From NCBI RefSeq assembly GCF_030684315.1, contig NC_081360.1, positions 8,846,599 to 8,910,598 of the forward strand: a DNA stretch of 64,000 nt, written 5' to 3'. This document shows positions 1 through 64,000 of the stretch, piece after piece. The translations under genes and the position numbers were made by a program. The notes beneath the pieces were generated by a model. The model saw nothing but the letters and a program-made list of their open reading frames with translations. It searched no databases and was not told the origin of the DNA. Source of the stretch: Stegostoma tigrinum. Its lineage: Eukaryota. How positions within the stretch are numbered: position 1 is the stretch's first letter; every line of letters begins with the position of its first letter.

Positions 1-412
1 TTAGGCCATTGCATTCTATTCAGAAGCAATCCTACTCATTGGAGTTTAGAAGAATGAGAAGAGGTCTCATTTAAACATATAGGATTTGCAAGGGGCTTGG
101 GAGAGCCTAGGACCAGAGGGGATAGTCTCAGAATAAAAGGGTGCCAATTTAAAGCTGAGATGAGGAGAAATTTCTCCTCTCAGAGGTTCGTGAGTCTTTG
201 TAACTCCTTGCCACAGAAATCCACGGAGCAGAGTCCTTGTGTATATTTAAGGCTGAGATAGATTCTTGATCAGTAGGGAAATCAGTGTAATGGGGGAAAG
301 GCGGGAAAGTGGACGTGAGAAATGCTACATCCGCATTGATCCTATTGAATGGTACAGCATCCTCAAGGGCCTGAGTAGCCTCCTCCTGTTCCTATTTCTT
401 ATGGTCTTATGG
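1..412 (+). mobile_element. CR1/HER1-type LINE 3' end (truncated)
   Basis: End-of-ORF2-like sequence (ttagaagaatgaga..., tttaaagctgagatgagg) and a 3' tail ...cctgttcctatttcttatggtcttatgg similar to other copies in the window. Confidence 0.8.
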
Positions 413-807
413 TGTATTACTTTAGATTCCTGCCCATGTATGACATAGCTATTTTCCCAAGTTTGCACATTTGTTTTCTTCTTGTTGCATTTATTTGGAT
501 CACAATGGGAATATTGCAACTTTATCGGCACATTGGCAAGCATGAAAATCCGATGAGACAATATGGTCGTTGTACAAAAGGGCACAGAGTGTAGAGGGAG
601 AACAGATAGAAGACCATCCATAACCTAGTTCATATTCATTACACTCATGGATCTTCTGTGCACTAATATGAGTGCCTGTGTTTCACGTTTCCAGCATTCA
701 TTGCTTTTTATCCATTTGCTCTTTAATATGTGTGTGACCTTACAAACAGCTACATTTTCTCAGATTGAATATTGCCAACTGTTTAATGTGTTGTTTAATT
801 GTTACAG

Positions 808-1096
808 AAGCTATCGCCTTTCCCAGGCAGCAAAATGCTGCCCTGCTAAACCAAGAAAACCAGCAAGAGCATGCAAGCACTGCCAAGATAATCAGGAGAA
901 GAACCAGGAGAAAATCCAACAGCCGCTTTGCAGAAAGAATAACAGAAACCAAGACACGACTGCTGATCCTGGGTGGGTTTTACCAGACAGTTCTACATCA
1001 CCAAAAGCTGTTCCCGTGCCTGTGATAACTACAAATTTGATGCAAACATCAGTTATAGCCGTCAAGTCAGAACTGACTGAGGACATTGCTGAATGA
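808..1096 (+). CDS. Candidate terminal coding exon of an unidentified gene
   Basis: Non-repetitive sequence; acceptor ttgttacag ends at 807; open frame SYRLSQAAKCCPAKPRK...VKSELTEDIAE* to TGA 1096; AATAAA at 1355 and near 2114-2127. A second frame is open to 1025. Confidence 0.35.
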
Positions 1097-2639
1097 AGAC
1101 AAGGAGAGACTCTGAATGTCTCTGACCTCCTCAGAGGATTTTAGCATTTCACAATCCTAATGTTTCCCACAGGACTTCCAACTAGACTCCCACGCTACTG
1201 AACGGCAACAATACAAATGGAGCATTATTGTCGCACCAGGAGATAACTAAACAACTGTGATAATCACATTTCAGAGTCAATGCATTAAAAGAATGAGCAA
1301 TGCCTTACTTATGGCATTTTTCTTCCTGTATCAGAGCAAATCAGTAATTCAGAAAATAAATCTAATAGATTAGAATAGTTAGCTGCAGAACAGAGGCAGT
1401 GAGTGCGAATCATTTCAAACGTGCTGCAGATTAATTGGGTTTCCATCCATCCAGTTTTGGATTTTGAGAAAGATGGCCCCCACCACCGCGCTCCATACTA
1501 AAGACCTAGGTTTCTGGAAAACAAGTGACATCTGTATCAATCATATACCACAGTGCTGTGCCACACAATTTATGTAACAGCTAATAGTTCTTTTGAGTAC
1601 TTCTCAGTCACACCTCATTTTCCACACATATATTCTCCACACAAGGTCTGGCCTCCCCCACAGTACCTATTGAATCCTCCCAGCCCTAGTTTCCACTCTC
1701 TCAGAACACACAGCAGATTAGGGACAAAAAGATTATAACAAGAGTGAAATGAGATAAAGAAACTTCAAGCTAAATGTAAGCTCGAACTTTTTAGGAAGTC
1801 AATCAATATATTCTGCTTCATGCACTGGGGTGTTAGTTCTTTACAATTATTTTTATAACTCATTTGACACACATATATATATATTCAGAAACTGAGTGTT
1901 TTTGTTTCCATCGCTGAATCACAGTGACATCTTGCTTTTGTTTTTAACTGCTAACCACCACCAGTAAATCACCCATGTGACCAATTAGATATCTACATGT
2001 GAAACATGTTAGGGGCAATACAAACCATTCCATTTCATTTTATTGCCCATATGGAAATTCATTTCAAATACATTGCTTATTCATTCAGAAAATGGCACAT
2101 CAATGCATAATAACAATAAAAATAAAGAAAATTAGTCCATTACAGAACTACAACTTTAATTAAAATGTATTAAAAACTATTCCAATACATTAAAATAATC
2201 TATCATTAAATCACAACATGACTACACATCTTTATTCACTCATCAAACTGTTGTTAAAAATTATTATAGATGAGGGGATGTGTGAGTTCAAGAACCATTT
2301 TGTCCTCATCTAAGGGATTACAACTTTTTTCCTGAATGCACCCAACATTAATGCTAAGACAGGGAGTGCCTCTTATTCTTCATGACTCTATTTACTTTAA
2401 ACAAAACTCTTTGACAGCAGATTTCATTGGGAAAGATATGCTCATCGAATACCTTTCACAGTGCCACAAAAAAGTTTACTTTCCTGAGACTATGTACCAG
2501 GAGAAACATCCAAACAGAATACCACTCTCAACTAAAGCTGTATTGAAGAATTCTTAAGTGTCTGTTTCACAGATGTGAAGCAGCCTTGTATTTGTGTGGG
2601 CACATTGGCTGTGAATTACGTGGATAGCACATTTAGACA

Positions 2640-5600
2640 GGTAGTCACACTGCAACTCAGGAACTAGAGGAAAGAAGGGAATGGGTGACCACCAGACAGT
2701 CCAGAATGAACAGGCAGGTAATGCCACAGTTCGCTGGGGCCCCACCCACTAACCGGAATTCCATTTGGGAAGCTGACGAGTGTGCTGGTACCTCGGATGG
2801 ATACAGTCAGACCAAGCTTCCGGCACCACAAGCAGCTTAACAGTAAGGAGGTTAAGAAGAAGAAAAAGCAATAGTGCTAGGGGATTCTTTAATCAGGGGA
2901 GCAGACAGGCATTTCTGCAGCTGAAGATGTAACTGCAGGATGGTATTTTACCTCCATGGTACCAGGGTCAGGGATGCCACTGAACAGCAGCAGGGGATCC
3001 TGAAAGAGGACAGTGATGAGTTAGAGGTCATGGTACATGTTGGTACCAATGATATGGGCAAAGTGAGGAATGAGGTCTTGCATCAAGAATTCAAGGAGCT
3101 AGGCAGTAGATTAAAAAGCAGGACCTCAATGATTGTGATCTCTGGATTACTTCCGGCGCCATGTGGTGGTAAGTTTAGAAATAGGAAAATAGGATGGATG
3201 AATGCATAGCTCAGGAGTTGGTGCAAGAGGGATGGTTTTAGATTCCTGGCTCACCGGGACTGTTTTGGGAAGGTGGTACAAGTCTCCAACTGAACCGCAT
3301 TGGGACCAACATCCTTGCAGGAAGGTTTGCTACTGCTGTTGGGAGGAATTTAAACTGGTCTGGCAGGGGAAGGGGCCACAGAATATCGATGAAACAGAGA
3401 CACAGCTACAGCAAAGGAAGCAAGTCATAGTGAGTTCAGCTATGTTGAATGTCAGGAGAGTAAGGCAAGGCTGGATGGTCTTTGCTTTAATGCTAGGAAT
3501 GTAATAGGTAAGACTAAGTTAATGGCGTTGATTAACACGTGGAAGTTTGGCCTTATTGCCATCACAGAAACATTGTTGAAGGAAGTGCTTAGAATGGTAA
3601 CTCAACATTCTGGCATATAGGATCTTTAGGCGAAACAGAAGAAGATATAAAAACAGGTAGTAATGTACACAATTAATTAAGGACACAATTACTGCAATGA
3701 GCAATGATTCTTGGAAGGGTCCTCCATCCAAGGCATTGTGGGCAGATCTTGGAAATCTTATGGGGGCAGCTACTTTACTGGGAGTGTATTGTAGGTCCCC
3801 AAAGAGTCAGTGGGAAATAAAGGAGCAAATATGTAGACAGTTCACAGGGGTGTGTAAGAGTAATAATCAAGTAATTATACCACAGCATTTCAACTTTCCC
3901 AACATAAACTGGGGTAGTCATTATGTTAAGGGTTTAGAGGGGGTGGGCTTTTTGAACTGTATCCAGGGGAGTTTTTTGCATTAATATGTAGAAGGTTCAA
4001 CACGGGATGGCACAGAGCTGGACCTAGTTCTGGGGAGAAAAGCTGGACAGTGCTTGTTGTGGCAGTGGGGGAACATTTAGGCAATAATGACCACAACACA
4101 GTACTATTCAAATTTGTTCTGGACGAGGCTAAAAGATAGCCTGCAAAAGATGGCTGTGCGGGAAAGACAGATTTTCTTGAAATTAAGCAGGATCTGGCCG
4201 CAGTAGGCTGGAAACAGCTACCTGCAGGTAAGTCTATAATGGAACAGTATGGGGCATTTATAGAAGAGCTGGGTAGAGTACAGTCCATCACGTACATGTT
4301 ACAAGGAAATATAGGAGTACTAAGTCCTGGATATCCAGGACAATTCACAACTGGATAAAAAAGAATGGGGCTTTTAGCAAGTCCAAAGGGAGCAATTCAA
4401 CTGCTGCCCAAGAGGAATTCAGGAAGTGCTAGAGGGAACTTAAGAAAGCAATTAGAAGAGTATAAAGAGGACATGAGAAAGGACTTACCAACATGATTAA
4501 GGAGAATCCTAAGATTTTTTTAAAATACATTAAAGGGAAGAGGTTAACCAGAGATCAAGTAGGACCCATTAGGGACCAAGGGGGCAACCTTTATGTGAAA
4601 ATGTAGGACATTGGAAGGATATTGAATGATTACTTCTCTTCCTCTTCACGATGGAAAAGGTGAACATAGGTATGGAATTCAATAAAGGGGACTATGAGGG
4701 ACTTGCTGACATAGAAAATGGAGAGGTATTGGAAATGCTGTCAGCTATAAAAACAGACAGATATCCTGGCCCAGATGAATTGCGTCCCAGGTTGTTGTGA
4801 GGGGGAAGGCAAGAAATTTTCGGGAATCATAACACAAATTTTTAATTTCTCTCTGGCCCCAAGAGAAGTGCCAGAGGACTGGAGGTTGGCTAATGCAGTT
4901 CCAGTATTTAAGAAGGGTGGTAGAGATGAATCAGGAAATGATGGGATGGTGAGTGTCACTTCAGTGTTAGGGAAACTATTAGAGAAAATTCTGAAGGAGT
5001 GAATTAATACCCACTCAGAAAGGTATGCGTTAATTAGGGATAGTTATCATGGCTTTGTCAGAGGGAGGTCATACCTAACATATTTGTTAGAATTTTTTGA
5101 AATTGTGATCAGGTTTTGGATGAGGGAAGTTCAGTTGATGTTGTTTATATGGATTTTAGCAAAGCTTTTGACAAGGTCTCATATGGGAGACTGATTGAGA
5201 AAAATAAAGAAAATGGAATTAAGGGAAACTTGGCAAGATGGATCAGAAACTGGCTTAGAAATAGGACACAAAGGGTAGTGGTAGAAAGCTATTTGAGTGT
5301 CTGGAAGGCAGTGTCCAGCAGTGCACCACAAGGATCAGTACTGGGACCCATATTGTTTATTATATACATAAATAATGTAGATTAAAATGAGGGGAAAATG
5401 TTAAACAAATTTGTAGACAACACCAAGGTTGGTAGTGTGATTAACAACAAAGAAGATGGCTGTAGAATACAGGAAGATACAGATGGTTGGTCAGATGGTC
5501 AGATGGACAACCAGTGGCAGATGGTAAATAACCCCGATTAAGTACAAAGTGATGCACATTTGAAGACCAAGATGAGGGAGTATTTAATGAATGGCAGGGC

Positions 5601-5903
5601 ATTGGGTAGAGAAACAGAGGAATCTTGGGGTAATTATTCACAGATCCCTGAAGTCAGCAGAGCACGTGAATAGGATAGTTAAGAAAGCATATGTGACACT
5701 TGCTTTCATCAGTCGTGACAAATGTAAAAAAGCAAGGAGGTAGTATTGGAATTTTACAAAGGCACAACTGGAATACTGTGTGAAGCTCTGGTTGCTTCAT
5801 TACAGTAAGGATATGATAGCACTAGAGGGGGTACAGAGGATGTTCTCCAGGATATTGCCTGGATTAGAGAAATTGAGCTATAAAGGGGAGATTAGATAGG
5901 ATT
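2640..5903 (+). mobile_element. Decayed near-full-length CR1 LINE (ORF1 esterase + ORF2 APE/RT)
   Basis: ORF fragments VHVGTNDMGK (SGNH), GVYCRSP..FNFPNINW (APE), VPEDWRLANAVPVFKKG, YMDFSKAFDKV and PQGSVLGP (RT), with many stops and frameshifts. Confidence 0.92.
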
Positions 5904-6046
5904 CAGTTCTAAGGAAGGGTCACTGGACCCGAAATGTTAGCTTTGTTTTTTCCTTCAAAGATGCTGCCAGACCTGCTGATCTTTTCCAGCAACTTTGTTT
6001 TTGTTCCTGCTTTACAACATCCACACTTCTTTCAGCTCTTATTGTG
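5904..6046 (+). mobile_element. Solo Penelope terminal-repeat element (family B) with degenerate hammerhead motif
   Basis: agtt-CTAAGGA-a-gggtc-actg-gaccc-GAAA-tgtt at 5905-5938; 12-bp direct repeat ttagataggatt at 5892-5903 and 6047-6058. Confidence 0.75.
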
Positions 6047-6065
6047 TTAGATAGGATTGGATTGA

Positions 6066-7815
6066 AAGCTCCTCTTGGGAGCACATACCCTCCTGCAAAA
6101 ATTCCATCCCCTATTCCCAATTCCTTCGCTCCCAAGAGGAGGTCGAACAGTTCATCCACTTTACCTTGCACCCCAACCTCAAGTTCACCTGGACCATCTC
6201 CAACACATCCCTTAGCTTCCTGGACCTTTCTGTCTCCATTTCAGGTAACCACCTAGAAACCGACATCCATTTCAAGCCCACCGACTCCCACATCTACCTA
6301 GAATACACCTCCTCCCACCTACCCACCTGCAAAAATTCCATCCCCTATTCCCAATTCCTTCGTCTCCGCTGCATCTGATCCCAGGATGAGGCATTCCACT
6401 CCCGTACATCTCAGATGTCCTTGTTCTACAAGGACTGCAACTTCTCCCCTGCAGTGGTCGAGAATGCCCTCGACCATGTCTCCTTCATCACCTGCAACTC
6501 ATCCCTCACACCCTGTCCCCGCAATAACCACCAAAAAATTTCCCTAGTCCTCACATACCAACCCACCAACTTCCGGATACAAAACATCATTCCTCCGACA
6601 CTTCTGCCATCTACAATCCGACCCCACCACCAAAGACATTTTTCCATCCCCACCCTTGTCTGCTTTCCGGAGAGACCACTCTCTCTGGGATTCCCTTGTC
6701 CGCTCCACACTCCCTCCAGCCCCACCACACCTGGCACCTTCCCCTGCAATCGCAGGAAGTGCTACACTTGCCCCCACACCTCCTCCCTCACTCACACCCC
6801 AGGCCCCAAGAAGACTTTCCATGTCAAGCAGACGTTCACCTGCACATCTGCCAATGTGGTATACTCTGCTGTACCCGTTGTGGCTTCCTCTACATCGGGG
6901 AAACCAAGCGGAGGCTTGGGGACCGCTTTGCAGAATATCTATGCTCGGTTCGCAATAAACTACTGCACCTCCCATTCGCGAGCCATTTCAACATTCCCTC
7001 GAATTCCTTAGGCGACATGTCCATCCTGGGCCTCCTGCAGTGCCACAATGATGCCACCCAAAGATTGCAGGAACAGCAACTCATATTCCGCCTGGGAACC
7101 CTGCAGCCCAATGGTATCCATGTGGATTTCACAGGCTACAAAATCTCCCCTCCTCTCCCCTCCTGCGTGCCAAAACCAGACCAGCTCATCCCCACCTCCC
7201 TAGCCTGTTCTTCCTCTCACCTATCCCCTCATCCCACCTCAAGCCGCACCTCCATTTCCTACCTACTAACCTCATCTTGCCCCCTTGACCTGTCCATCCT
7301 CCGCGGACTGACCTAACCTATCTCAGAAGGCAGTGGAGGCCAACTCTCTGGATACCTTCAAGAAAGAGATGCATAGAGCTCTTAAAGATACTGGAATCAA
7401 GGGTTATGCAGATAAGGCAGGAACAGGATACTGATTGTGAATGATCAGCCATGATCATAATGAATGGTGGTGCTGGCTTGAAGGGCCGAATGGCCTACTC
7501 CAGCACCTATTGTCTATTGTCTATTGTCCCCTCGTTACCTTCCCACCTATACTCACTTCTACAGGCTCCATCCCTGCCCCCTTAACTTGTCTGTCTCTCT
7601 CCACCTATCTTCTCCTCTATCCATCTTCGATCCACCTCCCCTCTCTCCCGATTTATTTCAGAACCCTCTCCCCATCCCCCTTTTCTGATGAAGGCTCTAG
7701 TCCAAAACGTCAGCTTTTGTGCTCCTAAAATGCTGCTTGGCCTGCTGTGTTCATCCAGCTCCACACTTTGTTATCTCAGATTTTCCAGCATCCGCTGTTC
7801 CCATTACCCCTGATA
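6066..7815 (+). mobile_element. 5'-truncated Penelope-like retroelement (RT C-terminus + GIY-YIG endonuclease + 3' pLTR)
   Basis: HPNLKFTWTIS..LSFLDLSV..FKPTDSHIYL..IPYSQFLRLRCI; CNRRKCYTC; CTRCGFLYIGETKRRLGDRFAE..GTLQPNGI; frameshifted; degenerate hammerhead at 7685-7711. Confidence 0.92.
7320..7528 (+). mobile_element. CR1-type LINE 3' tail nested in the Penelope 3' region
   Basis: gggccgaatggcctactcc followed by a (ctattgt)3 tail; Penelope sequence resumes afterwards. Confidence 0.75.
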
Positions 7816-8189
7816 CAACCGGCCCTCTGACCCTCCTGTTTATATCTGTCAGCCAGGGGTTCCTTATTGGACCAGATTAAGAGCCCCAATCAGGGAACTC
7901 ATATTCCGTGAGGTCCACCTGTCTGACCTCATTACAATCTCTCCTTCTGAGCCCGAGACCATAACCTGGTTCCTTGTTTTGTCGTTTCTCCTTGGGTGTT
8001 TCAGCACCGGGTCAGATTCCTCCAACTCTGCCTCTGGTACGGTTGGTGTGTAATGCGTAGTAGCTCTCAGTAGTATTAACTCTCTTCTTCATGTGGCAAA
8101 GGCATCAAGGCAATGACATCCACCGTGACCATCTCAGATTCTGAAATATCCTCAGTGTTTGAGGGAGAGGAACACCCGTTGGTTCCAGA

Positions 8190-8745
8190 ACAGTAGAACA
8201 TCGAACAGTACAGCACAGTACAGGCCCTTCCAGTTCATGATGTTGTGTCGACCTGTTATCCAGATCAAACTACCCTGCATACCTTATATTATACTATCAG
8301 CCATGTGCTTATCGAAGAGTCACTTAAATGCCTCTAATGTATCTGACTCCACTACTAGTTCCGGCAGCGCATTCCACACGCCCACCACTCTCTGTGTAAC
8401 GAACCTACCTCTGACATCTCCCCTACACGTTCCTCCAATCAACTTAAAATTATGCCCCCTTGTAATTGTAATTTCCGCCCTGAGAAGAAGTCTCTGGCTA
8501 CCCATTCTATCTATGCCCCTCATCATCTTGTACGCCTCTATCAAAGTCACCTCTCATCCGTCTTTGCTCTAATGAAAAAAGACCCTAGCTCCCTCAACCT
8601 TTCCTCATAAGACCTGCCTTCCAGTTCAGGCAGCACCCTGATAAATCTCCTCTGCACCCTCTCTAAAGCTTCCACATCCTTCCTATAATGAGGTGACCAG
8701 AACTGAACACAATATTTCAAGTGTGGTCTGAGTAGGAAAGGCATT
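8190..8745 (-). mobile_element. CR1 LINE 3' fragment nested in the Gypsy element
   Basis: RPHLKYCVQFWSPHYRKDVEALERVQRR, TRGHNFKL, TQRVVGVWNALP. Confidence 0.9.
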
Positions 8746-11700
8746 TGAGGAACCGAACACATTTTTGTCCTGCACTGTTTGCTAGCTTGCGGCCTTCATG
8801 TGATCCACATGCTTGTTCAGGATTATCACACACACCCAAACTTTACACGTTACTGGAGCTGCCGTCACATCAATCATGCCTCTTATCCGTGCAGGGCCAT
8901 TCCCATGATTCCTACACCAAACTTCACCACCTGAAGTAAACTCTTTCTCTCATTTAGTTGTGTCTTGCATTAGCATTCTAGGAAGATCAGATTTAACCTG
9001 GTGCAGCTTCCCATTAGCAACTCTGCTGGAGCTAACCACGTAGCTGCATGAGACATGGTCCTATAATCAAACAGAAACCAGGACGGTTTGTTATCTAGTG
9101 AAGATATAGACTATTCCTTTAAGTCTGTCTTCAAAGTTTGGTGACTCTTTCTGCCAGACCTTTGGATGATAGATAATATGGAGCTGTCCTTACAAGTCAA
9201 ATACCATTCGATTTTCGGAAATACTCAAAACCCCTGCTGGTAAACGATGGCCTGCGACCAACACTTCTGTGAGTTCAGATATTGCTAAAGGTGCATATAG
9301 TTTTTCTATCCTCTTCTCCATGTTGACTAAGAACATTGACCTCATCAAAGGACCTACATAGTCAATATGTAACCAAGTCCACGAATGTGAGGGAGCTGCC
9401 GGTGTTAATTTTTCTCCTTGTTGCACGACCAACACAGCTATGTCTTCATCCAATCCTAGCCGCCAGTTATAAACCCTCACCAAAATCTTCATTTTGTAAA
9501 CCCCTGGATGACCCTAGTAGAGTTTAGCCAGTATTTTGCAGAGATCTTTGCTCGGGACAATCACTGTTGCTCCCTAGAACAATATGCCATCGTCTGCTGT
9601 GATTGTAGTACCGTGATTTCCTCCAGATGCAAAAAAGTTTCTATTGTGGTTGCGACGGCCTTTTGGAATCCCCCATCCTCGCCAGCTGTTTCAGTTTTGC
9701 CAGCATTGGATCTTTCTGCATCCAAAATCTGATATTGTCAGCTGTGGCTGGAAGCATGTCCAATAAGTTTAAAACCACTATGGACTCTTCCAGTGGCAGT
9801 ACCATTGGTGGTGTATCTGACAGCAGGAGGCAACTCAATTCTTCGGCATTTGCTTCTTGGCCTCTCAGATCGTGTTCCAACTTGTAATTATATACACCTA
9901 GTACTAGAGCCCGCCATTGAATTTGGCCTGAAGCTATGGATGGCAATGTCTTTTCCTCTTTAAGTAGACCTAGCAGAGGTTTGTAATCTGTAGTTATTAC
10001 AAATTTACATACGTAAAGGTATTGGTGGGACTTCCTTACTCCAAAAGTGACCGCCAAACCTTCCTTCTCTATTTGCATATTTACACCCTGCATTAGTCAA
10101 AGTCCTGGATGCATATGCTATTGGGTGTTCCTCTCCATTGGGCTACCTTTGATCTAATACTACCCCAGTGCCATAAGGGGAGGCATCGTATGTCAATACC
10201 AGATCTCACTTGGGATCATAGTGTGCCAACACCTTAGAGGATGATTTCTTCACTCCCCAGAAAGCTATGGCTTGGCTATGTGACCATTTCCAAGGCTGAC
10301 CCTTATTTAAGAGTTGATGCAAAGTTGCCAGGATGGAGGCCAGATTATGTACAAACTTTCTGTAACATTTCATCAGTCCAAGGAAAGACCTAATCTCTGG
10401 CACTGATGTGGGAGCCAGGACACATATGATTGCTATCGTTTTATCTTCCAACAGATGAAATGTGGTCTTGTCAATGCTGTAGGTCACTTGGGGTGCCAGG
10501 AACACACACATTTTCCCCTTCTAAGGCTTACACCTGCCTGGGAGAAACATGTAAGGACTATGTCAAAGTTCTCTAAATGCTCCACATTGGTGTTCCCTGT
10601 GATTAACACATCATCTAGATAAATGGCAACCTGGGATTGACCTTGCAAAATGTCCTCCATCATCTGTTTTAAAATTGCACAGGCTGACAATACGCCAAAT
10701 GACAGCCTTGTATATTGGTATAAACCCGTATGCGTATTAACTGTAGCATCCATCAAAAATCCTACAAAGGTAAACCAACACATTAGACTTCACAACTGGT
10801 ACAACCAGTGCTGCCCATTCCACAAACTGGACTGGTTTGATGATTTCTTTGCTTTCCAGCCTCCTGATTTAAACCTTCACTTATGCCCATAAGGAAAATG
10901 GCACTGGGCAGGCCTTTTGGAATCATTGAATTGCTCTCTGGTCAAAATGCAAGGTGGTATTTTCTCCTTTGATAGCCCTTAGCCCTTCCTGAACATCCTC
11001 CAGGTACTTACTTAGGACTTCACTCAGGCAGCCATTTTCTCTTGAAAAGTTGACCCTACCAAGGTGAATCTTTCTCAATCAGTTTCACCCCATCAAACTT
11101 GGGCCCGAGCTTTTTATTACAATCGCTGGTAAGTGAGCCAACTGCTTCATATAAGAGACTGGAACCAAAGTTGTGCCCTTAATCTGTAAAGATTCCCCAG
11201 TATAGGTTTGCAGTCCAGCTGAGATCTTGCCCAAGCCCAAGGATTGGAGTCCAGAATGAATTTTGTTACCATTCAACCAGGCATTTATTTTGATTGGTTT
11301 TGATTTGGATGATGCTGGCAATTTAACTGTTCCAAATTAGATGTATGTGGGCTTTCAGGGCATGGACACCAGCCTATGAGTTCTGTTACTCAATTTAGTG
11401 GGACCATTGCTGTCTCAAGTCTGCATACCAGGAGCAACTACAATTGCTTGCTGGCTCAGATCCTGAAGAAAATTTTAATAATTTGTCCAGTTCTTGGCTT
11501 TATTTTGCTGTGGGCTGGCCGCGAGTCCCTCTGTTCAAGATATGCCCTGAGTGAGGCTATGCAATTGCCTTCACTCAAATGGTGCTGCCCAAGCTCAGGC
11601 GGCCTGGTGAGGGTGTCCACTACCATCAGAAGACGCTGTAACTCATGCTCCAATTGCTGTTTTTTCCAATGATTAAGCCAATCATCGTGCCTATTTGAAG

Positions 11701-12039
11701 TTCAGTTGGACTTTAGCTAGTAGGCACTTTTGCATGGTTCCATCATTAATCCTACATACCAAAAGTCTCTCAGCATCTCATTAAAGACTAAACCAAGGCC
11801 ACATGCCTCTGGCAGTCAAATTAACTTAGTCAAAAAGTACAGTTTACCCCGGCTCTTACCGAGTAAAATTGCTGGTATCTCAGAATTAGTGGAAGCTTAG
11901 TATTGTATTATTCCTTAACTAAATCCATCAGCTTTTGAAAGTTTTTAGTATCTTGTGCCTAAGGGGAAAGTTAGGCTCCTAATAACCGAAAAAGGTGCAG
12001 GTCCACAAACTGGCTGGAGAATTGCTCATCACTTTACAT

Positions 12040-12252
12040 CTAATGAGCTGCCAGAGGAAGTGGAGAAAGCTAGTACAATTACAACATTTAACAGGCATCT
12101 GGATGGATGAATGAATGGGAAGGGTTTAGAGGAATATGGGCTAATTGCTGGCAAATGAGCCTGGACTTATTTAGGATATCTAGTTGGCATGGGCAAGAGT
12201 AACCTAAGGATCTGATTCCGTGCTGTACATCTCTATCACTCTATAACTCTGT
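12040..12252 (+). mobile_element. CR1 LINE 3' tail nested in Gypsy gag
   Basis: aatgagctgccagaggaagtgg... ending in a ctctatcactctataactct tail. Confidence 0.75.
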
Positions 12253-12469
12253 CTGCCCCCATGTCACTTGTCTGGAAAAGATAATGCATTCTTTCCACAC
12301 ACTGGGCTCAGTCTTTGATGGCAATGTTGAATGAGTCAAGCTTCCAACAAAAAAGCATAATGCCAGAGATGCTTACCCCACCTCAAAGATGACTGTTACA
12401 ATAAATTTCTCGCATCACCACTGAAATAACTCCTTAGAATTGCTACAAATCTGAATGTTAGGTTTCAAC

Positions 12470-13525
12470 CTGCTTGATCAGTAGAGGTGCTGTTGAGCCA
12501 CTCTCAGCAATGGGTATTGAAGTGACCTGAATAGAATACATGCTGTGCCTTTGCTATCCTCAGTGCTTCTTCAATACGGTATTCAATATGTGCGAGTGCT
12601 GATTCATCTGCAGGAAGAGAGCAGTCAGTGGGAATCAATAGGAGGGTTCCTTGCCCATGTTTGACTTGAACCCATGGAACCTGGAATCAATGTTAAGGAC
12701 TCCCACTCTCTCATCACTGTGTAACACTGTTTTGCCCCATCACTCATGGACGTGCTCAGCTGGGACATATCAAGAATGTTGTTGCAGGAATCTGGGACAT
12801 GATTGGATGAGTATAACAATGTTGGGCTAAAAGCACTTTATCATTTTTAGTACCCAGATTGATGGCACATTATTCATTCAATGGAGATGGTCACTGCCTG
12901 CACGTGTGAGATGCAAATGTTACTTGCCACTCAGTAGCCACTCCTAAATATTGGACAGGTCTTACTGTATCTGGCATTGAACTATTCAGTATTTGATAAG
13001 TTATAAATGGAACCAAACTCTGTGTAGTTATCAGTGAGTATCCCACTTCTACTTACAATTGATGATAGGTCATTGATGAACCAGCTGATTATAGTTGGGT
13101 ATAGGACATTACGCTGTGCGGCATCAAGGAGACCTGGGAACCCCAGGGCAAACTCTCTGGTGGATAGAGTCATACCTGACACATAGGAAGATGGTTGTGG
13201 TTGTTGGAGGTCAGTTATCTCAGCTCCAGGATATCTCTGCAAGAATTCCTCAGGGTAGTGTCCTAGACCCAACCATCATCAGTTGCTTCATCAATGACCT
13301 TCTGCAAGTTCCCCTCCAAGCCTCCATTCTGACTTGGAAATATATCCCCACTCCTTTACAGTGATTGGATCTAAACCCTGAAACTGCTTCCCAACATCAC
13401 TGAGGGTCATCGTACACCCAGGAACTGAAACACTTAAAGAAGTGTTCACCACCACCTACTTCAAAGCAAGTAGAGAGGGAAATAAATGATGGCTCAGGCA
13501 GTGACATCCAGATTGTATGAAAAAA
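12470..13525. mobile_element. Fragments of a second LINE family, in both orientations
   Basis: RT piece WIESYLTHRKMVVVVGGQ..PQGSVLDP on +, with a homologous piece on - at 12830-13115; 3' end related to 26300-26780. Confidence 0.75.
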
Positions 13526-13559
13526 GGCATGGTTTAGGTTTGCTGGAATGGTACCCACC

Positions 13560-13850
13560 GACTATTCAACCCTCCTCACTCACTCTCTGCTCCCTCCACC
13601 TACCTCACTGCCCACTTTACCCACATCACTCACAGATCACTCCACTCCCTTCATTCACTACCCACTTTACTCGCTTCAATTACTGCCCACTCCACCCACC
13701 TCACTTACTACCCAATCTACCCATCTCAGTCATTGTGCAGTCAACCCACCTCAAACACTGCCCACCTCACTCAGCGGCCATTCTACCCAACCTGCCACTG
13801 TTTGCACCTGACCACACTAGTCACACCATCCATCCGCTACCCTACTTGAA
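13560..13850. repeat. Degenerate C/A-rich low-complexity tandem tract
   Basis: Repeated cactcac, actgcccac and cacctcact units. Confidence 0.7.
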
Positions 13851-13981
13851 GATACTTTAAATTCTATGTCAAGGAAACAATCTGTTATTACATCTAGCTT
13901 TTATTCTCAGATAAGTGGAACACTGAGGGACAAATTTGACTGTGGCACTTGTAGACTCAGGCAATAGCTGGAGAACTGAAG

Positions 13982-14302
13982 GGGTGGCACGGTGGCTCAG
14001 TGGTTAGCACTGCAGCCTCACAGCACCAGGGACCTGGGCTTAATTCTAGCCTCAGGTAACTGTCTGTGCGGAGTTTGTACATTCTCCCGGTGTCTGCGTA
14101 GGTTTCCTCCGGGTGCTCTGGTTTCCTCCCACAGTCCAAAGATGTGCAGGCTAGGTGGATTGGCCATGCTAAATTGCCAGTAGTGTTCAGGGGTGTGTGG
14201 GTTATGGGGGGATGGTTCTGGGTGGGATGCTCCAAGGGGCGGTGTGGACTTGTTGAGCCGAAGGGCCTGTTTCCACACTGTAGGGAATCTAATCATCTAA
14301 TC
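13982..14302 (+). mobile_element. HE1-like tRNA-derived SINE
   Basis: A-box ggtggctcagtggttagcac, degenerate B-box, core ggtttcctcccacagtccaaagatgtgcagg, LINE-like 3' tail. Confidence 0.9.
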
Positions 14303-15049
14303 AACTGGCTAAAGACCTATGCTGCCTCCTCTACAAGGGCAGTCAGTACTACTTGCCAACCAAGCAGTCAAGAGCTCACTGGTGATGTTTTATTTGGATC
14401 ACGATCTGAGCAATGGGATGTTCAGCTTGTCAAAATTGCTAATCAGGCAGAGGCCAAAAGGTCAATTACTCAGCAGTGCCACAAGGTGGTGGCTGTTTAC
14501 AGAAAATATATCCAACAGAGCTCAAGACTGCATACTAGTGCAGGTCAGTGATAAGAGGTGGTGGAAGGTGTTTCACAGGGTTAAAATAGCAGCAGAGGAA
14601 GCTTAAGCGGTTAGTAACTTTGGCAGGGTTGTTATTTCTCAGCAGTTTCACCTTCCTAATGTTTGCTCCCTCCATCTGGAGCTGGTTAGCTTTGAATGAG
14701 GGACTCCCCTAGGACAAAACTATGTTTCCATGTAGTGTTCCCTGCGTGGCAATAGGCAATATTCTGGGCTAATATCCGTGGTGGCAGGAAGATGCTCTTC
14801 ATCGGGCATTAACTTAACTGCCTCAATTGGCAGCAGGATGGAAAAGTTACCCATGGACCTTCCTACCACTGACCTGATTGCAGTGAATGGGAGACGGAAG
14901 AGGAGGATTCTCTACCTCCAAACCTATTATGGAGGAGAGGTTAAAATACATCTCTGAATGTGCTGAAACCTATTTGTATTTAAAATTTAGACAAGCATTC
15001 ATACTGGTTACACAACAGAATTCTCTTAGAAATCAACCATACAAACACT

Positions 15050-15855
15050 ATCACTAGGACCAGTAGTAGGCCAGACTGCTCCACCATCCAATAAAATAGC
15101 TGTTGACCTATCTGTGATTCACATCCACATTCCCAACTATCCCACAATACTCTTTTTCTTCCCCTGCCTAACTAAGATCTATGTATTTTGCCTGGAAAAT
15201 ATTCAGTAACCCTGCCTCCACCATCTTCTGAGACTCAGAGTTACACAGTGACACAACCTCCTCAGAGAAAAAGTTTTCTCTTATTTCTGTCTTAAAAGGG
15301 TGACCCCTCATTCTATAAGTGTCCCCTAGTTCTGAAATCACTCTCAAGATTAAACATCCCATCATGTCCACCCAATCAATACAAGGATCAAACAAATTTC
15401 AATCAAATCATCCCTTGCACTTTTGTACTTTAATGAAAACCAGCCTGGGCTGTTTAATCTTTCCTCATAAGGAAACCTGTTCATTTAAGGTGTCAATCTC
15501 ATAAACTTCTTCAAATTCACCTCCAATGTATTTATATCCTTTATTATATATGAAGACCAAAACTACACACAGTACATGTGATATGTTCTCACCAATGCCC
15601 TGTACAAGTGAAGCATTAAATCCTTACTTTTATGATCAATTCTTGTCAATCATAGAAGCTAGCATCCTATTCATCTTTCTGGTTGCTACTTCCTGCATAC
15701 TAACCTTCTGTGGATTAGGCACTAGGCCACTTCGATTTCCTCTGCCACCCAGAATTCTGCAGACGTTCTCTATTTTTTGCTCTCCCTTCCAGGCTCACAT
15801 TGAACACCATCTGTCAGATTGTTGTCCACTCACTTAAACTATCCATATCACCATT
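15050..15855 (-). mobile_element. Decayed CR1 LINE 3' part
   Basis: RMRGHPFKTEIRENFFSEEVVSLCN and a 3'UTR-like sequence. Confidence 0.75.
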
Positions 15856-18429
15856 CCAGTTTGTTCTGAACTCTGCAAAAGGCTTCCCATTATCCTCACA
15901 AACTATTGAACTTGGCTTGATTTTAATGGACTTCCAAGACCCCTCACCATCTAATGCGAGAGGAAACCTGATTTCCATTTCCCATTTCATAAAGTTGATC
16001 AGACCTTGGTGTGGAAGTTGTGCTTTTGTCCACAAACTATTCCCAATCTACAAAAAAGGCCAGAAGAAAATGTCATGGGACCGGAAATGCTGAGCAGGAT
16101 CCTCCAAATAAACCACCCAGCCATTCATACACCGAAACGCGATTCGAGTCCTGGCCAAAATTCAGCTCCATATTCTGGTTGTAAAAGCAGAAAACCAGGC
16201 AGAAACCTTGATAGAATCCAATTTGAAAATCCGCAGCTGGGAAAAGGTGAATTGTAGCAGATGAGGCACACTCAGTGCTTTGGCGAACAAAATCCATGTT
16301 TTACAGACGCTACAGAGAGTGGACAAGTCCAAGATCTGTTTGAGGATCAGCATATAATAGGAAGTAGAGTGGAAAATTATGAGCTGTGGGGACCTGAGAC
16401 ATGAGGCAGCCTTATATTGCAGAATAAATGTTGGTGTCAGGTGTAACAACAGAGTGGCCTTTGCATGAGGTTGGGTCAGCATGTCTCATGCAACTACATG
16501 CTCATCAATTCATTACGTAGTCAAATGCAAACAGATCACTGCAGGTTAAGGGGCAGGTGGGCAGGAAGTTCTTAACTTGCTCGGACCTTCTGATGTTGAA
16601 TTTCCTGATGCCACATTTAATATGCTCTCAGGCAAGACTTTACTCTCTGTTAGCCAACAGTTTCCCTCAACCTCTGTTAGTCACTCCCATCCAACACTGG
16701 AGATGACTGAAACAACACAGAAAGTGGCCCTATAGCTCAGTGATGCCTCAGTACAGGCTCTCCTATAAACCATCCATGAGAAAAGGGATGGTTACAGAAG
16801 GCCATCCCGAATGACAATAGCAGCCTGGCCTGAGGTGGCAGTGGAGTTCTGCACCTTTGAGAGGCACAAGAGACAACATTGCCTCCAGTCCCATAAAAAG
16901 ATGATGCTCTTCAATGCTCTGCCAGGATGTGAACCGTTGCCTACTCAATGCAAAGTCCCACTCATTTAAGGGAACAAAGCATTGCAAGTTGCCACCACAC
17001 AGGAGGTTGGGTGACAGGTATCTCCTTAAGATGTCTCGTGCATTGAATGTGTGTCACTCAATTTGGGTAGTGTGCTGTAAATTAAGTCCTGGAGTAATCA
17101 CAAAAGTTAAAGTTTGACGCAAGGTTCCCCAATTTACCTGCCTTTCAGGCTAAATTGTGGAAAGCATGGAACAGGCCTCTGTACCGAACAAGAATCACTA
17201 TTTATTATAAGTAATTAAATTCTAGCTACAGCTTCAAAGTTTTAAGCCTTTGGTGTATAACAATACAAATTAAAACTCTAATCCCCTCATAAAGTTCCCA
17301 CTAAACAGACAGACAGACAGAGAGTCAGAGACAGGATGAAATAAAATATGGATACAGGGGAAGGAGAATTCAGTAGTCTTTATTCCCAGGTCCTTTTGTG
17401 GAAATGATCTTAATGAATTTTCTCCTTGCCACCACCGGTTGTCTTTCTCCGGAGGCTCTGCATTCTTTGAATTTGGGTGGTAAGAGGTACAGCATAGCTG
17501 GTAAACTTTATAATAAGTCTCTGACTAATCATTTAAAAATCACAGCTTACAATAACTGCTGTAGGAAAGATAAATTTATTTTCTTCAGGTTGACAGTGAG
17601 GTCTGACTGCAGAGACAGGCTGATTCTGAGGTGGGGAAAATCTGAACTCTTCCCCGTACCTGTAATATGCTTTCAGCTCCAAGCTGTTCAATTACCTGAG
17701 AACCAATCTCACTGTGTTGGCAGAAAAAAAAGGTCTTTGTCATTTGCTCATAGCCCAATCAACTTCTTGTTGCCGGGCAGAAGCTGCATTTGACAGCCTC
17801 ATCTGCAGACCGTCTGCAAGTTGCAATGAAATTGCAATTACTTATTGTTCAAACAATTGTTTTCACAAAGCTTGAAATACATTTCAGGTTACATGCTTTC
17901 AAAACATACAGCACAGTTTGAAACACTGCTTTTAAAATAGCTCTGTCAATTTCAGTCCTTTTGAATACACGAAGTAACAAGCCATGACCCTTCCACTGAA
18001 TTGAGCTACAAACATTGCAGTACTTAAACCATAGTGGTGGTGGCTCTCACACATGTGGCAGGATGCACAGGAAAAATACAAAATGATCTAGAACACGCAG
18101 CAAAGCCAGGCATGATCAGGATAACCAGAAGAACATTAACATCTGACTAGTTTTCCACACGGGCTGACAAATCCACTCAGAATTGAGGGAGTGCTGCCTT
18201 CTTGAAGGTGCTATTCCTGAATAATGCACAAAATTCCTTTGCCTATTGGAATAGATGCAAGCTATCCCATGGAACTAGTACGGAAGTAGAGTGTTTTCCT
18301 GGTCCTTGCCCCAGTGTTCACTCAGCAGCCCATCTCCCTTAGTAAATAATCATTGATCTCATAGCTGTTTCTGACATATTCATTTCCAGTTTTCCTGACT
18401 CCTTTCACTGACAGGAATTGGAAACTGGG

Positions 18430-18952
18430 AATTGGGGGAAGGGGAGATTTTGAAGCTGGTGAAATCTCCCCTTCCCCCACCGCATCCCAAAACCAGCCCA
18501 GTTCGTCCCCTCCCCCCACTGTACCACACAACCAGCCCAGCTCTTCCCCTCCACCCACTGCATCCCAAAACCAGTCCAACCTGTCTCTGCCTCCCTAACC
18601 TCTTCTTCCTCTCACCCATCCCTTCCTCCCACCCCAAGCCGCACCTCCATCTCCTACCTACTAACCTCATCCCACCTCCTTGACCTGTCCGTCTTCCCTG
18701 GACTGACCTATCCCCTCCCTACCTTCACACCTATACTCTCCTCTCCATCTATCTTCTTTTCTCTCCATCTTCTGTCTGCCTCCCCCTCTCTCCCTATTTA
18801 TTCCAGAACCCTCACCCCATCCCCCTCTCTGATGAAGGGTCTAGGCCCGAAACGTCAGCTTTTGTGCTCGTGAGAGGCTGCTGGGCCTGCTGTGTTCATC
18901 CAGCCTCACATTTTATTATCTTGGATTCTCCAGCATCTGCAGTTCCCATTAT
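18430..18952 (+). mobile_element. Penelope 3' fragment with pLTR and short 5' fold-back
   Basis: Matches 7140-7810; 5' junction ggggaaggggagattt / aaatctccccttcccc is an inverted repeat. Confidence 0.85.
18827..18858 (+). ncRNA. Minimal type I hammerhead ribozyme motif (family A), core intact
   Basis: CTGATGA (18829-35), a, stem II gggtc-ta-ggccc, GAAA, cg, TC; palindromic ACGT at stem III; stem I only about 2 bp. Confidence 0.65.
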
Positions 18953-19632
18953 TACATCCCCAATCTGTCCAGTCTCTCTTCATAACAGAATCTCTCCAGC
19001 CCAGGCAGCACCCTGGTAAATCTCTTCTGCTACCTCTCTCCAGTGCTATCAAATTCCTTCTATAACGCGGCTTCCAGAGCTGTAGTAATTGTCATACACT
19101 GACCTTTATTATGAGCTGTATCTACTCCAACATGATACAGAGACCAGCACCACAAACCCTGGGTGAAGCCTTTAAGTTTTGTGGCTCATCATGCAATGTA
19201 GCTCCTGCATAAAAAATTAACATATTCACAATTGCCTAAAAGAAAAAAAAAATTCTTTGCAAACCAGAAACTTGTGGAATGTTTTTGAATGTGATCCAGT
19301 CACAACTAGACAATGATATTGTACAGACTAATCCACCATTGCTAGCAACAAGATGAACATAACTGCAAACTAATTGATGTTACTGCAAGTCGAGAGATAA
19401 AGGGTAATGATGCTACTTAGCTGGTGCTTTGCAATTAAAATTCCTTTGTACCAGCACAATATCATCCTTATTACAGTCATTTAATCTTTAATGAAGTGTT
19501 GTTACTGATAAGAAATGCTGATTTGTGAGCCCACACACTTTATGTTTAGAGGTGGCCGAAAGAAAATCTGGAATGGATACAAATCAAATCTGCTATTGCT
19601 TGGACGGAGTTTAAAGCAACAGTACAACGTGT

Positions 19633-19872
19633 GATAATTACGTGTAGAGCTGGATGAGCCCAGCAGGCCAAGCAGCATCAGAGGAGCAGGAAAGCTGATG
19701 TTTCGGGCCTAGGCCCTTCTTCAGAAATGATTTCTGAGATTTCTTTAGAGATTTCTGAAGAAGGGTCCAGGCCTGAAACATCCTGCTCTATGATGCTGCT
19801 GGGCCTGCTGTGTTCATCCAGCTCTACACCTTATTATCTCAGATTCTCCTGCATCTGCAGTTCCTACTACCC
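19633..19872. mobile_element. Fold-back Penelope pLTR element with hammerhead motifs on both strands
   Basis: Left arm is the reverse complement of the right arm; CTGAAGA..GAAAcatc on each strand; TSD cagtacaac(g/a)tgt at 19620-19632 and 19873-19885. Confidence 0.85.
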
Positions 19873-20564
19873 CAGTACAACATGTATTACTTTCTGAGCT
19901 CCCTCAATGATATCCTTAGGAATATGACTAAACGATATTCCATGTAATATAGAAACTATATGAGAGCAGAACTGTGAAATAATAGCCAGCAAAGCCTATC
20001 TAGCCTTGAGCTCTTTCTCCAGGTTTTTAAAATTACAAGGTCGCCATAAGATCTGTTCCCTTCAGATCATTATCCAGCATCGTGGGGGAGACCAGAACGA
20101 ACCACCATAGAAGGTGGTGCCGATAATAAATCCTAGAGGGAATTTAAGTGAAACCTCTTTATCCTGGGAGTGATGAGAATTTGGAATTTGTTAGTACCGA
20201 GATCAATAGGATATATGTATTTTCAGCGGAAGCTGATGAAATACATCAGGAAGGGATCTGACAATTAAGATGAGATGAAATATGCTGAGCATGGGTTCAC
20301 ATGGAGCATAAACCTATTGGTCTGAATGCTTGTTTCTGTACTGTGGATTCTGTGTAAAAACAGAAATTAGCCCCAGTTCATTTCCCAAGCTGTGAATTAG
20401 CCAATTTTCATTGGCCACATGTCCTGTCAGAGGCCCTCCCTCAACCAGTGTGTATGCACATATTTGAGGGAACAGCATCCAGAGCTGTGGACATTATTCT
20501 GCGCTTTCCTCTTGGGCTGCACTTCCATAGGAATAGGAGGTAGCCATTCAGCTCCCCTACTTTC

Positions 20565-20866
20565 AGAGATTCCCTACAATGGGAAAGCAGGCCGTACGGA
20601 CCTTCAAGTCCACACCGACTCTCGAAAGAGGATCCCACCCACACTCTACCCTCCCCCAGTAACCCTGTATTTATCATGGCTAATGCACCCAGCCTGTGCA
20701 TCCCTGGACACCAGGGGCAATTTAGCATGGCCAATCTGCCCAACCTACACACCTTTGTCCTGTGGGAGCAAACCGGAGAACCTGGAGGAAACCCACACAA
20801 ACATGGGGAGAATATCCCTAGCGCTGTGAGGCAGCAGTGTTAACCACTGAGCCACCATGTTGCCCA
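20565..20866 (-). mobile_element. HE1-like SINE
   Basis: Reverse complement of the 13982-14302 pattern (…gcagcagtgttaaccactgagccaccat). Confidence 0.85.
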
Positions 20867-21402
20867 ACTGCTGACCTACTGCGCTGCTCATTGACCTTCT
20901 ATCCCTTCTCGCATCTTTTCCATTATTGAGTTATATCATGGTCAATTTGTATCTTAACTCCAGCTTGGCCCAATGTCCTTTATAAGTTTGAAACTTCAAA
21001 ATTTCAATAATTCCCAGATTTGACAACTATTGAGGAAGAGAGTTCCAGCTTTCCACAGCCTCTGTGAGAGGAAGTATTTCCTCTCAATGACCGAACTCTT
21101 GAGTTTAAGGTTATGTCCTGTGTTCTTTCATCTGAGGAAATGTTTCCCTCCGGCTACCACATCAAATCATTTAACCATCTTAAGTACCCCATTGAGATAA
21201 CCCCTTAATCATCGAAATTCAAGGCAAAACAAGTCTTGTTAACATCACTCTTTTAGCTCAGTATAACACTGCACTCCTCCCAAGGTTGTTATATCTACTG
21301 CCTCCCATTCAGTATAACTGCACAAGTGATGTCGAGGGCAACAACAATGACAGACAGAAGTACCTCCCTCCTTTGTAAAACTAACAGCAAGCAGAGGGGT
21401 AG

Positions 21403-21750
21403 GCCAGCATGGTAGCTCAGTGGCTAGTATTGCTGTCTCATAGTCCAGGGAACCCAGGTTCAATTGCACACTCAGGTGACGCTGTGGAATCTGTATGCTC
21501 TCCTCTTGTCTGCGCAAGTTTCCTCTGGGCGCTCTGGTTTCTGCCAAAAGTCCAAGGATGTGAAAGTTAGCTAGATTTGCCATGCTAAGTTGCCCTGTAG
21601 TGTCCGGGATGTGCAGTCTAGGTAGATTAGCCATGGGAAGTGCAGGATTACAGGGATGGGGTGTGTCTGGGTGGAGTACTTTCAGATGGGCAGGGTGAAC
21701 TCAATGGACCAAATGGCCTACTTCCATACTGTAGGGAGTTGATGATTCAA
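21403..21750 (+). mobile_element. HE1-like SINE
   Basis: tggtagctcagtggctag A-box, ggttcaattgc B-box, conserved core and tail. Confidence 0.85.
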
Positions 21751-22789
21751 TGAAGAAATTGGGTTGGGGTATCCATATAAAGCAAGTTGTGACCCCGCAC
21801 CTGCTTCTACTTTCAGAAATTTCAACATGGTTTGCAAAGCACAATGTCTCTTTAGGAGTTCCAGGGGCCTGCTGCAATTCAAACAAAATCCAATGGCCAT
21901 TTTTAACCACTGACATGATTACAATTTTAAGGAGGTAGTCATTTCAGCAAATCAATTTTTTCCTCATTGAATCATCATGAAAGGCAGCTGCAGTTGGATT
22001 CAATGTTGGCATGCAGTTACAGGTTATTTTAAACAGCCTTCTGTTGTAGCCCCTGCAATGACGCTTTAGCCTGATCTTTACGGCGAGTCGTGGGCTCCCA
22101 ACTTGATCAATCAGCTGGAAAAAGTTTTGTGACTGTGCTGAAGATTCCAAACTATCAGGCCAATTTTTTCAATTATGTGCCAGTAAATGGATATAAATCA
22201 TTTCCCCGTTGAAATGGCACGCTGTTAAACTTTTACACATGTTACAAATCAGAGATTATTCTCAATCCTCTATTATTTCCCCATCACATACCCTGTTCTA
22301 TTCAAGTTGGAGGTTAATGATGCTATTCTCTGGGTCTCAGGCAATTATGGGTCACGATGAAATATAGTCAAGTATCCTGTTTATTTACTTTCTTTTTCAA
22401 ATCTCACAATCAAACTGAGGTCCAAGGAGGATTATAATGTTTGAAAGCATTTCGTGTAATTTGTGTAGAAGGTGGTGAAATGGTACTGGATTCCTGCCAT
22501 CAAACACTTGATTCCAACTTTAATGAGCAAGACTCTGAGTTGACCTTTTGTTGCATTCAGAGTATTGCTTTTTAATGGATGATGGCACCAATAACTTGAA
22601 TTTAGATAGCACCTTTAAAATAGGAAAATGTCCCAATGCATTTGAGAATTTAATTTAATTTATCCGTCAAATGTAATTTGGCACCAATCTTCATAAGGTG
22701 ATATGAGGATTCTAACAGTTTGGCTGGAGAGATTGGTTCTGTTTGAACAACTTTATAGAACGGTTATGGTCCTACATGTTCATGATGGC

Positions 22790-23300
22790 CCTTTGCAAGA
22801 GCAACATATCGCCCCGCAAATTGTCTTCAAATCATTTTCCAATTCCTTTTTGAAAGGCATTATTGAACTTGGCTCCACCACACATCCAAGGAGTGCGATC
22901 CAGATCCAAGCCCTTTGCTGAGTAAAAGCATTTGTTTGTTTTGCCTTTGGTTCTTTTGCCATTCTCCTTAAACCACGACTTCTGGTTTTGGCTGCTGGGA
23001 ACAGTTTCTCACAAACTATCCTTTGCAGATTGCTAAATATCATTGACAAATGTCCTCAACCTTCTTTTCTCAAAGGCAATGAATCCCAGCTTCTCCAATC
23101 TTCTCCAATCATGTGATTAAAGTCCCTCTTTCAAGGAACCATTCCCTTGAGTCTTTTCTGCCTCCACTGTCTTCACAGAAGTATGGTGCCCAGAACTGGA
23201 CACAATACTCCAATGTTTTGTACAGTCTCACTGCAATTACCTAGCATTTGCATCTATTGCTTTACTTCTATTTATAACGCCCAGAATCCTATATGCCTTA
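22790..23300 (-). mobile_element. Old CR1-type LINE 3' fragment
   Basis: gtgcccagaactggacacaatactcca (the YCVQFW region read on the - strand) and an end-of-ORF2-like translation. Confidence 0.6.
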
Positions 23301-23304
23301 TTGA

Positions 23305-23630
23305 CCGGTGGTTGGCATTGCTGCCTCTCAGAGCCAGAGACCTGGATTTGATTCCAGCCTTGGGTGACTCCCTGGGTGGAGTTTGCCCATTCTCTCTGCT
23401 TTTGTGTGGGTTTCCTCCGGGTCTTCCACTTTCCTCCCACAGTCCAAAGATGTGCAGGTTGGGTGGATTGCCTGTAGTAAATTGTCCATAGCATCCAGGG
23501 ATGTGGGTTAGCTGCAGTAAATGCAGAGTCACAGAGTTGGGGTTCGTTCTGGGTGGCATCCTATTTGGAGGGTTGGTGCAGAAGTGATGGTCTGAATGGC
23601 CTCTCATGGCAGTATAGAAATTCTATGATC
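23305..23630 (+). mobile_element. HE1-like SINE
   Basis: Core tttcctcccacagtccaaagatgtgcagg and tail aatggcctctc..agaaattctatgat. Confidence 0.85.
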
Positions 23631-23744
23631 CCAAGTCCACTTTTCCAGCTTATCTTGCTGCCCTCAATGATTTGCACATACAGACTTCAAGCGCCTCTAC
23701 TCCTGCATGTCTTGGATTTGTATCCTTTATTTTGAAAATGGAGA

Positions 23745-24885
23745 CAGAGATAGAGAAGGTGATTGAGAAATTTCCACCATTTCCCCCAGATCCAACATGA
23801 TGCCACCACCAAACATGTCTTTGAGCATTCCAAAAATACCATTCCCTCCATGACTCCCCAGTCCAGTCATTATGAACCCCAACACTTCCTCCCTTTCCCA
23901 CATCTTCATTCCATTCAAGCACAGGAGTTGCAACTCCTGCCTTTTAGTGTCGCCCATTCAAATCGATGAATGCCCCAAACACTCTTTACAAGTGCAACTA
24001 TAAATGAGTTACTGATACTTCTTCCAATTTAGCGCACTGTATTCATTGTTCATAATTCATTCTCCCCTCCACACAGAAGACTAAAAACAGAATGGGAGGC
24101 CACTTTGTGATACATCTACATTCAGTTTGTAAACATAGTCCCAACATTTTTGACATTTGTAATTTGACTTCTCTGCCTTGCCCTCACCCACACCTCACTG
24201 TCCTCGGCTTGCTGTAAGTCTTACAGTGAAGCTCAGTGCAACCTTGAGGTATAGCCCTCCCTAATCTTCTCAGCTCTCTGCAGCTATCCAGGCTCAATAT
24301 TGAGTTCAACTGCTTGAGATCATAAGCTCTGCATCCAATTTGCTGTCATTCTTTATTGTTTTATTTCTCACCCTGATTCTTTTTCTATCCCTTACATTCA
24401 GGCAGCTGTTATGTAGCCATACGCACCCCAACTTGAATTTGGTTTACTTAACCCCTTACCACTCTCTTTTTGTTTTGCACCATGGCATCTTATGTTAGTT
24501 AAACTCTCCCGCCAACCACCGTCTCACAGAGCCAGCCTTTCATTCTTCCTGTTTCCTCCCTCACTTCCTCTACTTGCTTAAAAAAAACACTTACGTTTCA
24601 TTCTTGACAACAAAATGTGAGGCTGGATGAGCACAGCAGGCCAAGCAGCATCTCAGGAGCACAAAAGCTGACGTTTTGGGCCTAGACCCTTCATCCAGCC
24701 TCACATTTTGTTGTCTTGGATTCTCCAGCATCTGCAGTTCCCATTATCTCTGATACGTTTCATTCTTGCTCCTTTTCTGATGACGTTTAATGGCCCGAAA
24801 CTTCGTTTCTTACCACAACCACTGAGTATTTCCAGCATTTTGCTGTTTTTCTTTCAGATTTCCAGCCTCAGCAGTGTTTGCGCTT
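23745..24885 (+). mobile_element. Old, highly decayed Penelope-like element 3' part
   Basis: Colinear similarity to 6600-7130; degenerate CTGATGA..GAAA at 24777-24800. Confidence 0.65.
24607..24753. mobile_element. Young fold-back pLTR mini-element
   Basis: Perfect 15-bp TSD tacgtttcattcttg (24592-24606, 24754-24768); inverted arms gacaacaaaatgtgaggctggatga / tcatccagcctcacattttgttgtc. Confidence 0.9.
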
Positions 24886-24954
24886 TTACATTTTTGTGGA
24901 GGCTCAGAGAGGTTTAGGGAGAAAAGTCTCGAGCTTCAGGGTGAGCCAACTGAA

Positions 24955-25258
24955 TCATAGATCATAGAATCCCTGCAGTGTGGAAACATGCCCTTTGTCC
25001 CAAAGAATCCAGACCAACTCACAGAGCATTTCAACCAGACTCATTCCCCTAATCTACATATCCTTGAACACTACGGGCAATCTACCCAGCCTGCACATCG
25101 TTGGATTGTGGGAGGAAACCGGAGCACTCAGAGGAAACCCACGCAGACACAGGGAGAATGTGCAAACTCCACACAAACAATCACCCAAGGTGGAATTGAA
25201 CCCAGGTCCCTGGCGCTGTGAAGCAGCAGTGGTAACCAGTGAGCCACCGTGATGCCCT
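24955..25258 (-). mobile_element. HE1-like SINE
   Basis: atcatagaatccctgcagtgtggaaac tail ... accagtgagccaccgtg head. Confidence 0.85.
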
Positions 25259-25289
25259 GTTCAATAGTAAACAACAGCACAATGAAAAT

Positions 25290-26785
25290 GCATTTGCTGC
25301 CCTTGTCCTAGGTGATCAAGGTTGTGGCTGCAAACGTGCTCTTTAAGGGCCTTAGGTGAGTTGTTGCAGTGAGTTTTATAGATATTTCACACTGTTGCTA
25401 CTCATCAATAAATGGGTGAATATTGATAGTTTTACATGAGATGTTAATCGAGTGGTCTGCTTTGTCCTGAACAGTTCCAAGTTCCTTGAGTGTTGTAGGA
25501 GCTGCACTAACCTGGGAAAGTAGGGAGTATTCCATCACACTCTTGGTTTGCATCTTGCAGATAGAGAGGAGAGGATCTGGGGAGCCAAGAGGTGAGTTAC
25601 TTGCTGCCTCATTCCTAACCTCTTATCTGCTCTCGCAGCCACAATATTTATATTGTTAGTCTAGTTTAACTTCTGATCAGTGAGAACCTACAATACTTTG
25701 ATTGTATGGGACTCATCTAGAGTAATGCTGTTGAATATCAAGGCATGATGTTGGATCCTCTCCTGTTGGAGATGGTCTTTGCCTGGCACTTGTGTCATGT
25801 GAATATTACTCGCCACCTACAAGCTCAAACTTGGATACTGGCCAGGTCTTGCTGCATTTGGGAATGGACTGCTTCAGCATCTGAGGGGTCATGTGCAGTC
25901 TTTGGCAAACATGCCCACTTCTGACCTTATGATGGAGGGAAGGTCATTGATGAAGTAGCTGAAGATGGTTAGGACTAGGACACTCCCCCGAGCAACTGCT
26001 GTAGAAATGTCCTGGAGCTGAGATAACTTACTCCCAACAAATATAACTATTTTCCTTTCTGCCAGGCATGACACCAACCAGAAGAGAATTTGCCCCCATT
26101 GACTTCAGTTTCGTGAGTGCTCCTTGATGCCACACGAGATCAGACACAACCTTGATATCAAGAGCACTTTTTCCCTTGAGTTCAGTTCTTTTGTCCATGC
26201 TTGAATCAAGGCTATGATGTGTTCAGGAGATGAGTGAATCTCATGGAACTCCATTTGAGCATCAGTGACAACATTATTGTTGAGCTGAACCCCATACAGG
26301 ATGTGAGAGTGACTGCCCTTGACATCAGAGCCACATAAGGGTTTCAAGGAGCCCTAGCAAAACTAGAAATAATCGGAATTGGGTGAACCTTTTCCACAGG
26401 GATTCACTCTCTCTACCTCTGACATTCAGCAGCAGCAGCGTTCACCATGTACAAGATGTACAGCGCAAAATCATCAAGGCTCCTTTGATAACATCTTCCA
26501 ATCACATAATTATGACCATCCAAAAGTACAAGGGCAGCAGACAGAAAGGAGCATCAACATCTGCAAAATCCCCTCTCAGCCACTCACCATTCTGACTTGG
26601 AAATATATTGCTGTTCCTTCAGTGCTACTAAGTCAAACCCTGGAATTTCCTTCTGAACAGCATTGTAGGTCAACCTAAAGCTCATGGACTGCAGCGATTC
26701 AAAAAAGCATCTCCGACAATTAGGAATGGTCAATAAATATTGGCCCAGCCAACAGCACCCATATCCCATGAATGAATTTTTTAAA
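25290..26785. mobile_element. Second LINE family: - strand fragment (25290-26300) abutting + strand 3' fragment (26300-26785)
   Basis: ARGSVLVLTIFSYFINDLPSIIRSEVGMFA on -; 3' end ...cccatgaatgaat on +. Confidence 0.75.
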
Positions 26786-27307
26786 AAGTGTCCTGCTTGG
26801 TAACATAGTTGACGATGCCTTTCATCATGTTGCTGATGATCATGCATACACTGATGTTTTGGTTATCGTTCGGGCTGGATTTGTTTTACTTATTTCAATG
26901 TGTATGAATGATAATAATTTATGGATTAGGTATAATTTACAGATCTCAATCACTTGAATGCTTCAAGGTTGCTGTCTGATGAGAATGTTAAGAAGTAATT
27001 TGTTGTTAATAACATAAAGGTAAGTGGCATTGTTAGCAGAGTAGGTAGAAACATGCAATTACAAGTAAATATCAATAAATTAAAAGAATGATTGAAACTG
27101 AGGCAAACAGATTGTGGGGCATCCCATATTAAATCTAAAAGGGTCTATATTTCTTAAATTTCTTAAAAACTAGAAGCAGTGAAAGTTGAAACACATTTAA
27201 GGGTCCATGTACAAAGGTCAAAAAAATGTCATGAACTATCATAAAAGTAACTCCAAATAGCTGATAGAAAGCTGGTCCACATATCTCACGAAGTCGAAAA
27301 CAAGCAA

Positions 27308-27533
27308 GAAAAACCAAAAGAACTGCGGATGCTGTAAATCAGGAACAGAAACAGAAGCTGCTGGAAAAGCTCAGCAGGCCTGGTAGCATTTGTGAAAAAA
27401 AAAGTAGTTAATATTTTGGGTCCTGCGACCCTTCTTCAAAACTGAGCAAGTTCTGAGGAAGGGTCACCAGACCCGAAATGTTAGGTCTGATATTTTTCTT
27501 CACGGATGCTGCCAGACTTGCTGAGCTTTTCCA
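27308..27533. mobile_element. Fold-back pLTR element (family B) with hammerhead motif
   Basis: Inverted arms ctggaaaagctcagca / tgctgagcttttccag; agtt-CTGAGGA-a-gggtc-acca-gaccc-GAAA-tgtt at 27449-27482; TSD gaaaa(c/g)aagcaa at 27296-27307 and 27534-27545. Confidence 0.82.
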
Positions 27534-28024
27534 GAAAAGAAGCAATGATTGAGAGGAGCTAGTTAAGGAGGCGAGATCAGCTTCCCTCTTTCTGGTCTTG
27601 GTTGTTAACACCTTTCCCAAAGGGTGAGGCCCAGGATCATACACAATGCTTCAAGTAAAGCCTGACCAGGGATTTTGAAAGTTTTAGCATGATATCCTTG
27701 CTTTTATATTTATCTCTATTTACAAAGCCGTGAAGTCCATCTGTCTTCTTAACTGCCTCATCAACTTGCCGTGCTATCTCCAAGAGGAGGCAATGGCCTC
27801 GTGCTATTATTGCTGAACTGTTAATTCAGAGGCCCCTGGTAACACTCTGGGGACCAGGGATCAAATCGCACCACGGCAGATGGTGGAATTTGAATTCAAC
27901 AAAAAAAAGTCTACAGATGAACATGAATGCCCTTCAGGGAGGGAACCTGCTGTCCTTACCTGGTTTGGCCACCCATATGACTCCATACCTACAGCAATGT
28001 GGTTGATTCTTAACTGCCCTCTGG

Positions 28025-28655
28025 GTCCTGTCTTCCTGTATGGCTGTGAGATGTGGTCTGCCTACAGCAGACACCCCTGAAGCGATACCACCAACATTGC
28101 CTGCACAAGATTCTGCAAATCCACTGGGAAGAAAGACACACTGATACCAGGGTCCTTGACCAGGCCAACGTCCCCAACCATTCAGGCATGGATCACCTTT
28201 GACTAGCTGCAATGGGCTGTGCACATTGTCTACATAACTGACACGAAACTCCCCGAGCAGGTGCTCCAGTCCCAGCTCCGAAACAGCAGGCAAGCCCCAG
28301 GTGGACAGAGGAAGCGCTTCAGCCACACACTCAATGACTCACTGGCGTAGTGCGGCATTCCCACAGACCTCTGGGAATCACTGGCCCAAGAGCGTCCAAA
28401 GTGGAGGAGGAGCATCCGGGAAGGCGTTCGAGCACCTTGAGGCTTGCCATCAGGAAAAAACAGAAGTCAGGTGAAAATAGCTAAAGGAGTGCACTGCTGT
28501 GTCCACATCCCACCCACCCGTTCCCACGGCCACCTCCTGCCCCAAGTATAACAGAGCCTGCAGAAGCTGCATCGGCCTGTACAGGCACCTACCTCATCCT
28601 GAGAGGTGGAAGAGATCATCCTCGTCTGCAAGGGACTACCAATGAAGGAATGAAT
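28025..28655 (+). mobile_element. RTE-clade LINE 3' fragment
   Basis: VFLYGCEMW followed by sequence encoding YHQHCLHKILQIHWE and GGQRKRF motifs typical of RTE ORF C-termini. Confidence 0.75.
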
Positions 28656-29337
28656 ATCCTCTGGGCAATACGGGATGGGCAATAAATGCTGGCTGAGCCA
28701 CCTATGTCCACAATCCATGAATGAAAGAAAGAATTTATGACTGTGCACCCTAAGATATTCTGTGGTGGCTTCCTCCTTGAAATGGTGCCATTTAGATTAT
28801 GTTGCTTCGGCCATTATTGTTTTTTCTATCAGTTCACACTCATCCTTAAACTACAGCTGCCGTATTTCAGCCCATTTCATCAAGCTGCCTCTGTTCTCTT
28901 GAAACCTGTTACTATCTTGCTCTCTATTTATTACATTTTACAACTTTAAATCACCAGTAAGAACTAGGAATTGTACTCTCTAACCCTCAGTCCAAATCAT
29001 ATGTGTAGAACAAGAGAAGTGATGCTCCTAGTATTGATCCTGGAATACCACAGTACATCCTCCAGTCAGAAAAATCAACATCCACCACTATTCTCTGCTC
29101 CTTGTGCATTAACAAATTCCGCAATCAAGTTAGTACTATTCCTTTAATTCCATACATTTTGAATCCACCTGTTAAGTGGTACTTTATCAAATGCCTTTGG
29201 ATGTACAAGCTGTACTACATCACCTTCATCAAACTGCTTAACGTTTTATCAAATATCAGTCATTCAAGTACCTCACACGTTTTAAAAGAAAATTGATGCT
29301 GGCTCTGCCTTTTGAACCCATACCTCTCTGACTGAGA

Positions 29338-29833
29338 TAATAAAGTGTGAAGCTGGATGAACGCAGCAGGCCCAGCAGCATCTCAGGAGCACAAAAGCTG
29401 ACGTTTTGGGCCTAGACTCTTCATCAGAGAGGGGGATGCGGTGAGGGTTCTGGAATAAATAGGGAGAGAGGGGGAGGCGGACAGAAGATGGAGAGAAAAG
29501 AAGATAGGTGGAGAGGAGAGTATAGGTGGGGAGGTAGGGAGGGGATAGGTGAGTCCAGGGAAGACAGACAGGTCGAGGAGGTGGGATGAGGTTAGTAGGT
29601 AGGAGATGGAGGTGCGGCTTGGGGTGGGAGGAAGGGATGGGTGAGAGGAAGAACAGGTTAGGGAGGCAGAGACAGGCTGGACTGGTTTTGGGATGCAGTG
29701 GGGGGAGGGGTTAGGGTTAGGGTTAGGGTTAGGGTTAGAGATGCTGCTTGGCCTGCTGTGTTCATCCAGCTTCACACTTTATTATCTTGGATTCTCCAGC
29801 ATCTGCAGTCCCATTATCACTGATACAATTTTA
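29338..29833. mobile_element. Fold-back Penelope 3'-end insertion containing telomeric repeats
   Basis: Antisense Penelope 3' end 29338-29710, then (TTAGGG)4TTAG, then a sense pLTR arm 29737-29833; TSD acctctctg(a/c)ctgaga at 29322-29337 and 29834-29849. Confidence 0.9.
29708..29738 (+). repeat. Interstitial telomeric repeat GGG(TTAGGG)4TTAG
   Basis: Read directly from the sequence. Confidence 0.97.
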
Positions 29834-30072
29834 ACCTCTCTGCCTGAGAGTTAGCTTTGTCTTGCCATCAATTATGTTAGAATGATAGGTCTCCAGTTAT
29901 AAGATTTGTCCCTCCCTCCGTTTTGAACCAGGATGAAACTGCTTGCTATAACTCTAGTCCTCCGGCATTGAAAAATTGTGGTCAGAAATCCTGCCTCCAG
30001 CTCTAGCCTCCTTGGCAGCAGTGAGTGATTTGTGATAGATCCCATCTGGACCTGGGGACTTATCCACCCTAA

Positions 30073-30434
30073 TGCCATCAGGAAAAAACAGAAGTCAGGT
30101 GAAAATAGCTAAAGGAGTGCACTGCTGTGTCCACATCCCACCCACCCGTTCCCACGGCCACCTCCTGCCCCAAGTATAACAGAGCCTGCAGAAGCTGCAT
30201 CGGCCTGTACAGGCACCTACCTCATCCTGAGAGGTGGAAGAGATCATCCTCGTCTGCAAGGGACTACCAATGAAGGAATGAATTGCTTTGGAGGGAGATG
30301 ACCACAGAGGACACTTGCACTGCCTTCCTGCTTTTTTTCTCCCTTTTGGTCACCAATTCCCTTTCTCCCTCAGCAATCCTAATCTGCGGTGTGTCCAATT
30401 TGCTAAACGTGCTATCCACGACTTCCTCAGCATT
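30073..30434 (+). repeat. Composite local duplication (211 bp copy of 28445-28655 + 152 bp copy of 32449-32600)
   Basis: Both segments appear identical to their sources on visual comparison. Confidence 0.92.
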
Positions 30435-32905
30435 CCTCAGATGCCTTCCTTAGGCCAACTTGACCTAGATTAATCAAACATCTATCCCTAACCTCAACAT
30501 CCTTCATGTCCCTCTCCTAGGTAAATACCAACGCAAAGTACTCATTAAGAATGTCACTCATTTTCTCTGACTCCTCGCATGCCCACTTTTGTTCTTGAGT
30601 GGGCCAACCCTTTCTCTAGTTACCCTCTTGCTCCTTATGCGTGAATAAAAGACTTTGGGATTTTCCTTAACCCTGTTTGCTAAAGATATTTCATGACCTC
30701 TTTTAGCCCTCTTAATTCCTCGTTTCAGTTTGGCCCTACTTTCCCGATATTCTTCCAAAGCTTCGTCTGTTTTCAGTCACCTCGGCCTTATGTATGTTTC
30801 CTTTTTCTTCTTTGCTAGTCTCACAATTTCATCTGTCATCCATGGTTCCCTAATCTTGCCCTTTCCTTCCCTCATTTTCACAGAAACATGTCTGGCCTGC
30901 ACTCTAATCAACATCTCTTTAAAAACCTCCCACATATCAAATGTGGATTTACCCTCAAACTGCTGCTCCCAACCCACATTCCCTAGCTCCTGCCGAATTT
31001 TGCTATAGTTGGCCTTCCCCCAATTTAGCACTCTTCCTTTAGGACCACACTTGTCTTTGTCCATCAGTATTCTAAAATTTACAGCACTGTAATCACTACT
31101 CCCAAAATAATCCCTAACAGAAACTTCAACCACCTGGCCGGGCTCATTTCCAACACCAGGTCCAGTATGGCCCCTTCCCAAGTTGGACTATTTACATACT
31201 GCTCTATAAAACCCTCCTGGATGCTTCTTACAAATTCTGCTCCATCTAAACCCCTAACACTAAGTGAATCCCAGTTGGGAAAATTAAAATCTCCCATCAC
31301 CACCACCCTGTTGCTCCTACATCTTTCTGTAATCTGTCTACATATTTGTACCTCTAGGTCACGCTCGCTTTTGGGAGGCCTGTAGTACAGCCCCAACATT
31401 GCTACTGCACCCCTTCTATTTCTGAGCTCTGCCCATATTGTTTCACTGCTCAAGTATTCCATAGTGCCCTCCTTCAGCACAGCTGTGATATCCTCTTTGA
31501 CTAGTAATGCAACTCCTCCAGCCCTTTTACCTCCCTCTCTATCCCACCTGATACATCTATATCCAGGGATATTTCATTGCCAATCTTGCCCTTCCCTCAA
31601 CCAAGTCTCAGTAATAGCAAGAACATCATACTCCCAGGTATTAATCAAAGCCCTAAGTTCATCTGCCTTACCTATACACTTCTCACATTAAAACAAATGC
31701 ACCTCAGACCACCTGTCCCTTTGTGTTCATCATCTGCTCTCTGCCTACTCTTCTCCTTAGTCACACTGACTTCATTATCTAGTTCCTTACCGGCTTTAGT
31801 TACTACCTCCTCACTGTTCACTGACCTCCTCATTTGGTTCCCATCCCCCGCCACATTAGTTCAAACCCTCCCCAACAGCGTTAACAAAAGCACCCCCTAG
31901 GACATCGGTTCCAGTCCTGCCCAGGTGTAGACAGTCTGATTTGTTATTATCCCACCTCCCCCCAAACCGATCCCAATGCCCAGAAGTCTGAACACCTCCT
32001 TCCTGCACCATCTCTCAAGACACTCATTTATCCTGCCTATTCTTTCATTTCTATTTGGACTAGCACGTGGCACTAATAGCAATCCTGAGATTACTACCTC
32101 TGGGGTCCTATTTTTTAACTTGGCTCCTAACTCCCTAAATTCTGCTTGTAGGACCTCATCCCATTTATTACCTATATCATTGGTGCCCATATGCACCACG
32201 ACAGCTGGCTGTTCACCCTCCCCCTTCAGAATGTCCTGCAGTTGGTCCGAGACATCCCTGACCTGTGCACCTGGGAGGCAACATACCATTCGGGAGTCTT
32301 GTTTGTGACCACAGAACCACCTATCTCTTCCCCTAACAACTGAACCTCCTATGACTATAGCCCTTCCACTCTTTTTCCCACCCCTCTTTACAGCAGAGCC
32401 AACCACGGTGCCATGAACCTGACTATTGTTGCCTTTCCCTCAGTATACTTGCTTTGGAGGGAGATGACCACAGAGGACACTTGCACTGCCTTCCTGCTTT
32501 TTTTCTCCCTTTTGGTCACCAATTCCCTTTCTCCCTCAGCAATCCTAATCTGCGGTGTGTCCAATTTGCTAAACGTGCTATCCACGACTTCCTCAGCATT
32601 GCGGAAGCTTCGAAGTGAGTCCATCCACAGATCCAGAGCCGTCATACAGTCTAACAATGGCTGCAGCTGGACATACTTCCTACACATGTACAAGTCAGGA
32701 ACATCAGCCCCATCCCTGAGTTCCAACATTGAGCAAGAGGAGCATAACACAGTTCTGGGATCTTGTGCCATTTTTACTCTAAAGCTTAGCTTAGCCCTAC
32801 TATCATATCAAATACTGGATAAATGAAATGAAAGAATTTTTACCAATCACTCTACTTACCAGCACACGATTAAACAAAGCCTTATCTTATCAACACACCA
32901 CAGAG

Positions 32906-33036
32906 ATAATGGGAACTGCAGATGCTGGAGAATCCTAGATAGCAAAGTGTGGGGCTGGATGAACACAGCAGGCCAAGCAGCATCTTAGGAGCACAAAAGC
33001 TGACGTTTCGGGCCTAGACCCTTCATCAGAAAAAAG
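32906..33036 (-). mobile_element. Solo pLTR mini-element (family A) with intact hammerhead core
   Basis: Minus strand CTGATGAAGGGTCTAGGCCCGAAACGTCAG at 33029-33000; perfect 12-bp TSD cacaccacagag at 32894-32905 and 33037-33048. Confidence 0.9.
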
Positions 33037-34494
33037 CACACCACAGAGTCTGTTTTTTTGATGAGGGGAGGAGGGTGGATGGGAGACACTACACATGGCC
33101 CCTCCCCAAATATATTAGTTCACTCACCTTCCCAGAGTACAATTCAACCGCTCCCACTCAGGTCTGCTGCCAAAACAAAGAACTTACCTCTCCGTCAACC
33201 CCATGGCCCTCGCTCTTATCACTCCTGCCGCTGGTGCAAAATTGGAAGCTGCTGATTTCATGGGGTAAGTCTTTTAAAATGAAAAGCTCACTTTCCCGGC
33301 AATCCCATGGTCCTTGCTCTCACCTCTCCTGCTGCTGCAAAAATGATTTTTTTTAGATTAACCACCTTTTTTTGTTGTAATCATTCTTTGCCTTTCTTAT
33401 AGTTTTCAGTTTTACCCAGACCTCTCTGTATTCTGCCTATTTTACAATTGTATGTTGCATCGGGTATTTGTTCGATACTTCCTTTTCCAGAAGCTCTAAT
33501 CCATTAGTTATCAGACAAATTTAGCTTTGCAAGCCTCAATTTTTCCTCACATTTGTCCCTTTGGTTTGTATCCAGATCATCCTCACCTTAAATGCCTGCT
33601 GTTTCTCATTGGCCAGCATTTGTTTTGAGCCCATTTCTGATAGATCTCATCTGAAAACAATTAATTTGGCTCTCTTTTATTTGGGTATTTTTGTCTTTGA
33701 TTCTTCTTTGTACCTTTCCATACCAGCTCTAACCCTGATTATATTCTGATCACTGTTATCCAGATGTTGTCCCACTGAAACACCCTCAACTGGCTGAACC
33801 TCATTCCCCAGAGCTGAATCCAGATCCCTACTGGGCTAGAAATATACGAATTAAGGTAATTCTTCTGAGTACATTGCGCCTCAACTATGTCCTCCAGTCT
33901 CTACAAGGGAGGTTTTTTTGCCCCTAATTGGCTTCACCCTTTCTTTGGGAGGTCTTCACCATTCTTACTGTTACCCCTGTTTTTATACCGTTCCATCGAA
34001 AAGTGTTTAAAGGCCCTTCCTGTTAATGATGTTTTCTGAACCATGCCCAAAGATTTGCTCCTCTACCTGCTTCTCACTGCAGCAAGCATTGAACAATGTA
34101 ACAGTTAATTTTCTTGTTCTTTAACTTGAGCCACACTGATTCCCTTTTTGAACCCTGTGGTATGTTGCCTTTCTGTGGAAATGTAGGAAGAGAATTAAAA
34201 TTCCATTCCCACGGCTCTGCATAGGCCTACTGCTTTTTTGCTGGGGCGTGATGCACTCAGCAGCTCTGATATCGCCTGCTTGGCTCCCAGTCTTGAGGGG
34301 CATGTCTGAGCAGTCATCCTAGAGTGGGCTCAGGGGCTGTGAAGGAATTAGTTTTTTTCCTGTACACTGCCCTAACCTGGTCCCCATCTGTGTCCTCTGC
34401 AGCAAAAACCCATTTGTAAACCCAGTTGCTCAAGCCACTCAACATGAACCATCATTTCCCAATGGTTTAGCTAGAAACTGTGCCTTTTAAATGT

Positions 34495-34722
34495 TTTTTG
34501 TCATGGGTTGTGAATATTCCTGTCAAGACCAGCATTTATTGCCCAGTCCTAAATTCCCTTGAGAAGGTGGTGGTGAACAGTCTTCTTGTAACACTGTGAT
34601 CCTTGGGGTGTAAGGACACCCACAATGCTGTTAGGGAGTCCAGGATTTTGTCCCAGTGACACTGAAAGAACAGAGACATACTTTCAAGTCAAGATGCTGA
34701 GTGGCTTGGAGAGGAACTTGTG
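34495..34722 (-). mobile_element. Second LINE family 3' end
   Basis: Reverse complement of the ...caataaatgctgg...cccatgaa tail seen at 26700-26780 and 45440-45530. Confidence 0.7.
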
Positions 34723-34956
34723 AGCTCTTTACACTGAAAAATCTACATTTTCTTTTACTTTGATTTAAGAGATCCTCGTCCTGAAACAGTCCGTGCCCAA
34801 AGAGGAACAGGTTATGCCCAAAGTCACAAAGCAGAGTAGCCCCTGACTGCACCCATTTCAATGCTGACAGGGCACTGTTTGTCACAGTGCACCCCCAGTG
34901 GCCTGGATGCACAGGTACCTGCAGCCTCACAAGTTGTCACCAGTTAGTGAAGCCGC

Positions 34957-34958
34957 AG

Positions 34959-34995
<37 letters not shown>

Positions 34996-35000
34996 CAGAG
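34957..35000. repeat. (AGCCAG)n hexamer microsatellite
   Basis: About 7 tandem agccag units. Confidence 0.95.
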
Positions 35001-36769
35001 TAGCAGCAGCAAACCTAGCAATTTCTTTAAGCTGGGAGGAAAATACTGCTTGCCGTTTGGTCTCCAGCCCACCACTACTACCTTTTGACTGTCCCACCCT
35101 ATTTAATCCTCGTCTATCTTTGATTGAGTGACTGCTAAATGGGAAATTCTGTATTTGGATTAATGCTGATGGTTAACATTGACACTTAGCTGTGACCTCA
35201 CCTCTGTCAAACTGGAAGTGTTGAGTTCATCCTGGGCTCATTGAGCTCATCAAAGACCTCCAGGCCAATAGATTATGCAGAATGCCGTCCTCCAGTCCCT
35301 CCATTCCACGTTCCCCGTAACACAGGCTCACATATCCAGACATACAATTTGTAAGAATGAAATTAGACATTTTTATTGTACTTACCATTGATTCTGACTG
35401 TTATCTTTTGGATGTTCATGTATTTAATCTTTGGTGTGCACAGATGACCTTGTTGTTCGTTGTGAAGATGCTGTCATTTCCCAACACATTCTTTCAAAGT
35501 AGTTTACTGACTCAGTAATACAGACATAAATGATATAAAAGTAAGAGATGCTCAGCTGTATCCACAGGCCAGTTGGATTTATTTCCCATTGCACCAGCTG
35601 AAGAGAACAGCCCAAGTACTTAGGGAAGTCATGAAACGTTTAACTATTTTCACGTTTTCTTCCTTGTTCATGGGATGTGTATTTTGCTGGCACAGCCCTG
35701 ATCCTGATTGCCCTCGAGAAGGTGATGGTGAATAGCTGCACATCCACATTGCTGTCAGGGAGGGAGTTCCAGGATTTTGACCCAGTGATGACGTGGGGAC
35801 AGTCAATTATTTCCAAGTCAGGATGAAGTGTGCCTTTGAAGATGGCAGTGTCCCAAGTACCTGACCCTGTTATTCTTCAAGACTGTAGAGACCATAGATT
35901 TGGGAGTTGCTGTTCAGGGAGCCTAGGCAAGTTGTGGCAGTGCTTCTTGTAGATGGCACACACTACAACTATGGTGTAGCTTTGGTGTACAAAGTGATAG
36001 TGGACTGTCAATCGACAGATTGAATTTTCTAGGATGATGATGAGTTTCGTGAGTGTTAGGAGGTAGCACTCATCCAGGCAAGTGGGGAATATTCCCCCTT
36101 TCTCCTGACTTGTGTCTAGTAGATGATAGAAACAAAAACTGAAAGATGATAGAAAATAGTTTGGAATGAATCAAGGGCGAGTTAGTCACCAATGAACATT
36201 CAGCTTATGATCTGCTTTTGAAATTACAGCATAATCACAAGCTTCTTGGAGCCTGACATTTTACTAATCTGGCTTAGTCTCGTGTTACCATCTCTGCCTT
36301 TGGATTTCCATGCTGCTCCAGTAATGCTCAATGTAAGCTTGAGAAGCACTGTCTCATCTTTGACTGGATTGCTTTATAGTCTTTGGACATTAAATTCAAC
36401 AATTCCAGACCAGAAATTCTGGCCCCATTTTGTCTCCTTTTCTTCGCCTGTTTCACTTTCTTTTCGTTTATCGGCTAGCACACCTATTCTCAACGTATCT
36501 TTCATTTCTTTGTTTCTTTTCTTGCCCCATTGATCCAGGGAGTATAACACCACTGAAGTAGCCATAGTCCCAGAGGTCCATAAGGCTGCTCTCTCATTCG
36601 ATTAGTACAGTGATGGTTTAACCTGACGATTACCACAACTCAGGCAAGAGGAAAGGTTGAGAAGGTGGGATCTTCATGGTAATGTCAGCTAGTGCAGGAA
36701 TTGAGCTCACACTGTTGGCATCACTCTGCATTGCAAGCCAGCTGTCTAGCCAAGTGAGCTGGGCTGAGG

Positions 36770-37566
36770 AGTGGCAAATGGATTTTCATTAGGATAAATG
36801 TGAGGTATTGCATTTTAGTAATACAAATAAGGCCAGGGCTTATATAGGGCCCTGGATAGTGTTGTAGAACAGGGAGACCGCAGGGTCATGGTACCTAATT
36901 CTTTGAAATTTGCCACAGGTAATCAGGATGGTAAACAATGAATGCTTGGCTTCATTGCTCAGACCTTTGAGCATAGGAGTTGGGGTGTCATGTTGAGGTT
37001 GTACAGGACTTCAGTGAAGCCTCTTCTGGAGTACTGTGTACAGTTCTGGCCATCCTGTTATAGGAAGTATATTACTAAACTGCTCAGGGTTTAGACAAGG
37101 TTTACTAGGGTGCTGCCAGGAATTGGGGGGGTTTGACTTATAAAAATAGACTGGGAGGACTGGAATCTTTCTCACTGGTGCGTAGGAGGCTGAAAGGTGA
37201 TCTTATTGAGGTTTATAAACCTCACAGAAAAGGTGAATGACAAGGGTCTTCTCCCTAAAGTGGCTGATTTCAAAACCGGGGGCATACTTTTAAGGTGAGA
37301 GGAGAAAGATTTAAAAAGGGCAGGAGGGGCTGATGTTTTACACAGAGAGTGATTCATGTGTGAAATGAACTTCTAGAGAAAATTGTGGATGTAGGTGCAG
37401 TTACAATGTCTAAAAGACATTTGGATAAGCTCATGACGGGGAAGGATTTGTAGGGATATGGGCCAAATGGTAGAAGGTGGGGCTAGAGTAATTTAGGAAC
37501 ATGGTCTGCATGGACTTTGTACAACCAAGGGGTTTGTTTCCATGCTGTATATCTCAATGACTATGA
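36770..37566 (+). mobile_element. CR1 LINE 3' fragment
   Basis: gagtggcaaatggatttt..aaatgtgaggtattgcatttt; gagtactgtgtacagttctgg; tail caatgactatg. Confidence 0.85.
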
Positions 37567-38109
37567 AATCCTATTTTCTCTAGTCTTCCATCTATCACAG
37601 AACTTCCTTTTGTCCCTGTCACACTCAATCCTCACTTAAAACCTATTCCATCTCTAACATTTCTCAATCTTAATGAAAGGTCACCCTGAAACATTGAGCT
37701 GAATGTTCTCATGTCTTGGCAAAATGCCATTTTTGGGGAAATGCACCAAAGCACACAGCTCCTGTTGACCTTCCTCATGTGACCGTCCACTCTTCAACTG
37801 ATCAATTTCGCAACTGGGCCCTCCAATGTCCAGCTCATGGAATCATGGAGCAGCAGAGGTGGATCTGCTTGCTGCTGACATGACTCTTGTTGTTCACACC
37901 TGACACCATATTTAAATAATCTGGGTGAAATGAAATGCCCTGTGGAGCAGGAAGAAGGTGAGTGACACTCTGCCCTTTGCATGTGTAAATTCTACTACCT
38001 TCTCTCTACCACCGCACATTCTCAGGGCCACCAATCACTCCAACTCTGCCATTGCTCATTAAGGCTCATGGACTCGAACTCTCACTATTGAGTCCAACCT
38101 TTCCAGGAT

Positions 38110-39160
38110 TGGTTTACTAATAGAAACCAGTGACTAGGAATTAAGGAGGCCATGTTCAGGATGGAAGCCTGTAACTCATGGTGTCCTGGGGCCACAATTA
38201 CTTGCAATATATATTTACAGGATGGAAGAGGAGAGTGAATGTGATGTGGCCAAGTTCATGGATGACAAAAAACGAGGTTGGAAAGCAAGCTGTGAGGATG
38301 ACACAAAGAGTCTGCAAAAGAAAATGGACAGGGTAAGCGAGCGGCAAAGACTTGTCAGACAGAATGTAATGTGGGAAAACGTGAGGCTTTGCACTTTGGC
38401 AAGGACAATATAGAGGGGCCAAATATTATTTAAAGGGAGAAAGAATATGGAAAGTTATGATACAGAGGACTGGGGGAGAAATCATTCTTGAGGCATGAAA
38501 AGCTAGCCAAAAAGGTCAGTGGGTGATAGGAAGGCAAATGGAATGTTAGCCCATATTGCTAAGGGATTAGAATAGGGATGTGTTGGGAGGTTTTACTCGA
38601 GCTATACAAGGTACTTAAAAATTGTGAACAATTTTATTGCCCATCACCTAAGGAAGGATATACTGATGTTCGACACAGTCCAGAGAATGTTCACTGGGCT
38701 GATATCAAGTATGGATGGACTGTCATATGAGGAGAGCTTGAGTAGGGCCTAAACTCGTTGGAATGTAAAAGAATAAGAGGTGATCTTATTGAAACACATA
38801 TGATTCTTAGGGTTCTGGACAAAGTAAATGCAGAAAGGTTGTTTCCCTTGTGGAAGAGTCGAGGGCATCATCTCAAAAGAAGGTGTTGCACATTACAGAC
38901 AGAGATGAAGAGTAATTTCTTCTCCCAGAAGTTAGCAATACTATAGAATTCTTCACTGCAGAGGGCTATCAATGCTGGGTCATTAAGTGTATTCAAGGCT
39001 TAGAGAGACAGTTTTTAATCAGTAAGGGAATCAAAGATTATAAAGAAAAGACAGAAGGTGGAATTGGGGGTTATCAGACTAATCATAATCTCATTCAATA
39101 CAGAGCAGACTTGATGGGGCTAAATGGCCTACTTCAATTCCTACATCTTATAGCCTTATA
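38110..39160 (+). mobile_element. CR1 LINE 3' fragment
   Basis: CDVAKFMDDKK, RIRGDLIETHMIL, SRGHHLK; tail atcttatagccttata. Confidence 0.85.
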
Positions 39161-40366
39161 CGCTTTACTCAGAATGAAGCTTTGGAGTTCTTCATCAAAG
39201 TGATGTGTGGAAGTTCAGCCTTTGAATATTTTTAAGGTGGAGTTTGATAGATTTCAGTTTACCAATGAAGCACAGGGTTATGATGTTGCTGTGATTAAAA
39301 TTAATTGAAATGTTCATTCAACAATGATTGTATTAAATAGCAGATCAGGCTTAAATGGGCTGAATGCCCTACTCCTGTTCCTGTGGATGACTTGACCCTA
39401 TTAAAGTGTTGCAATGAAGGCAATGTGCCTCTATTATTCTGAACTTTTTATTTCTTTATTTTTGTGGAATGAAATGCTGGACTTCTTACTTCTTTATTTT
39501 TCTAAATTCTTTTCCTTAAGAATTTGTACTCAACAATCTGTACTGACGGGCATCTTTTTACCTAAGTAAACTAAGTAGATTTGTAAGCTTTTCAATGTAC
39601 TCATCTGAGTACATGTCACCCATAAATCTAATTCTACGATTCTAAGTAGGGAGCAAATGGAAGGCTTATAGCATTGCACCTTCTCAAGTGTCACAATTTA
39701 CCTCAAAGTGGTCTATTTGATCTATTGGCGTGTTTAAGGGTTATATAAATCCTGTTGTTGAATATTCAGTGCTGGCTTGGAATGCTGGACATACCTGTGG
39801 GCATGTAAACATTTTCGGAAAGGTTCCGAAACTGATCCTAGATATCACATCTCCGAAGAGACACTGACACAATTAGACAAACAAGTGAATGTTTCCTTGC
39901 AAAATGGCAGGAAAAGACTGGCCTGGGCTTCACTAGACATTTCGTGAATCCCACCTCCCATTTCCAATATCTCTTACTAAAACCACACAAAATTAAATGA
40001 GAGATGGAATTAATAGACTACAGGACAGCCCAATCCCCTATTTATTAAACTCATGAATAGAATGTAAATGATTGACAATTTAATGAACTTAACACGGCAA
40101 CATATGATCTTATGGACATTAATAGAAAATGTGGATTGTAGTAGACATGTCATTTTTATTCCGTAAATTAAGGAGACCTGCAGTTTCCACAATCTTGAAC
40201 CGATAAGTGCATAGAAACATTCATTATAACGTGATCTTTTTATTATTTTATCCTTTATATTTATTTCAATGATAGTCTATAACTGTTATTAATTTTTGTG
40301 GCGTTTTATTTGTAATAACATCTCAACATGGCACCTGACATGATGATGATTTTTCAATGATACAAT

Positions 40367-40413
40367 CATCTATCCATTCATCTGTCCATGTATCTATCTA
40401 TCTATCTATCTAT
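40367..40413. repeat. (TCTA)n/(TCCA)n microsatellite
   Basis: tatctatctatctatctatcta. Confidence 0.9.
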
Positions 40414-40436
40414 GCATCAATCTAATCACTTTACCG

Positions 40437-40474
40437 ATGACTGAGAGTAGGCCAATGACGTACGCAGAAAGGGG
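40437..40474 (+). CDS. Candidate coding exon A of an uncharacterised small protein (MTESRPMTYAERG)
   Basis: ATG at 40437; strong donor GG|GTAAGT at 40475; phase 2 matches exon B. Confidence 0.4.
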
Positions 40475-40491
40475 GTAAGTTAAATTTGTAA

Positions 40492-40620
40492 AGATAGCAA
40501 GAACTGCAGATGCTGGAGCCAGAGATAACACAGTGTGGAGCTGGAGGAATACAGCAGGCCAGAAAGCATCAGAGGAACAGGAAAGTTGACATTTCGAAAC
40601 AGGACCTTCTTCAGAAAAAG
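40492..40620 (-). mobile_element. Solo pLTR mini-element with degenerate hammerhead
   Basis: gaactgcagatgctggag..cagcaggcc..; minus strand CTGAAGAaggtcctgtttcGAAAtgtc. Confidence 0.75.
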
Positions 40621-41199
40621 TGTATGTTTTTTTCTGGACAGAACATACCTAGGCAATTTTGCACCTTGTTGGGTAGGTGTTACAGCTGTCCTGGGGCAGT
40701 TTAGCCCAGAGCACATCTCATTTTTGTACACAGGGCGGGGCTTTTCCTATGGGGGTCGGTTCCTTCTCCGCCGTTGCAAGAGTTGGCAGGAAATGTATCC
40801 CAGCCAATCAAGGCAGTCTTCCAGCCATTAAGAGATGGGATCTTTGGTTCCTCACTCAAGTTGAGGTCCTGACTCAAGGAGCCTCTGATTACCCTGATTG
40901 GCCAGCAGTGCTTCAGCCTCACCAGCGCCACCTTCAGGAATGCTGGGACTGGAATTACAAATGCTCCCTGTTCTAAATCCCTAGACTTCAGGACCTAGTA
41001 AATGTGAATGTAATTGGGTGGGGTGGTGGACAGCAGTGAGGCACCACCTGAATTTGAGGGGGGGCGCTCTTGTGGGAGATGCCTTTTGTGCCTGCTCCTG
41101 TTTTCTACGTTTCGAGGAGCAAGATGACCTGCTAGGTTTTCCAGGCCCCTGAACTGCTCCCAGCCTCAGTGGGGGCTACCAGAATTCCAAATACCAGTC

Positions 41200-42245
41200 T
41201 TCAGTTAGTGAGGGCAAGAGTGACGGAGGAGAGAGAGAGAGACTATGAGTGAGAGACGGAGAGAGTGTGTGAGTGAAAGAGTGAGCGAGAGAGCATGTGA
41301 ATGAGGGAGGGTGTGTGTGAATGAGGGAAGGTGTGCATGGGTGAGGGAGGGAGAAAGAGAATGCGTGGAAGGGAAGAGAAAGTGCAGGTGAGCGAGTAAG
41401 GGACTGATGAGTGAAGGAGAGAGTAACAGTGAAGGAGGAAGAAAATGTGTGAGTGAAGGAGACAGCATGTAAGTAAGGGAGGTAGTCAGCAAGTGAGGGT
41501 GCGAGAGGAAAATTGATAACAGGCAGAGCATGACAAGCGAATGAAGAGGGAGTATAGTAAATGAGGGAAAGAGAGAATGAGTGAGTAAGTGCGAAAGGAG
41601 TGTTTGAATGAGGGAGGGAGGGAGAGTTTGTGAGGGAAGGAGAGAGAGTGAGAGAGGTAGTGTGATGAGGGAGGGAGAGTGTCAATGAAGGAGGGAGACT
41701 GTGTCTGGATGAGGGCGTGAATGTGTGTGAGTGAGTAAGGCAAGGAGAGACTAAGTGCGGAAAAAGTGTTTGAATGAGGGAGAGAGTGAGATGGGTAGTG
41801 CATCAGTGATAGAGAGGGTGTGTGAAGGATGGATTGTGTAAGGGAGGAAGAGAAAGTGTGGGTGAGGGAGGGAGTGAGAGAGGAAGGAGTGTGTTAGTGA
41901 GGGAAGGAGAGGGTGTGAGGGAGGAACTGTGTGAGGGAGAGAAAGAGGGTGTGAGGGGGTGAGAATAGGAGAGGATGTGTGAGTGACAGAGCGAGAGAGC
42001 GACAGAGGAAGGAGTGTGTTACTGAGGGAGGAAGAAAATGCGTGAGGGAGAGAGAGAGAGAGACAGGGCATGAGGGAGTGAATGACCGAGAAGAGGAGAG
42101 CATGTGTGAGTAAAGGAGGGGGAAAGGGGGTGTGAGAAGGAGAGGATGTGAGTGAGGATGGACAGTTGTCAGGGGATGATGCACAGAGAGTATGTGAGTG
42201 AGAAAGGAAGGAAAAGTGAGGTGTGAATGATGGAAGGTGGGCAGG
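41200..42245. repeat. About 1 kb purine-rich (GA/GT) low-complexity tract
   Basis: gagagtgtgtgagtga and gagggaggga motifs; very few C on the + strand. Confidence 0.9.
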
Positions 42246-42709
42246 GTAAGTCTGAAACCTGTTGGAGAACCAAACACAGTCACACATCATTCTCTTCCTA
42301 CTCCGAAGCCCTATCCACACAGCAGTCCAGGAGGAGAGCAAAGCCCAGGGTGAAAGGATGTAACTGCTACTTTCAACTAGCTTCCACTGAGCTTGAAGGG
42401 TGCATCACCAGAGGTAAACACAAGGACAATGCTAGTTAAACCCAACTCCTACATTCAGCCCTGGCTCCCATCCCCTTTCCCAGTGATCAGGGCTTGAAGC
42501 CTAGCTGTCTCTCTCCAGCATGCTTTTTAATGAAAAAGATGAAAAAAAAATGCTTTTCATAACTAACTGTGCTGGTTAGCAACACTTAATGACCCTCTTT
42601 TTAATTAGTGACACATTGAAATGATTGTTTTGATGCTTTCAAATTATTTTTCTGAATTGCACGTTCAGTGTTGCAGCAAACCTCATTTCTCTGAAATGTT
42701 CTTTCTTAG

Positions 42710-42760
42710 TGACAGCACCACACTGAAAAAAATGAGAGAAAATCGAAATGTGGACCAAAG
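42710..42760 (+). CDS. Candidate exon B (DSTTLKKMRENRNVDQ), 51 nt, phase 2-2
   Basis: Acceptor gttctttcttag, donor AAG|GTGAAA, open frame, unique sequence. Confidence 0.55.
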
Positions 42761-42944
42761 GTGAAAAGTTTGGACAATCTGATACAAAGGTGCTAGAGAG
42801 AGTGCAGGGAAGAGTTACAGGGACAATACCCGAAAATGTGTGCATTTACATTTAATGTAGTAGAGGTAAGGGAATAATTAAGGAGACTGATACCATTTTC
42901 TGCAGTCAGTCCGCAAGGCTCTGCCTGTTCACAGCCACAGTTAA

Positions 42945-43312
42945 GGACATAGAATCATAGACCAGACACTTCAGTCCAACTTGTCCATGTCAACTAAATA
43001 TCCTAAAGTAATCTCGTTCCATTTGCCAGCATTTAGCCCATATCTCTGCAAACCCTTCCTATTCTTATAGCCATCCAGATGCCTTTTAAATGTTGTAATT
43101 GTACCCACCTCCATGACTGCCTCTGGCAGCTCATTCCATACACGCACCACCTTGTGCGAGGTAAAAGTTATCCCTTAGGTCCCTTTTATATCTTTCCCCT
43201 CTCACCTTAAGCCAATGCCCTCTAGTTTTGGACTTGGCTACCCTGGGAAAAAAGACCTTGGCTATTTACTCTATCCACGCTCCACAAGATTTTATAAACC
43301 TCTATAAGGTAT
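42945..43312 (-). mobile_element. CR1 LINE 3' end
   Basis: catagaatcatag tail; tctggcagctcattcca; tctcaccttaagccaatgccctctagt. Confidence 0.85.
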
Positions 43313-43404
43313 AAAGAAGAACTTGCAGGGGGAAGGAAGGTCAAGTTCACATCATTCATGACATTTGTAGGACTAGAAAGGGGCTTCTGCTGAAAGATTT
43401 TGAA

Positions 43405-44702
43405 CAGTCAGGAGTAGTGGTGTGCCACAGGGATCAGTGCTGGACCACAATTATCTGCAAAGTATATTAATAACTTGGATGAAGAAAGCAAATGTACTAT
43501 GACCAAGTTTGTGGATGATGTAGAATAGGTGGGAAGGCAAATGGCAATGATGACACAAAGACTCTGCAGAGGGATAAAGAAAGATGAAATGAGTTGGCAG
43601 ATAGAATATATGGAAAAATGTTAGATGATGCGCTTTGGCAGAAAGAATAGAGGAGCTGAACATCATTTAAGTGCAGAAAGATTGCAGAAAGCTACAGCAC
43701 AGAAGGATTTGAAAATCCTCATGCATAAATGACAAAAAAAACTAGAATCCAAGTTCAGCAAACAATAAGGAAGGCAAGTGGGACATTGGCCTTAATTCAG
43801 AGAGAAAATAATATAAAAACTGTAATTTGCTGGACAGTGACTGAATGGTTAACACTGCTGTCTCACAGTGCCAGGGACTGGGGTTTGATTCTACCCTTGG
43901 GCAACTTTAGGTGTCGTGTTTGCATGTCCTCCCCCGTGTCTGCATGGGATTCCTCCCAAAGATGTGCAGGTTGGGTGGATTGGCCAAACTAAATTGCCCC
44001 AGAGATGTGCAGGCTGGGTGGTTTAGCCACAGGAATTGTGGGTTCATAAGGCATTGGGTCTGGATGAGATGCTCTATGGAGGGTCGATTGAAGACTTGAT
44101 TGGCTGAGTAGCCTCTTTCTGCATTGTAGGGACTATTCTATTCTATGATCTCCACTTGACACTGGTCAGATTACAGCTGAAATACTGTGAACAGTTTTGG
44201 GTCCCTTACCTAAGGAAATATAAACTGACATTGGAGGCAGTGAAATTTCACTAGAATGCTTCTGGATATGGAGGCATTGTCGAATGATACTCACATATTC
44301 TTTGGAAATTAGAAGAATGAGAGGTGACCTTATTGAAACATACAAGATTCTTGAGTGACTTTGAGAGGGTGAACGCTGATAGTTAGTCTCCCCTTAAAGG
44401 AAAGTCAAGGACCAGAGGGTGCCATCTCAGAGTAGCGAAATCACACATTTAAGACAACGGTGGGGAGGAATTTCTCCCTGAGAGGGTAGTGAATTCCTAA
44501 CCACAGAGGGATATCGAGGCTGGGTTATCTAAATGTATTTAAAACTGTGATAGGCAGATTTTTAATCAGTAAGGCAATCAAGGGATATGGGGAAAAGGCA
44601 TGAAAATGGAGTAGAAGATTATCTAAAAGCCATGATCTCATTAAATGGCATGATAGACTGACAGGCCAAAGACCCTATTTATGCTCTTCTGACTTATGAT
44701 CT
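43405..44702 (+). mobile_element. CR1 LINE 3' fragment with nested HE1 SINE (about 43830-44150)
   Basis: ggtgtgccacagggatcagtgctgg (GVPQGSVL), aagtttgtggatgat; SINE core cctcccaaagatgtgcagg. Confidence 0.85.
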
Positions 44703-45234
44703 AATTCAAACGATTGACAGTTTGGTCCCATTCTTGAAAGGAAAAGTCTGAAGTGTCACCTATTAGTAGTTTTTAAAACTCTGAAATGATTCAACAGCGT
44801 GGATGCCTCTCATGGGGGATGCTCAGCACTAAAAGCCATGTATATAACTTAGTCACTAAGAACCCAAAGTGCTATACATAAGAAACAAATTTACCTCAGC
44901 TTCTCTGGCAACTTTGTTTTTGTTCCTGATTTACAGCATCTGGAGTGCTTTCAGCTTATAACTCTATCTCAGTGAGTGGTTGAAGCCAACGTTTTTGATG
45001 CATTGAAGAGGAAGCTAGTTGTGCAGTGGGAAGTCAAAATGGAGAGTTACAGCTATGTGTTCAAATGAGGAAAAGCACGGGAAGTGACTTCTGTGAAGCA
45101 CAAAAACTGACTTAGACTAATAGAGTGAAATTGTTTGTTCCCCTGTGTTGCAACTGATGTAATCTTAGGTGAGAATGTTGTGTGATATTTCACCAGATTT
45201 CTTTTTTCAGATTTCTTCACCCAGTCGCCAGTCT

Positions 45235-45530
45235 CTTGCATCCCGTGATCTCTACCGTCTCAAAGGACAAAGGCAGCAGATACATGGGAACTCTGCTCCT
45301 TGCAATTCTCCCTAGAAGCAACATACCACCTTGACTTGGAAATGTATGACTGATTTTTTTTCACTGTCACTGGATCAAGGTGCTGGAACACCCTCCTTAG
45401 CAGCACTGTGAGTACACCCACATCTTGAAGACTGCAGTGGTTCAAGAAGGCAGCAATTCTCAGGGGCAATTAGGGATGAGCAATAAACACTAGCCAGTGA
45501 CACCCACATCTCATGAATGAATAAAAAAAG
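45235..45530 (+). mobile_element. Second LINE family 3' end
   Basis: gactgcagtggttcaagaaggcagc..caataaa..catgaatgaataaaaaa. Confidence 0.75.
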
Positions 45531-46404
45531 TTAAGAATGGAAAGCTCACATTAGATATTGAGAATGCAACACATTGGGAAGCCCAGCGGTGAATAGAAAG
45601 CTCAAAAGTGCAATTGAAAAGGAAATTCAGAAAGCAATGGCAGGTCGTGAAAAAATAAAAGCCAGTAATAATAAGAAAAGCACAAAGATATTTTATCACC
45701 GTAGGAAGGGCAAGATGATATCAAGGGAAAATACTGGGCTGTGTGTGGATGTGGAAGAAAATTGCACAATTCTTGATGACATTCCATGTGTCTTCAAGAA
45801 GGTACAGACAGTATCGTTGAGGATGAGGATATTGACTTCATAAACATATAGAAAGATGAACTATTAAGGGGCTAGGCACCTTTGAAAGTGGATAATCATC
45901 AGACCTGGATTAATGCATTTCCATTCGGAAAAAGCAAGTAGAGATATTGTGAGGCACTCTGATCAAATCAGTCTCCTTATGACTTGGAGACTGCTAGCAT
46001 TGCATTTGTTGTTGCAAAAAGGAAGGAATGGCTAGACCAAGCAATTAGAAAAGGATTGGTCTATCGTCATTGCTGGGAATGAAATTGGAAAGACTTCTGA
46101 GGGCCAGTATAAAGTATATCGGGACCATATGAACCATTTAGAATTGTTCAAATTCATCAAGAACAATCAGAATGGACTTGTTAAGGAAAAGCCAAACCTG
46201 GCTGGCAATGATTTTTCTGAAGAGTTAAAGAGGTGTGATGATAATGATTGGACCATTCAGTGCTGCCTTGGGAGAGTGAACATAAAATATTGTGAAGGCT
46301 TGTATTGCAAACATTCAATTCATGGCTTGTATATAATTTTTAATTTAATGTGATTTATTTATTTATCTACTTATTGTTACGTATATTTTATTACAAACTA
46401 AAAG

Positions 46405-46533
46405 GTTGACAGTAGAAAAAACGATAACTGCAATTGAAGCATGCGGAAGAAATATTAGTAAATTTGGAGCCATGTTTCTTCAAGAGGTTAACTGCTGGAC
46501 AGATATAATTACAAGTAGCCGGTTACTTGCTGA
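46405..46533 (+). CDS. Candidate exon C (LTVEKTITAIEACGRNISKFGAMFLQEVNCWTDIITSSRLLA)
   Basis: Unique sequence with a protein-like open frame; acceptor ..actaaaag (weak pyrimidine tract) in phase 2 with exon B; donor either GA|GTTGGT (exon end 46533) or TTG|GTAGGC (exon end 46537). Confidence 0.55.
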
Positions 46534-48559
46534 GTTGGTAGGCATATTGCTTGTAATAATGACAGGCCACAGAGATTGTTTGTTTTCGAAGCTAAAACCT
46601 GTTTACTCATAAATATTCAGTGAACTCTAAAAGGCAATAAAACCCATTTAATTTAACAGACTTCCAAGAAGAAATTGTAGATATAAATTATAACTTAAAA
46701 GTGAAGTTCAGGACAGCCAGGAGCAGGCTGCATCATCATGGAGATGGGTTACGTTTAACAAGTTTCCTTGGTTTCAACCTATCTAAGAGTCTGTTTGCTG
46801 TGACAGGGAATTGTTGCAGTTGGGACTCAGTGTCATGAAGTGGTAGCTCCATGCAAGAAATCAAAGAAGTATAGAGATAAAATGAAGCCTTTGGTGTTAC
46901 TGATAATTCAATGTAGGCACGAGTGGGGTGCAATAAGCCTACACACTGTGCTTGCTTGATGAAATTGTGAACACTTAAAACTTAGAGAAATTCAATGGCA
47001 ACTTGGTGAAGCTGGTTGTTTGATAAAAACCGATGTTATGCCAATAATCAGATGCTCAGGAGCAGTCTAGGGAGTCCTGGAGAAGTCAGTCTTGATAGGA
47101 GAGATTAAACAACCAAGACATGAGCAGAGATTGAGGCAGTCTAAGTTAGAGTATTTTTGACAGCATTATAAGGCTGAAACATAGATCATAAAAAGTAGAA
47201 TGAGAATCACTTATGAAAGAGACAAAGTAGTCAATGAGATTTGGTGACCTAGTAGTAGAAATGTTTGGAGGGTTCTATCTTGACCATATTGACCACTTAT
47301 AATATCATCTGTGGGGCATTCAATCACAGTTTGTCTGTTAATTCCTGCCTCATGTTAATCCTGATTGTTGAAGAGTTTAAGTTTTTTTACATATGTAATG
47401 TATACAGATCACAGCCATTGCTGTACCGATCCAACATACCTATTAGTCACTCTTACTTGTGTTTGTTTTGTACAAATTTGTATAGTAAAGCATCTTTTGG
47501 AATTTTAATGCTGCTCCAGAAGTCTGTCATTTATTATTTTATCCTTGATTTTTCAACGGATTGTATTCATTTCAAGATTATGATCTAGAAAGCTGAATCA
47601 AGACTTGGCTTCTGCAGGAAACTCGAAACTGGTATCAGAGCAGAGGGTACATAGTGTAGAGGTCAGATTATCTAGCATATTCAAGGCTGAGTTGAGAGTT
47701 TTTTGACTGACAAGGGAATTAGAGGTAATGTAACAGTGCTCAGAGTACGGGGTAAGTAGGAAATTTCACTCTCATAGTCCCCAAAACACCTCATTGGGGT
47801 GACCAACAAGAGAAATGTTACCCCCAATCATAGATGTGCTCTCTCATCCAATCCAAACACTCGTGAGTCTATTGCTATCACATTGCAGCTTATGATTGGA
47901 GGAGAAGTTAGGAAGCTGTCTGGCTGTGGTGAGTGTGTTGATGCAATTACAATCAGTTTCAGGAATGGCCAGAAGTCACAACGGAATATGCTATCAACTG
48001 CAACCTGCGGGTGCCCCATACAAATCCAGGTGGCATTGCAGAGGTAGTGCTGCCAGCTGAAGAGATGAGGGTGGAGAATAAAGAGACTTGTTTTGGGTGT
48101 GGAGAGGGGAAACAGGTGAACTGCAAGGGAGGACAGTGTGAATGTGTCCAATCTGGGGGAAGAATGAGTGTACAAAGATAAAACAAAACAGTTTCAACCT
48201 TGTTATGAAAGGAGTACACAGCTAATAAGAGCCATGAAAAGATAAACTCATGTAATTTTTCAAAAATTAATATGGATTCTTTGCCTTAAAATTGCATAGG
48301 TGCAGGAGATACTGAATGTGAGAAATGTCATGGATGTTATTTGAACAAACTGTGTCATGTAAAATTGAAGGCTAAAATTGGGATCTGAGATGCAGTAAAA
48401 ATAGTGGTAATTGTCCATTTAAATTCTAGCTTGGTGCAAGTAAAATGGGGAACCTTAGTTGGTTTGTAGAAGGTGCATGTGAGGATTTATTTTAACGCAG
48501 CTCATTTTAAATATCTTGCATCGTTAATTTATATCTGTTGTCTTTTGCCAGATTACGTA

Positions 48560-49592
48560 GACTCATAGAGTTATACAGCACGGAAACAGAATCTTCAGTC
48601 CAACTAGTCCATGCTGACCATAGTCTCAAACTAAACTAGTCCCGTTTGCCTGCAGTTGACCCATTTCCCACCAAACATTTTTTATTCACGAACTTATCCA
48701 AATGTCTTTTAAATGTTGTAACTGTACCCACATCCATCATTTCCTCTGGAAGTTCATTCCACACTTGAACCACTCTCTGCGTAAGATAATTGCACCAAGG
48801 CCTTTGTAAAATCTTTCTCCTGTCACCTTAAAATATGCCCCAAGTCTTGAAATCCCTAACCCTAGGGAAAAGACACTTGCCGTTCACTGTATTTATGCCC
48901 CTCATGATTTTATAAACCTCATTAAGGTCACCTCTCAAGCTCTTACATTCCAGTAAAGAAAGTTCCAACCTATCGAACCTCTCCTTTTAACTCAAGCTCT
49001 CTATCCCCGGCAATACTCTGGTATATCTCTTCTAACCCTCTCAGTTATTAATATCCTTCCTAAAACAGGGCAACCATAACTGGACACAGAAGAGGCCTCA
49101 TCAATAATGCCTTGTACAACTTCAACATAGTGTTCTCAACTCCAATTCTCAAAGCTCTGAGCAATGAAGGCAAGTGTGCTAAACGCTTTCTTAACTCTAT
49201 ATCTGATGCAAGCTTCAAAGAATCATGGATCTGAATCCCTAGTTGTCTACAACACTACCTAAGACCCTACTTTTCATTGTATAAGCCTTGCCTTTGTTTG
49301 TTTTACAAAATGCAGCATCTCACATTTATCCAAATTAAACTCCATCTGCCACTCTTCAGCCGGCTGACCCAATTGATCAAAATTTTTTGATATCTTAGAT
49401 AACCTTCTTCACTGTACACTACACCACCAACTCTGGTGTAATCCGCAAGCATACTAGCCCCGCTTTCTGCATTACCATCTAAGTCACTTTTACAAATGAC
49501 CAACAAAACAGGACCCAGCACCAATCCCTGTGGAATACTGCTGGTCACAGGCCTCCGGTCTGAAAAACAGCAGCCCACCATCACCCTCTGTC
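48560..49592 (-). mobile_element. CR1 LINE 3' part
   Basis: PVTSSIPQGLVLGP, MLADYT; tail catagagttatacagcacggaaacag. Confidence 0.9.
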
Positions 49593-50379
49593 TGTGTTGT
49601 CCAGGAAATTAATGCTTTCCTCGTGTGATATGACTTTAAATTAAAGGTCTGTTAAGTGATGACGTTGATGAATTCTTCTAATTGTACTTGCATGAATCTA
49701 AATACTCCATGTGTCAAACACAAAATGTCATTACTGCATGCCTGAATCGCTGAATCTATGAATTTAAGAGAATAACAAAAGGAATCCCTGAACCACAAAT
49801 AAAAGGCTCTGAAAATCAAAAAATTGGCCCTCAAGAAAATCTCAAAAAGAGCACTGGGCAGATAAATTGAATCTTGCTATGGGACACAGGCAAAAATATT
49901 AAAATTAAGATTGTGATATAGATCAGGTCAAGTGGTAAAACAGGCTCATTGGGCTGAAAGGCTGTTTCTCAGCCAGTTACACACAATCTTATGAATTTAA
50001 CAAAGTTTTCGACAAGATTTGACATGAAAGACATGTTGGAAAAGAAAAAGCTATGAGAAAATGGCAAGTTGAATGCAGCCTCTGCTCAGTGGCAGGAAGC
50101 AAACGGGACCTGATGACTTTCTGACTGGAAGGGCAGACTACCTGGTTTTTGCTGTTTGTGGTATGCATTGATGATTTAGACTTAAATGTAGGGCTCATGG
50201 TTGTAAAGTTCACAAATGATTAAAAGAATTGATTTGCAATTGAGAATGAGAAAAGAAGCTAGAGACTGGAGAAAGTTATCAATGGACTGAGAGTCAGGGA
50301 TTCGTTTGTGAGGGTGGTAGATAAGGATTTCTGCGTTCATTAATGTGATACCAGGAAGGCATGTGTTAGGAGTTTGGAA

Positions 50380-51880
50380 CAGCTGCAGAGCATTCTTAAG
50401 GAGCAAGTTGAACAGCTAGAAGTCATGGCCCATGTTGGGCCACTGTAATAGGAAGAAAGGGAATTGAGGTCCTGTAAGCAGACTTTAGTGAGTTAGGTAG
50501 AAAGTTGAAAACTGGGCTTCAAAAGGTAGTAACCTCTAGATTACTCCCAATGCTGCACAGCCATGAAAGTAAAACTAGAAGGATAGAGCAGATGGGTTCA
50601 TGGCTAGAGAGATGGCAGACGAGGAGGGCTTTAGATTCCTGAGGGATGTGGACCATTTCTAGGGGAGGTGGCACTTGTACAAGTTAGATAGGTTACATCT
50701 GAACAGGAATAGGACCAACATCCTCATGGGGAGGTTTACTAATATTGTTGGGAGGATTTAAATGAGATTGGCATGGTTTTGGAACCCTGACACATAGTTC
50801 AAAGGGGAGAGAAAATGAGATGGGGTCAGAAGTTAAATCATGAGTAAGTGGAGACAGAGGAAAGCCAGACTAGATAAGAGGGAGGCGAATTCCACAAATC
50901 GAAATGCAATAAATTTTCATGCAAAGACCTTGCGGAATTAGGCAGACAAGCCAAGGGATATATGAGAATATGACAACACAGCTATTTCTGAAAAATGGGC
51001 AGGATTGACAGTTCAACATTTTCCTGCTTATAGGGTATTCAGACAAGTTAGGGAGATTGACAGAAGAGAGGGGTTGTTGCCGTAGTAATAAAAGAATCAA
51101 TTATATCAGTGAGGGGGATGACATCTTGGAAGGATGATCAAATATGGGTTGATGTAAAAACACAAAAGGGGAAAATATTCTCTTGGGAGGCATACTCTTT
51201 GCCGTTAACAGTTAAGGAAAGATGGGGGATCAAATACATTATCAAATATCAGAGAAGAGTAACAATAATGAGGCAAAAATAAGATGGGATTTTAACAACG
51301 CAAATATTAACTTAGTTAGTTTTAATGTGTAAAGTAGGGAAGAAACAAAATTCTTGCACTGCATCCAGAAAAGCCTTTTCTTGACAGTCAGTAGGCAGCC
51401 CAGCAAGGAATGAGCAGTTCTGGACCTAATATACTGAAATTACTTTGGGTAAGTGGAAAGAATATCAACAGGGAGAATTTTAGTGATAGTGATCATAACT
51501 GTTAGAATTGGGATAATTTTGGAAAGGGATAAGAGTACGCCAGTGAGAAAAATTAGGGAAAAACTAGTTTTTCTAAGATAAGATCCAATTTGACCAAGTG
51601 GACTGGAAGTAGCTACTTGCTGATAAACTGTGACATAGCAGTGGAAGGTATATAAAGTAGAAATAGCAAGTATGTTCCCATTAAGCCAAAGAGAGGAGAC
51701 CAAGATCAGAGATCAATGGATGTCAAGGGCCATAAAGGGTAAGATTAAAAAATAAAGAGAAACTCATGACAGGTACTGAGGGGTCAACATGACAGATCCC
51801 CCAAAGCAGTATTAAAAGTACAAGGGGGAGGGGGCATCTTTAAAAATGACATTAGGAAATTTTATATATATTATTAGGAA
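50380..51880 (+). mobile_element. Old CR1 LINE ORF1/APE fragment
   Basis: Colinear with 2990-4500 and 55400-57060; no long ORFs remain. Confidence 0.7.
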
Positions 51881-52414
51881 TTAATTATATATCGAGAAAA
51901 GCAGTGGTCCTTGTTCCAACCTTGAGAAACACTCTTGTATACTATCCTCCAGTCCAGAAGACAACCACCACTCTCTGTCTCGTGTTACTCAGTTAGCAAT
52001 GTGTCCATGATGTCATTGTCAACTTCAACTTCACTGGTAAGTCTATTATGGTGGCACTATTTCAAAAACCCTTTGAAAATCCATATACACCTCACCTACT
52101 ACATTACTTGTATCAACCCGCTCTGTTACCTCATCAAAGAATTGAATTTACTCAAGTAAACACAATACATCTTTAACCAGTCTGTGCTGGTTTTCTTTAA
52201 TTAACTCACATTCATCCAAGTGGCCGTTAATTATGTACTGGATTACCGTTTTTAAAAGGTTTTCTATCACCAAAGTTAAATCACTAGTCTGTAGTTTGTT
52301 TGAATTATTCTTCCTCCTTTTCTTTTAGATTCTCCAGTTGTCTGGCGTCATTCATACATCCAAGGAGGATGATGGCAGTGGGTCGAGAGCAACACTGTGA
52401 GTCTGCAGTCAGCT

Positions 52415-52645
52415 CTTTGATCCTGTCCTCTTGTGACTGTCAGCGTGGAGTTTGCACATTCTCCCTATGTCTGCATGGGTTTCCTCCAGGTAATCTGGTT
52501 TCCTCCCACAGTCCAAAGATGCGCAGGTTAGGTAGCTTGGCCGTGATGAGTTGCCCATAAGGTCATTGGATGTGCAGACTAGGTGGATTAGCCATGGGGA
52601 ATGCAGGGTTACGGAGATGGGGTCAGGGGTGGGTCTGAGTGAGAT
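52415..52645 (+). mobile_element. HE1-like SINE (5'-truncated)
   Basis: ggtttcctcccacagtccaaagatgcgcagg core. Confidence 0.8.
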
Positions 52646-52989
52646 TTAATGCTGAGATTGACACATTTTTAATCAGTGAGGCAATCTACGGTTATGGGGA
52701 AAAGGCAGGAAAATGGAGTTGAAGATTATCAAAACAGCCAAGATCTGATTAAATGGTGTGAAAGACTGATGGACTGCAGTGCATCCAAGAGAGGGTGCTG
52801 CTGAGCAGCAACTGAGGAGGATTCTGGGAGGAGATTGCTCAGTTATCAATGGCTGCCCAGGAGGAAATAGAAGGGAGACAAGTTATAGTGGAGTGGCTGT
52901 TTTGAGAAGATTGCTTTAGGGATAAAGTGCCTTTGGAGGTTTAAGTGTGGGCTTTGGTGAGGGGGTGATCAGCAATGAGGTAAGGATAA

Positions 52990-54880
52990 GAAACAAAAAC
53001 AGAAATTGCTGGAAAAGTTCAGCAGGTTTCACAGCATTGATGGAGAGAAATCAGAGTTAACATTTCAGGTAGAGAGACCCTTCCTCAGAACTGATTGTAG
53101 CTAGGAAAATATGCAGAAGTTAGGGTGGGGGGAGAGAGTAGGGAGTAAACAATAAATGGGGTTAGAGCCCAAAGAGAGAGAAGAATAGTTGGGCAGACAA
53201 AGGAGTAGATAAAAATGTGGCTAGGAGGGTGATAAGCCATTAAAGGAGGCTGTTAGTAGTGAACAATAGGTTGTGTGTAATAGCAGAGTATGTGATACCA
53301 AGGCCTGATGTTTGGGGGTAGGAGTAAGGACATGGGAGAACTTGAGCCCTAAAGTTATCGAACATGATATTGAATCCAGAAAGCTGCAGGTCACCAGGTG
53401 CAAAATGCGGTGCTGTTCTTCCATCTTGCACTGAGTTTCGCTGGAATGCTGCAACAAGCCTGAGACAGAGATGTTGGTCAAGGAACAGGGTGTTAAAGTG
53501 GCAGGGCAATTGGAAACTCTGGGTGTTTTTTTGCGGACAGAACGTAGGTGCTCTGTGAAGCGGTCACCCAGTCTACAGTTCATTTCCCCAATGTAGAGGA
53601 GACCACATTGGGAGCAGTGAATGCAGTTGACTAGATTACATGACGTATTGGTAAAGTGCTGTTTCATCTAGAAGGTATGTTTGGGCCCTGGGATATTTAG
53701 GAGGGTAGAAATAAACTGAAAAGTATTACACCTTCTGTGGCTGCAGGGGAAGGTGCTATGAGGCTCTGTTGTGTGCTGCAAGTGAAGGACAAGTGGACCC
53801 AGTGGGAAATGTCCCTATGAAAGGCAGACAAAGGAGGGGAGGGACGGGGAATATGTTTCTGGTGGTAGCATCTCGCTGGAGGTAGTGGATCTAGCAGCTC
53901 ATCCTGTGGCTCTCGTGCTGGTGGGATGGCAGTTAAGGTCAAGGGGAACCCTATTGCTTTGGTGGGAGGGGAGAGAAGGGGTGAGAGCGGAAGTGTGGGA
54001 AATAGATCGGACCCAGCTGAAGGGCCTGTCAACAACGTTGCTGGGGAATCCTCAGTTGAGGAAGGAGGTGGACATTTTGGAGGCTCCCTTTTGAAGTTGG
54101 AATTATCAGAACAGATGTGATGAATATGGAGGAACTGGAAGATTGGAATAGAGTCTTTACAGGAAGCAGGCTGTAAGAATGTGTAGTTGAAGTGGGAGTC
54201 GGTTAGCTTATAGGGGAAATTGGTGGCCAGCCTATTCCCAGAAATGGAAAGAGAGATGTCATGAAAGGGAAGGGAGGAGACAAGGATGCACCAGATGAAA
54301 GTGAGACCAAAGTGGAAATTAGAAGAAAAATTGATAAACTTTTTAGATTCTGGGCGTGAGAGGGAAGCAGAACCGATGATCTCATCGATATATCGGAGAA
54401 ATTGTTGTGGGTGGGGGCTGGAATAGGAATGGAACAAGGAATGTTCTGTGTGCCCCACGAAGTGACAGGCATATCTGGGTACCCTGTAGGTACTCGTGGC
54501 CACCCCTCTGATCTGAAGAAAATGAAAGGAGTAGCAAGAGAATTTGTTCAGGGTGAGATCAAGCTCGGCCAAACGGAGGAAGCTGGTGGTGGATGCAGAC
54601 GGTTCAGGACGTTCCTGGAAGAAGAGGAGAGCCCTGAGACTATCCTAGTGGGGGCTAGACATGTAAATGAATTGCACGTCCATGGGAAAGAGGGCGTGGC
54701 TGGAGCCTGCAAACTGGAAATTGTGGAACTGGCATAAAGCATCAGAGAAATCGCGGATGTACATGGGCAAGGACTGGACTAGGGGGTAAAGACCGACTCA
54801 AGGTAGGAAGAGATGTGTTCTGTGGGGCAGGAGCAGACAGAAACAATGGACATGCCCGGGCAGTCCTGTTTGTGTATTGG
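52990..54880 (-). mobile_element. Decayed Penelope-like retroelement (RT + GIY-YIG + family B pLTR)
   Basis: FLQIRGVATST..PRYACHFVG, FLRYIDEI (RT); CSQCGLLYIGE..RLGDRFTEHLRSV (GIY-YIG). Confidence 0.92.
53050..53095 (-). ncRNA. Minimal type I hammerhead ribozyme motif (family B)
   Basis: atc-agtt CTGAGGA a gggt-ctctct-acct GAAA tg TT aact-ct-gat: stem I agtt/aact, stem II and core are all present. Confidence 0.7.
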
Positions 54881-54884
54881 GGTT

Positions 54885-57800
54885 GTAAGAGTAAGTTAAG
54901 ATCTGTTCTTTATCTTACAATGAATGGGCAGAGATGGCAGTTAGGGCGCTGGTACGCTCCTCCTGCCAGATGTGGGAGATCAGGGAGCAGTCTATTGTCC
55001 CTGACAACTGCATCTGCAGCAGGTGTGACCAGCTGCAGCTCCACAGGAACTGTATGGTTTGGTTGGCTACATGGAGGAGAAAAGAGAGTGTGGTATTCAC
55101 TCGTTACAGTGAATGTGGTCACACTGTGGGTTCAGTCCGGTAGATGGGTGACCGCCAGGAGAGGTAGGCAGGCAGTCCGGGAGTCTCCGTTTTTGGACAC
55201 TGGGAGGGACAGCCTCTCAGGGGAGTACAACAGCAGCAGCAGCCAGGCCCGTGACACCATAACTGGCTCTGCTGTAGGCCAGGGGTCGGGGCAAAGCCCA
55301 GTCAGGCTGTAGTAGTAGTCAGGGTCACAGGCATTTCTGTGGCTGTATTTGAGACACCAGGATGGTGTGTTGCCTCCCTGGTGCCAGGGTCAAGGACGTC
55401 TCTGATCGGTTACGTGAAATGCTCATGGGGGAGGTTGAGCGGCCAGAGGTTGTGGTACATACTGTTACTGACGACAAAGGTAGGAAGAGGGATGAGGTTC
55501 CTGAAGAGTAATTATAGGGAGTTAGACAGAAGGTTAAAATGCAGGACCTCAGGGGTAGTAATTTCTGGACTACTTCAGGCGCTACAAGTTAGGGAGTGTA
55601 GGAACAGAAAGATCGGGGAAACGAGTGAGTGGCTTGAGAGCTGGTGCAGAAGGCAGGCTTTCAGATTCTTAGATCATTGGGATCTCTTCTGGGGTAGAGG
55701 TGACCTGTTCAGGAGAGACGGGTTGCACCTGAGCTGGAGGGGGACCAATTTCCTAGCGGGGACATTTGCTAGAGCCACTCAGGGGAGTTTTAAACTAGTC
55801 TGGCAGGGTTTTGGGATCCAAAGCAGTAGGGAAGCAAAAGAGAAAGTTCAGGATAGTACAGAGGCTAATGAGAGCAAGTTAAATAGTAAAGGCAGTGTTG
55901 GTAATCCTTGTACTAGTCAGGTCAGGCAAGAGCATGGCAGGAAACAAGGGAAGTCTGGGTTGAGCTGCATTTATTTCAATGCAAGAGGCCTGACAGGTAA
56001 GGTAAATGAATGCGGGGTATGGATGAATACACAGGAGTGGGATATTATAGGTATTACAGAAACATGGCTGAGGGAGAGGCAAGACTGGCAGTTCAGTTGT
56101 TCTAGGGTACAGATGCTTTAGGAATGGTAGAGGGAAGGTGGGGTGGGGGGGTGGGGTGTGGGTGGTAAGGAATCGTGGAGTTGCATTTTAGATTAGAGAG
56201 AACATCATGGCAGCACAGAGAGAAATCATTGTGGAGGGTTCTTTTGCTGAGTCTATATGGATACAACTGAGAAATATAAGGGGGGTGAGATTACTTTGAT
56301 AGCATTGTATTATAGGCCTTCCAGCAGCAAGCGGGTAATTGAAAAGCAAACATGTAAAGAGATTGCCAATAGCTGCAAGAATAATAGGGTTGTAATAATA
56401 GGGGATTTTAATGTTCTTAACATTGACCAGGACTGCCATTGTGTAAAGGGCTTGGATGGAGAGAAATTGGTTGTGTATTCAGGTAGAATTTCTCATGCAG
56501 TATGTAGATGGTGCTACTAGAGAAGGGGTAAAACCTGACCTCTGCTTAGGCAAAAGGCAGGGTAAGTGTTAGCAGGTGAGCACTTTGGGACTGGTGACCA
56601 TAATTCCATTCACTTCAAATTAGCAATGGATAGGTATAGGTCTTGTCTACAAGTTAAAGTTCTAAATTGGAGCAAGGCCGATTTTGATGATCTTAGACAA
56701 GAACTTTCAAAAGTAGATTGGGGAGGCTGCCTGCAGGCAAAGAGACATCTGGTAAGTGGGAGGCTTTTAAACATGAATTATTGAGGGTTCAGGGCCAGTT
56801 TGTTCCTGTTAGAGTGAAGGGGAAGGCTGGCACGAGAAGGGAACGCTGGAGAATTAAAGTTATTGAAGCCCATGGTCTTGGGGGGGGGGGGGGGGGGGGG
56901 GGGGGAAGAGGCATTTGACATGTGTAGGCAGCTGGGATCAAGTGAATTCCTTGAGGAGTATAGGGGCCGGAGTACACTTACTGGATAAATCAGGGACTAA
57001 AAGGGGACACAAGATGGCAATGGCAGACAAGATAAAGGAGAATCCAAAGAGATTCTGTAAGTACATTAAGGGCAAAAGAGTAACTAGGGAGAGAATAGGG
57101 CCTCTTAAAGATCAACAAGGTCATCTATGTGCAGAGCCATGAGATGGGTGAAATCCTAAATGAATATTTTTCATCAGTATTTACCTCGAGAAAGGTATGA
57201 ATGCAACCTGTTGAAGTTGATTCCAGGAGTTTGTGGGAGGGTAGGGAGGAAACCCCCAAGTTGTGCTATTTGTATCATTGACAGCCAAGGGTGAAGTGTC
57301 CGAAGATTGGAGGGTGGCTAATGTTGTGCCATTATTTAAGGAAGGCTGCAGGGAAATGGCTGGAAACTACAGACCAGTAAGCCTAATGTGCGTGGGTTGG
57401 TAAGTTGTTTGAGGAGATTCTGAGACACAGGATTGACAGGCATTTGAAGAAGAAAGGACACATTTGGGAGAGTCAGCATAGCTTTGCGTGTGGGATATTG
57501 TATCTGATAAACTTGATTGAGTTTTTTGAAGGGGTTACCAAGAAAGTAGGTGAGGGCAGTGCACTAGCTGTTGCCTTGTGGATTTTAGCAAGCCCTTGGA
57601 TAAAGTACCACACAGTAGGTAGTTGAACATAGAACATAGAACAATACCGCGCAGAACAGGCCCTTCGGCCCTCGATGTTGCGCCGACCTGTGAACTAATC
57701 TAAGCCCCTCCCTACACTATCCTATCATTATCCATATGCTTATTCAAGGACTGTTTAAATGCCCCTAATGTGGCTGAGTTAACTACATTGGCAGGCAGGG

Positions 57801-59100
57801 TGTTCCACACCCTTACCACTGTGGTTTCAAAATCTTGCCCCTCAAGTTTCCTGTGATCCTGGCCACAGGTCTTAAATTTTTCTTCATTACCGTGCTACTA
57901 TGTTACTATTAAATTTTACTTACACTTTTTCAAATTCCTAGTCTTCAAAAATGATTTCTCCAACCACACAAAGCTTGTGATTGTAAGTAAGGTTAAATCT
58001 CACAGGATCCAGAGAGAGCTAGCTAGTTGGATACAAATTTAGCTTAATGGTGGAAGACAGAGGGTGATGGTAAAGGATTGTTTTTCAGACTGGACCCCTG
58101 TGACCAGCAGTATGCCACAAGGATCAGTGATGGATCCGCTGTTTTTTGTCATTTATATAAATAATTTCGTTGTGCATTTGGGAGGCATGGTTAGTAAGTC
58201 GGCAGATGATTTCAAGGTTGGTGGTACGGTGGAGAACGAAGAAGGTTATGTGGGTGTGATCTTGATCAACTGGACCGATGGGCTGGGGAATGGCAGATGG
58301 AGTTTAATTTAGTTAAATGCAAGGTGTTGCATTTTAGTGAGGCAAGCCAAGCCAGGAATCACACAGTCAATGTTAGGGTCCGGGGGAGTGTTATAGAACA
58401 AAGAGACTTAGAGGTAGAGGTTCATAGCTGCTTGAAAGTGGAGTCACAGGTATCCACTTTGGTGAAGAAAGCTTTGAGCATGGTTGCTTTCATTAGTGAG
58501 AGCATTGTGTATAGTAGAGTATAATAGTTGGGACATCTTGTTGCAGTTGTACAAGACATTGGTGAGGCTGCATTTGGAGTACCTAGTGCAGCTCTCGTCA
58601 CTCAATGAAAGAAAGGATATTATTAAACTAGAAAGAGTGCAGAAATGATTTGCTAGGATGCTACCTGGACTGGAAGATTTGAGCTATAAGGAGAAGTTGG
58701 ATAGACTGCGATATTTTTCCCTGCAGCATAGGAGACTGGTCGGTGACGTTGGAGATCTATGAAATCATGAGAGGCACAGATAGGGGAGATAGCCGACAGC
58801 TTTTCTGAAACTAGGTGGCATAGGTTTAAGGTGAGATGGGAGAGATACAAAAGGATCCAGAGGGGCAACATTTTCATACAGAGGGTGGGGAGTGTCTGAA
58901 ACGAGCTGCTAGAGGTTGGTGTGGAAGCAAGTACAGTTTCGTCATTTAAGAAACATTTAGACAGGTACATGGATTGGATGGATATGGAGGAATATGGATC
59001 AAATACAGCAAATGGGACTAGTTTAAGTTGTAAAAACTGGATGGCATGGGCAAGTTGGGCCAAAGGGCCTGTTTCCATGCCGCACACCTTCATGTCTTTA
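54885..59100 (+). mobile_element. Decayed near-full-length CR1 LINE
   Basis: ORF1 MAVRALVRSSCQMWE..CSRC, RDGLHL; ORF2 CIYFNARGL, GITETWL, YYRP, GDFN, PQGSVMDP, ADDFK; a nested - strand CR1 tail at about 57625-57822. Confidence 0.93.
56880..56905. repeat. Poly-G run (about 26 nt)
   Basis: Read directly from the sequence. Confidence 0.9.
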
Positions 59101-59104
59101 TAAC

Positions 59105-59256
59105 TGTATGTGCAAGTTAGGTGGATTAGCCATGGTAAATATGGGATTATGGGAATAGGGTGAACGGTTGGGTCTGGTTGGGTCAGAGATGCAATTTGAT
59201 GGGTTGACACAAACCTGATGGGCTGAATGGCCTCTTTTCGCACTGTAGGGATTCTT
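59105..59256 (+). mobile_element. HE1-like SINE 3' half
   Basis: atgtgcaagttaggtggattagccatggtaaa ... gggctgaatggcctc..cactgtagggattc. Confidence 0.75.
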
Positions 59257-60879
59257 ACTTCTCTGCTTCATTGGATGCATTTTCTGGTGACTAAGTGCAA
59301 CCAGCCTTTTCTCTCTGTTTTCAGCCCATTCAAAATCTCAACTGTTTCCTTTTTGACAGTTTTCCAGGCTTCACTTTCTGTGGTCACCCTGAATTCTCCA
59401 TGTTAGTAAAACGCTGGCTTAGGACAAACCTGGGTAACTGCATACAGTATTTGATGCTTGCATGATGCCATTCTGAAGCTGGTTGAGTGGGGATTTATCC
59501 CAGCTGATTCTGGAAAATTTTCATATGGACATGCGGGGTGGTTTACTCTGGAACAGAGGAGGCTGAGGGGAGGTGTATAATCTTATGGGAGGCCTAGGTA
59601 CAATGAACAGAAATGACCTACTTTCCCTGTCAGGGAGGGCAGGAAGAATGAATTTCAATTCATTTACTGAAGAATTACAGGGGATTTGAGGAGACATTTT
59701 ATTCATCAAGAAGGTACTGGGGGACTGGAATGCATTGTCTGGAAAGAGCACCATGGTCAAAATAGAAACGTATGAATCCAATTGGAGTGCCATAAACTGA
59801 AGCTAATGAACCAAAAGCTGGATATGGGATGTGGCTGAAGTACTCTTTTTCTTCTGGTCAGCACAGATACAATGGGCCAAATGGACTTATTTAGGCTGTA
59901 ACAGCCCTGTTCCCAAGTCAGGTGCATGTAGGTGGAAGAATTTTCCTTGACGCTTCTCGATGCATTTGACAATTTTACCATTCCAAAGGGTATATGTATC
60001 TTTTTAAGTTCATTATTGTCTACTGTTAAAAATGTCACCCCCCCAAAAAAAACCATGAGCTCTTTGCCCAAGCGTGCTTGACAATCCCAATTGCAACCCC
60101 TCCCCCCACCAACTCCCCAGACTACCTGACCTCCCACCTTCTCAAGGTTAGATTGACCTTCATAAAGGTGTACCAGGGTCATTTTCAACAGAATACCTTG
60201 CCTCTCCACCTGGCTGTCCAAACGAATGTTCAGATTGACTTGCGGCCAGCCTAATTTTTCCTGGGTTGCACAGGACAGAGATGGTAAAATCCCACTTGAG
60301 TGGAGGCAGCTTGTGACTTGCATGGTCATAAAATGATTCTGCTCCCATTCCCCAGGGAAGTGTTGTGCTTGGCAAGGGGCTTGTGATGTTGGGCTATTCC
60401 TGCCATTTCTGCCACAACAGAGATCATCTCCACCGTGAGTTAAGTTTGGATCCCATGCTTCTCTTTACATGAGAGATAGGAGTAGCATGGACAGAGCTTT
60501 TCGGTAGTCAAGTGATGAGGTTGTTGGCCACAAGGGGCAGTGTGTGAGGCTGGTGGCACAGTTTGTGGGACGTGGCACATGAGAAACAAGAACTGACCTT
60601 CACTGTTTGTGTGACATCATTAAACTTTTCAAACACCAGATCCAGGTCCTTAGGTCAACAAACTTTGCAATAAACTCTGCAGTTATCTGGACTCGTTTCC
60701 TTCCAACCACTTGTCTGAAGTGCCTCCTGTGGCCAGAAGAGATCACTCCTCCCTTTCTCTTCCTTTACATCTTCCATGCCAAAGCCTTAGGTGTGGGCAT
60801 GTTGTGCCAATTGATAAGGTATAGGCTGGCTTTAAATAGTGCCAGCATTGAAGGAGCTGACAGTGATAGACTCTTATAT

Positions 60880-61178
60880 CTGCACTGTGGGGATTCTAAG
60901 CCATTCAGTCCATTGAGTCTGCACTGACCCTCCCACCCTGTCCCCATAATGCACATTTACCATGTCTGAGCCACCCACCCTGCACAACTCTGGATTCTAC
61001 TGGGCAATTCAGCATGGCCAAACCACCTAATCTGCACATCTTTTGCCTGTGAGAGGAAATTGGAGTACCCCAGGGAAAATTATGCAGATTCGGGGAGAAC
61101 ATGCAAACTCCACACAGTCGCCAGAAGCTAGAATTGAACCCGGGTTCCTGGTTCACCATTGAGCCACCATGCCGCCCA
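60880..61178 (-). mobile_element. HE1-like SINE
   Basis: ggcaattcagcatggcc..aattgaacccgggt..ttgagccaccatgccgccc. Confidence 0.85.
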
Positions 61179-61543
61179 CAAAGGACAGAATCGAAGATGG
61201 CAAGGTTTGTCTGGGATGTCCTTGATGAATATGTAGCCCATCAAAAGTATATCTCTAGCTGTGCCTTGTAAATTGGAAAACAGCACAACCCAACTCCTTC
61301 TCAAACTTTATCAAATCTTTAGCTCCTGACGCTGCTCAGAGCAGAAGTAGTTTCTAAGTATGTGACTGCAGAAAAGTAGCTCGGGGGTGGGAGTAGGGTT
61401 GGGTTCCAGTTCTCTGAATTTGTGATGATAAAGCACAATTTTGGAATGTTGATCCAAACCCCTTTCCTTCAATAAATATGGTGGGTGCAGAAACAAAAAC
61501 TGAATATGATTAGGCCTGAGTATTGGAAGGAGGCAGGGCAAGT

Positions 61544-61613
61544 TGATAAGGCTGCTAAAATTATGTGCAGAATTCTTGTGATAAGGCTGCTAAAATTATG
61601 TGCAGAATTCTTG
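61544..61613. repeat. Perfect 35-bp tandem duplication
   Basis: tgataaggctgctaaaattatgtgcagaattcttg twice in a row. Confidence 0.95.
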
Positions 61614-62466
61614 GCTTCACAAACTGAGGCGCAGAGAACAGAAGCAAAAGATCTATGTTAAATCTTTATGAAACAATGGTCAGGTATCTGCTGCAGACTT
61701 TTGAGATGAAGCTCTGGGCATCACTTTTATGGGAGGATGCTGAAGGTTATACAAGAGATTAGTTGGAACGCAATATATGTTCAAGAAAATGGAACTAGTG
61801 CAGGTTATAATGTAATTGTTGGCAGGGTTGACTCTAAAGGCTGAAGAGCCTTTTCTGTGCTGTGTGTGGAAACACTGGGGAAATGAATCTTTTGGAGCAG
61901 AGAAGGGTTAAGGTTTAATTGAGATATTTAAAGTTAGGAATGGCTATGGCAGTGGAAACATAGAAGAGTTTAATCCATTGTCAATGGCTGAATAACTCAA
62001 GGAGATGTGAAAACTGTGTTGATCAGTCATGATCTACTTGAGTAACAGAGCAGATTACAGGGGCCGAATGGCTGACTCCTGCTCTCATTTCTTACATTCC
62101 AATGGCACACATTTAAGGTGATTGAGAAAAGAACCAAAGGCAATACAACAGATTCTGTCAGAAGGAGATTCAATAATAGCATTCAAGAAGGTATTGGCAA
62201 GTATTTGGAGTGGAACAACAACAGGACAATGGGGAGAAAACTGGAACTAATTGGGCTGGCATCAATACAATGAAGCAAATAGTCTTCTTCTGTTCTGGAT
62301 GATACATTGATTCTGAGCAGTAGATAATGGAATTGCACATCATGGGGTGGATATCACTGAAACAGCATTCATTCTATATCGTTCATCCAGAAGATATGAC
62401 ACCAGCTTTCTCCTGCTGCTTATGAAAAAGTGCTTCCCAGCGTACTTCCTCTTAAACCGTCTGCAG

Positions 62467-62538
62467 GAGGTTGCGAACATATGAGATCCTGTTGTTACAA
62501 TTGTGTGGCAAGTTATTAAAGGCTGCGAACTGCCATAT
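62467..62538 (+). CDS. Candidate exon D (RLRTYEILLLQLCGKLLKAANCH), 72 nt, phase 2-2
   Basis: Acceptor cttcctcttaaaccgtctgcag; donor AT|GTATGC; alternatively reads through to TGA at 62594-62596. Confidence 0.4.
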
Positions 62539-64000
62539 GTATGCATTCCGTTATTTGCGGTTTTGCAATGAAACATTACTTAAATATGTCTACTGAAAAA
62601 GAGAACAGAGTTGGAAAATGACTGTTCTGTCAACCTTCTGAATGGAAACAGTTATGGATGATGACATTGCTAAGGCTGTCTAAAGTTAACCTCACAAGAC
62701 CAGTACAGTTATACACTGAGTTGCCTGTCTACTGCTTAAGTAATTGTTTTGAAGTGTTATCCAAACATCAGAGTTCATTGTTTGTGTATTGCACTGGTGT
62801 GTCTCTAGTCAATGTTGGTGATAAATAAATAACACCCCTGCCCATCACCACATCTGACAGCTTACAGACACAGTTGAGGATGTAGCATCATTCCATATGC
62901 TTGATAAATCTTGGCTAATAGTTCTTGTCAAAGGTGATCATCTTTGCTGTGACTGAGGCTCCAATAAAAATATATAACTGTTCTTGCTTCAGATCTTATG
63001 AAAGATGAAGTCCATGGATGGAGTGGTCCTTTTCCATACATATTTAAAAGCAGCAGTCCTTTATTTTGACGTTTTTCCCAAACATGATAGAACAATATAG
63101 TTTATGTGTCAGCTGATAGCTAACTATGTCACCACCACAATAATATAAACATTAAATAGCACTTTATTCATAGCCCATCTATTAAGTCTGTGAAAGACAG
63201 TTCTGATGGGCTTTGTTTTGGCTGCAATAGATAAGTTCTAGCAATAAGCTTTCCCTCAGTGAGAACCTTTCTGAGGAATGAGAGACCAGCTTTGAATCAA
63301 CATTCAACTTCCCAGTCTATCCAACTCCCTCTTCTCCCCCCCCCCCCCCCCCACTGCCCAGAGAATTCTGACTACATTCCCAGACCAACCATATGTTAAT
63401 ATGTGCTGTTATGCTTACTCAAGGAAAGTGATCGGGATTGGGAAACATGTGACTCATTATTGTTATAGATTTAGTAACAATTATTGGTGCAATGAAAGAA
63501 AGATTAAGGACAAAGCCCTATCATGGGTAAATTTGGATTTTAATTTACGTCACCTTATTTACAGTTAATGTGAAGGTTAGTACAGAGTTCAAAGAGGTAT
63601 TGTTTATGCAGAATATAACCTTGCTAATAAATTGTTGCTTTTGGATATTTTGCACTTTACAATGATCTCACAAACCACTTCCTCTCTAACATGATCTAGA
63701 TTTGCTGAAGATTTCATGCTGCTCCTCATTGCTGTCAACTCTCCCTTTTAATTCGGGTATTTCTGAATACAATATATGAAACACAACCTTTTGTACAGTC
63801 TGAGAGCTTCTGGTTGGTGAACTGGTTTAAGAAAGTCAACAAGACAGAATGGTTCACAGTTTATTTAACTTTGTTTATATTAAATTAAAAATATATTTTT
63901 GACAGATTCATGTAACAAAAATGAACAGTCTTCCAATTGTACAGCGTAGATGATGCCCAAGCTGTAAGATGCTGCATTTTACTCCTGCTCATTTAACAGT

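Follow-up and report, generated by a model that had tools for sequence, protein, structure and literature searches.

Hammerhead ribozyme motifs recur on both strands of a 64,000-nt stretch of the Stegostoma tigrinum genome (contig NC_081360.1, positions 8,846,599 to 8,910,598; the whole stretch is referred to here as the window), raising the questions of which elements carry them, whether they are still ribozymes, and why so many copies begin at almost the same point.

Hammerhead motifs and their host elements

A hammerhead motif was confirmed at all 13 sites of the original prediction, which had placed them in the terminal repeats of Penelope-like elements (PLEs), with corrections to some coordinates (C3 lies at 19724 rather than 19723, at 27439 rather than 27440 and at 40614 rather than 40615); the minus-strand copy at 24690 starts at 24695, without C3-U4. 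Using a strict descriptor (perfect core letters and a stem II of at least 3 bp), 6 matches were obtained in the window against 0 in each of 40 local dinucleotide shuffles, and a family-derived pattern gave 4 matches in the window against 0 in 100 shuffles. Profiles built from the window copies retrieved no extra core-bearing copy in the window at E<=1, save a relic near 37670 with a weak match (E 0.19). An Rfam scan of the window returned no hammerhead family at E<=1, its 7 matches at that threshold being all microRNA models, below gathering score and on inverted pairs; the pattern scan of viral contigs gave 0 matches. The division of the copies into two sequence families, A and B, was upheld except for 24777, which belongs to neither and is treated as a third variant, C. 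The copies and associated features are as follows.

5904..6046, plus strand: family B solo insertion starting with CAGTT 5 nt before C3 (5909), with a long tail; the hammerhead carries G5>A; 12-bp target-site duplication at 5892-5903 and 6047-6058
6130..7154, plus strand: family A PLE ORF remnant, 5'-truncated and frameshifted, with the reverse transcriptase (RT) end, CNRRKCYTC Zn linker and GIY-YIG endonuclease
7155..7815, plus strand: family A terminal repeat consisting of 3' UTR (interrupted by unrelated DNA at about 7319-7526), the 7685 hammerhead, which has G12>A and a damaged stem II, and a long tail
18467..18952, plus strand: family A insertion with 362 nt of 3' UTR, TATTTAT 34 nt ahead of C3, an intact core (18829-18856, with the cut predicted after 18856) and a long tail; short inverted arm at about 18433-18457
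19629..19872, both strands: head-to-head family A pair, CTGAAGA variant; C3 lies at 19724 in the minus arm, whose end is short, and at 19755 in the plus arm, whose end is long; filler between the arms at 19725-19754; 9-bp duplication at 19620 and 19873
24607..24753, both strands: inverted family A pair whose arms meet at a 6-nt microhomology; the minus arm is truncated within the core (from 24695) and has a short end; the plus arm (from 24690) is tail only and has a long end; 15-bp duplication at 24592 and 24754
24769..24885, plus strand: variant C (24777), with all core letters kept and both the palindrome and stem II disrupted; the tail resembles that of family B, and the 3' limit is approximate
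27323..27534, both strands: head-to-head family B pair; the minus arm is long (C3 position 27439, C3>U, G12>A) and the plus arm short, with C3 at 27453 and the core intact; a 7-bp duplication, A-rich and weak, is possible at 27316 and 27535
29331..29833, both strands: inverted family A pair; the minus arm carries 3' UTR, the 29427 hammerhead (G12>A) and a short end, and the plus arm is tail only (about 29739-29828) with a long end; 9-bp duplication at 29322 and 29834
32906..33036, minus strand: family A solo insertion with an intact core and a long end, starting 7 nt ahead of C3 (33029) and flanked by a 12-bp duplication (32894 and 33037)
40495..40620, minus strand: old family A solo copy of the CTGAAGA variant with C3 at 40614 and a decayed stem II; its ends are approximate, and no duplication was detected in the flanks
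44896..44956, plus strand: family B tail fragment without hammerhead
52989..53388, minus strand: family B 3' UTR, then the 53088 hammerhead, which has all core letters, a stem I of 4 bp and G10.1.U11.1, then the tail
53389..54889, minus strand: decayed family B PLE ORF remnant, RT with RYIDE, degenerate Zn linker, GIY-YIG

The predicted identity of the motifs, minimal type I hammerheads in PLE terminal repeats, was confirmed by the two ORF remnants (RT, Zn linker and GIY-YIG), which end in UTR, hammerhead and about 95-140 nt. By tblastn, shark proteins and full-length RT and GIY-YIG proteins align on 6130-7154 (plus strand, E 4e-133) and 54889-53389 (minus strand), the closest being from whale shark (87%) and zebra shark (81%). 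These proteins carry Pfam RVT_1 and GIY-YIG, and the window remnants cover the RT end, the linker and the endonuclease; a direct Pfam scan of 5 window ORF pieces gave no match. The 315-aa family B frame found nothing at E<=0.001 among 7,123 candidates when compared with longer proteins; the shorter family A frame did find protein matches. The Cys linker CNRRKCYTC is present in the family A remnant, and its final Cys is lost in family B. A CX2-5CxxC linker between RT and endonuclease is described for Neptune and also Nematis in the available text of PMC8557442, and, judged by its residues, the linker of the window elements is of Neptune type. That the motifs are chance look-alikes inside repeats could be argued from the Rfam result and from a stem covariation not above that of shuffles, but this reading is refuted by the shuffle counts of the strict descriptor, by core features that agree with the published PLE motif (an additional base ahead of stem II, a G10.1-C11.1 pair and the palindrome), and by the PLE ORF context and a position in the terminal repeat as published. 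The motifs almost certainly belong to the terminal repeats of at least two PLE families. Motif and host element are already known, the minimal hammerhead ribozyme (min-HHR) being that of Cervera and de la Pena (2014), and their detection here is therefore in itself ordinary.

Most other copies are 140-500-nt insertions, and target-site duplications (12, 9, 15, 7, 9 and 12 bp) were found in 6 of the 13 zones examined. All four inverted pairs have one arm that is longer at its outer end, with arm lengths from C3 of 118 versus 96 nt and 117 versus 82 nt in two of them and the same pattern at the 24690 and 29427 pairs; one-sided PLE tails with long and short arms have already been published (available text of PMC8557442 and PMC11167929). 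Five GGGTTA telomeric repeats (29708..29738, plus strand) lie at the joint of the inverted arms of 29331..29833.

Core integrity and genomic abundance

The core letters CUGANGA, GAAA and UH are perfect in 8 of the 13 copies, and 4 copies combine a perfect core with stem II and a self-pairing A15.1-N-N-U16.1; only one of these four, 53088, has a 4-bp stem I, and there G.U replaces G10.1-C11.1. The extra base after A9 is found in all 13 copies, and position 10.1-11.1 is G-C in 11 and G.U in 2. Self-pairing 15.1-16.1 (ACGU, AUGU, AUAU) occurs in 10 of 13 and is broken in 19724, 19755 and 24777. The full set of published min-HHR features is kept by none of the 13 copies. As foreseen, stem I is limited to 2 bp at most in family A and can reach 4 bp in family B, where it does so in 3 of 4 copies. 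Stem II had been described as varying in its loops, with pairing retained in the best copies; the loops do vary, and the stem is kept in 6 of the 8 copies with a perfect core, with no compensatory change within either family. Two-sided stem changes occur between families only (C-G to U-A at stem II pair 4 and stem I pair 2), and the covariation score over 24 sequences was attained in 59 of 500 shuffles.

The published min-HHRs (Cervera and de la Pena, 2014; PMC4209133) share with the window copies a type I core without helix III, an extra base between A9 and G10.1, G10.1-C11.1, a palindromic 15.1-16.1, a mainly solitary distribution with some opposite-strand pairs, and several families per genome. 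Helix II measures 4-5 bp in the window copies versus 7-8 bp in Schistosoma families, and helix I at most 2 bp in family A versus the published 4-5 bp, a D. virilis variant having 2 bp (PMC4209133); no shark was found among the hosts in the available text of that paper. Concerning the proposed palindromic stem III and cleavage as dimers, the palindromic 4-mer was recovered and a true helix III was not, and a dimer in cis cannot form because the copies are solitary or head-to-head; none of the 16 tandem-repeat rows in the window contains a hammerhead.

A 601-bp family A stretch is fitted by 166,893 of 18,073,179 run X1 contigs (contigs counted, not copies). Large counts have precedent, with 4,000 reported for the coelacanth and 9,000 for Xenopus (PMC4209133) and up to 120,000 published for the axolotl in a source available in part. 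The suggestion of a very large genomic ribozyme load thus holds for the abundance of the family, and an active load is unsupported, since none of the 13 copies is full-featured, none is tandem and stem covariation does not exceed that of shuffles; the load is mostly one of decayed motifs. In favour of a large set of working ribozymes, cutting host or element RNA as monomers or dimers, are this abundance, the 8 perfect cores (4 with stem II and palindrome) and the Anolis motif, which cleaves with the element's protein present (PMC11167929). Such a set is nevertheless very unlikely given the lack of complete or tandem copies in the window: three copies (7685, 27439 and 29427) carry G12>A at CG, as neutral CpG decay predicts, the core is buried in the predicted monomer and dimer folds, and published min-HHRs cleave weakly as dimers and not at all as monomers (PMC4209133), 8 of 9 Xenopus dimer constructs being uncleaved (PMC4209133, 10.64898/2026.07.22.740005). 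The dispersed copies are most likely inert.

The shared 5' boundary and a candidate RNA start

Of the 12 copies reaching C3, eight start 3-8 nt ahead of the core, where the match to the UTR ends, and the other 4 keep the UTR; a binomial test gives p between 6e-5 and 1e-10 when truncation runs are taken to average 50-300 nt, with the 8-nt interval picked post hoc. All core-bearing copies span the cleavage site, and none of the 15 aligned copies or fragments (16 rows, two of them for the 24690 pair) starts at it. The copies were very probably made from uncut RNA. Family A boundaries fall in pyrimidine runs and the family B boundary is TCAGTT; the copy at 24777 has no reference UTR, and its boundary is limited only by the neighbouring duplication. 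Among the 6 loose-end sites listed for run X1, where loose ends are DNA junctions and contigs cannot show RNA starts, two have long unrelated flanks, namely 18828 (662 contigs among the matches listed, consensus ending CCTTT) and 18952 (924 contigs among the matches listed); a smaller peak may exist at the cleavage site, outside the matches listed. Position 18828 is also the point where copy 18829 departs from the CTTTT subfamily. In a distant family of 16 metagenome loci (13 distinct), selected with a pattern derived from window sequence, the UTR match extends no further than 9 nt in 8, and 3 retain the UTR; the tails of L006, L008 and L009 differ, so that their UTR may simply differ from the reference. 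L008 and L009 may be one locus.

Other candidates were rejected. A splice acceptor is excluded because family A has no AG at the boundary; by inspection, a second cleavage at an upstream NUH is out, as 4-5 nt cannot close stem I, and so is an antisense hammerhead, as the reverse strand has no GAAA in place.

TATTTAT lies at -34 from C3 in two of the three UTR-bearing family A copies and is the sole TATAWAW match (<=1 mismatch) across 362 nt; the third copy, at 7685, has GATTTAT instead. In the distant family, L001 and L015 carry TATAAA at -38, 31 nt before an initiator-like CCATT. No TATA match occurs over 302 nt in the only family B copy that retains a UTR. The TATA-box and initiator consensuses applied here are general knowledge; the initiator and TCT motifs are short and were noticed post hoc, and since several boundaries hold 1-3 nt upstream of the proposed +1, the start is placed to about 2-3 nt only. 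PLE promoters sit in the terminal repeat (PMC2377424, PMC3846280). In D. virilis Penelope, the start is 46 nt and an intron upstream (PMC2377424), so that a start at the hammerhead is not a universal arrangement. In the literature, most subscription papers and Repbase aside, no work on PLE hammerheads together with TATA and pLTR was found. The chances that an RNA start at this position is the cause of the shared boundary are judged to be about even.

The boundary could instead reflect RT pausing or template switching, the template being lost past a hairpin or the cDNA annealing to a T-rich target, with RNA that starts further upstream. In family A, CUGAUG pairs with CGUCAG in a predicted hairpin of -11.4 kcal/mol, and the pyrimidine runs at the boundaries, the core-internal microhomology at which the 24690 and L011 pairs are joined, and the filler at 19725-19754 are all in keeping with this possibility. 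It is considered rather unlikely: an RNA structure would be expected to stall the enzyme on its 3' side rather than 3-8 nt beyond the 5' side, copies of family B end at CAGTT and not in a T run, and it is left unexplained why two families have a TATA-like box some 30 nt upstream. There is also a small chance that the stubs, as the short copies are called here, are SINE-like non-autonomous elements of about 140 nt, with their own master copies and a fixed 5' end. The 5' and 3' ends are fixed across hundreds of contigs and non-autonomous derivatives of PLE repeats have been published (10.64898/2026.07.22.740005), but stubs and UTR-bearing copies share sequence types (33029 and 18829, respectively, are 93% identical over 125 nt), the proposed TATA box lies outside the stub, which would therefore lack it, and the arms of pairs terminate at two different tail sites.

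A possible route from RNA to stub

The reading preferred here is that the hammerheads reside in the terminal repeats of at least two PLE families and that the stubs are run-off cDNAs of uncut RNA starting just upstream, which we regard as probable. The Anolis PLE protein nicks both strands of AT-rich DNA, and reverse transcription there starts inside uncut RNA at two sites downstream of the hammerhead (PMC11167929). In the window elements, the TATA-like box about 30 nt upstream would set the RNA start 4-7 nt before C3; RT priming in the 5' repeat copy would run off the RNA 5' end after about 100-140 nt, yielding a stub, priming from both nicks could give a head-to-head pair, and priming in the 3' repeat copy could give the longer insertions that retain UTR and ORF. 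Any action of the hammerhead would be confined to RNA from the rare elements that are intact, with help from the element's protein or a second copy, and cleavage would remove a leader of about 35 nt, together with the cap if the junction is the transcription start.

More tentatively, promoters in several animal PLE families may set the start a few bases before the hammerhead, with the ribozyme serving as a decapping switch at the mRNA 5' end and the stubs being 'strong-stop' cDNAs. If so, this switch would replace the cutting of long precursors as the role of the hammerhead, the function of which is described as open in the available text of PMC8557442. Such an arrangement would account for insertions that always span the cleavage site and for the common short palindromic insertions, and DNA sequence by itself, through the stub and palindrome junctions, would be enough to locate PLE start sites. 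Shark genomes, with their very many copies, lend themselves to testing whether junction and start coincide.

Several known systems resemble the window elements. PLE insertions with an inverted repeat and a one-sided tail of 30-40 bp (PMC8557442, PMC3846280) have the same head-to-head unequal arms; in the available text of these papers, they also share 7-15 bp duplications with the window pairs, the palindromes are ascribed to self-priming on an antisense template, and the 5' junctions are not linked to a hammerhead edge or start site. Anolis Poseidon PAc (Frangieh et al. 2024, PMC11167929) has two 3' ends about 100-140 nt downstream of its hammerhead, and its AT-rich targets and uncut RNA template would be shared by the window elements; it is a member of the Poseidon clade whose ORF begins within the hammerhead, whereas the window elements carry a Neptune-type Cys linker. 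Non-LTR retrozymes, reported in one chondrichthyan genome, likewise combine type I hammerheads with repeats related to PLE ends (PMC7229834, 10.64898/2026.07.22.740005), and differ in forming tandem arrays that yield circular RNAs, whereas the window copies are solitary or inverted.

Hammerhead motifs and stem pairing

The hammerhead motifs in the window are real, and they are of a kind already described: the same motif, usually solitary, is reported from repeats of Penelope-like elements (PLEs) in fishes, coelacanth, frog and reptiles (PMC4209133). CUGANGA, an extra base, stem II, GAAA, NN and UH are present at all 13 positions of the original prediction, three of which were placed one base off, and one core motif is cut at 24695 (truncated). 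A strict descriptor returned 6 sites in the window vs 0 in each of 40 shuffles, and one allowing a core mismatch 8 sites vs a shuffle mean of 1.7; no Rfam hammerhead model matched the window at E≤1. All core letters are intact in 8/13 copies, core letters and stem II in 6, and these together with the self-pairing 4-mer in 4, among which 53088 (copies are named by C3, the first core base) is the only one with a 4-bp stem I and has a G.U at 10.1-11.1. In three copies G12 is replaced by A at a CG, the change expected from CpG decay. A weak hammerhead-copy-like relic lies at 37652-37698 (+; E 0.19).

In an alignment of 24 sequences (12 from the window and 12 hammerhead loci from metagenome contigs), 82.5% of pairing cells were paired vs 15-39% in slid controls. 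The covariation score of the stems did not stand above the shuffled background, 59/500 shuffles reaching it; positions where both partners of a stem I or stem II pair have changed were seen only between families. Predicted folds bury the core of family A, one of at least two PLE sequence families (A and B), in a 6-bp helix in monomer and dimer alike, which would fit low activity; published PLE hammerheads were inactive as monomers and weak as dimers (PMC4209133). In the minus copy at 19724, stem II and its loop (19705-19716; region 19732-19743) form a perfect 12-nt palindrome; other family A copies come close to it, and in 18829 and 33029 it drives the predicted dimer fold. A hairpin, (G/A)CTG-N8-CAG(C/A), follows C3 by 44-67 nt in 12/12 C3-bearing copies (e.g. 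18889-18904) and is shared by families A, B and C (a third variant, the copy at 24777), while its 8-nt loop varies; it is a candidate binding or priming signal, a protein-binding role being a guess.

Host element and abundance

The hammerheads are carried in Penelope terminal repeats, as had been proposed. Two ORF remnants each run into the 3' UTR, the hammerhead and a tail:

6130-7154 (+), PLE ORF remnant to which long RVT_1/GIY-YIG relatives align, then UTR, hammerhead and tail
54889-53389 (-), PLE ORF remnant to which long RVT_1/GIY-YIG relatives align, then UTR, hammerhead and tail

The frame 6055-6375 had 650 protein matches, the top named being from whale shark (87%), zebra shark (81%) and bamboo shark (74%), which points to a carpet shark as the likely host. 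Long relatives carry RVT_1 and GIY-YIG. In the family A remnant the linker is of the CX5CxxC type, which marks Neptune and Nematis elements (PMC8557442). In a predicted zebra-shark protein the reading frame continues through the family A UTR and hammerhead.

A 601-bp family A stretch was matched by 166,893 of 18,073,179 contigs in one sequencing run (X1), by 3,556 of 801,373 in another (X5), and by contigs from two other organisms. X1 may derive from the same source as the window. The measured floor for family A in X1 is at least 924 contigs with the 3' junction; applying the window's density (13 motifs in 64 kb) to all 2,610 million letters of X1 would give about 5 x 10^5 motifs, an extrapolation from one window and not a measurement.

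Insertion anatomy

Duplications of 7-15 bp flank 6/13 zones examined. Four insertions are inverted pairs, and in each of the four one arm extends further outward than the other. This matches the inverted repeat plus one-sided tail already described for PLEs (PMC8557442; PMC3846280), a layout traced in Anolis to two internal reverse transcriptase (RT) start sites (PMC11167929). No tandem-arranged hammerhead copies occur in the window; PLE-derived retrozymes are described in one chondrichthyan (10.64898/2026.07.22.740005).

In one case, five GGGTTA repeats (29708-29738) mark the precise point where two inverted PLE arms meet within one duplication. Their polarity is the one expected had the first cDNA been lengthened by telomerase at its G-rich 3' end and only then joined. 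Telomeric repeats are known on truncated 5' ends of endonuclease-less PLEs (PMC3846280), whereas those here are interstitial and in a family carrying the GIY-YIG endonuclease. At 24690-24695, TTCATC is common to both arms, a microhomology joint; it belongs to the tail loop and is also complementary, in reverse, to the GATGAA of the core, with which it could possibly pair and mask the core in RNA. Twice, at 5904-6070 and 24607-24885, insertions of different families lie about 10-25 nt apart, and earlier insertion sites may have been re-used. Other repeats in the window are:

9641-10786 (-), 31079-32436 (-) and 55255-56118 (+), what is left of an LTR retrotransposon (RT, RNase H) and of LINEs (AP endonuclease, esterase-like ORF1)
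28445-28655 and 30073-30283, direct repeat pair, 211 nt, 100% identical
30283-30434 and 32449-32600, direct repeat pair, 152 nt, 100% identical

The two direct-repeat pairs adjoin at 30283, reflecting either recent duplication or an assembly artefact.

Shared 5' boundary and promoter signs

Among the 12 copies reaching C3, the UTR match ends within 3-8 nt upstream in 8 and the UTR is kept in 4; a duplication pins the insertion start 5 nt before C3 in 5909 and 7 nt in 33029. If truncation were random, with runs averaging 50-300 nt, such clustering would have p 6e-5 to 1e-10, for an 8-nt interval picked after the data were seen. None of the window's aligned copies or fragments starts at the cleavage site. 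Among the X1 loose-end sites listed (a further 1,260 rows across all runs lie outside this picture), long unrelated flanks occur at 18828 (662 contigs) and 18952 (924 contigs), the remaining four having flanks of 10-15 nt.

Element identity, decay, duplications, arm asymmetry and the shared 5' junction are observed here. The junction may reflect an RNA that starts just before the hammerhead. By analogy with Anolis (PMC11167929), two-strand nicking and internal priming would act on an uncut RNA template, cleavage being protein-assisted; run-off cDNA from the 5' repeat would yield the stubs (short insertions beginning just before the hammerhead) and palindromes, and ribozyme firing would remove a leader of about 35 nt. 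The main rival would explain the boundary by RT pausing or microhomology capture at the hammerhead hairpin. No paper that connects the 5' junctions of PLEs with transcription starting at the edge of the hammerhead was found in the literature covered, most subscription journals being outside its scope.

For an RNA start before the hammerhead, promoter signs were read with the TATA, initiator and TCT consensuses. TATTTAT stands 34 nt before C3 in 2/3 UTR-bearing family A copies, the sole TATA-type match in 362 nt of UTR (window rate 0.0075 per nt), with a pyrimidine-initiator-like run downstream at -5/-4. Family B insertions begin at TCAGTT, and the sole UTR-bearing family B copy, an old one, has no TATA match. 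Counting by eye in the printed Anolis template places a TATA-like run 45 nt and an initiator-like A 14 nt before C3 (PMC11167929). PLE promoters have been placed within the terminal repeat (PMC2377424), where a putative TATA and initiator are described (PMC3846280); in D. virilis Penelope the RNA starts 46 nt and an intron upstream (PMC2377424).

The 16 metagenome-contig loci (L001-L016), picked by a window-derived pattern, are members of other, distant PLE-like families. With 3 duplicates removed, the UTR was followed for at most 9 nt in 8/13 and kept in 3, with 2 unplaced (L003, L005); the tails differ in three of these 8, which may carry another UTR. In L001 and L015 a TATAAA at -38 precedes a CCATT at -7 by 31 nt. 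These loci share with shark family A a nearly identical core and the same inverted-pair layout but, unlike it, have a 3-bp stem I (GCU/AGC).

Follow-up and report, generated by a model that had tools for sequence, protein, structure and literature searches.

A telomeric tract between the arms of a Penelope insertion

Positions 29322–29849 of the 64-kb stretch of DNA that we analysed (the window) hold a Penelope insertion that consists of two arms in opposite orientation, a perfect telomeric tract between them and a target-site duplication (TSD) around the whole. The left TSD (29322–29337, plus strand, 16 bp) agrees with the right TSD (29834–29849, plus strand) at 15 of 16 positions, and the 3 bases at its end match those with which the long arm begins; the preliminary description had placed the entire unit within one 16-bp TSD, which was confirmed with the correction of this one mismatch. 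The long arm (29335–29710, minus strand, 376 nt) is 95% identical to the reverse complement of 18546–18921. It comprises the last 17 codons of the element's open reading frame (ORF) and the 3′ untranslated/pLTR region, and is 5′-truncated at 29710. When this arm was translated in the ORF frame, 15 of 16 residues were identical to the end of P0058, a protein labelled whale shark. An 8-nt telomere-like motif (GGTTAGGG on the plus strand) that is native to the element spans the ORF stop codon at 29656–29663 (minus strand), ~50 nt from the seam between the arms, and is also present in the 18.5-kb copy (18593–18600).

The long arm ends, as described before, in six G, an A and four G, and the tract follows directly. 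This tract, (TTAGGG)4 TTAG, occupies 29711–29738 (plus strand, 28 nt) and has no mismatch; its last G may also be a base of the short arm. The GGG that ends the long arm (29708–29710, plus strand) is in register with the tract for 3 bases. The short sense arm begins with an inverted-repeat part (29738–29787, plus strand), 48 of whose 50 positions are identical to inverted 29335–29384. From 29738 the sense arm matches 18872–18955 and, in the 7.7-kb copy, 7730–7818, the latter match extending to 29828. Its last part, a ‘tail’ of ~41 nt (29788–29828, plus strand), occurs in the sense arm only, lies within the match to 7730–7818, and is followed by 29829–29833 before the right TSD. Loose contig ends of other copies pile up at 29786–29788 and at 29809. 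The switch from the tract into the sense pLTR arm stands as first described, but the two bases ‘ag’ that had been read there as a separate linker were rejected as such: they are element sequence, found at the same place in both arms of the insertion and in the 24.6-kb copy.

The tract is the sole perfect run of at least two hexamers in the window, in which the expected number of such a 28-mer is 2e-12 under a first-order Markov model. Sequence comparison showed that the Penelope copies at 7140 and 18470 are without it, in agreement with the preliminary description. The insertion is not terminal, being flanked by non-telomeric DNA for 29 kb on one side and 34 kb on the other. Interstitial telomeric sequences (ITS) have been defined by a minimum of four hexamers and a mismatch count below one per unit (PMC7215372), and the tract, with at least four hexamers, a mismatch count under that limit and an internal site, is a short ITS in this sense. 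Across the two arms and the TSD, 3 of 66 paired positions differ, and the insertion is ~2% diverged; a 28-nt tract of that age stays unchanged with a probability of 0.53. One difference between the arms (29373 versus 29749) falls on a site that is polymorphic in the Penelope family, ~70/30 by depth, and the arms of the 19.6-kb copy differ at the same site the opposite way round. The two arms may come from two RNAs or from two pLTRs.

Read support

We compared the locus with contigs from 4 of the 21 listed read runs, in an alignment that passed over the repeat stretch including the tract. The left border of the insertion was crossed by independent contigs in two of the four runs (X15 and X18) and the right border in one (X15), in each case over ~21 nt and with no other letters. 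A contig from X15 spans 29813–30041, and with it the right TSD, equally without other letters. Contigs from X1 gave no flank cover, and X4 produced 159 joints and 57 loose ends at the repeat stretch, mostly marked as false. None of the 12 fillers shown (of 164) was telomeric, in this alignment that passed over the repeat stretch. A contig from organism B tracks the left flank at ~94% (27 other letters in 438) and stops at 29337, where the left TSD ends, with 20 further letters beyond it unaligned; organism B gave no cover over 29875–30050. Judged from the left flank only, this suggests that the insertion is absent from organism B.

Some 220 nt downstream of the insertion, 362 nt (30073–30434) are made up of two exact copies of nearby DNA: 30073–30283 equals 28445–28655, 30283–30434 equals 32449–32600, and the two are joined by a 1-nt overlap. 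A recent templated insertion in two steps would account for its appearance, as would an assembly error.

The element belongs to an abundant Penelope family

We next assigned the element to a family. In the copy at 6.1–7.8 kb, the 6.1–7.15-kb part matches residues 110–455 of P0058 at 71–85%, and among the named homologues the best are proteins of sharks and skates, which makes a shark the likely host. P0058 matched the GIY-YIG profile above the cut-off and RVT_1 below it; the window's own broken frames gave no Pfam match (0 of 4), with one weak match at E 0.059. Between the reverse transcriptase (RT) and the endonuclease, both the ORF at 6379..7011 and P0058 carry a CX2-5CxxC motif (CX4CxxC), a linker described for the Neptune and Nematis clades (PMC8557442). 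On these sequence features we class the element as an endonuclease-bearing Penelope, putatively of Neptune type, the linker motif being common to Neptune and Nematis. The family is highly abundant, with 124,494 and 148,703 contigs aligned from two runs.

A core-like motif in the pLTR (29400–29427, minus strand), recognised by eye and mutated in this copy, is a candidate hammerhead; Rfam returned no hammerhead, with 0 matches at the gathering threshold and only chance ones by E-value, and the fold z-score was 0.02. When the long arm was translated in a non-coding frame that is open and compared with proteins, 0 of 65 candidates matched. Scans of sequence collections for other copies gave none in bacterial genomes, one match in viral contigs and, in metagenomes, none and then one; the viral-contig and metagenome matches were rejected as true copies, being chance 18–22-mers without further similarity. 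The window also contains a second, more distant Penelope-like RT/endonuclease remnant (53389–54683, minus strand; ~40% to P0058). In its 3′ region, the long Penelope copy is interrupted by ~200 nt of unrelated sequence (7319–7527), an insert that by eye resembles a CR1 3′ end, with a 7-bp tandem tail at 7507–7528.

An inverted layout of this kind is usual in such elements and occurs again in the window. Typical Penelope insertions are described as having an inverted, 5′-truncated arm, a tail of 30–40 bp at one end and a TSD (PMC3846280, PMC8557442), and purified Anolis Penelope protein is reported to cleave and extend both strands, starting at two sites by which the tail is defined (PMC11167929). 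The 19.6- and 24.6-kb copies share this design, with TSDs of 13 and 15 bp. Elsewhere in the window, TSDs of 13, 15 and 12–14 bp were found at three copies, and none at 3 of the 7 copies tried. Among the 15 joints listed for other copies (146 more exist beyond these), 11 were antisense-to-sense arm joints.

Polarity, register and overlap at the seam

The polarity of the tract had been taken to point to telomerase. That argument fails, as at a head-to-head seam either orientation of the tract is G-rich on one arm; polarity is uninformative because the seam is, as we infer, where two cDNA 3′ ends come together. Register is weak evidence: the in-register start is 3 nt, and 24% of positions in the G-rich long arm would give at least 3 nt. 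The tract ends in TTAG, the end of a GGTTAG cycle, and this fits 1 or 2 of the 6 possible phases; GGTTAG is described as the end of the telomerase cycle, with release similarly probable at any step (PMC8705835). The bases that flank the tract on both sides are all element-derived, with no foreign non-telomeric base.

When the tract is removed, the arms overlap by 5 nt (GAGAT), given a single-unit source; this was noticed post hoc. In the 7.1- and 18.4-kb copies, read antisense upstream of the first 39-bp unit, the next four bases equal the start of the short arm. The chance of such an overlap is 0.34% for 4 nt and 0.08% for 5 nt, estimated from 45,095 random pairs of arm positions. Besides this one, the window has three inverted seams, and two of them overlap as well, by 5 nt at 18462–18466 and by 6 nt at 24690–24695. 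Long overlaps are not the rule in the family, since the 11 arm-to-arm joints listed for other copies share only 0–2 letters. Since the arms without the tract would share 5 nt, much as the arms do at two of those three seams, the point of joining was probably fixed before the repeats entered.

The overlap depends on the number of 39-bp units in the source element. P0058, P0001, P0063 and the 7.1-kb copy have a single unit, and none of 21 protein tails shows more than one, most of these tails being too short for unit counting and derived from different species or subfamilies. Three units are present in the most similar copy of the window (95%). We consider it probable that the source was single-unit. 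In the 18.4-kb copy, the three in-frame units (18467–18578; 13 codons each, ~80% alike) lengthen the ORF tail of the subfamily; a copy-specific stutter was rejected as their origin, as they are only ~80% alike and in frame. This copy opens with a fold-back (18434–18466) in which 33 nt of antisense ORF end run into the sense copy with 5 nt shared between them, and a search for a TSD there gave none that was convincing. The inverted copy at 19620–19885, with its 13-bp TSD, carries a seam filler of ~25 nt of imperfect local repeats at 19.73 kb.

Origin of the tract

We tentatively favour, as a reading that falls a little short of probable, that telomerase extended the GGG end while the open seam was being repaired during integration. 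Telomerase as the enzyme and integration as the time of its action are what we infer here. The element's enzyme would place one nick in each target strand, at a distance of 16 bp, both nicks would prime a cDNA, from two start sites ~40 nt apart, and the two cDNA 3′ ends would meet in the middle of the insertion. The join point would first be set by the GAGAT overlap between the arms; telomerase would then lengthen the top-strand end, which had stopped at or been trimmed to GGGG, by about five cycles that finish in TTAG, and the extended end would be joined to the other arm with an overlap of 0–1 nt. The same reading includes the plain capping of a stalled cDNA within integration, for which the overlap would be coincidental. 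Of the earlier proposal that telomerase capped a stalled cDNA, the telomerase origin is retained as the most likely, and a random joining of the capped end is disfavoured by the 5-nt overlap.

Several observations speak for telomerase acting in integration. The tract sits exactly at the seam, the sole place that is open at that time, and no base of the element is missing relative to a single-unit source. The perfect canonical TTAGGG repeat is unique in the window, starts with a 3-nt register and ends in TTAG, and the seams of this Penelope family are prone to messy repair, with overlaps and local-repeat filler. Against it, this is a single case, one of four inverted seams in the window; the overlap requires a two-step repair, for which a later break accounts directly; and the overlap itself hinges on a single-unit source when the closest copy has three units. 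Our assumption of telomerase is further weakened by a study of cancer, which attributes most new telomeric sites to capture and favours this over direct telomerase action (PMC11293586).

We weighed five other explanations, and the standing given to each reading is a matter of judgement, uncomputed. The main rival, though somewhat unlikely in our view, is an ordinary ITS: the seam would have suffered a double-strand break later on, and telomerase or a fragment of telomeric DNA or RNA would have filled it. It gains from the clean overlap join left on removal of the tract (0.3% by chance for 4 nt, 0.08% for 5 nt) and from the single-unit source on which that join depends, for which the shortness and foreign origin of most protein tails count on the other side. 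The 50-bp inverted-repeat stem, predicted to fold with its base at the seam, could attract a cut; insertion without change to the flanks is reported at 11 of 66 horse loci (PMC7215372), and 6 of 27 TERC-ITS lie inside transposons, without enrichment (PMC8537989). Such a break must nonetheless have struck a window of ~5 bp within a 500-bp element, and tracts of this kind are rare, with 229 counted in the human genome (PMC7215372). The age of the insertion does not separate integration from a later break, because a tract of the age of the arms would still be perfect with the probability of 0.53 given above. An assembly or consensus artefact is highly improbable: the contig alignment passed over 52 letters at repeats, the tract included, and 220 nt downstream there is an exact duplicate in two parts, but the window has no N, contigs confirm both borders and the tract stands between correctly joined element ends. 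Expansion by replication slippage of a one-unit seam filler deserves very little weight. One hexamer would take no more than a few templated bases after GGG, seams of this kind often hold short fillers and slippage is known to expand telomeric tracts in yeast (PMC6410037), yet the insertion is only ~2% diverged. The growth of a hexamer from one unit to nearly five perfect ones would be slow.

Synthesis by the Penelope enzyme itself, in all its forms together, is less likely than the telomerase reading and on our judgement plainly unlikely. In one form, quite unlikely by itself, a backward slip brought the Penelope RT, or else a repair polymerase, onto the 8-nt telomere-like motif, which it then copied repeatedly. 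The motif lies ~50 nt from the seam and could template the hexamer with a 2-nt realignment, and the 19.73-kb filler indicates that repeated local synthesis occurs in this family; that filler is imperfect, however, where the tract is perfect, four cycles would all have had to halt at the same base with no run-on, and the RNA around the motif is predicted to be unstructured, with no apparent template boundary. In the other form, an improbable one, the Penelope RT jumped onto telomerase RNA or C-rich telomeric nucleic acid. Penelope RTs are placed as the sister group of TERT (PMC8557442), and template jumps are known for non-LTR enzymes (PMC8857657), but reading through telomerase RNA would add non-telomeric bases, none of which flank the tract, and the 5-nt overlap is left unexplained. 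One pass over the template of telomerase RNA also yields fewer than two repeats. We found nothing in favour of a jump onto telomerase RNA, which had been offered alongside telomerase capping.

Comparison with known systems

The element shares with the canonical endonuclease-bearing Penelopes (Neptune type, rotifer Pen2a_Av, Anolis PAc) the RT with a C-terminal GIY-YIG, the inverted arm, the 30–40-bp tail and the TSD (PMC3846280, PMC8557442, PMC11167929). The seams described in those accounts are palindromes or short overlaps, whereas here the seam is a perfect telomeric tract. Endonuclease-less Penelopes at chromosome ends are reported to have telomeric repeats added to their truncated 5′ ends, and the present locus resembles such Athena and Coprina elements in that telomeric repeats follow a 5′-truncated Penelope end in cDNA polarity (PMC3846280). 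It differs from them in that the element has an endonuclease, makes TSDs and sits at an internal site with the tract sealed between its arms, and in that its 3′ end has no telomeric primer-binding repeats; reverse-complement telomeric repeats beside the 3′ ribozyme were found at the 3′ end of no copy in the window. Membership of Athena or Coprina was rejected, as GIY-YIG is present in the family.

L1 twin-priming places two target-primed cDNAs head-to-head within one TSD, often with a short overlap. The present insertion is alike in its head-to-head, target-primed cDNAs within one TSD; unlike twin-primed L1, its arms overlap by 50 nt from two fixed starts, a Penelope trait.

With the ITS that Nergadze and Giulotto described as insertions at breaks, the tract shares at least four perfect hexamers, 3 nt in register and no loss of flank, except that the ‘break’ here is the internal seam of a retroelement. 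For mammals, telomeric insertion at breaks is reported with in-register starts at ~77% of loci (PMC2246262, PMC7215372), the phenomenon extends to a shark (PMC8537989) and telomeric patches have been recovered at induced breaks (PMC5110952). TERC-ITS, which in the primates and rodents surveyed are described as not enriched near transposons (PMC8537989), were rejected as a class for this locus, as there is no telomerase-RNA fragment beside the repeats and the flanks are all element-derived. Transposition and slippage have been listed among possible origins of ITS (PMC6410037). In sturgeon, Penelopes bounded by telomere-like repeats are described beside a herpesvirus, which is a setting unlike this one (PMC12031113).

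The locus combines two known processes, and the telomeric tract at the seam is its new part. Among the mostly open-access papers listed in our literature search, none was on telomeric tracts at the seam inside a Penelope that carries an endonuclease; the locus tables of ITS papers may contain such cases. As a single locus, it is known repair chemistry in an unusual place. If it recurs, telomerase would have in the open Penelope seam a defined and very abundant substrate within the germ line of vertebrates, and the seam would be a source of ITS. The question is countable, because every insertion has a TSD of its own, a pair of arms and an empty join that can be predicted; phase, timing and enrichment could thus be counted in one shark assembly. 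To the further idea that the shark Neptune RT performs telomerase-like repeat addition by realigning on the 8-nt motif at the stop codon we give little credence; were this self-templating true, a retroelement of very high copy number would write TTAGGG arrays into chromosomes without telomerase and offer a living model for the origin of TERT processivity.

Other repeats in the window include an exact 35-bp tandem duplication (61544–61613), a perfect (AGCCAG)7 (34957–35000) and homopolymers of 26 G (56880–56905) and 17 C (63336–63352).
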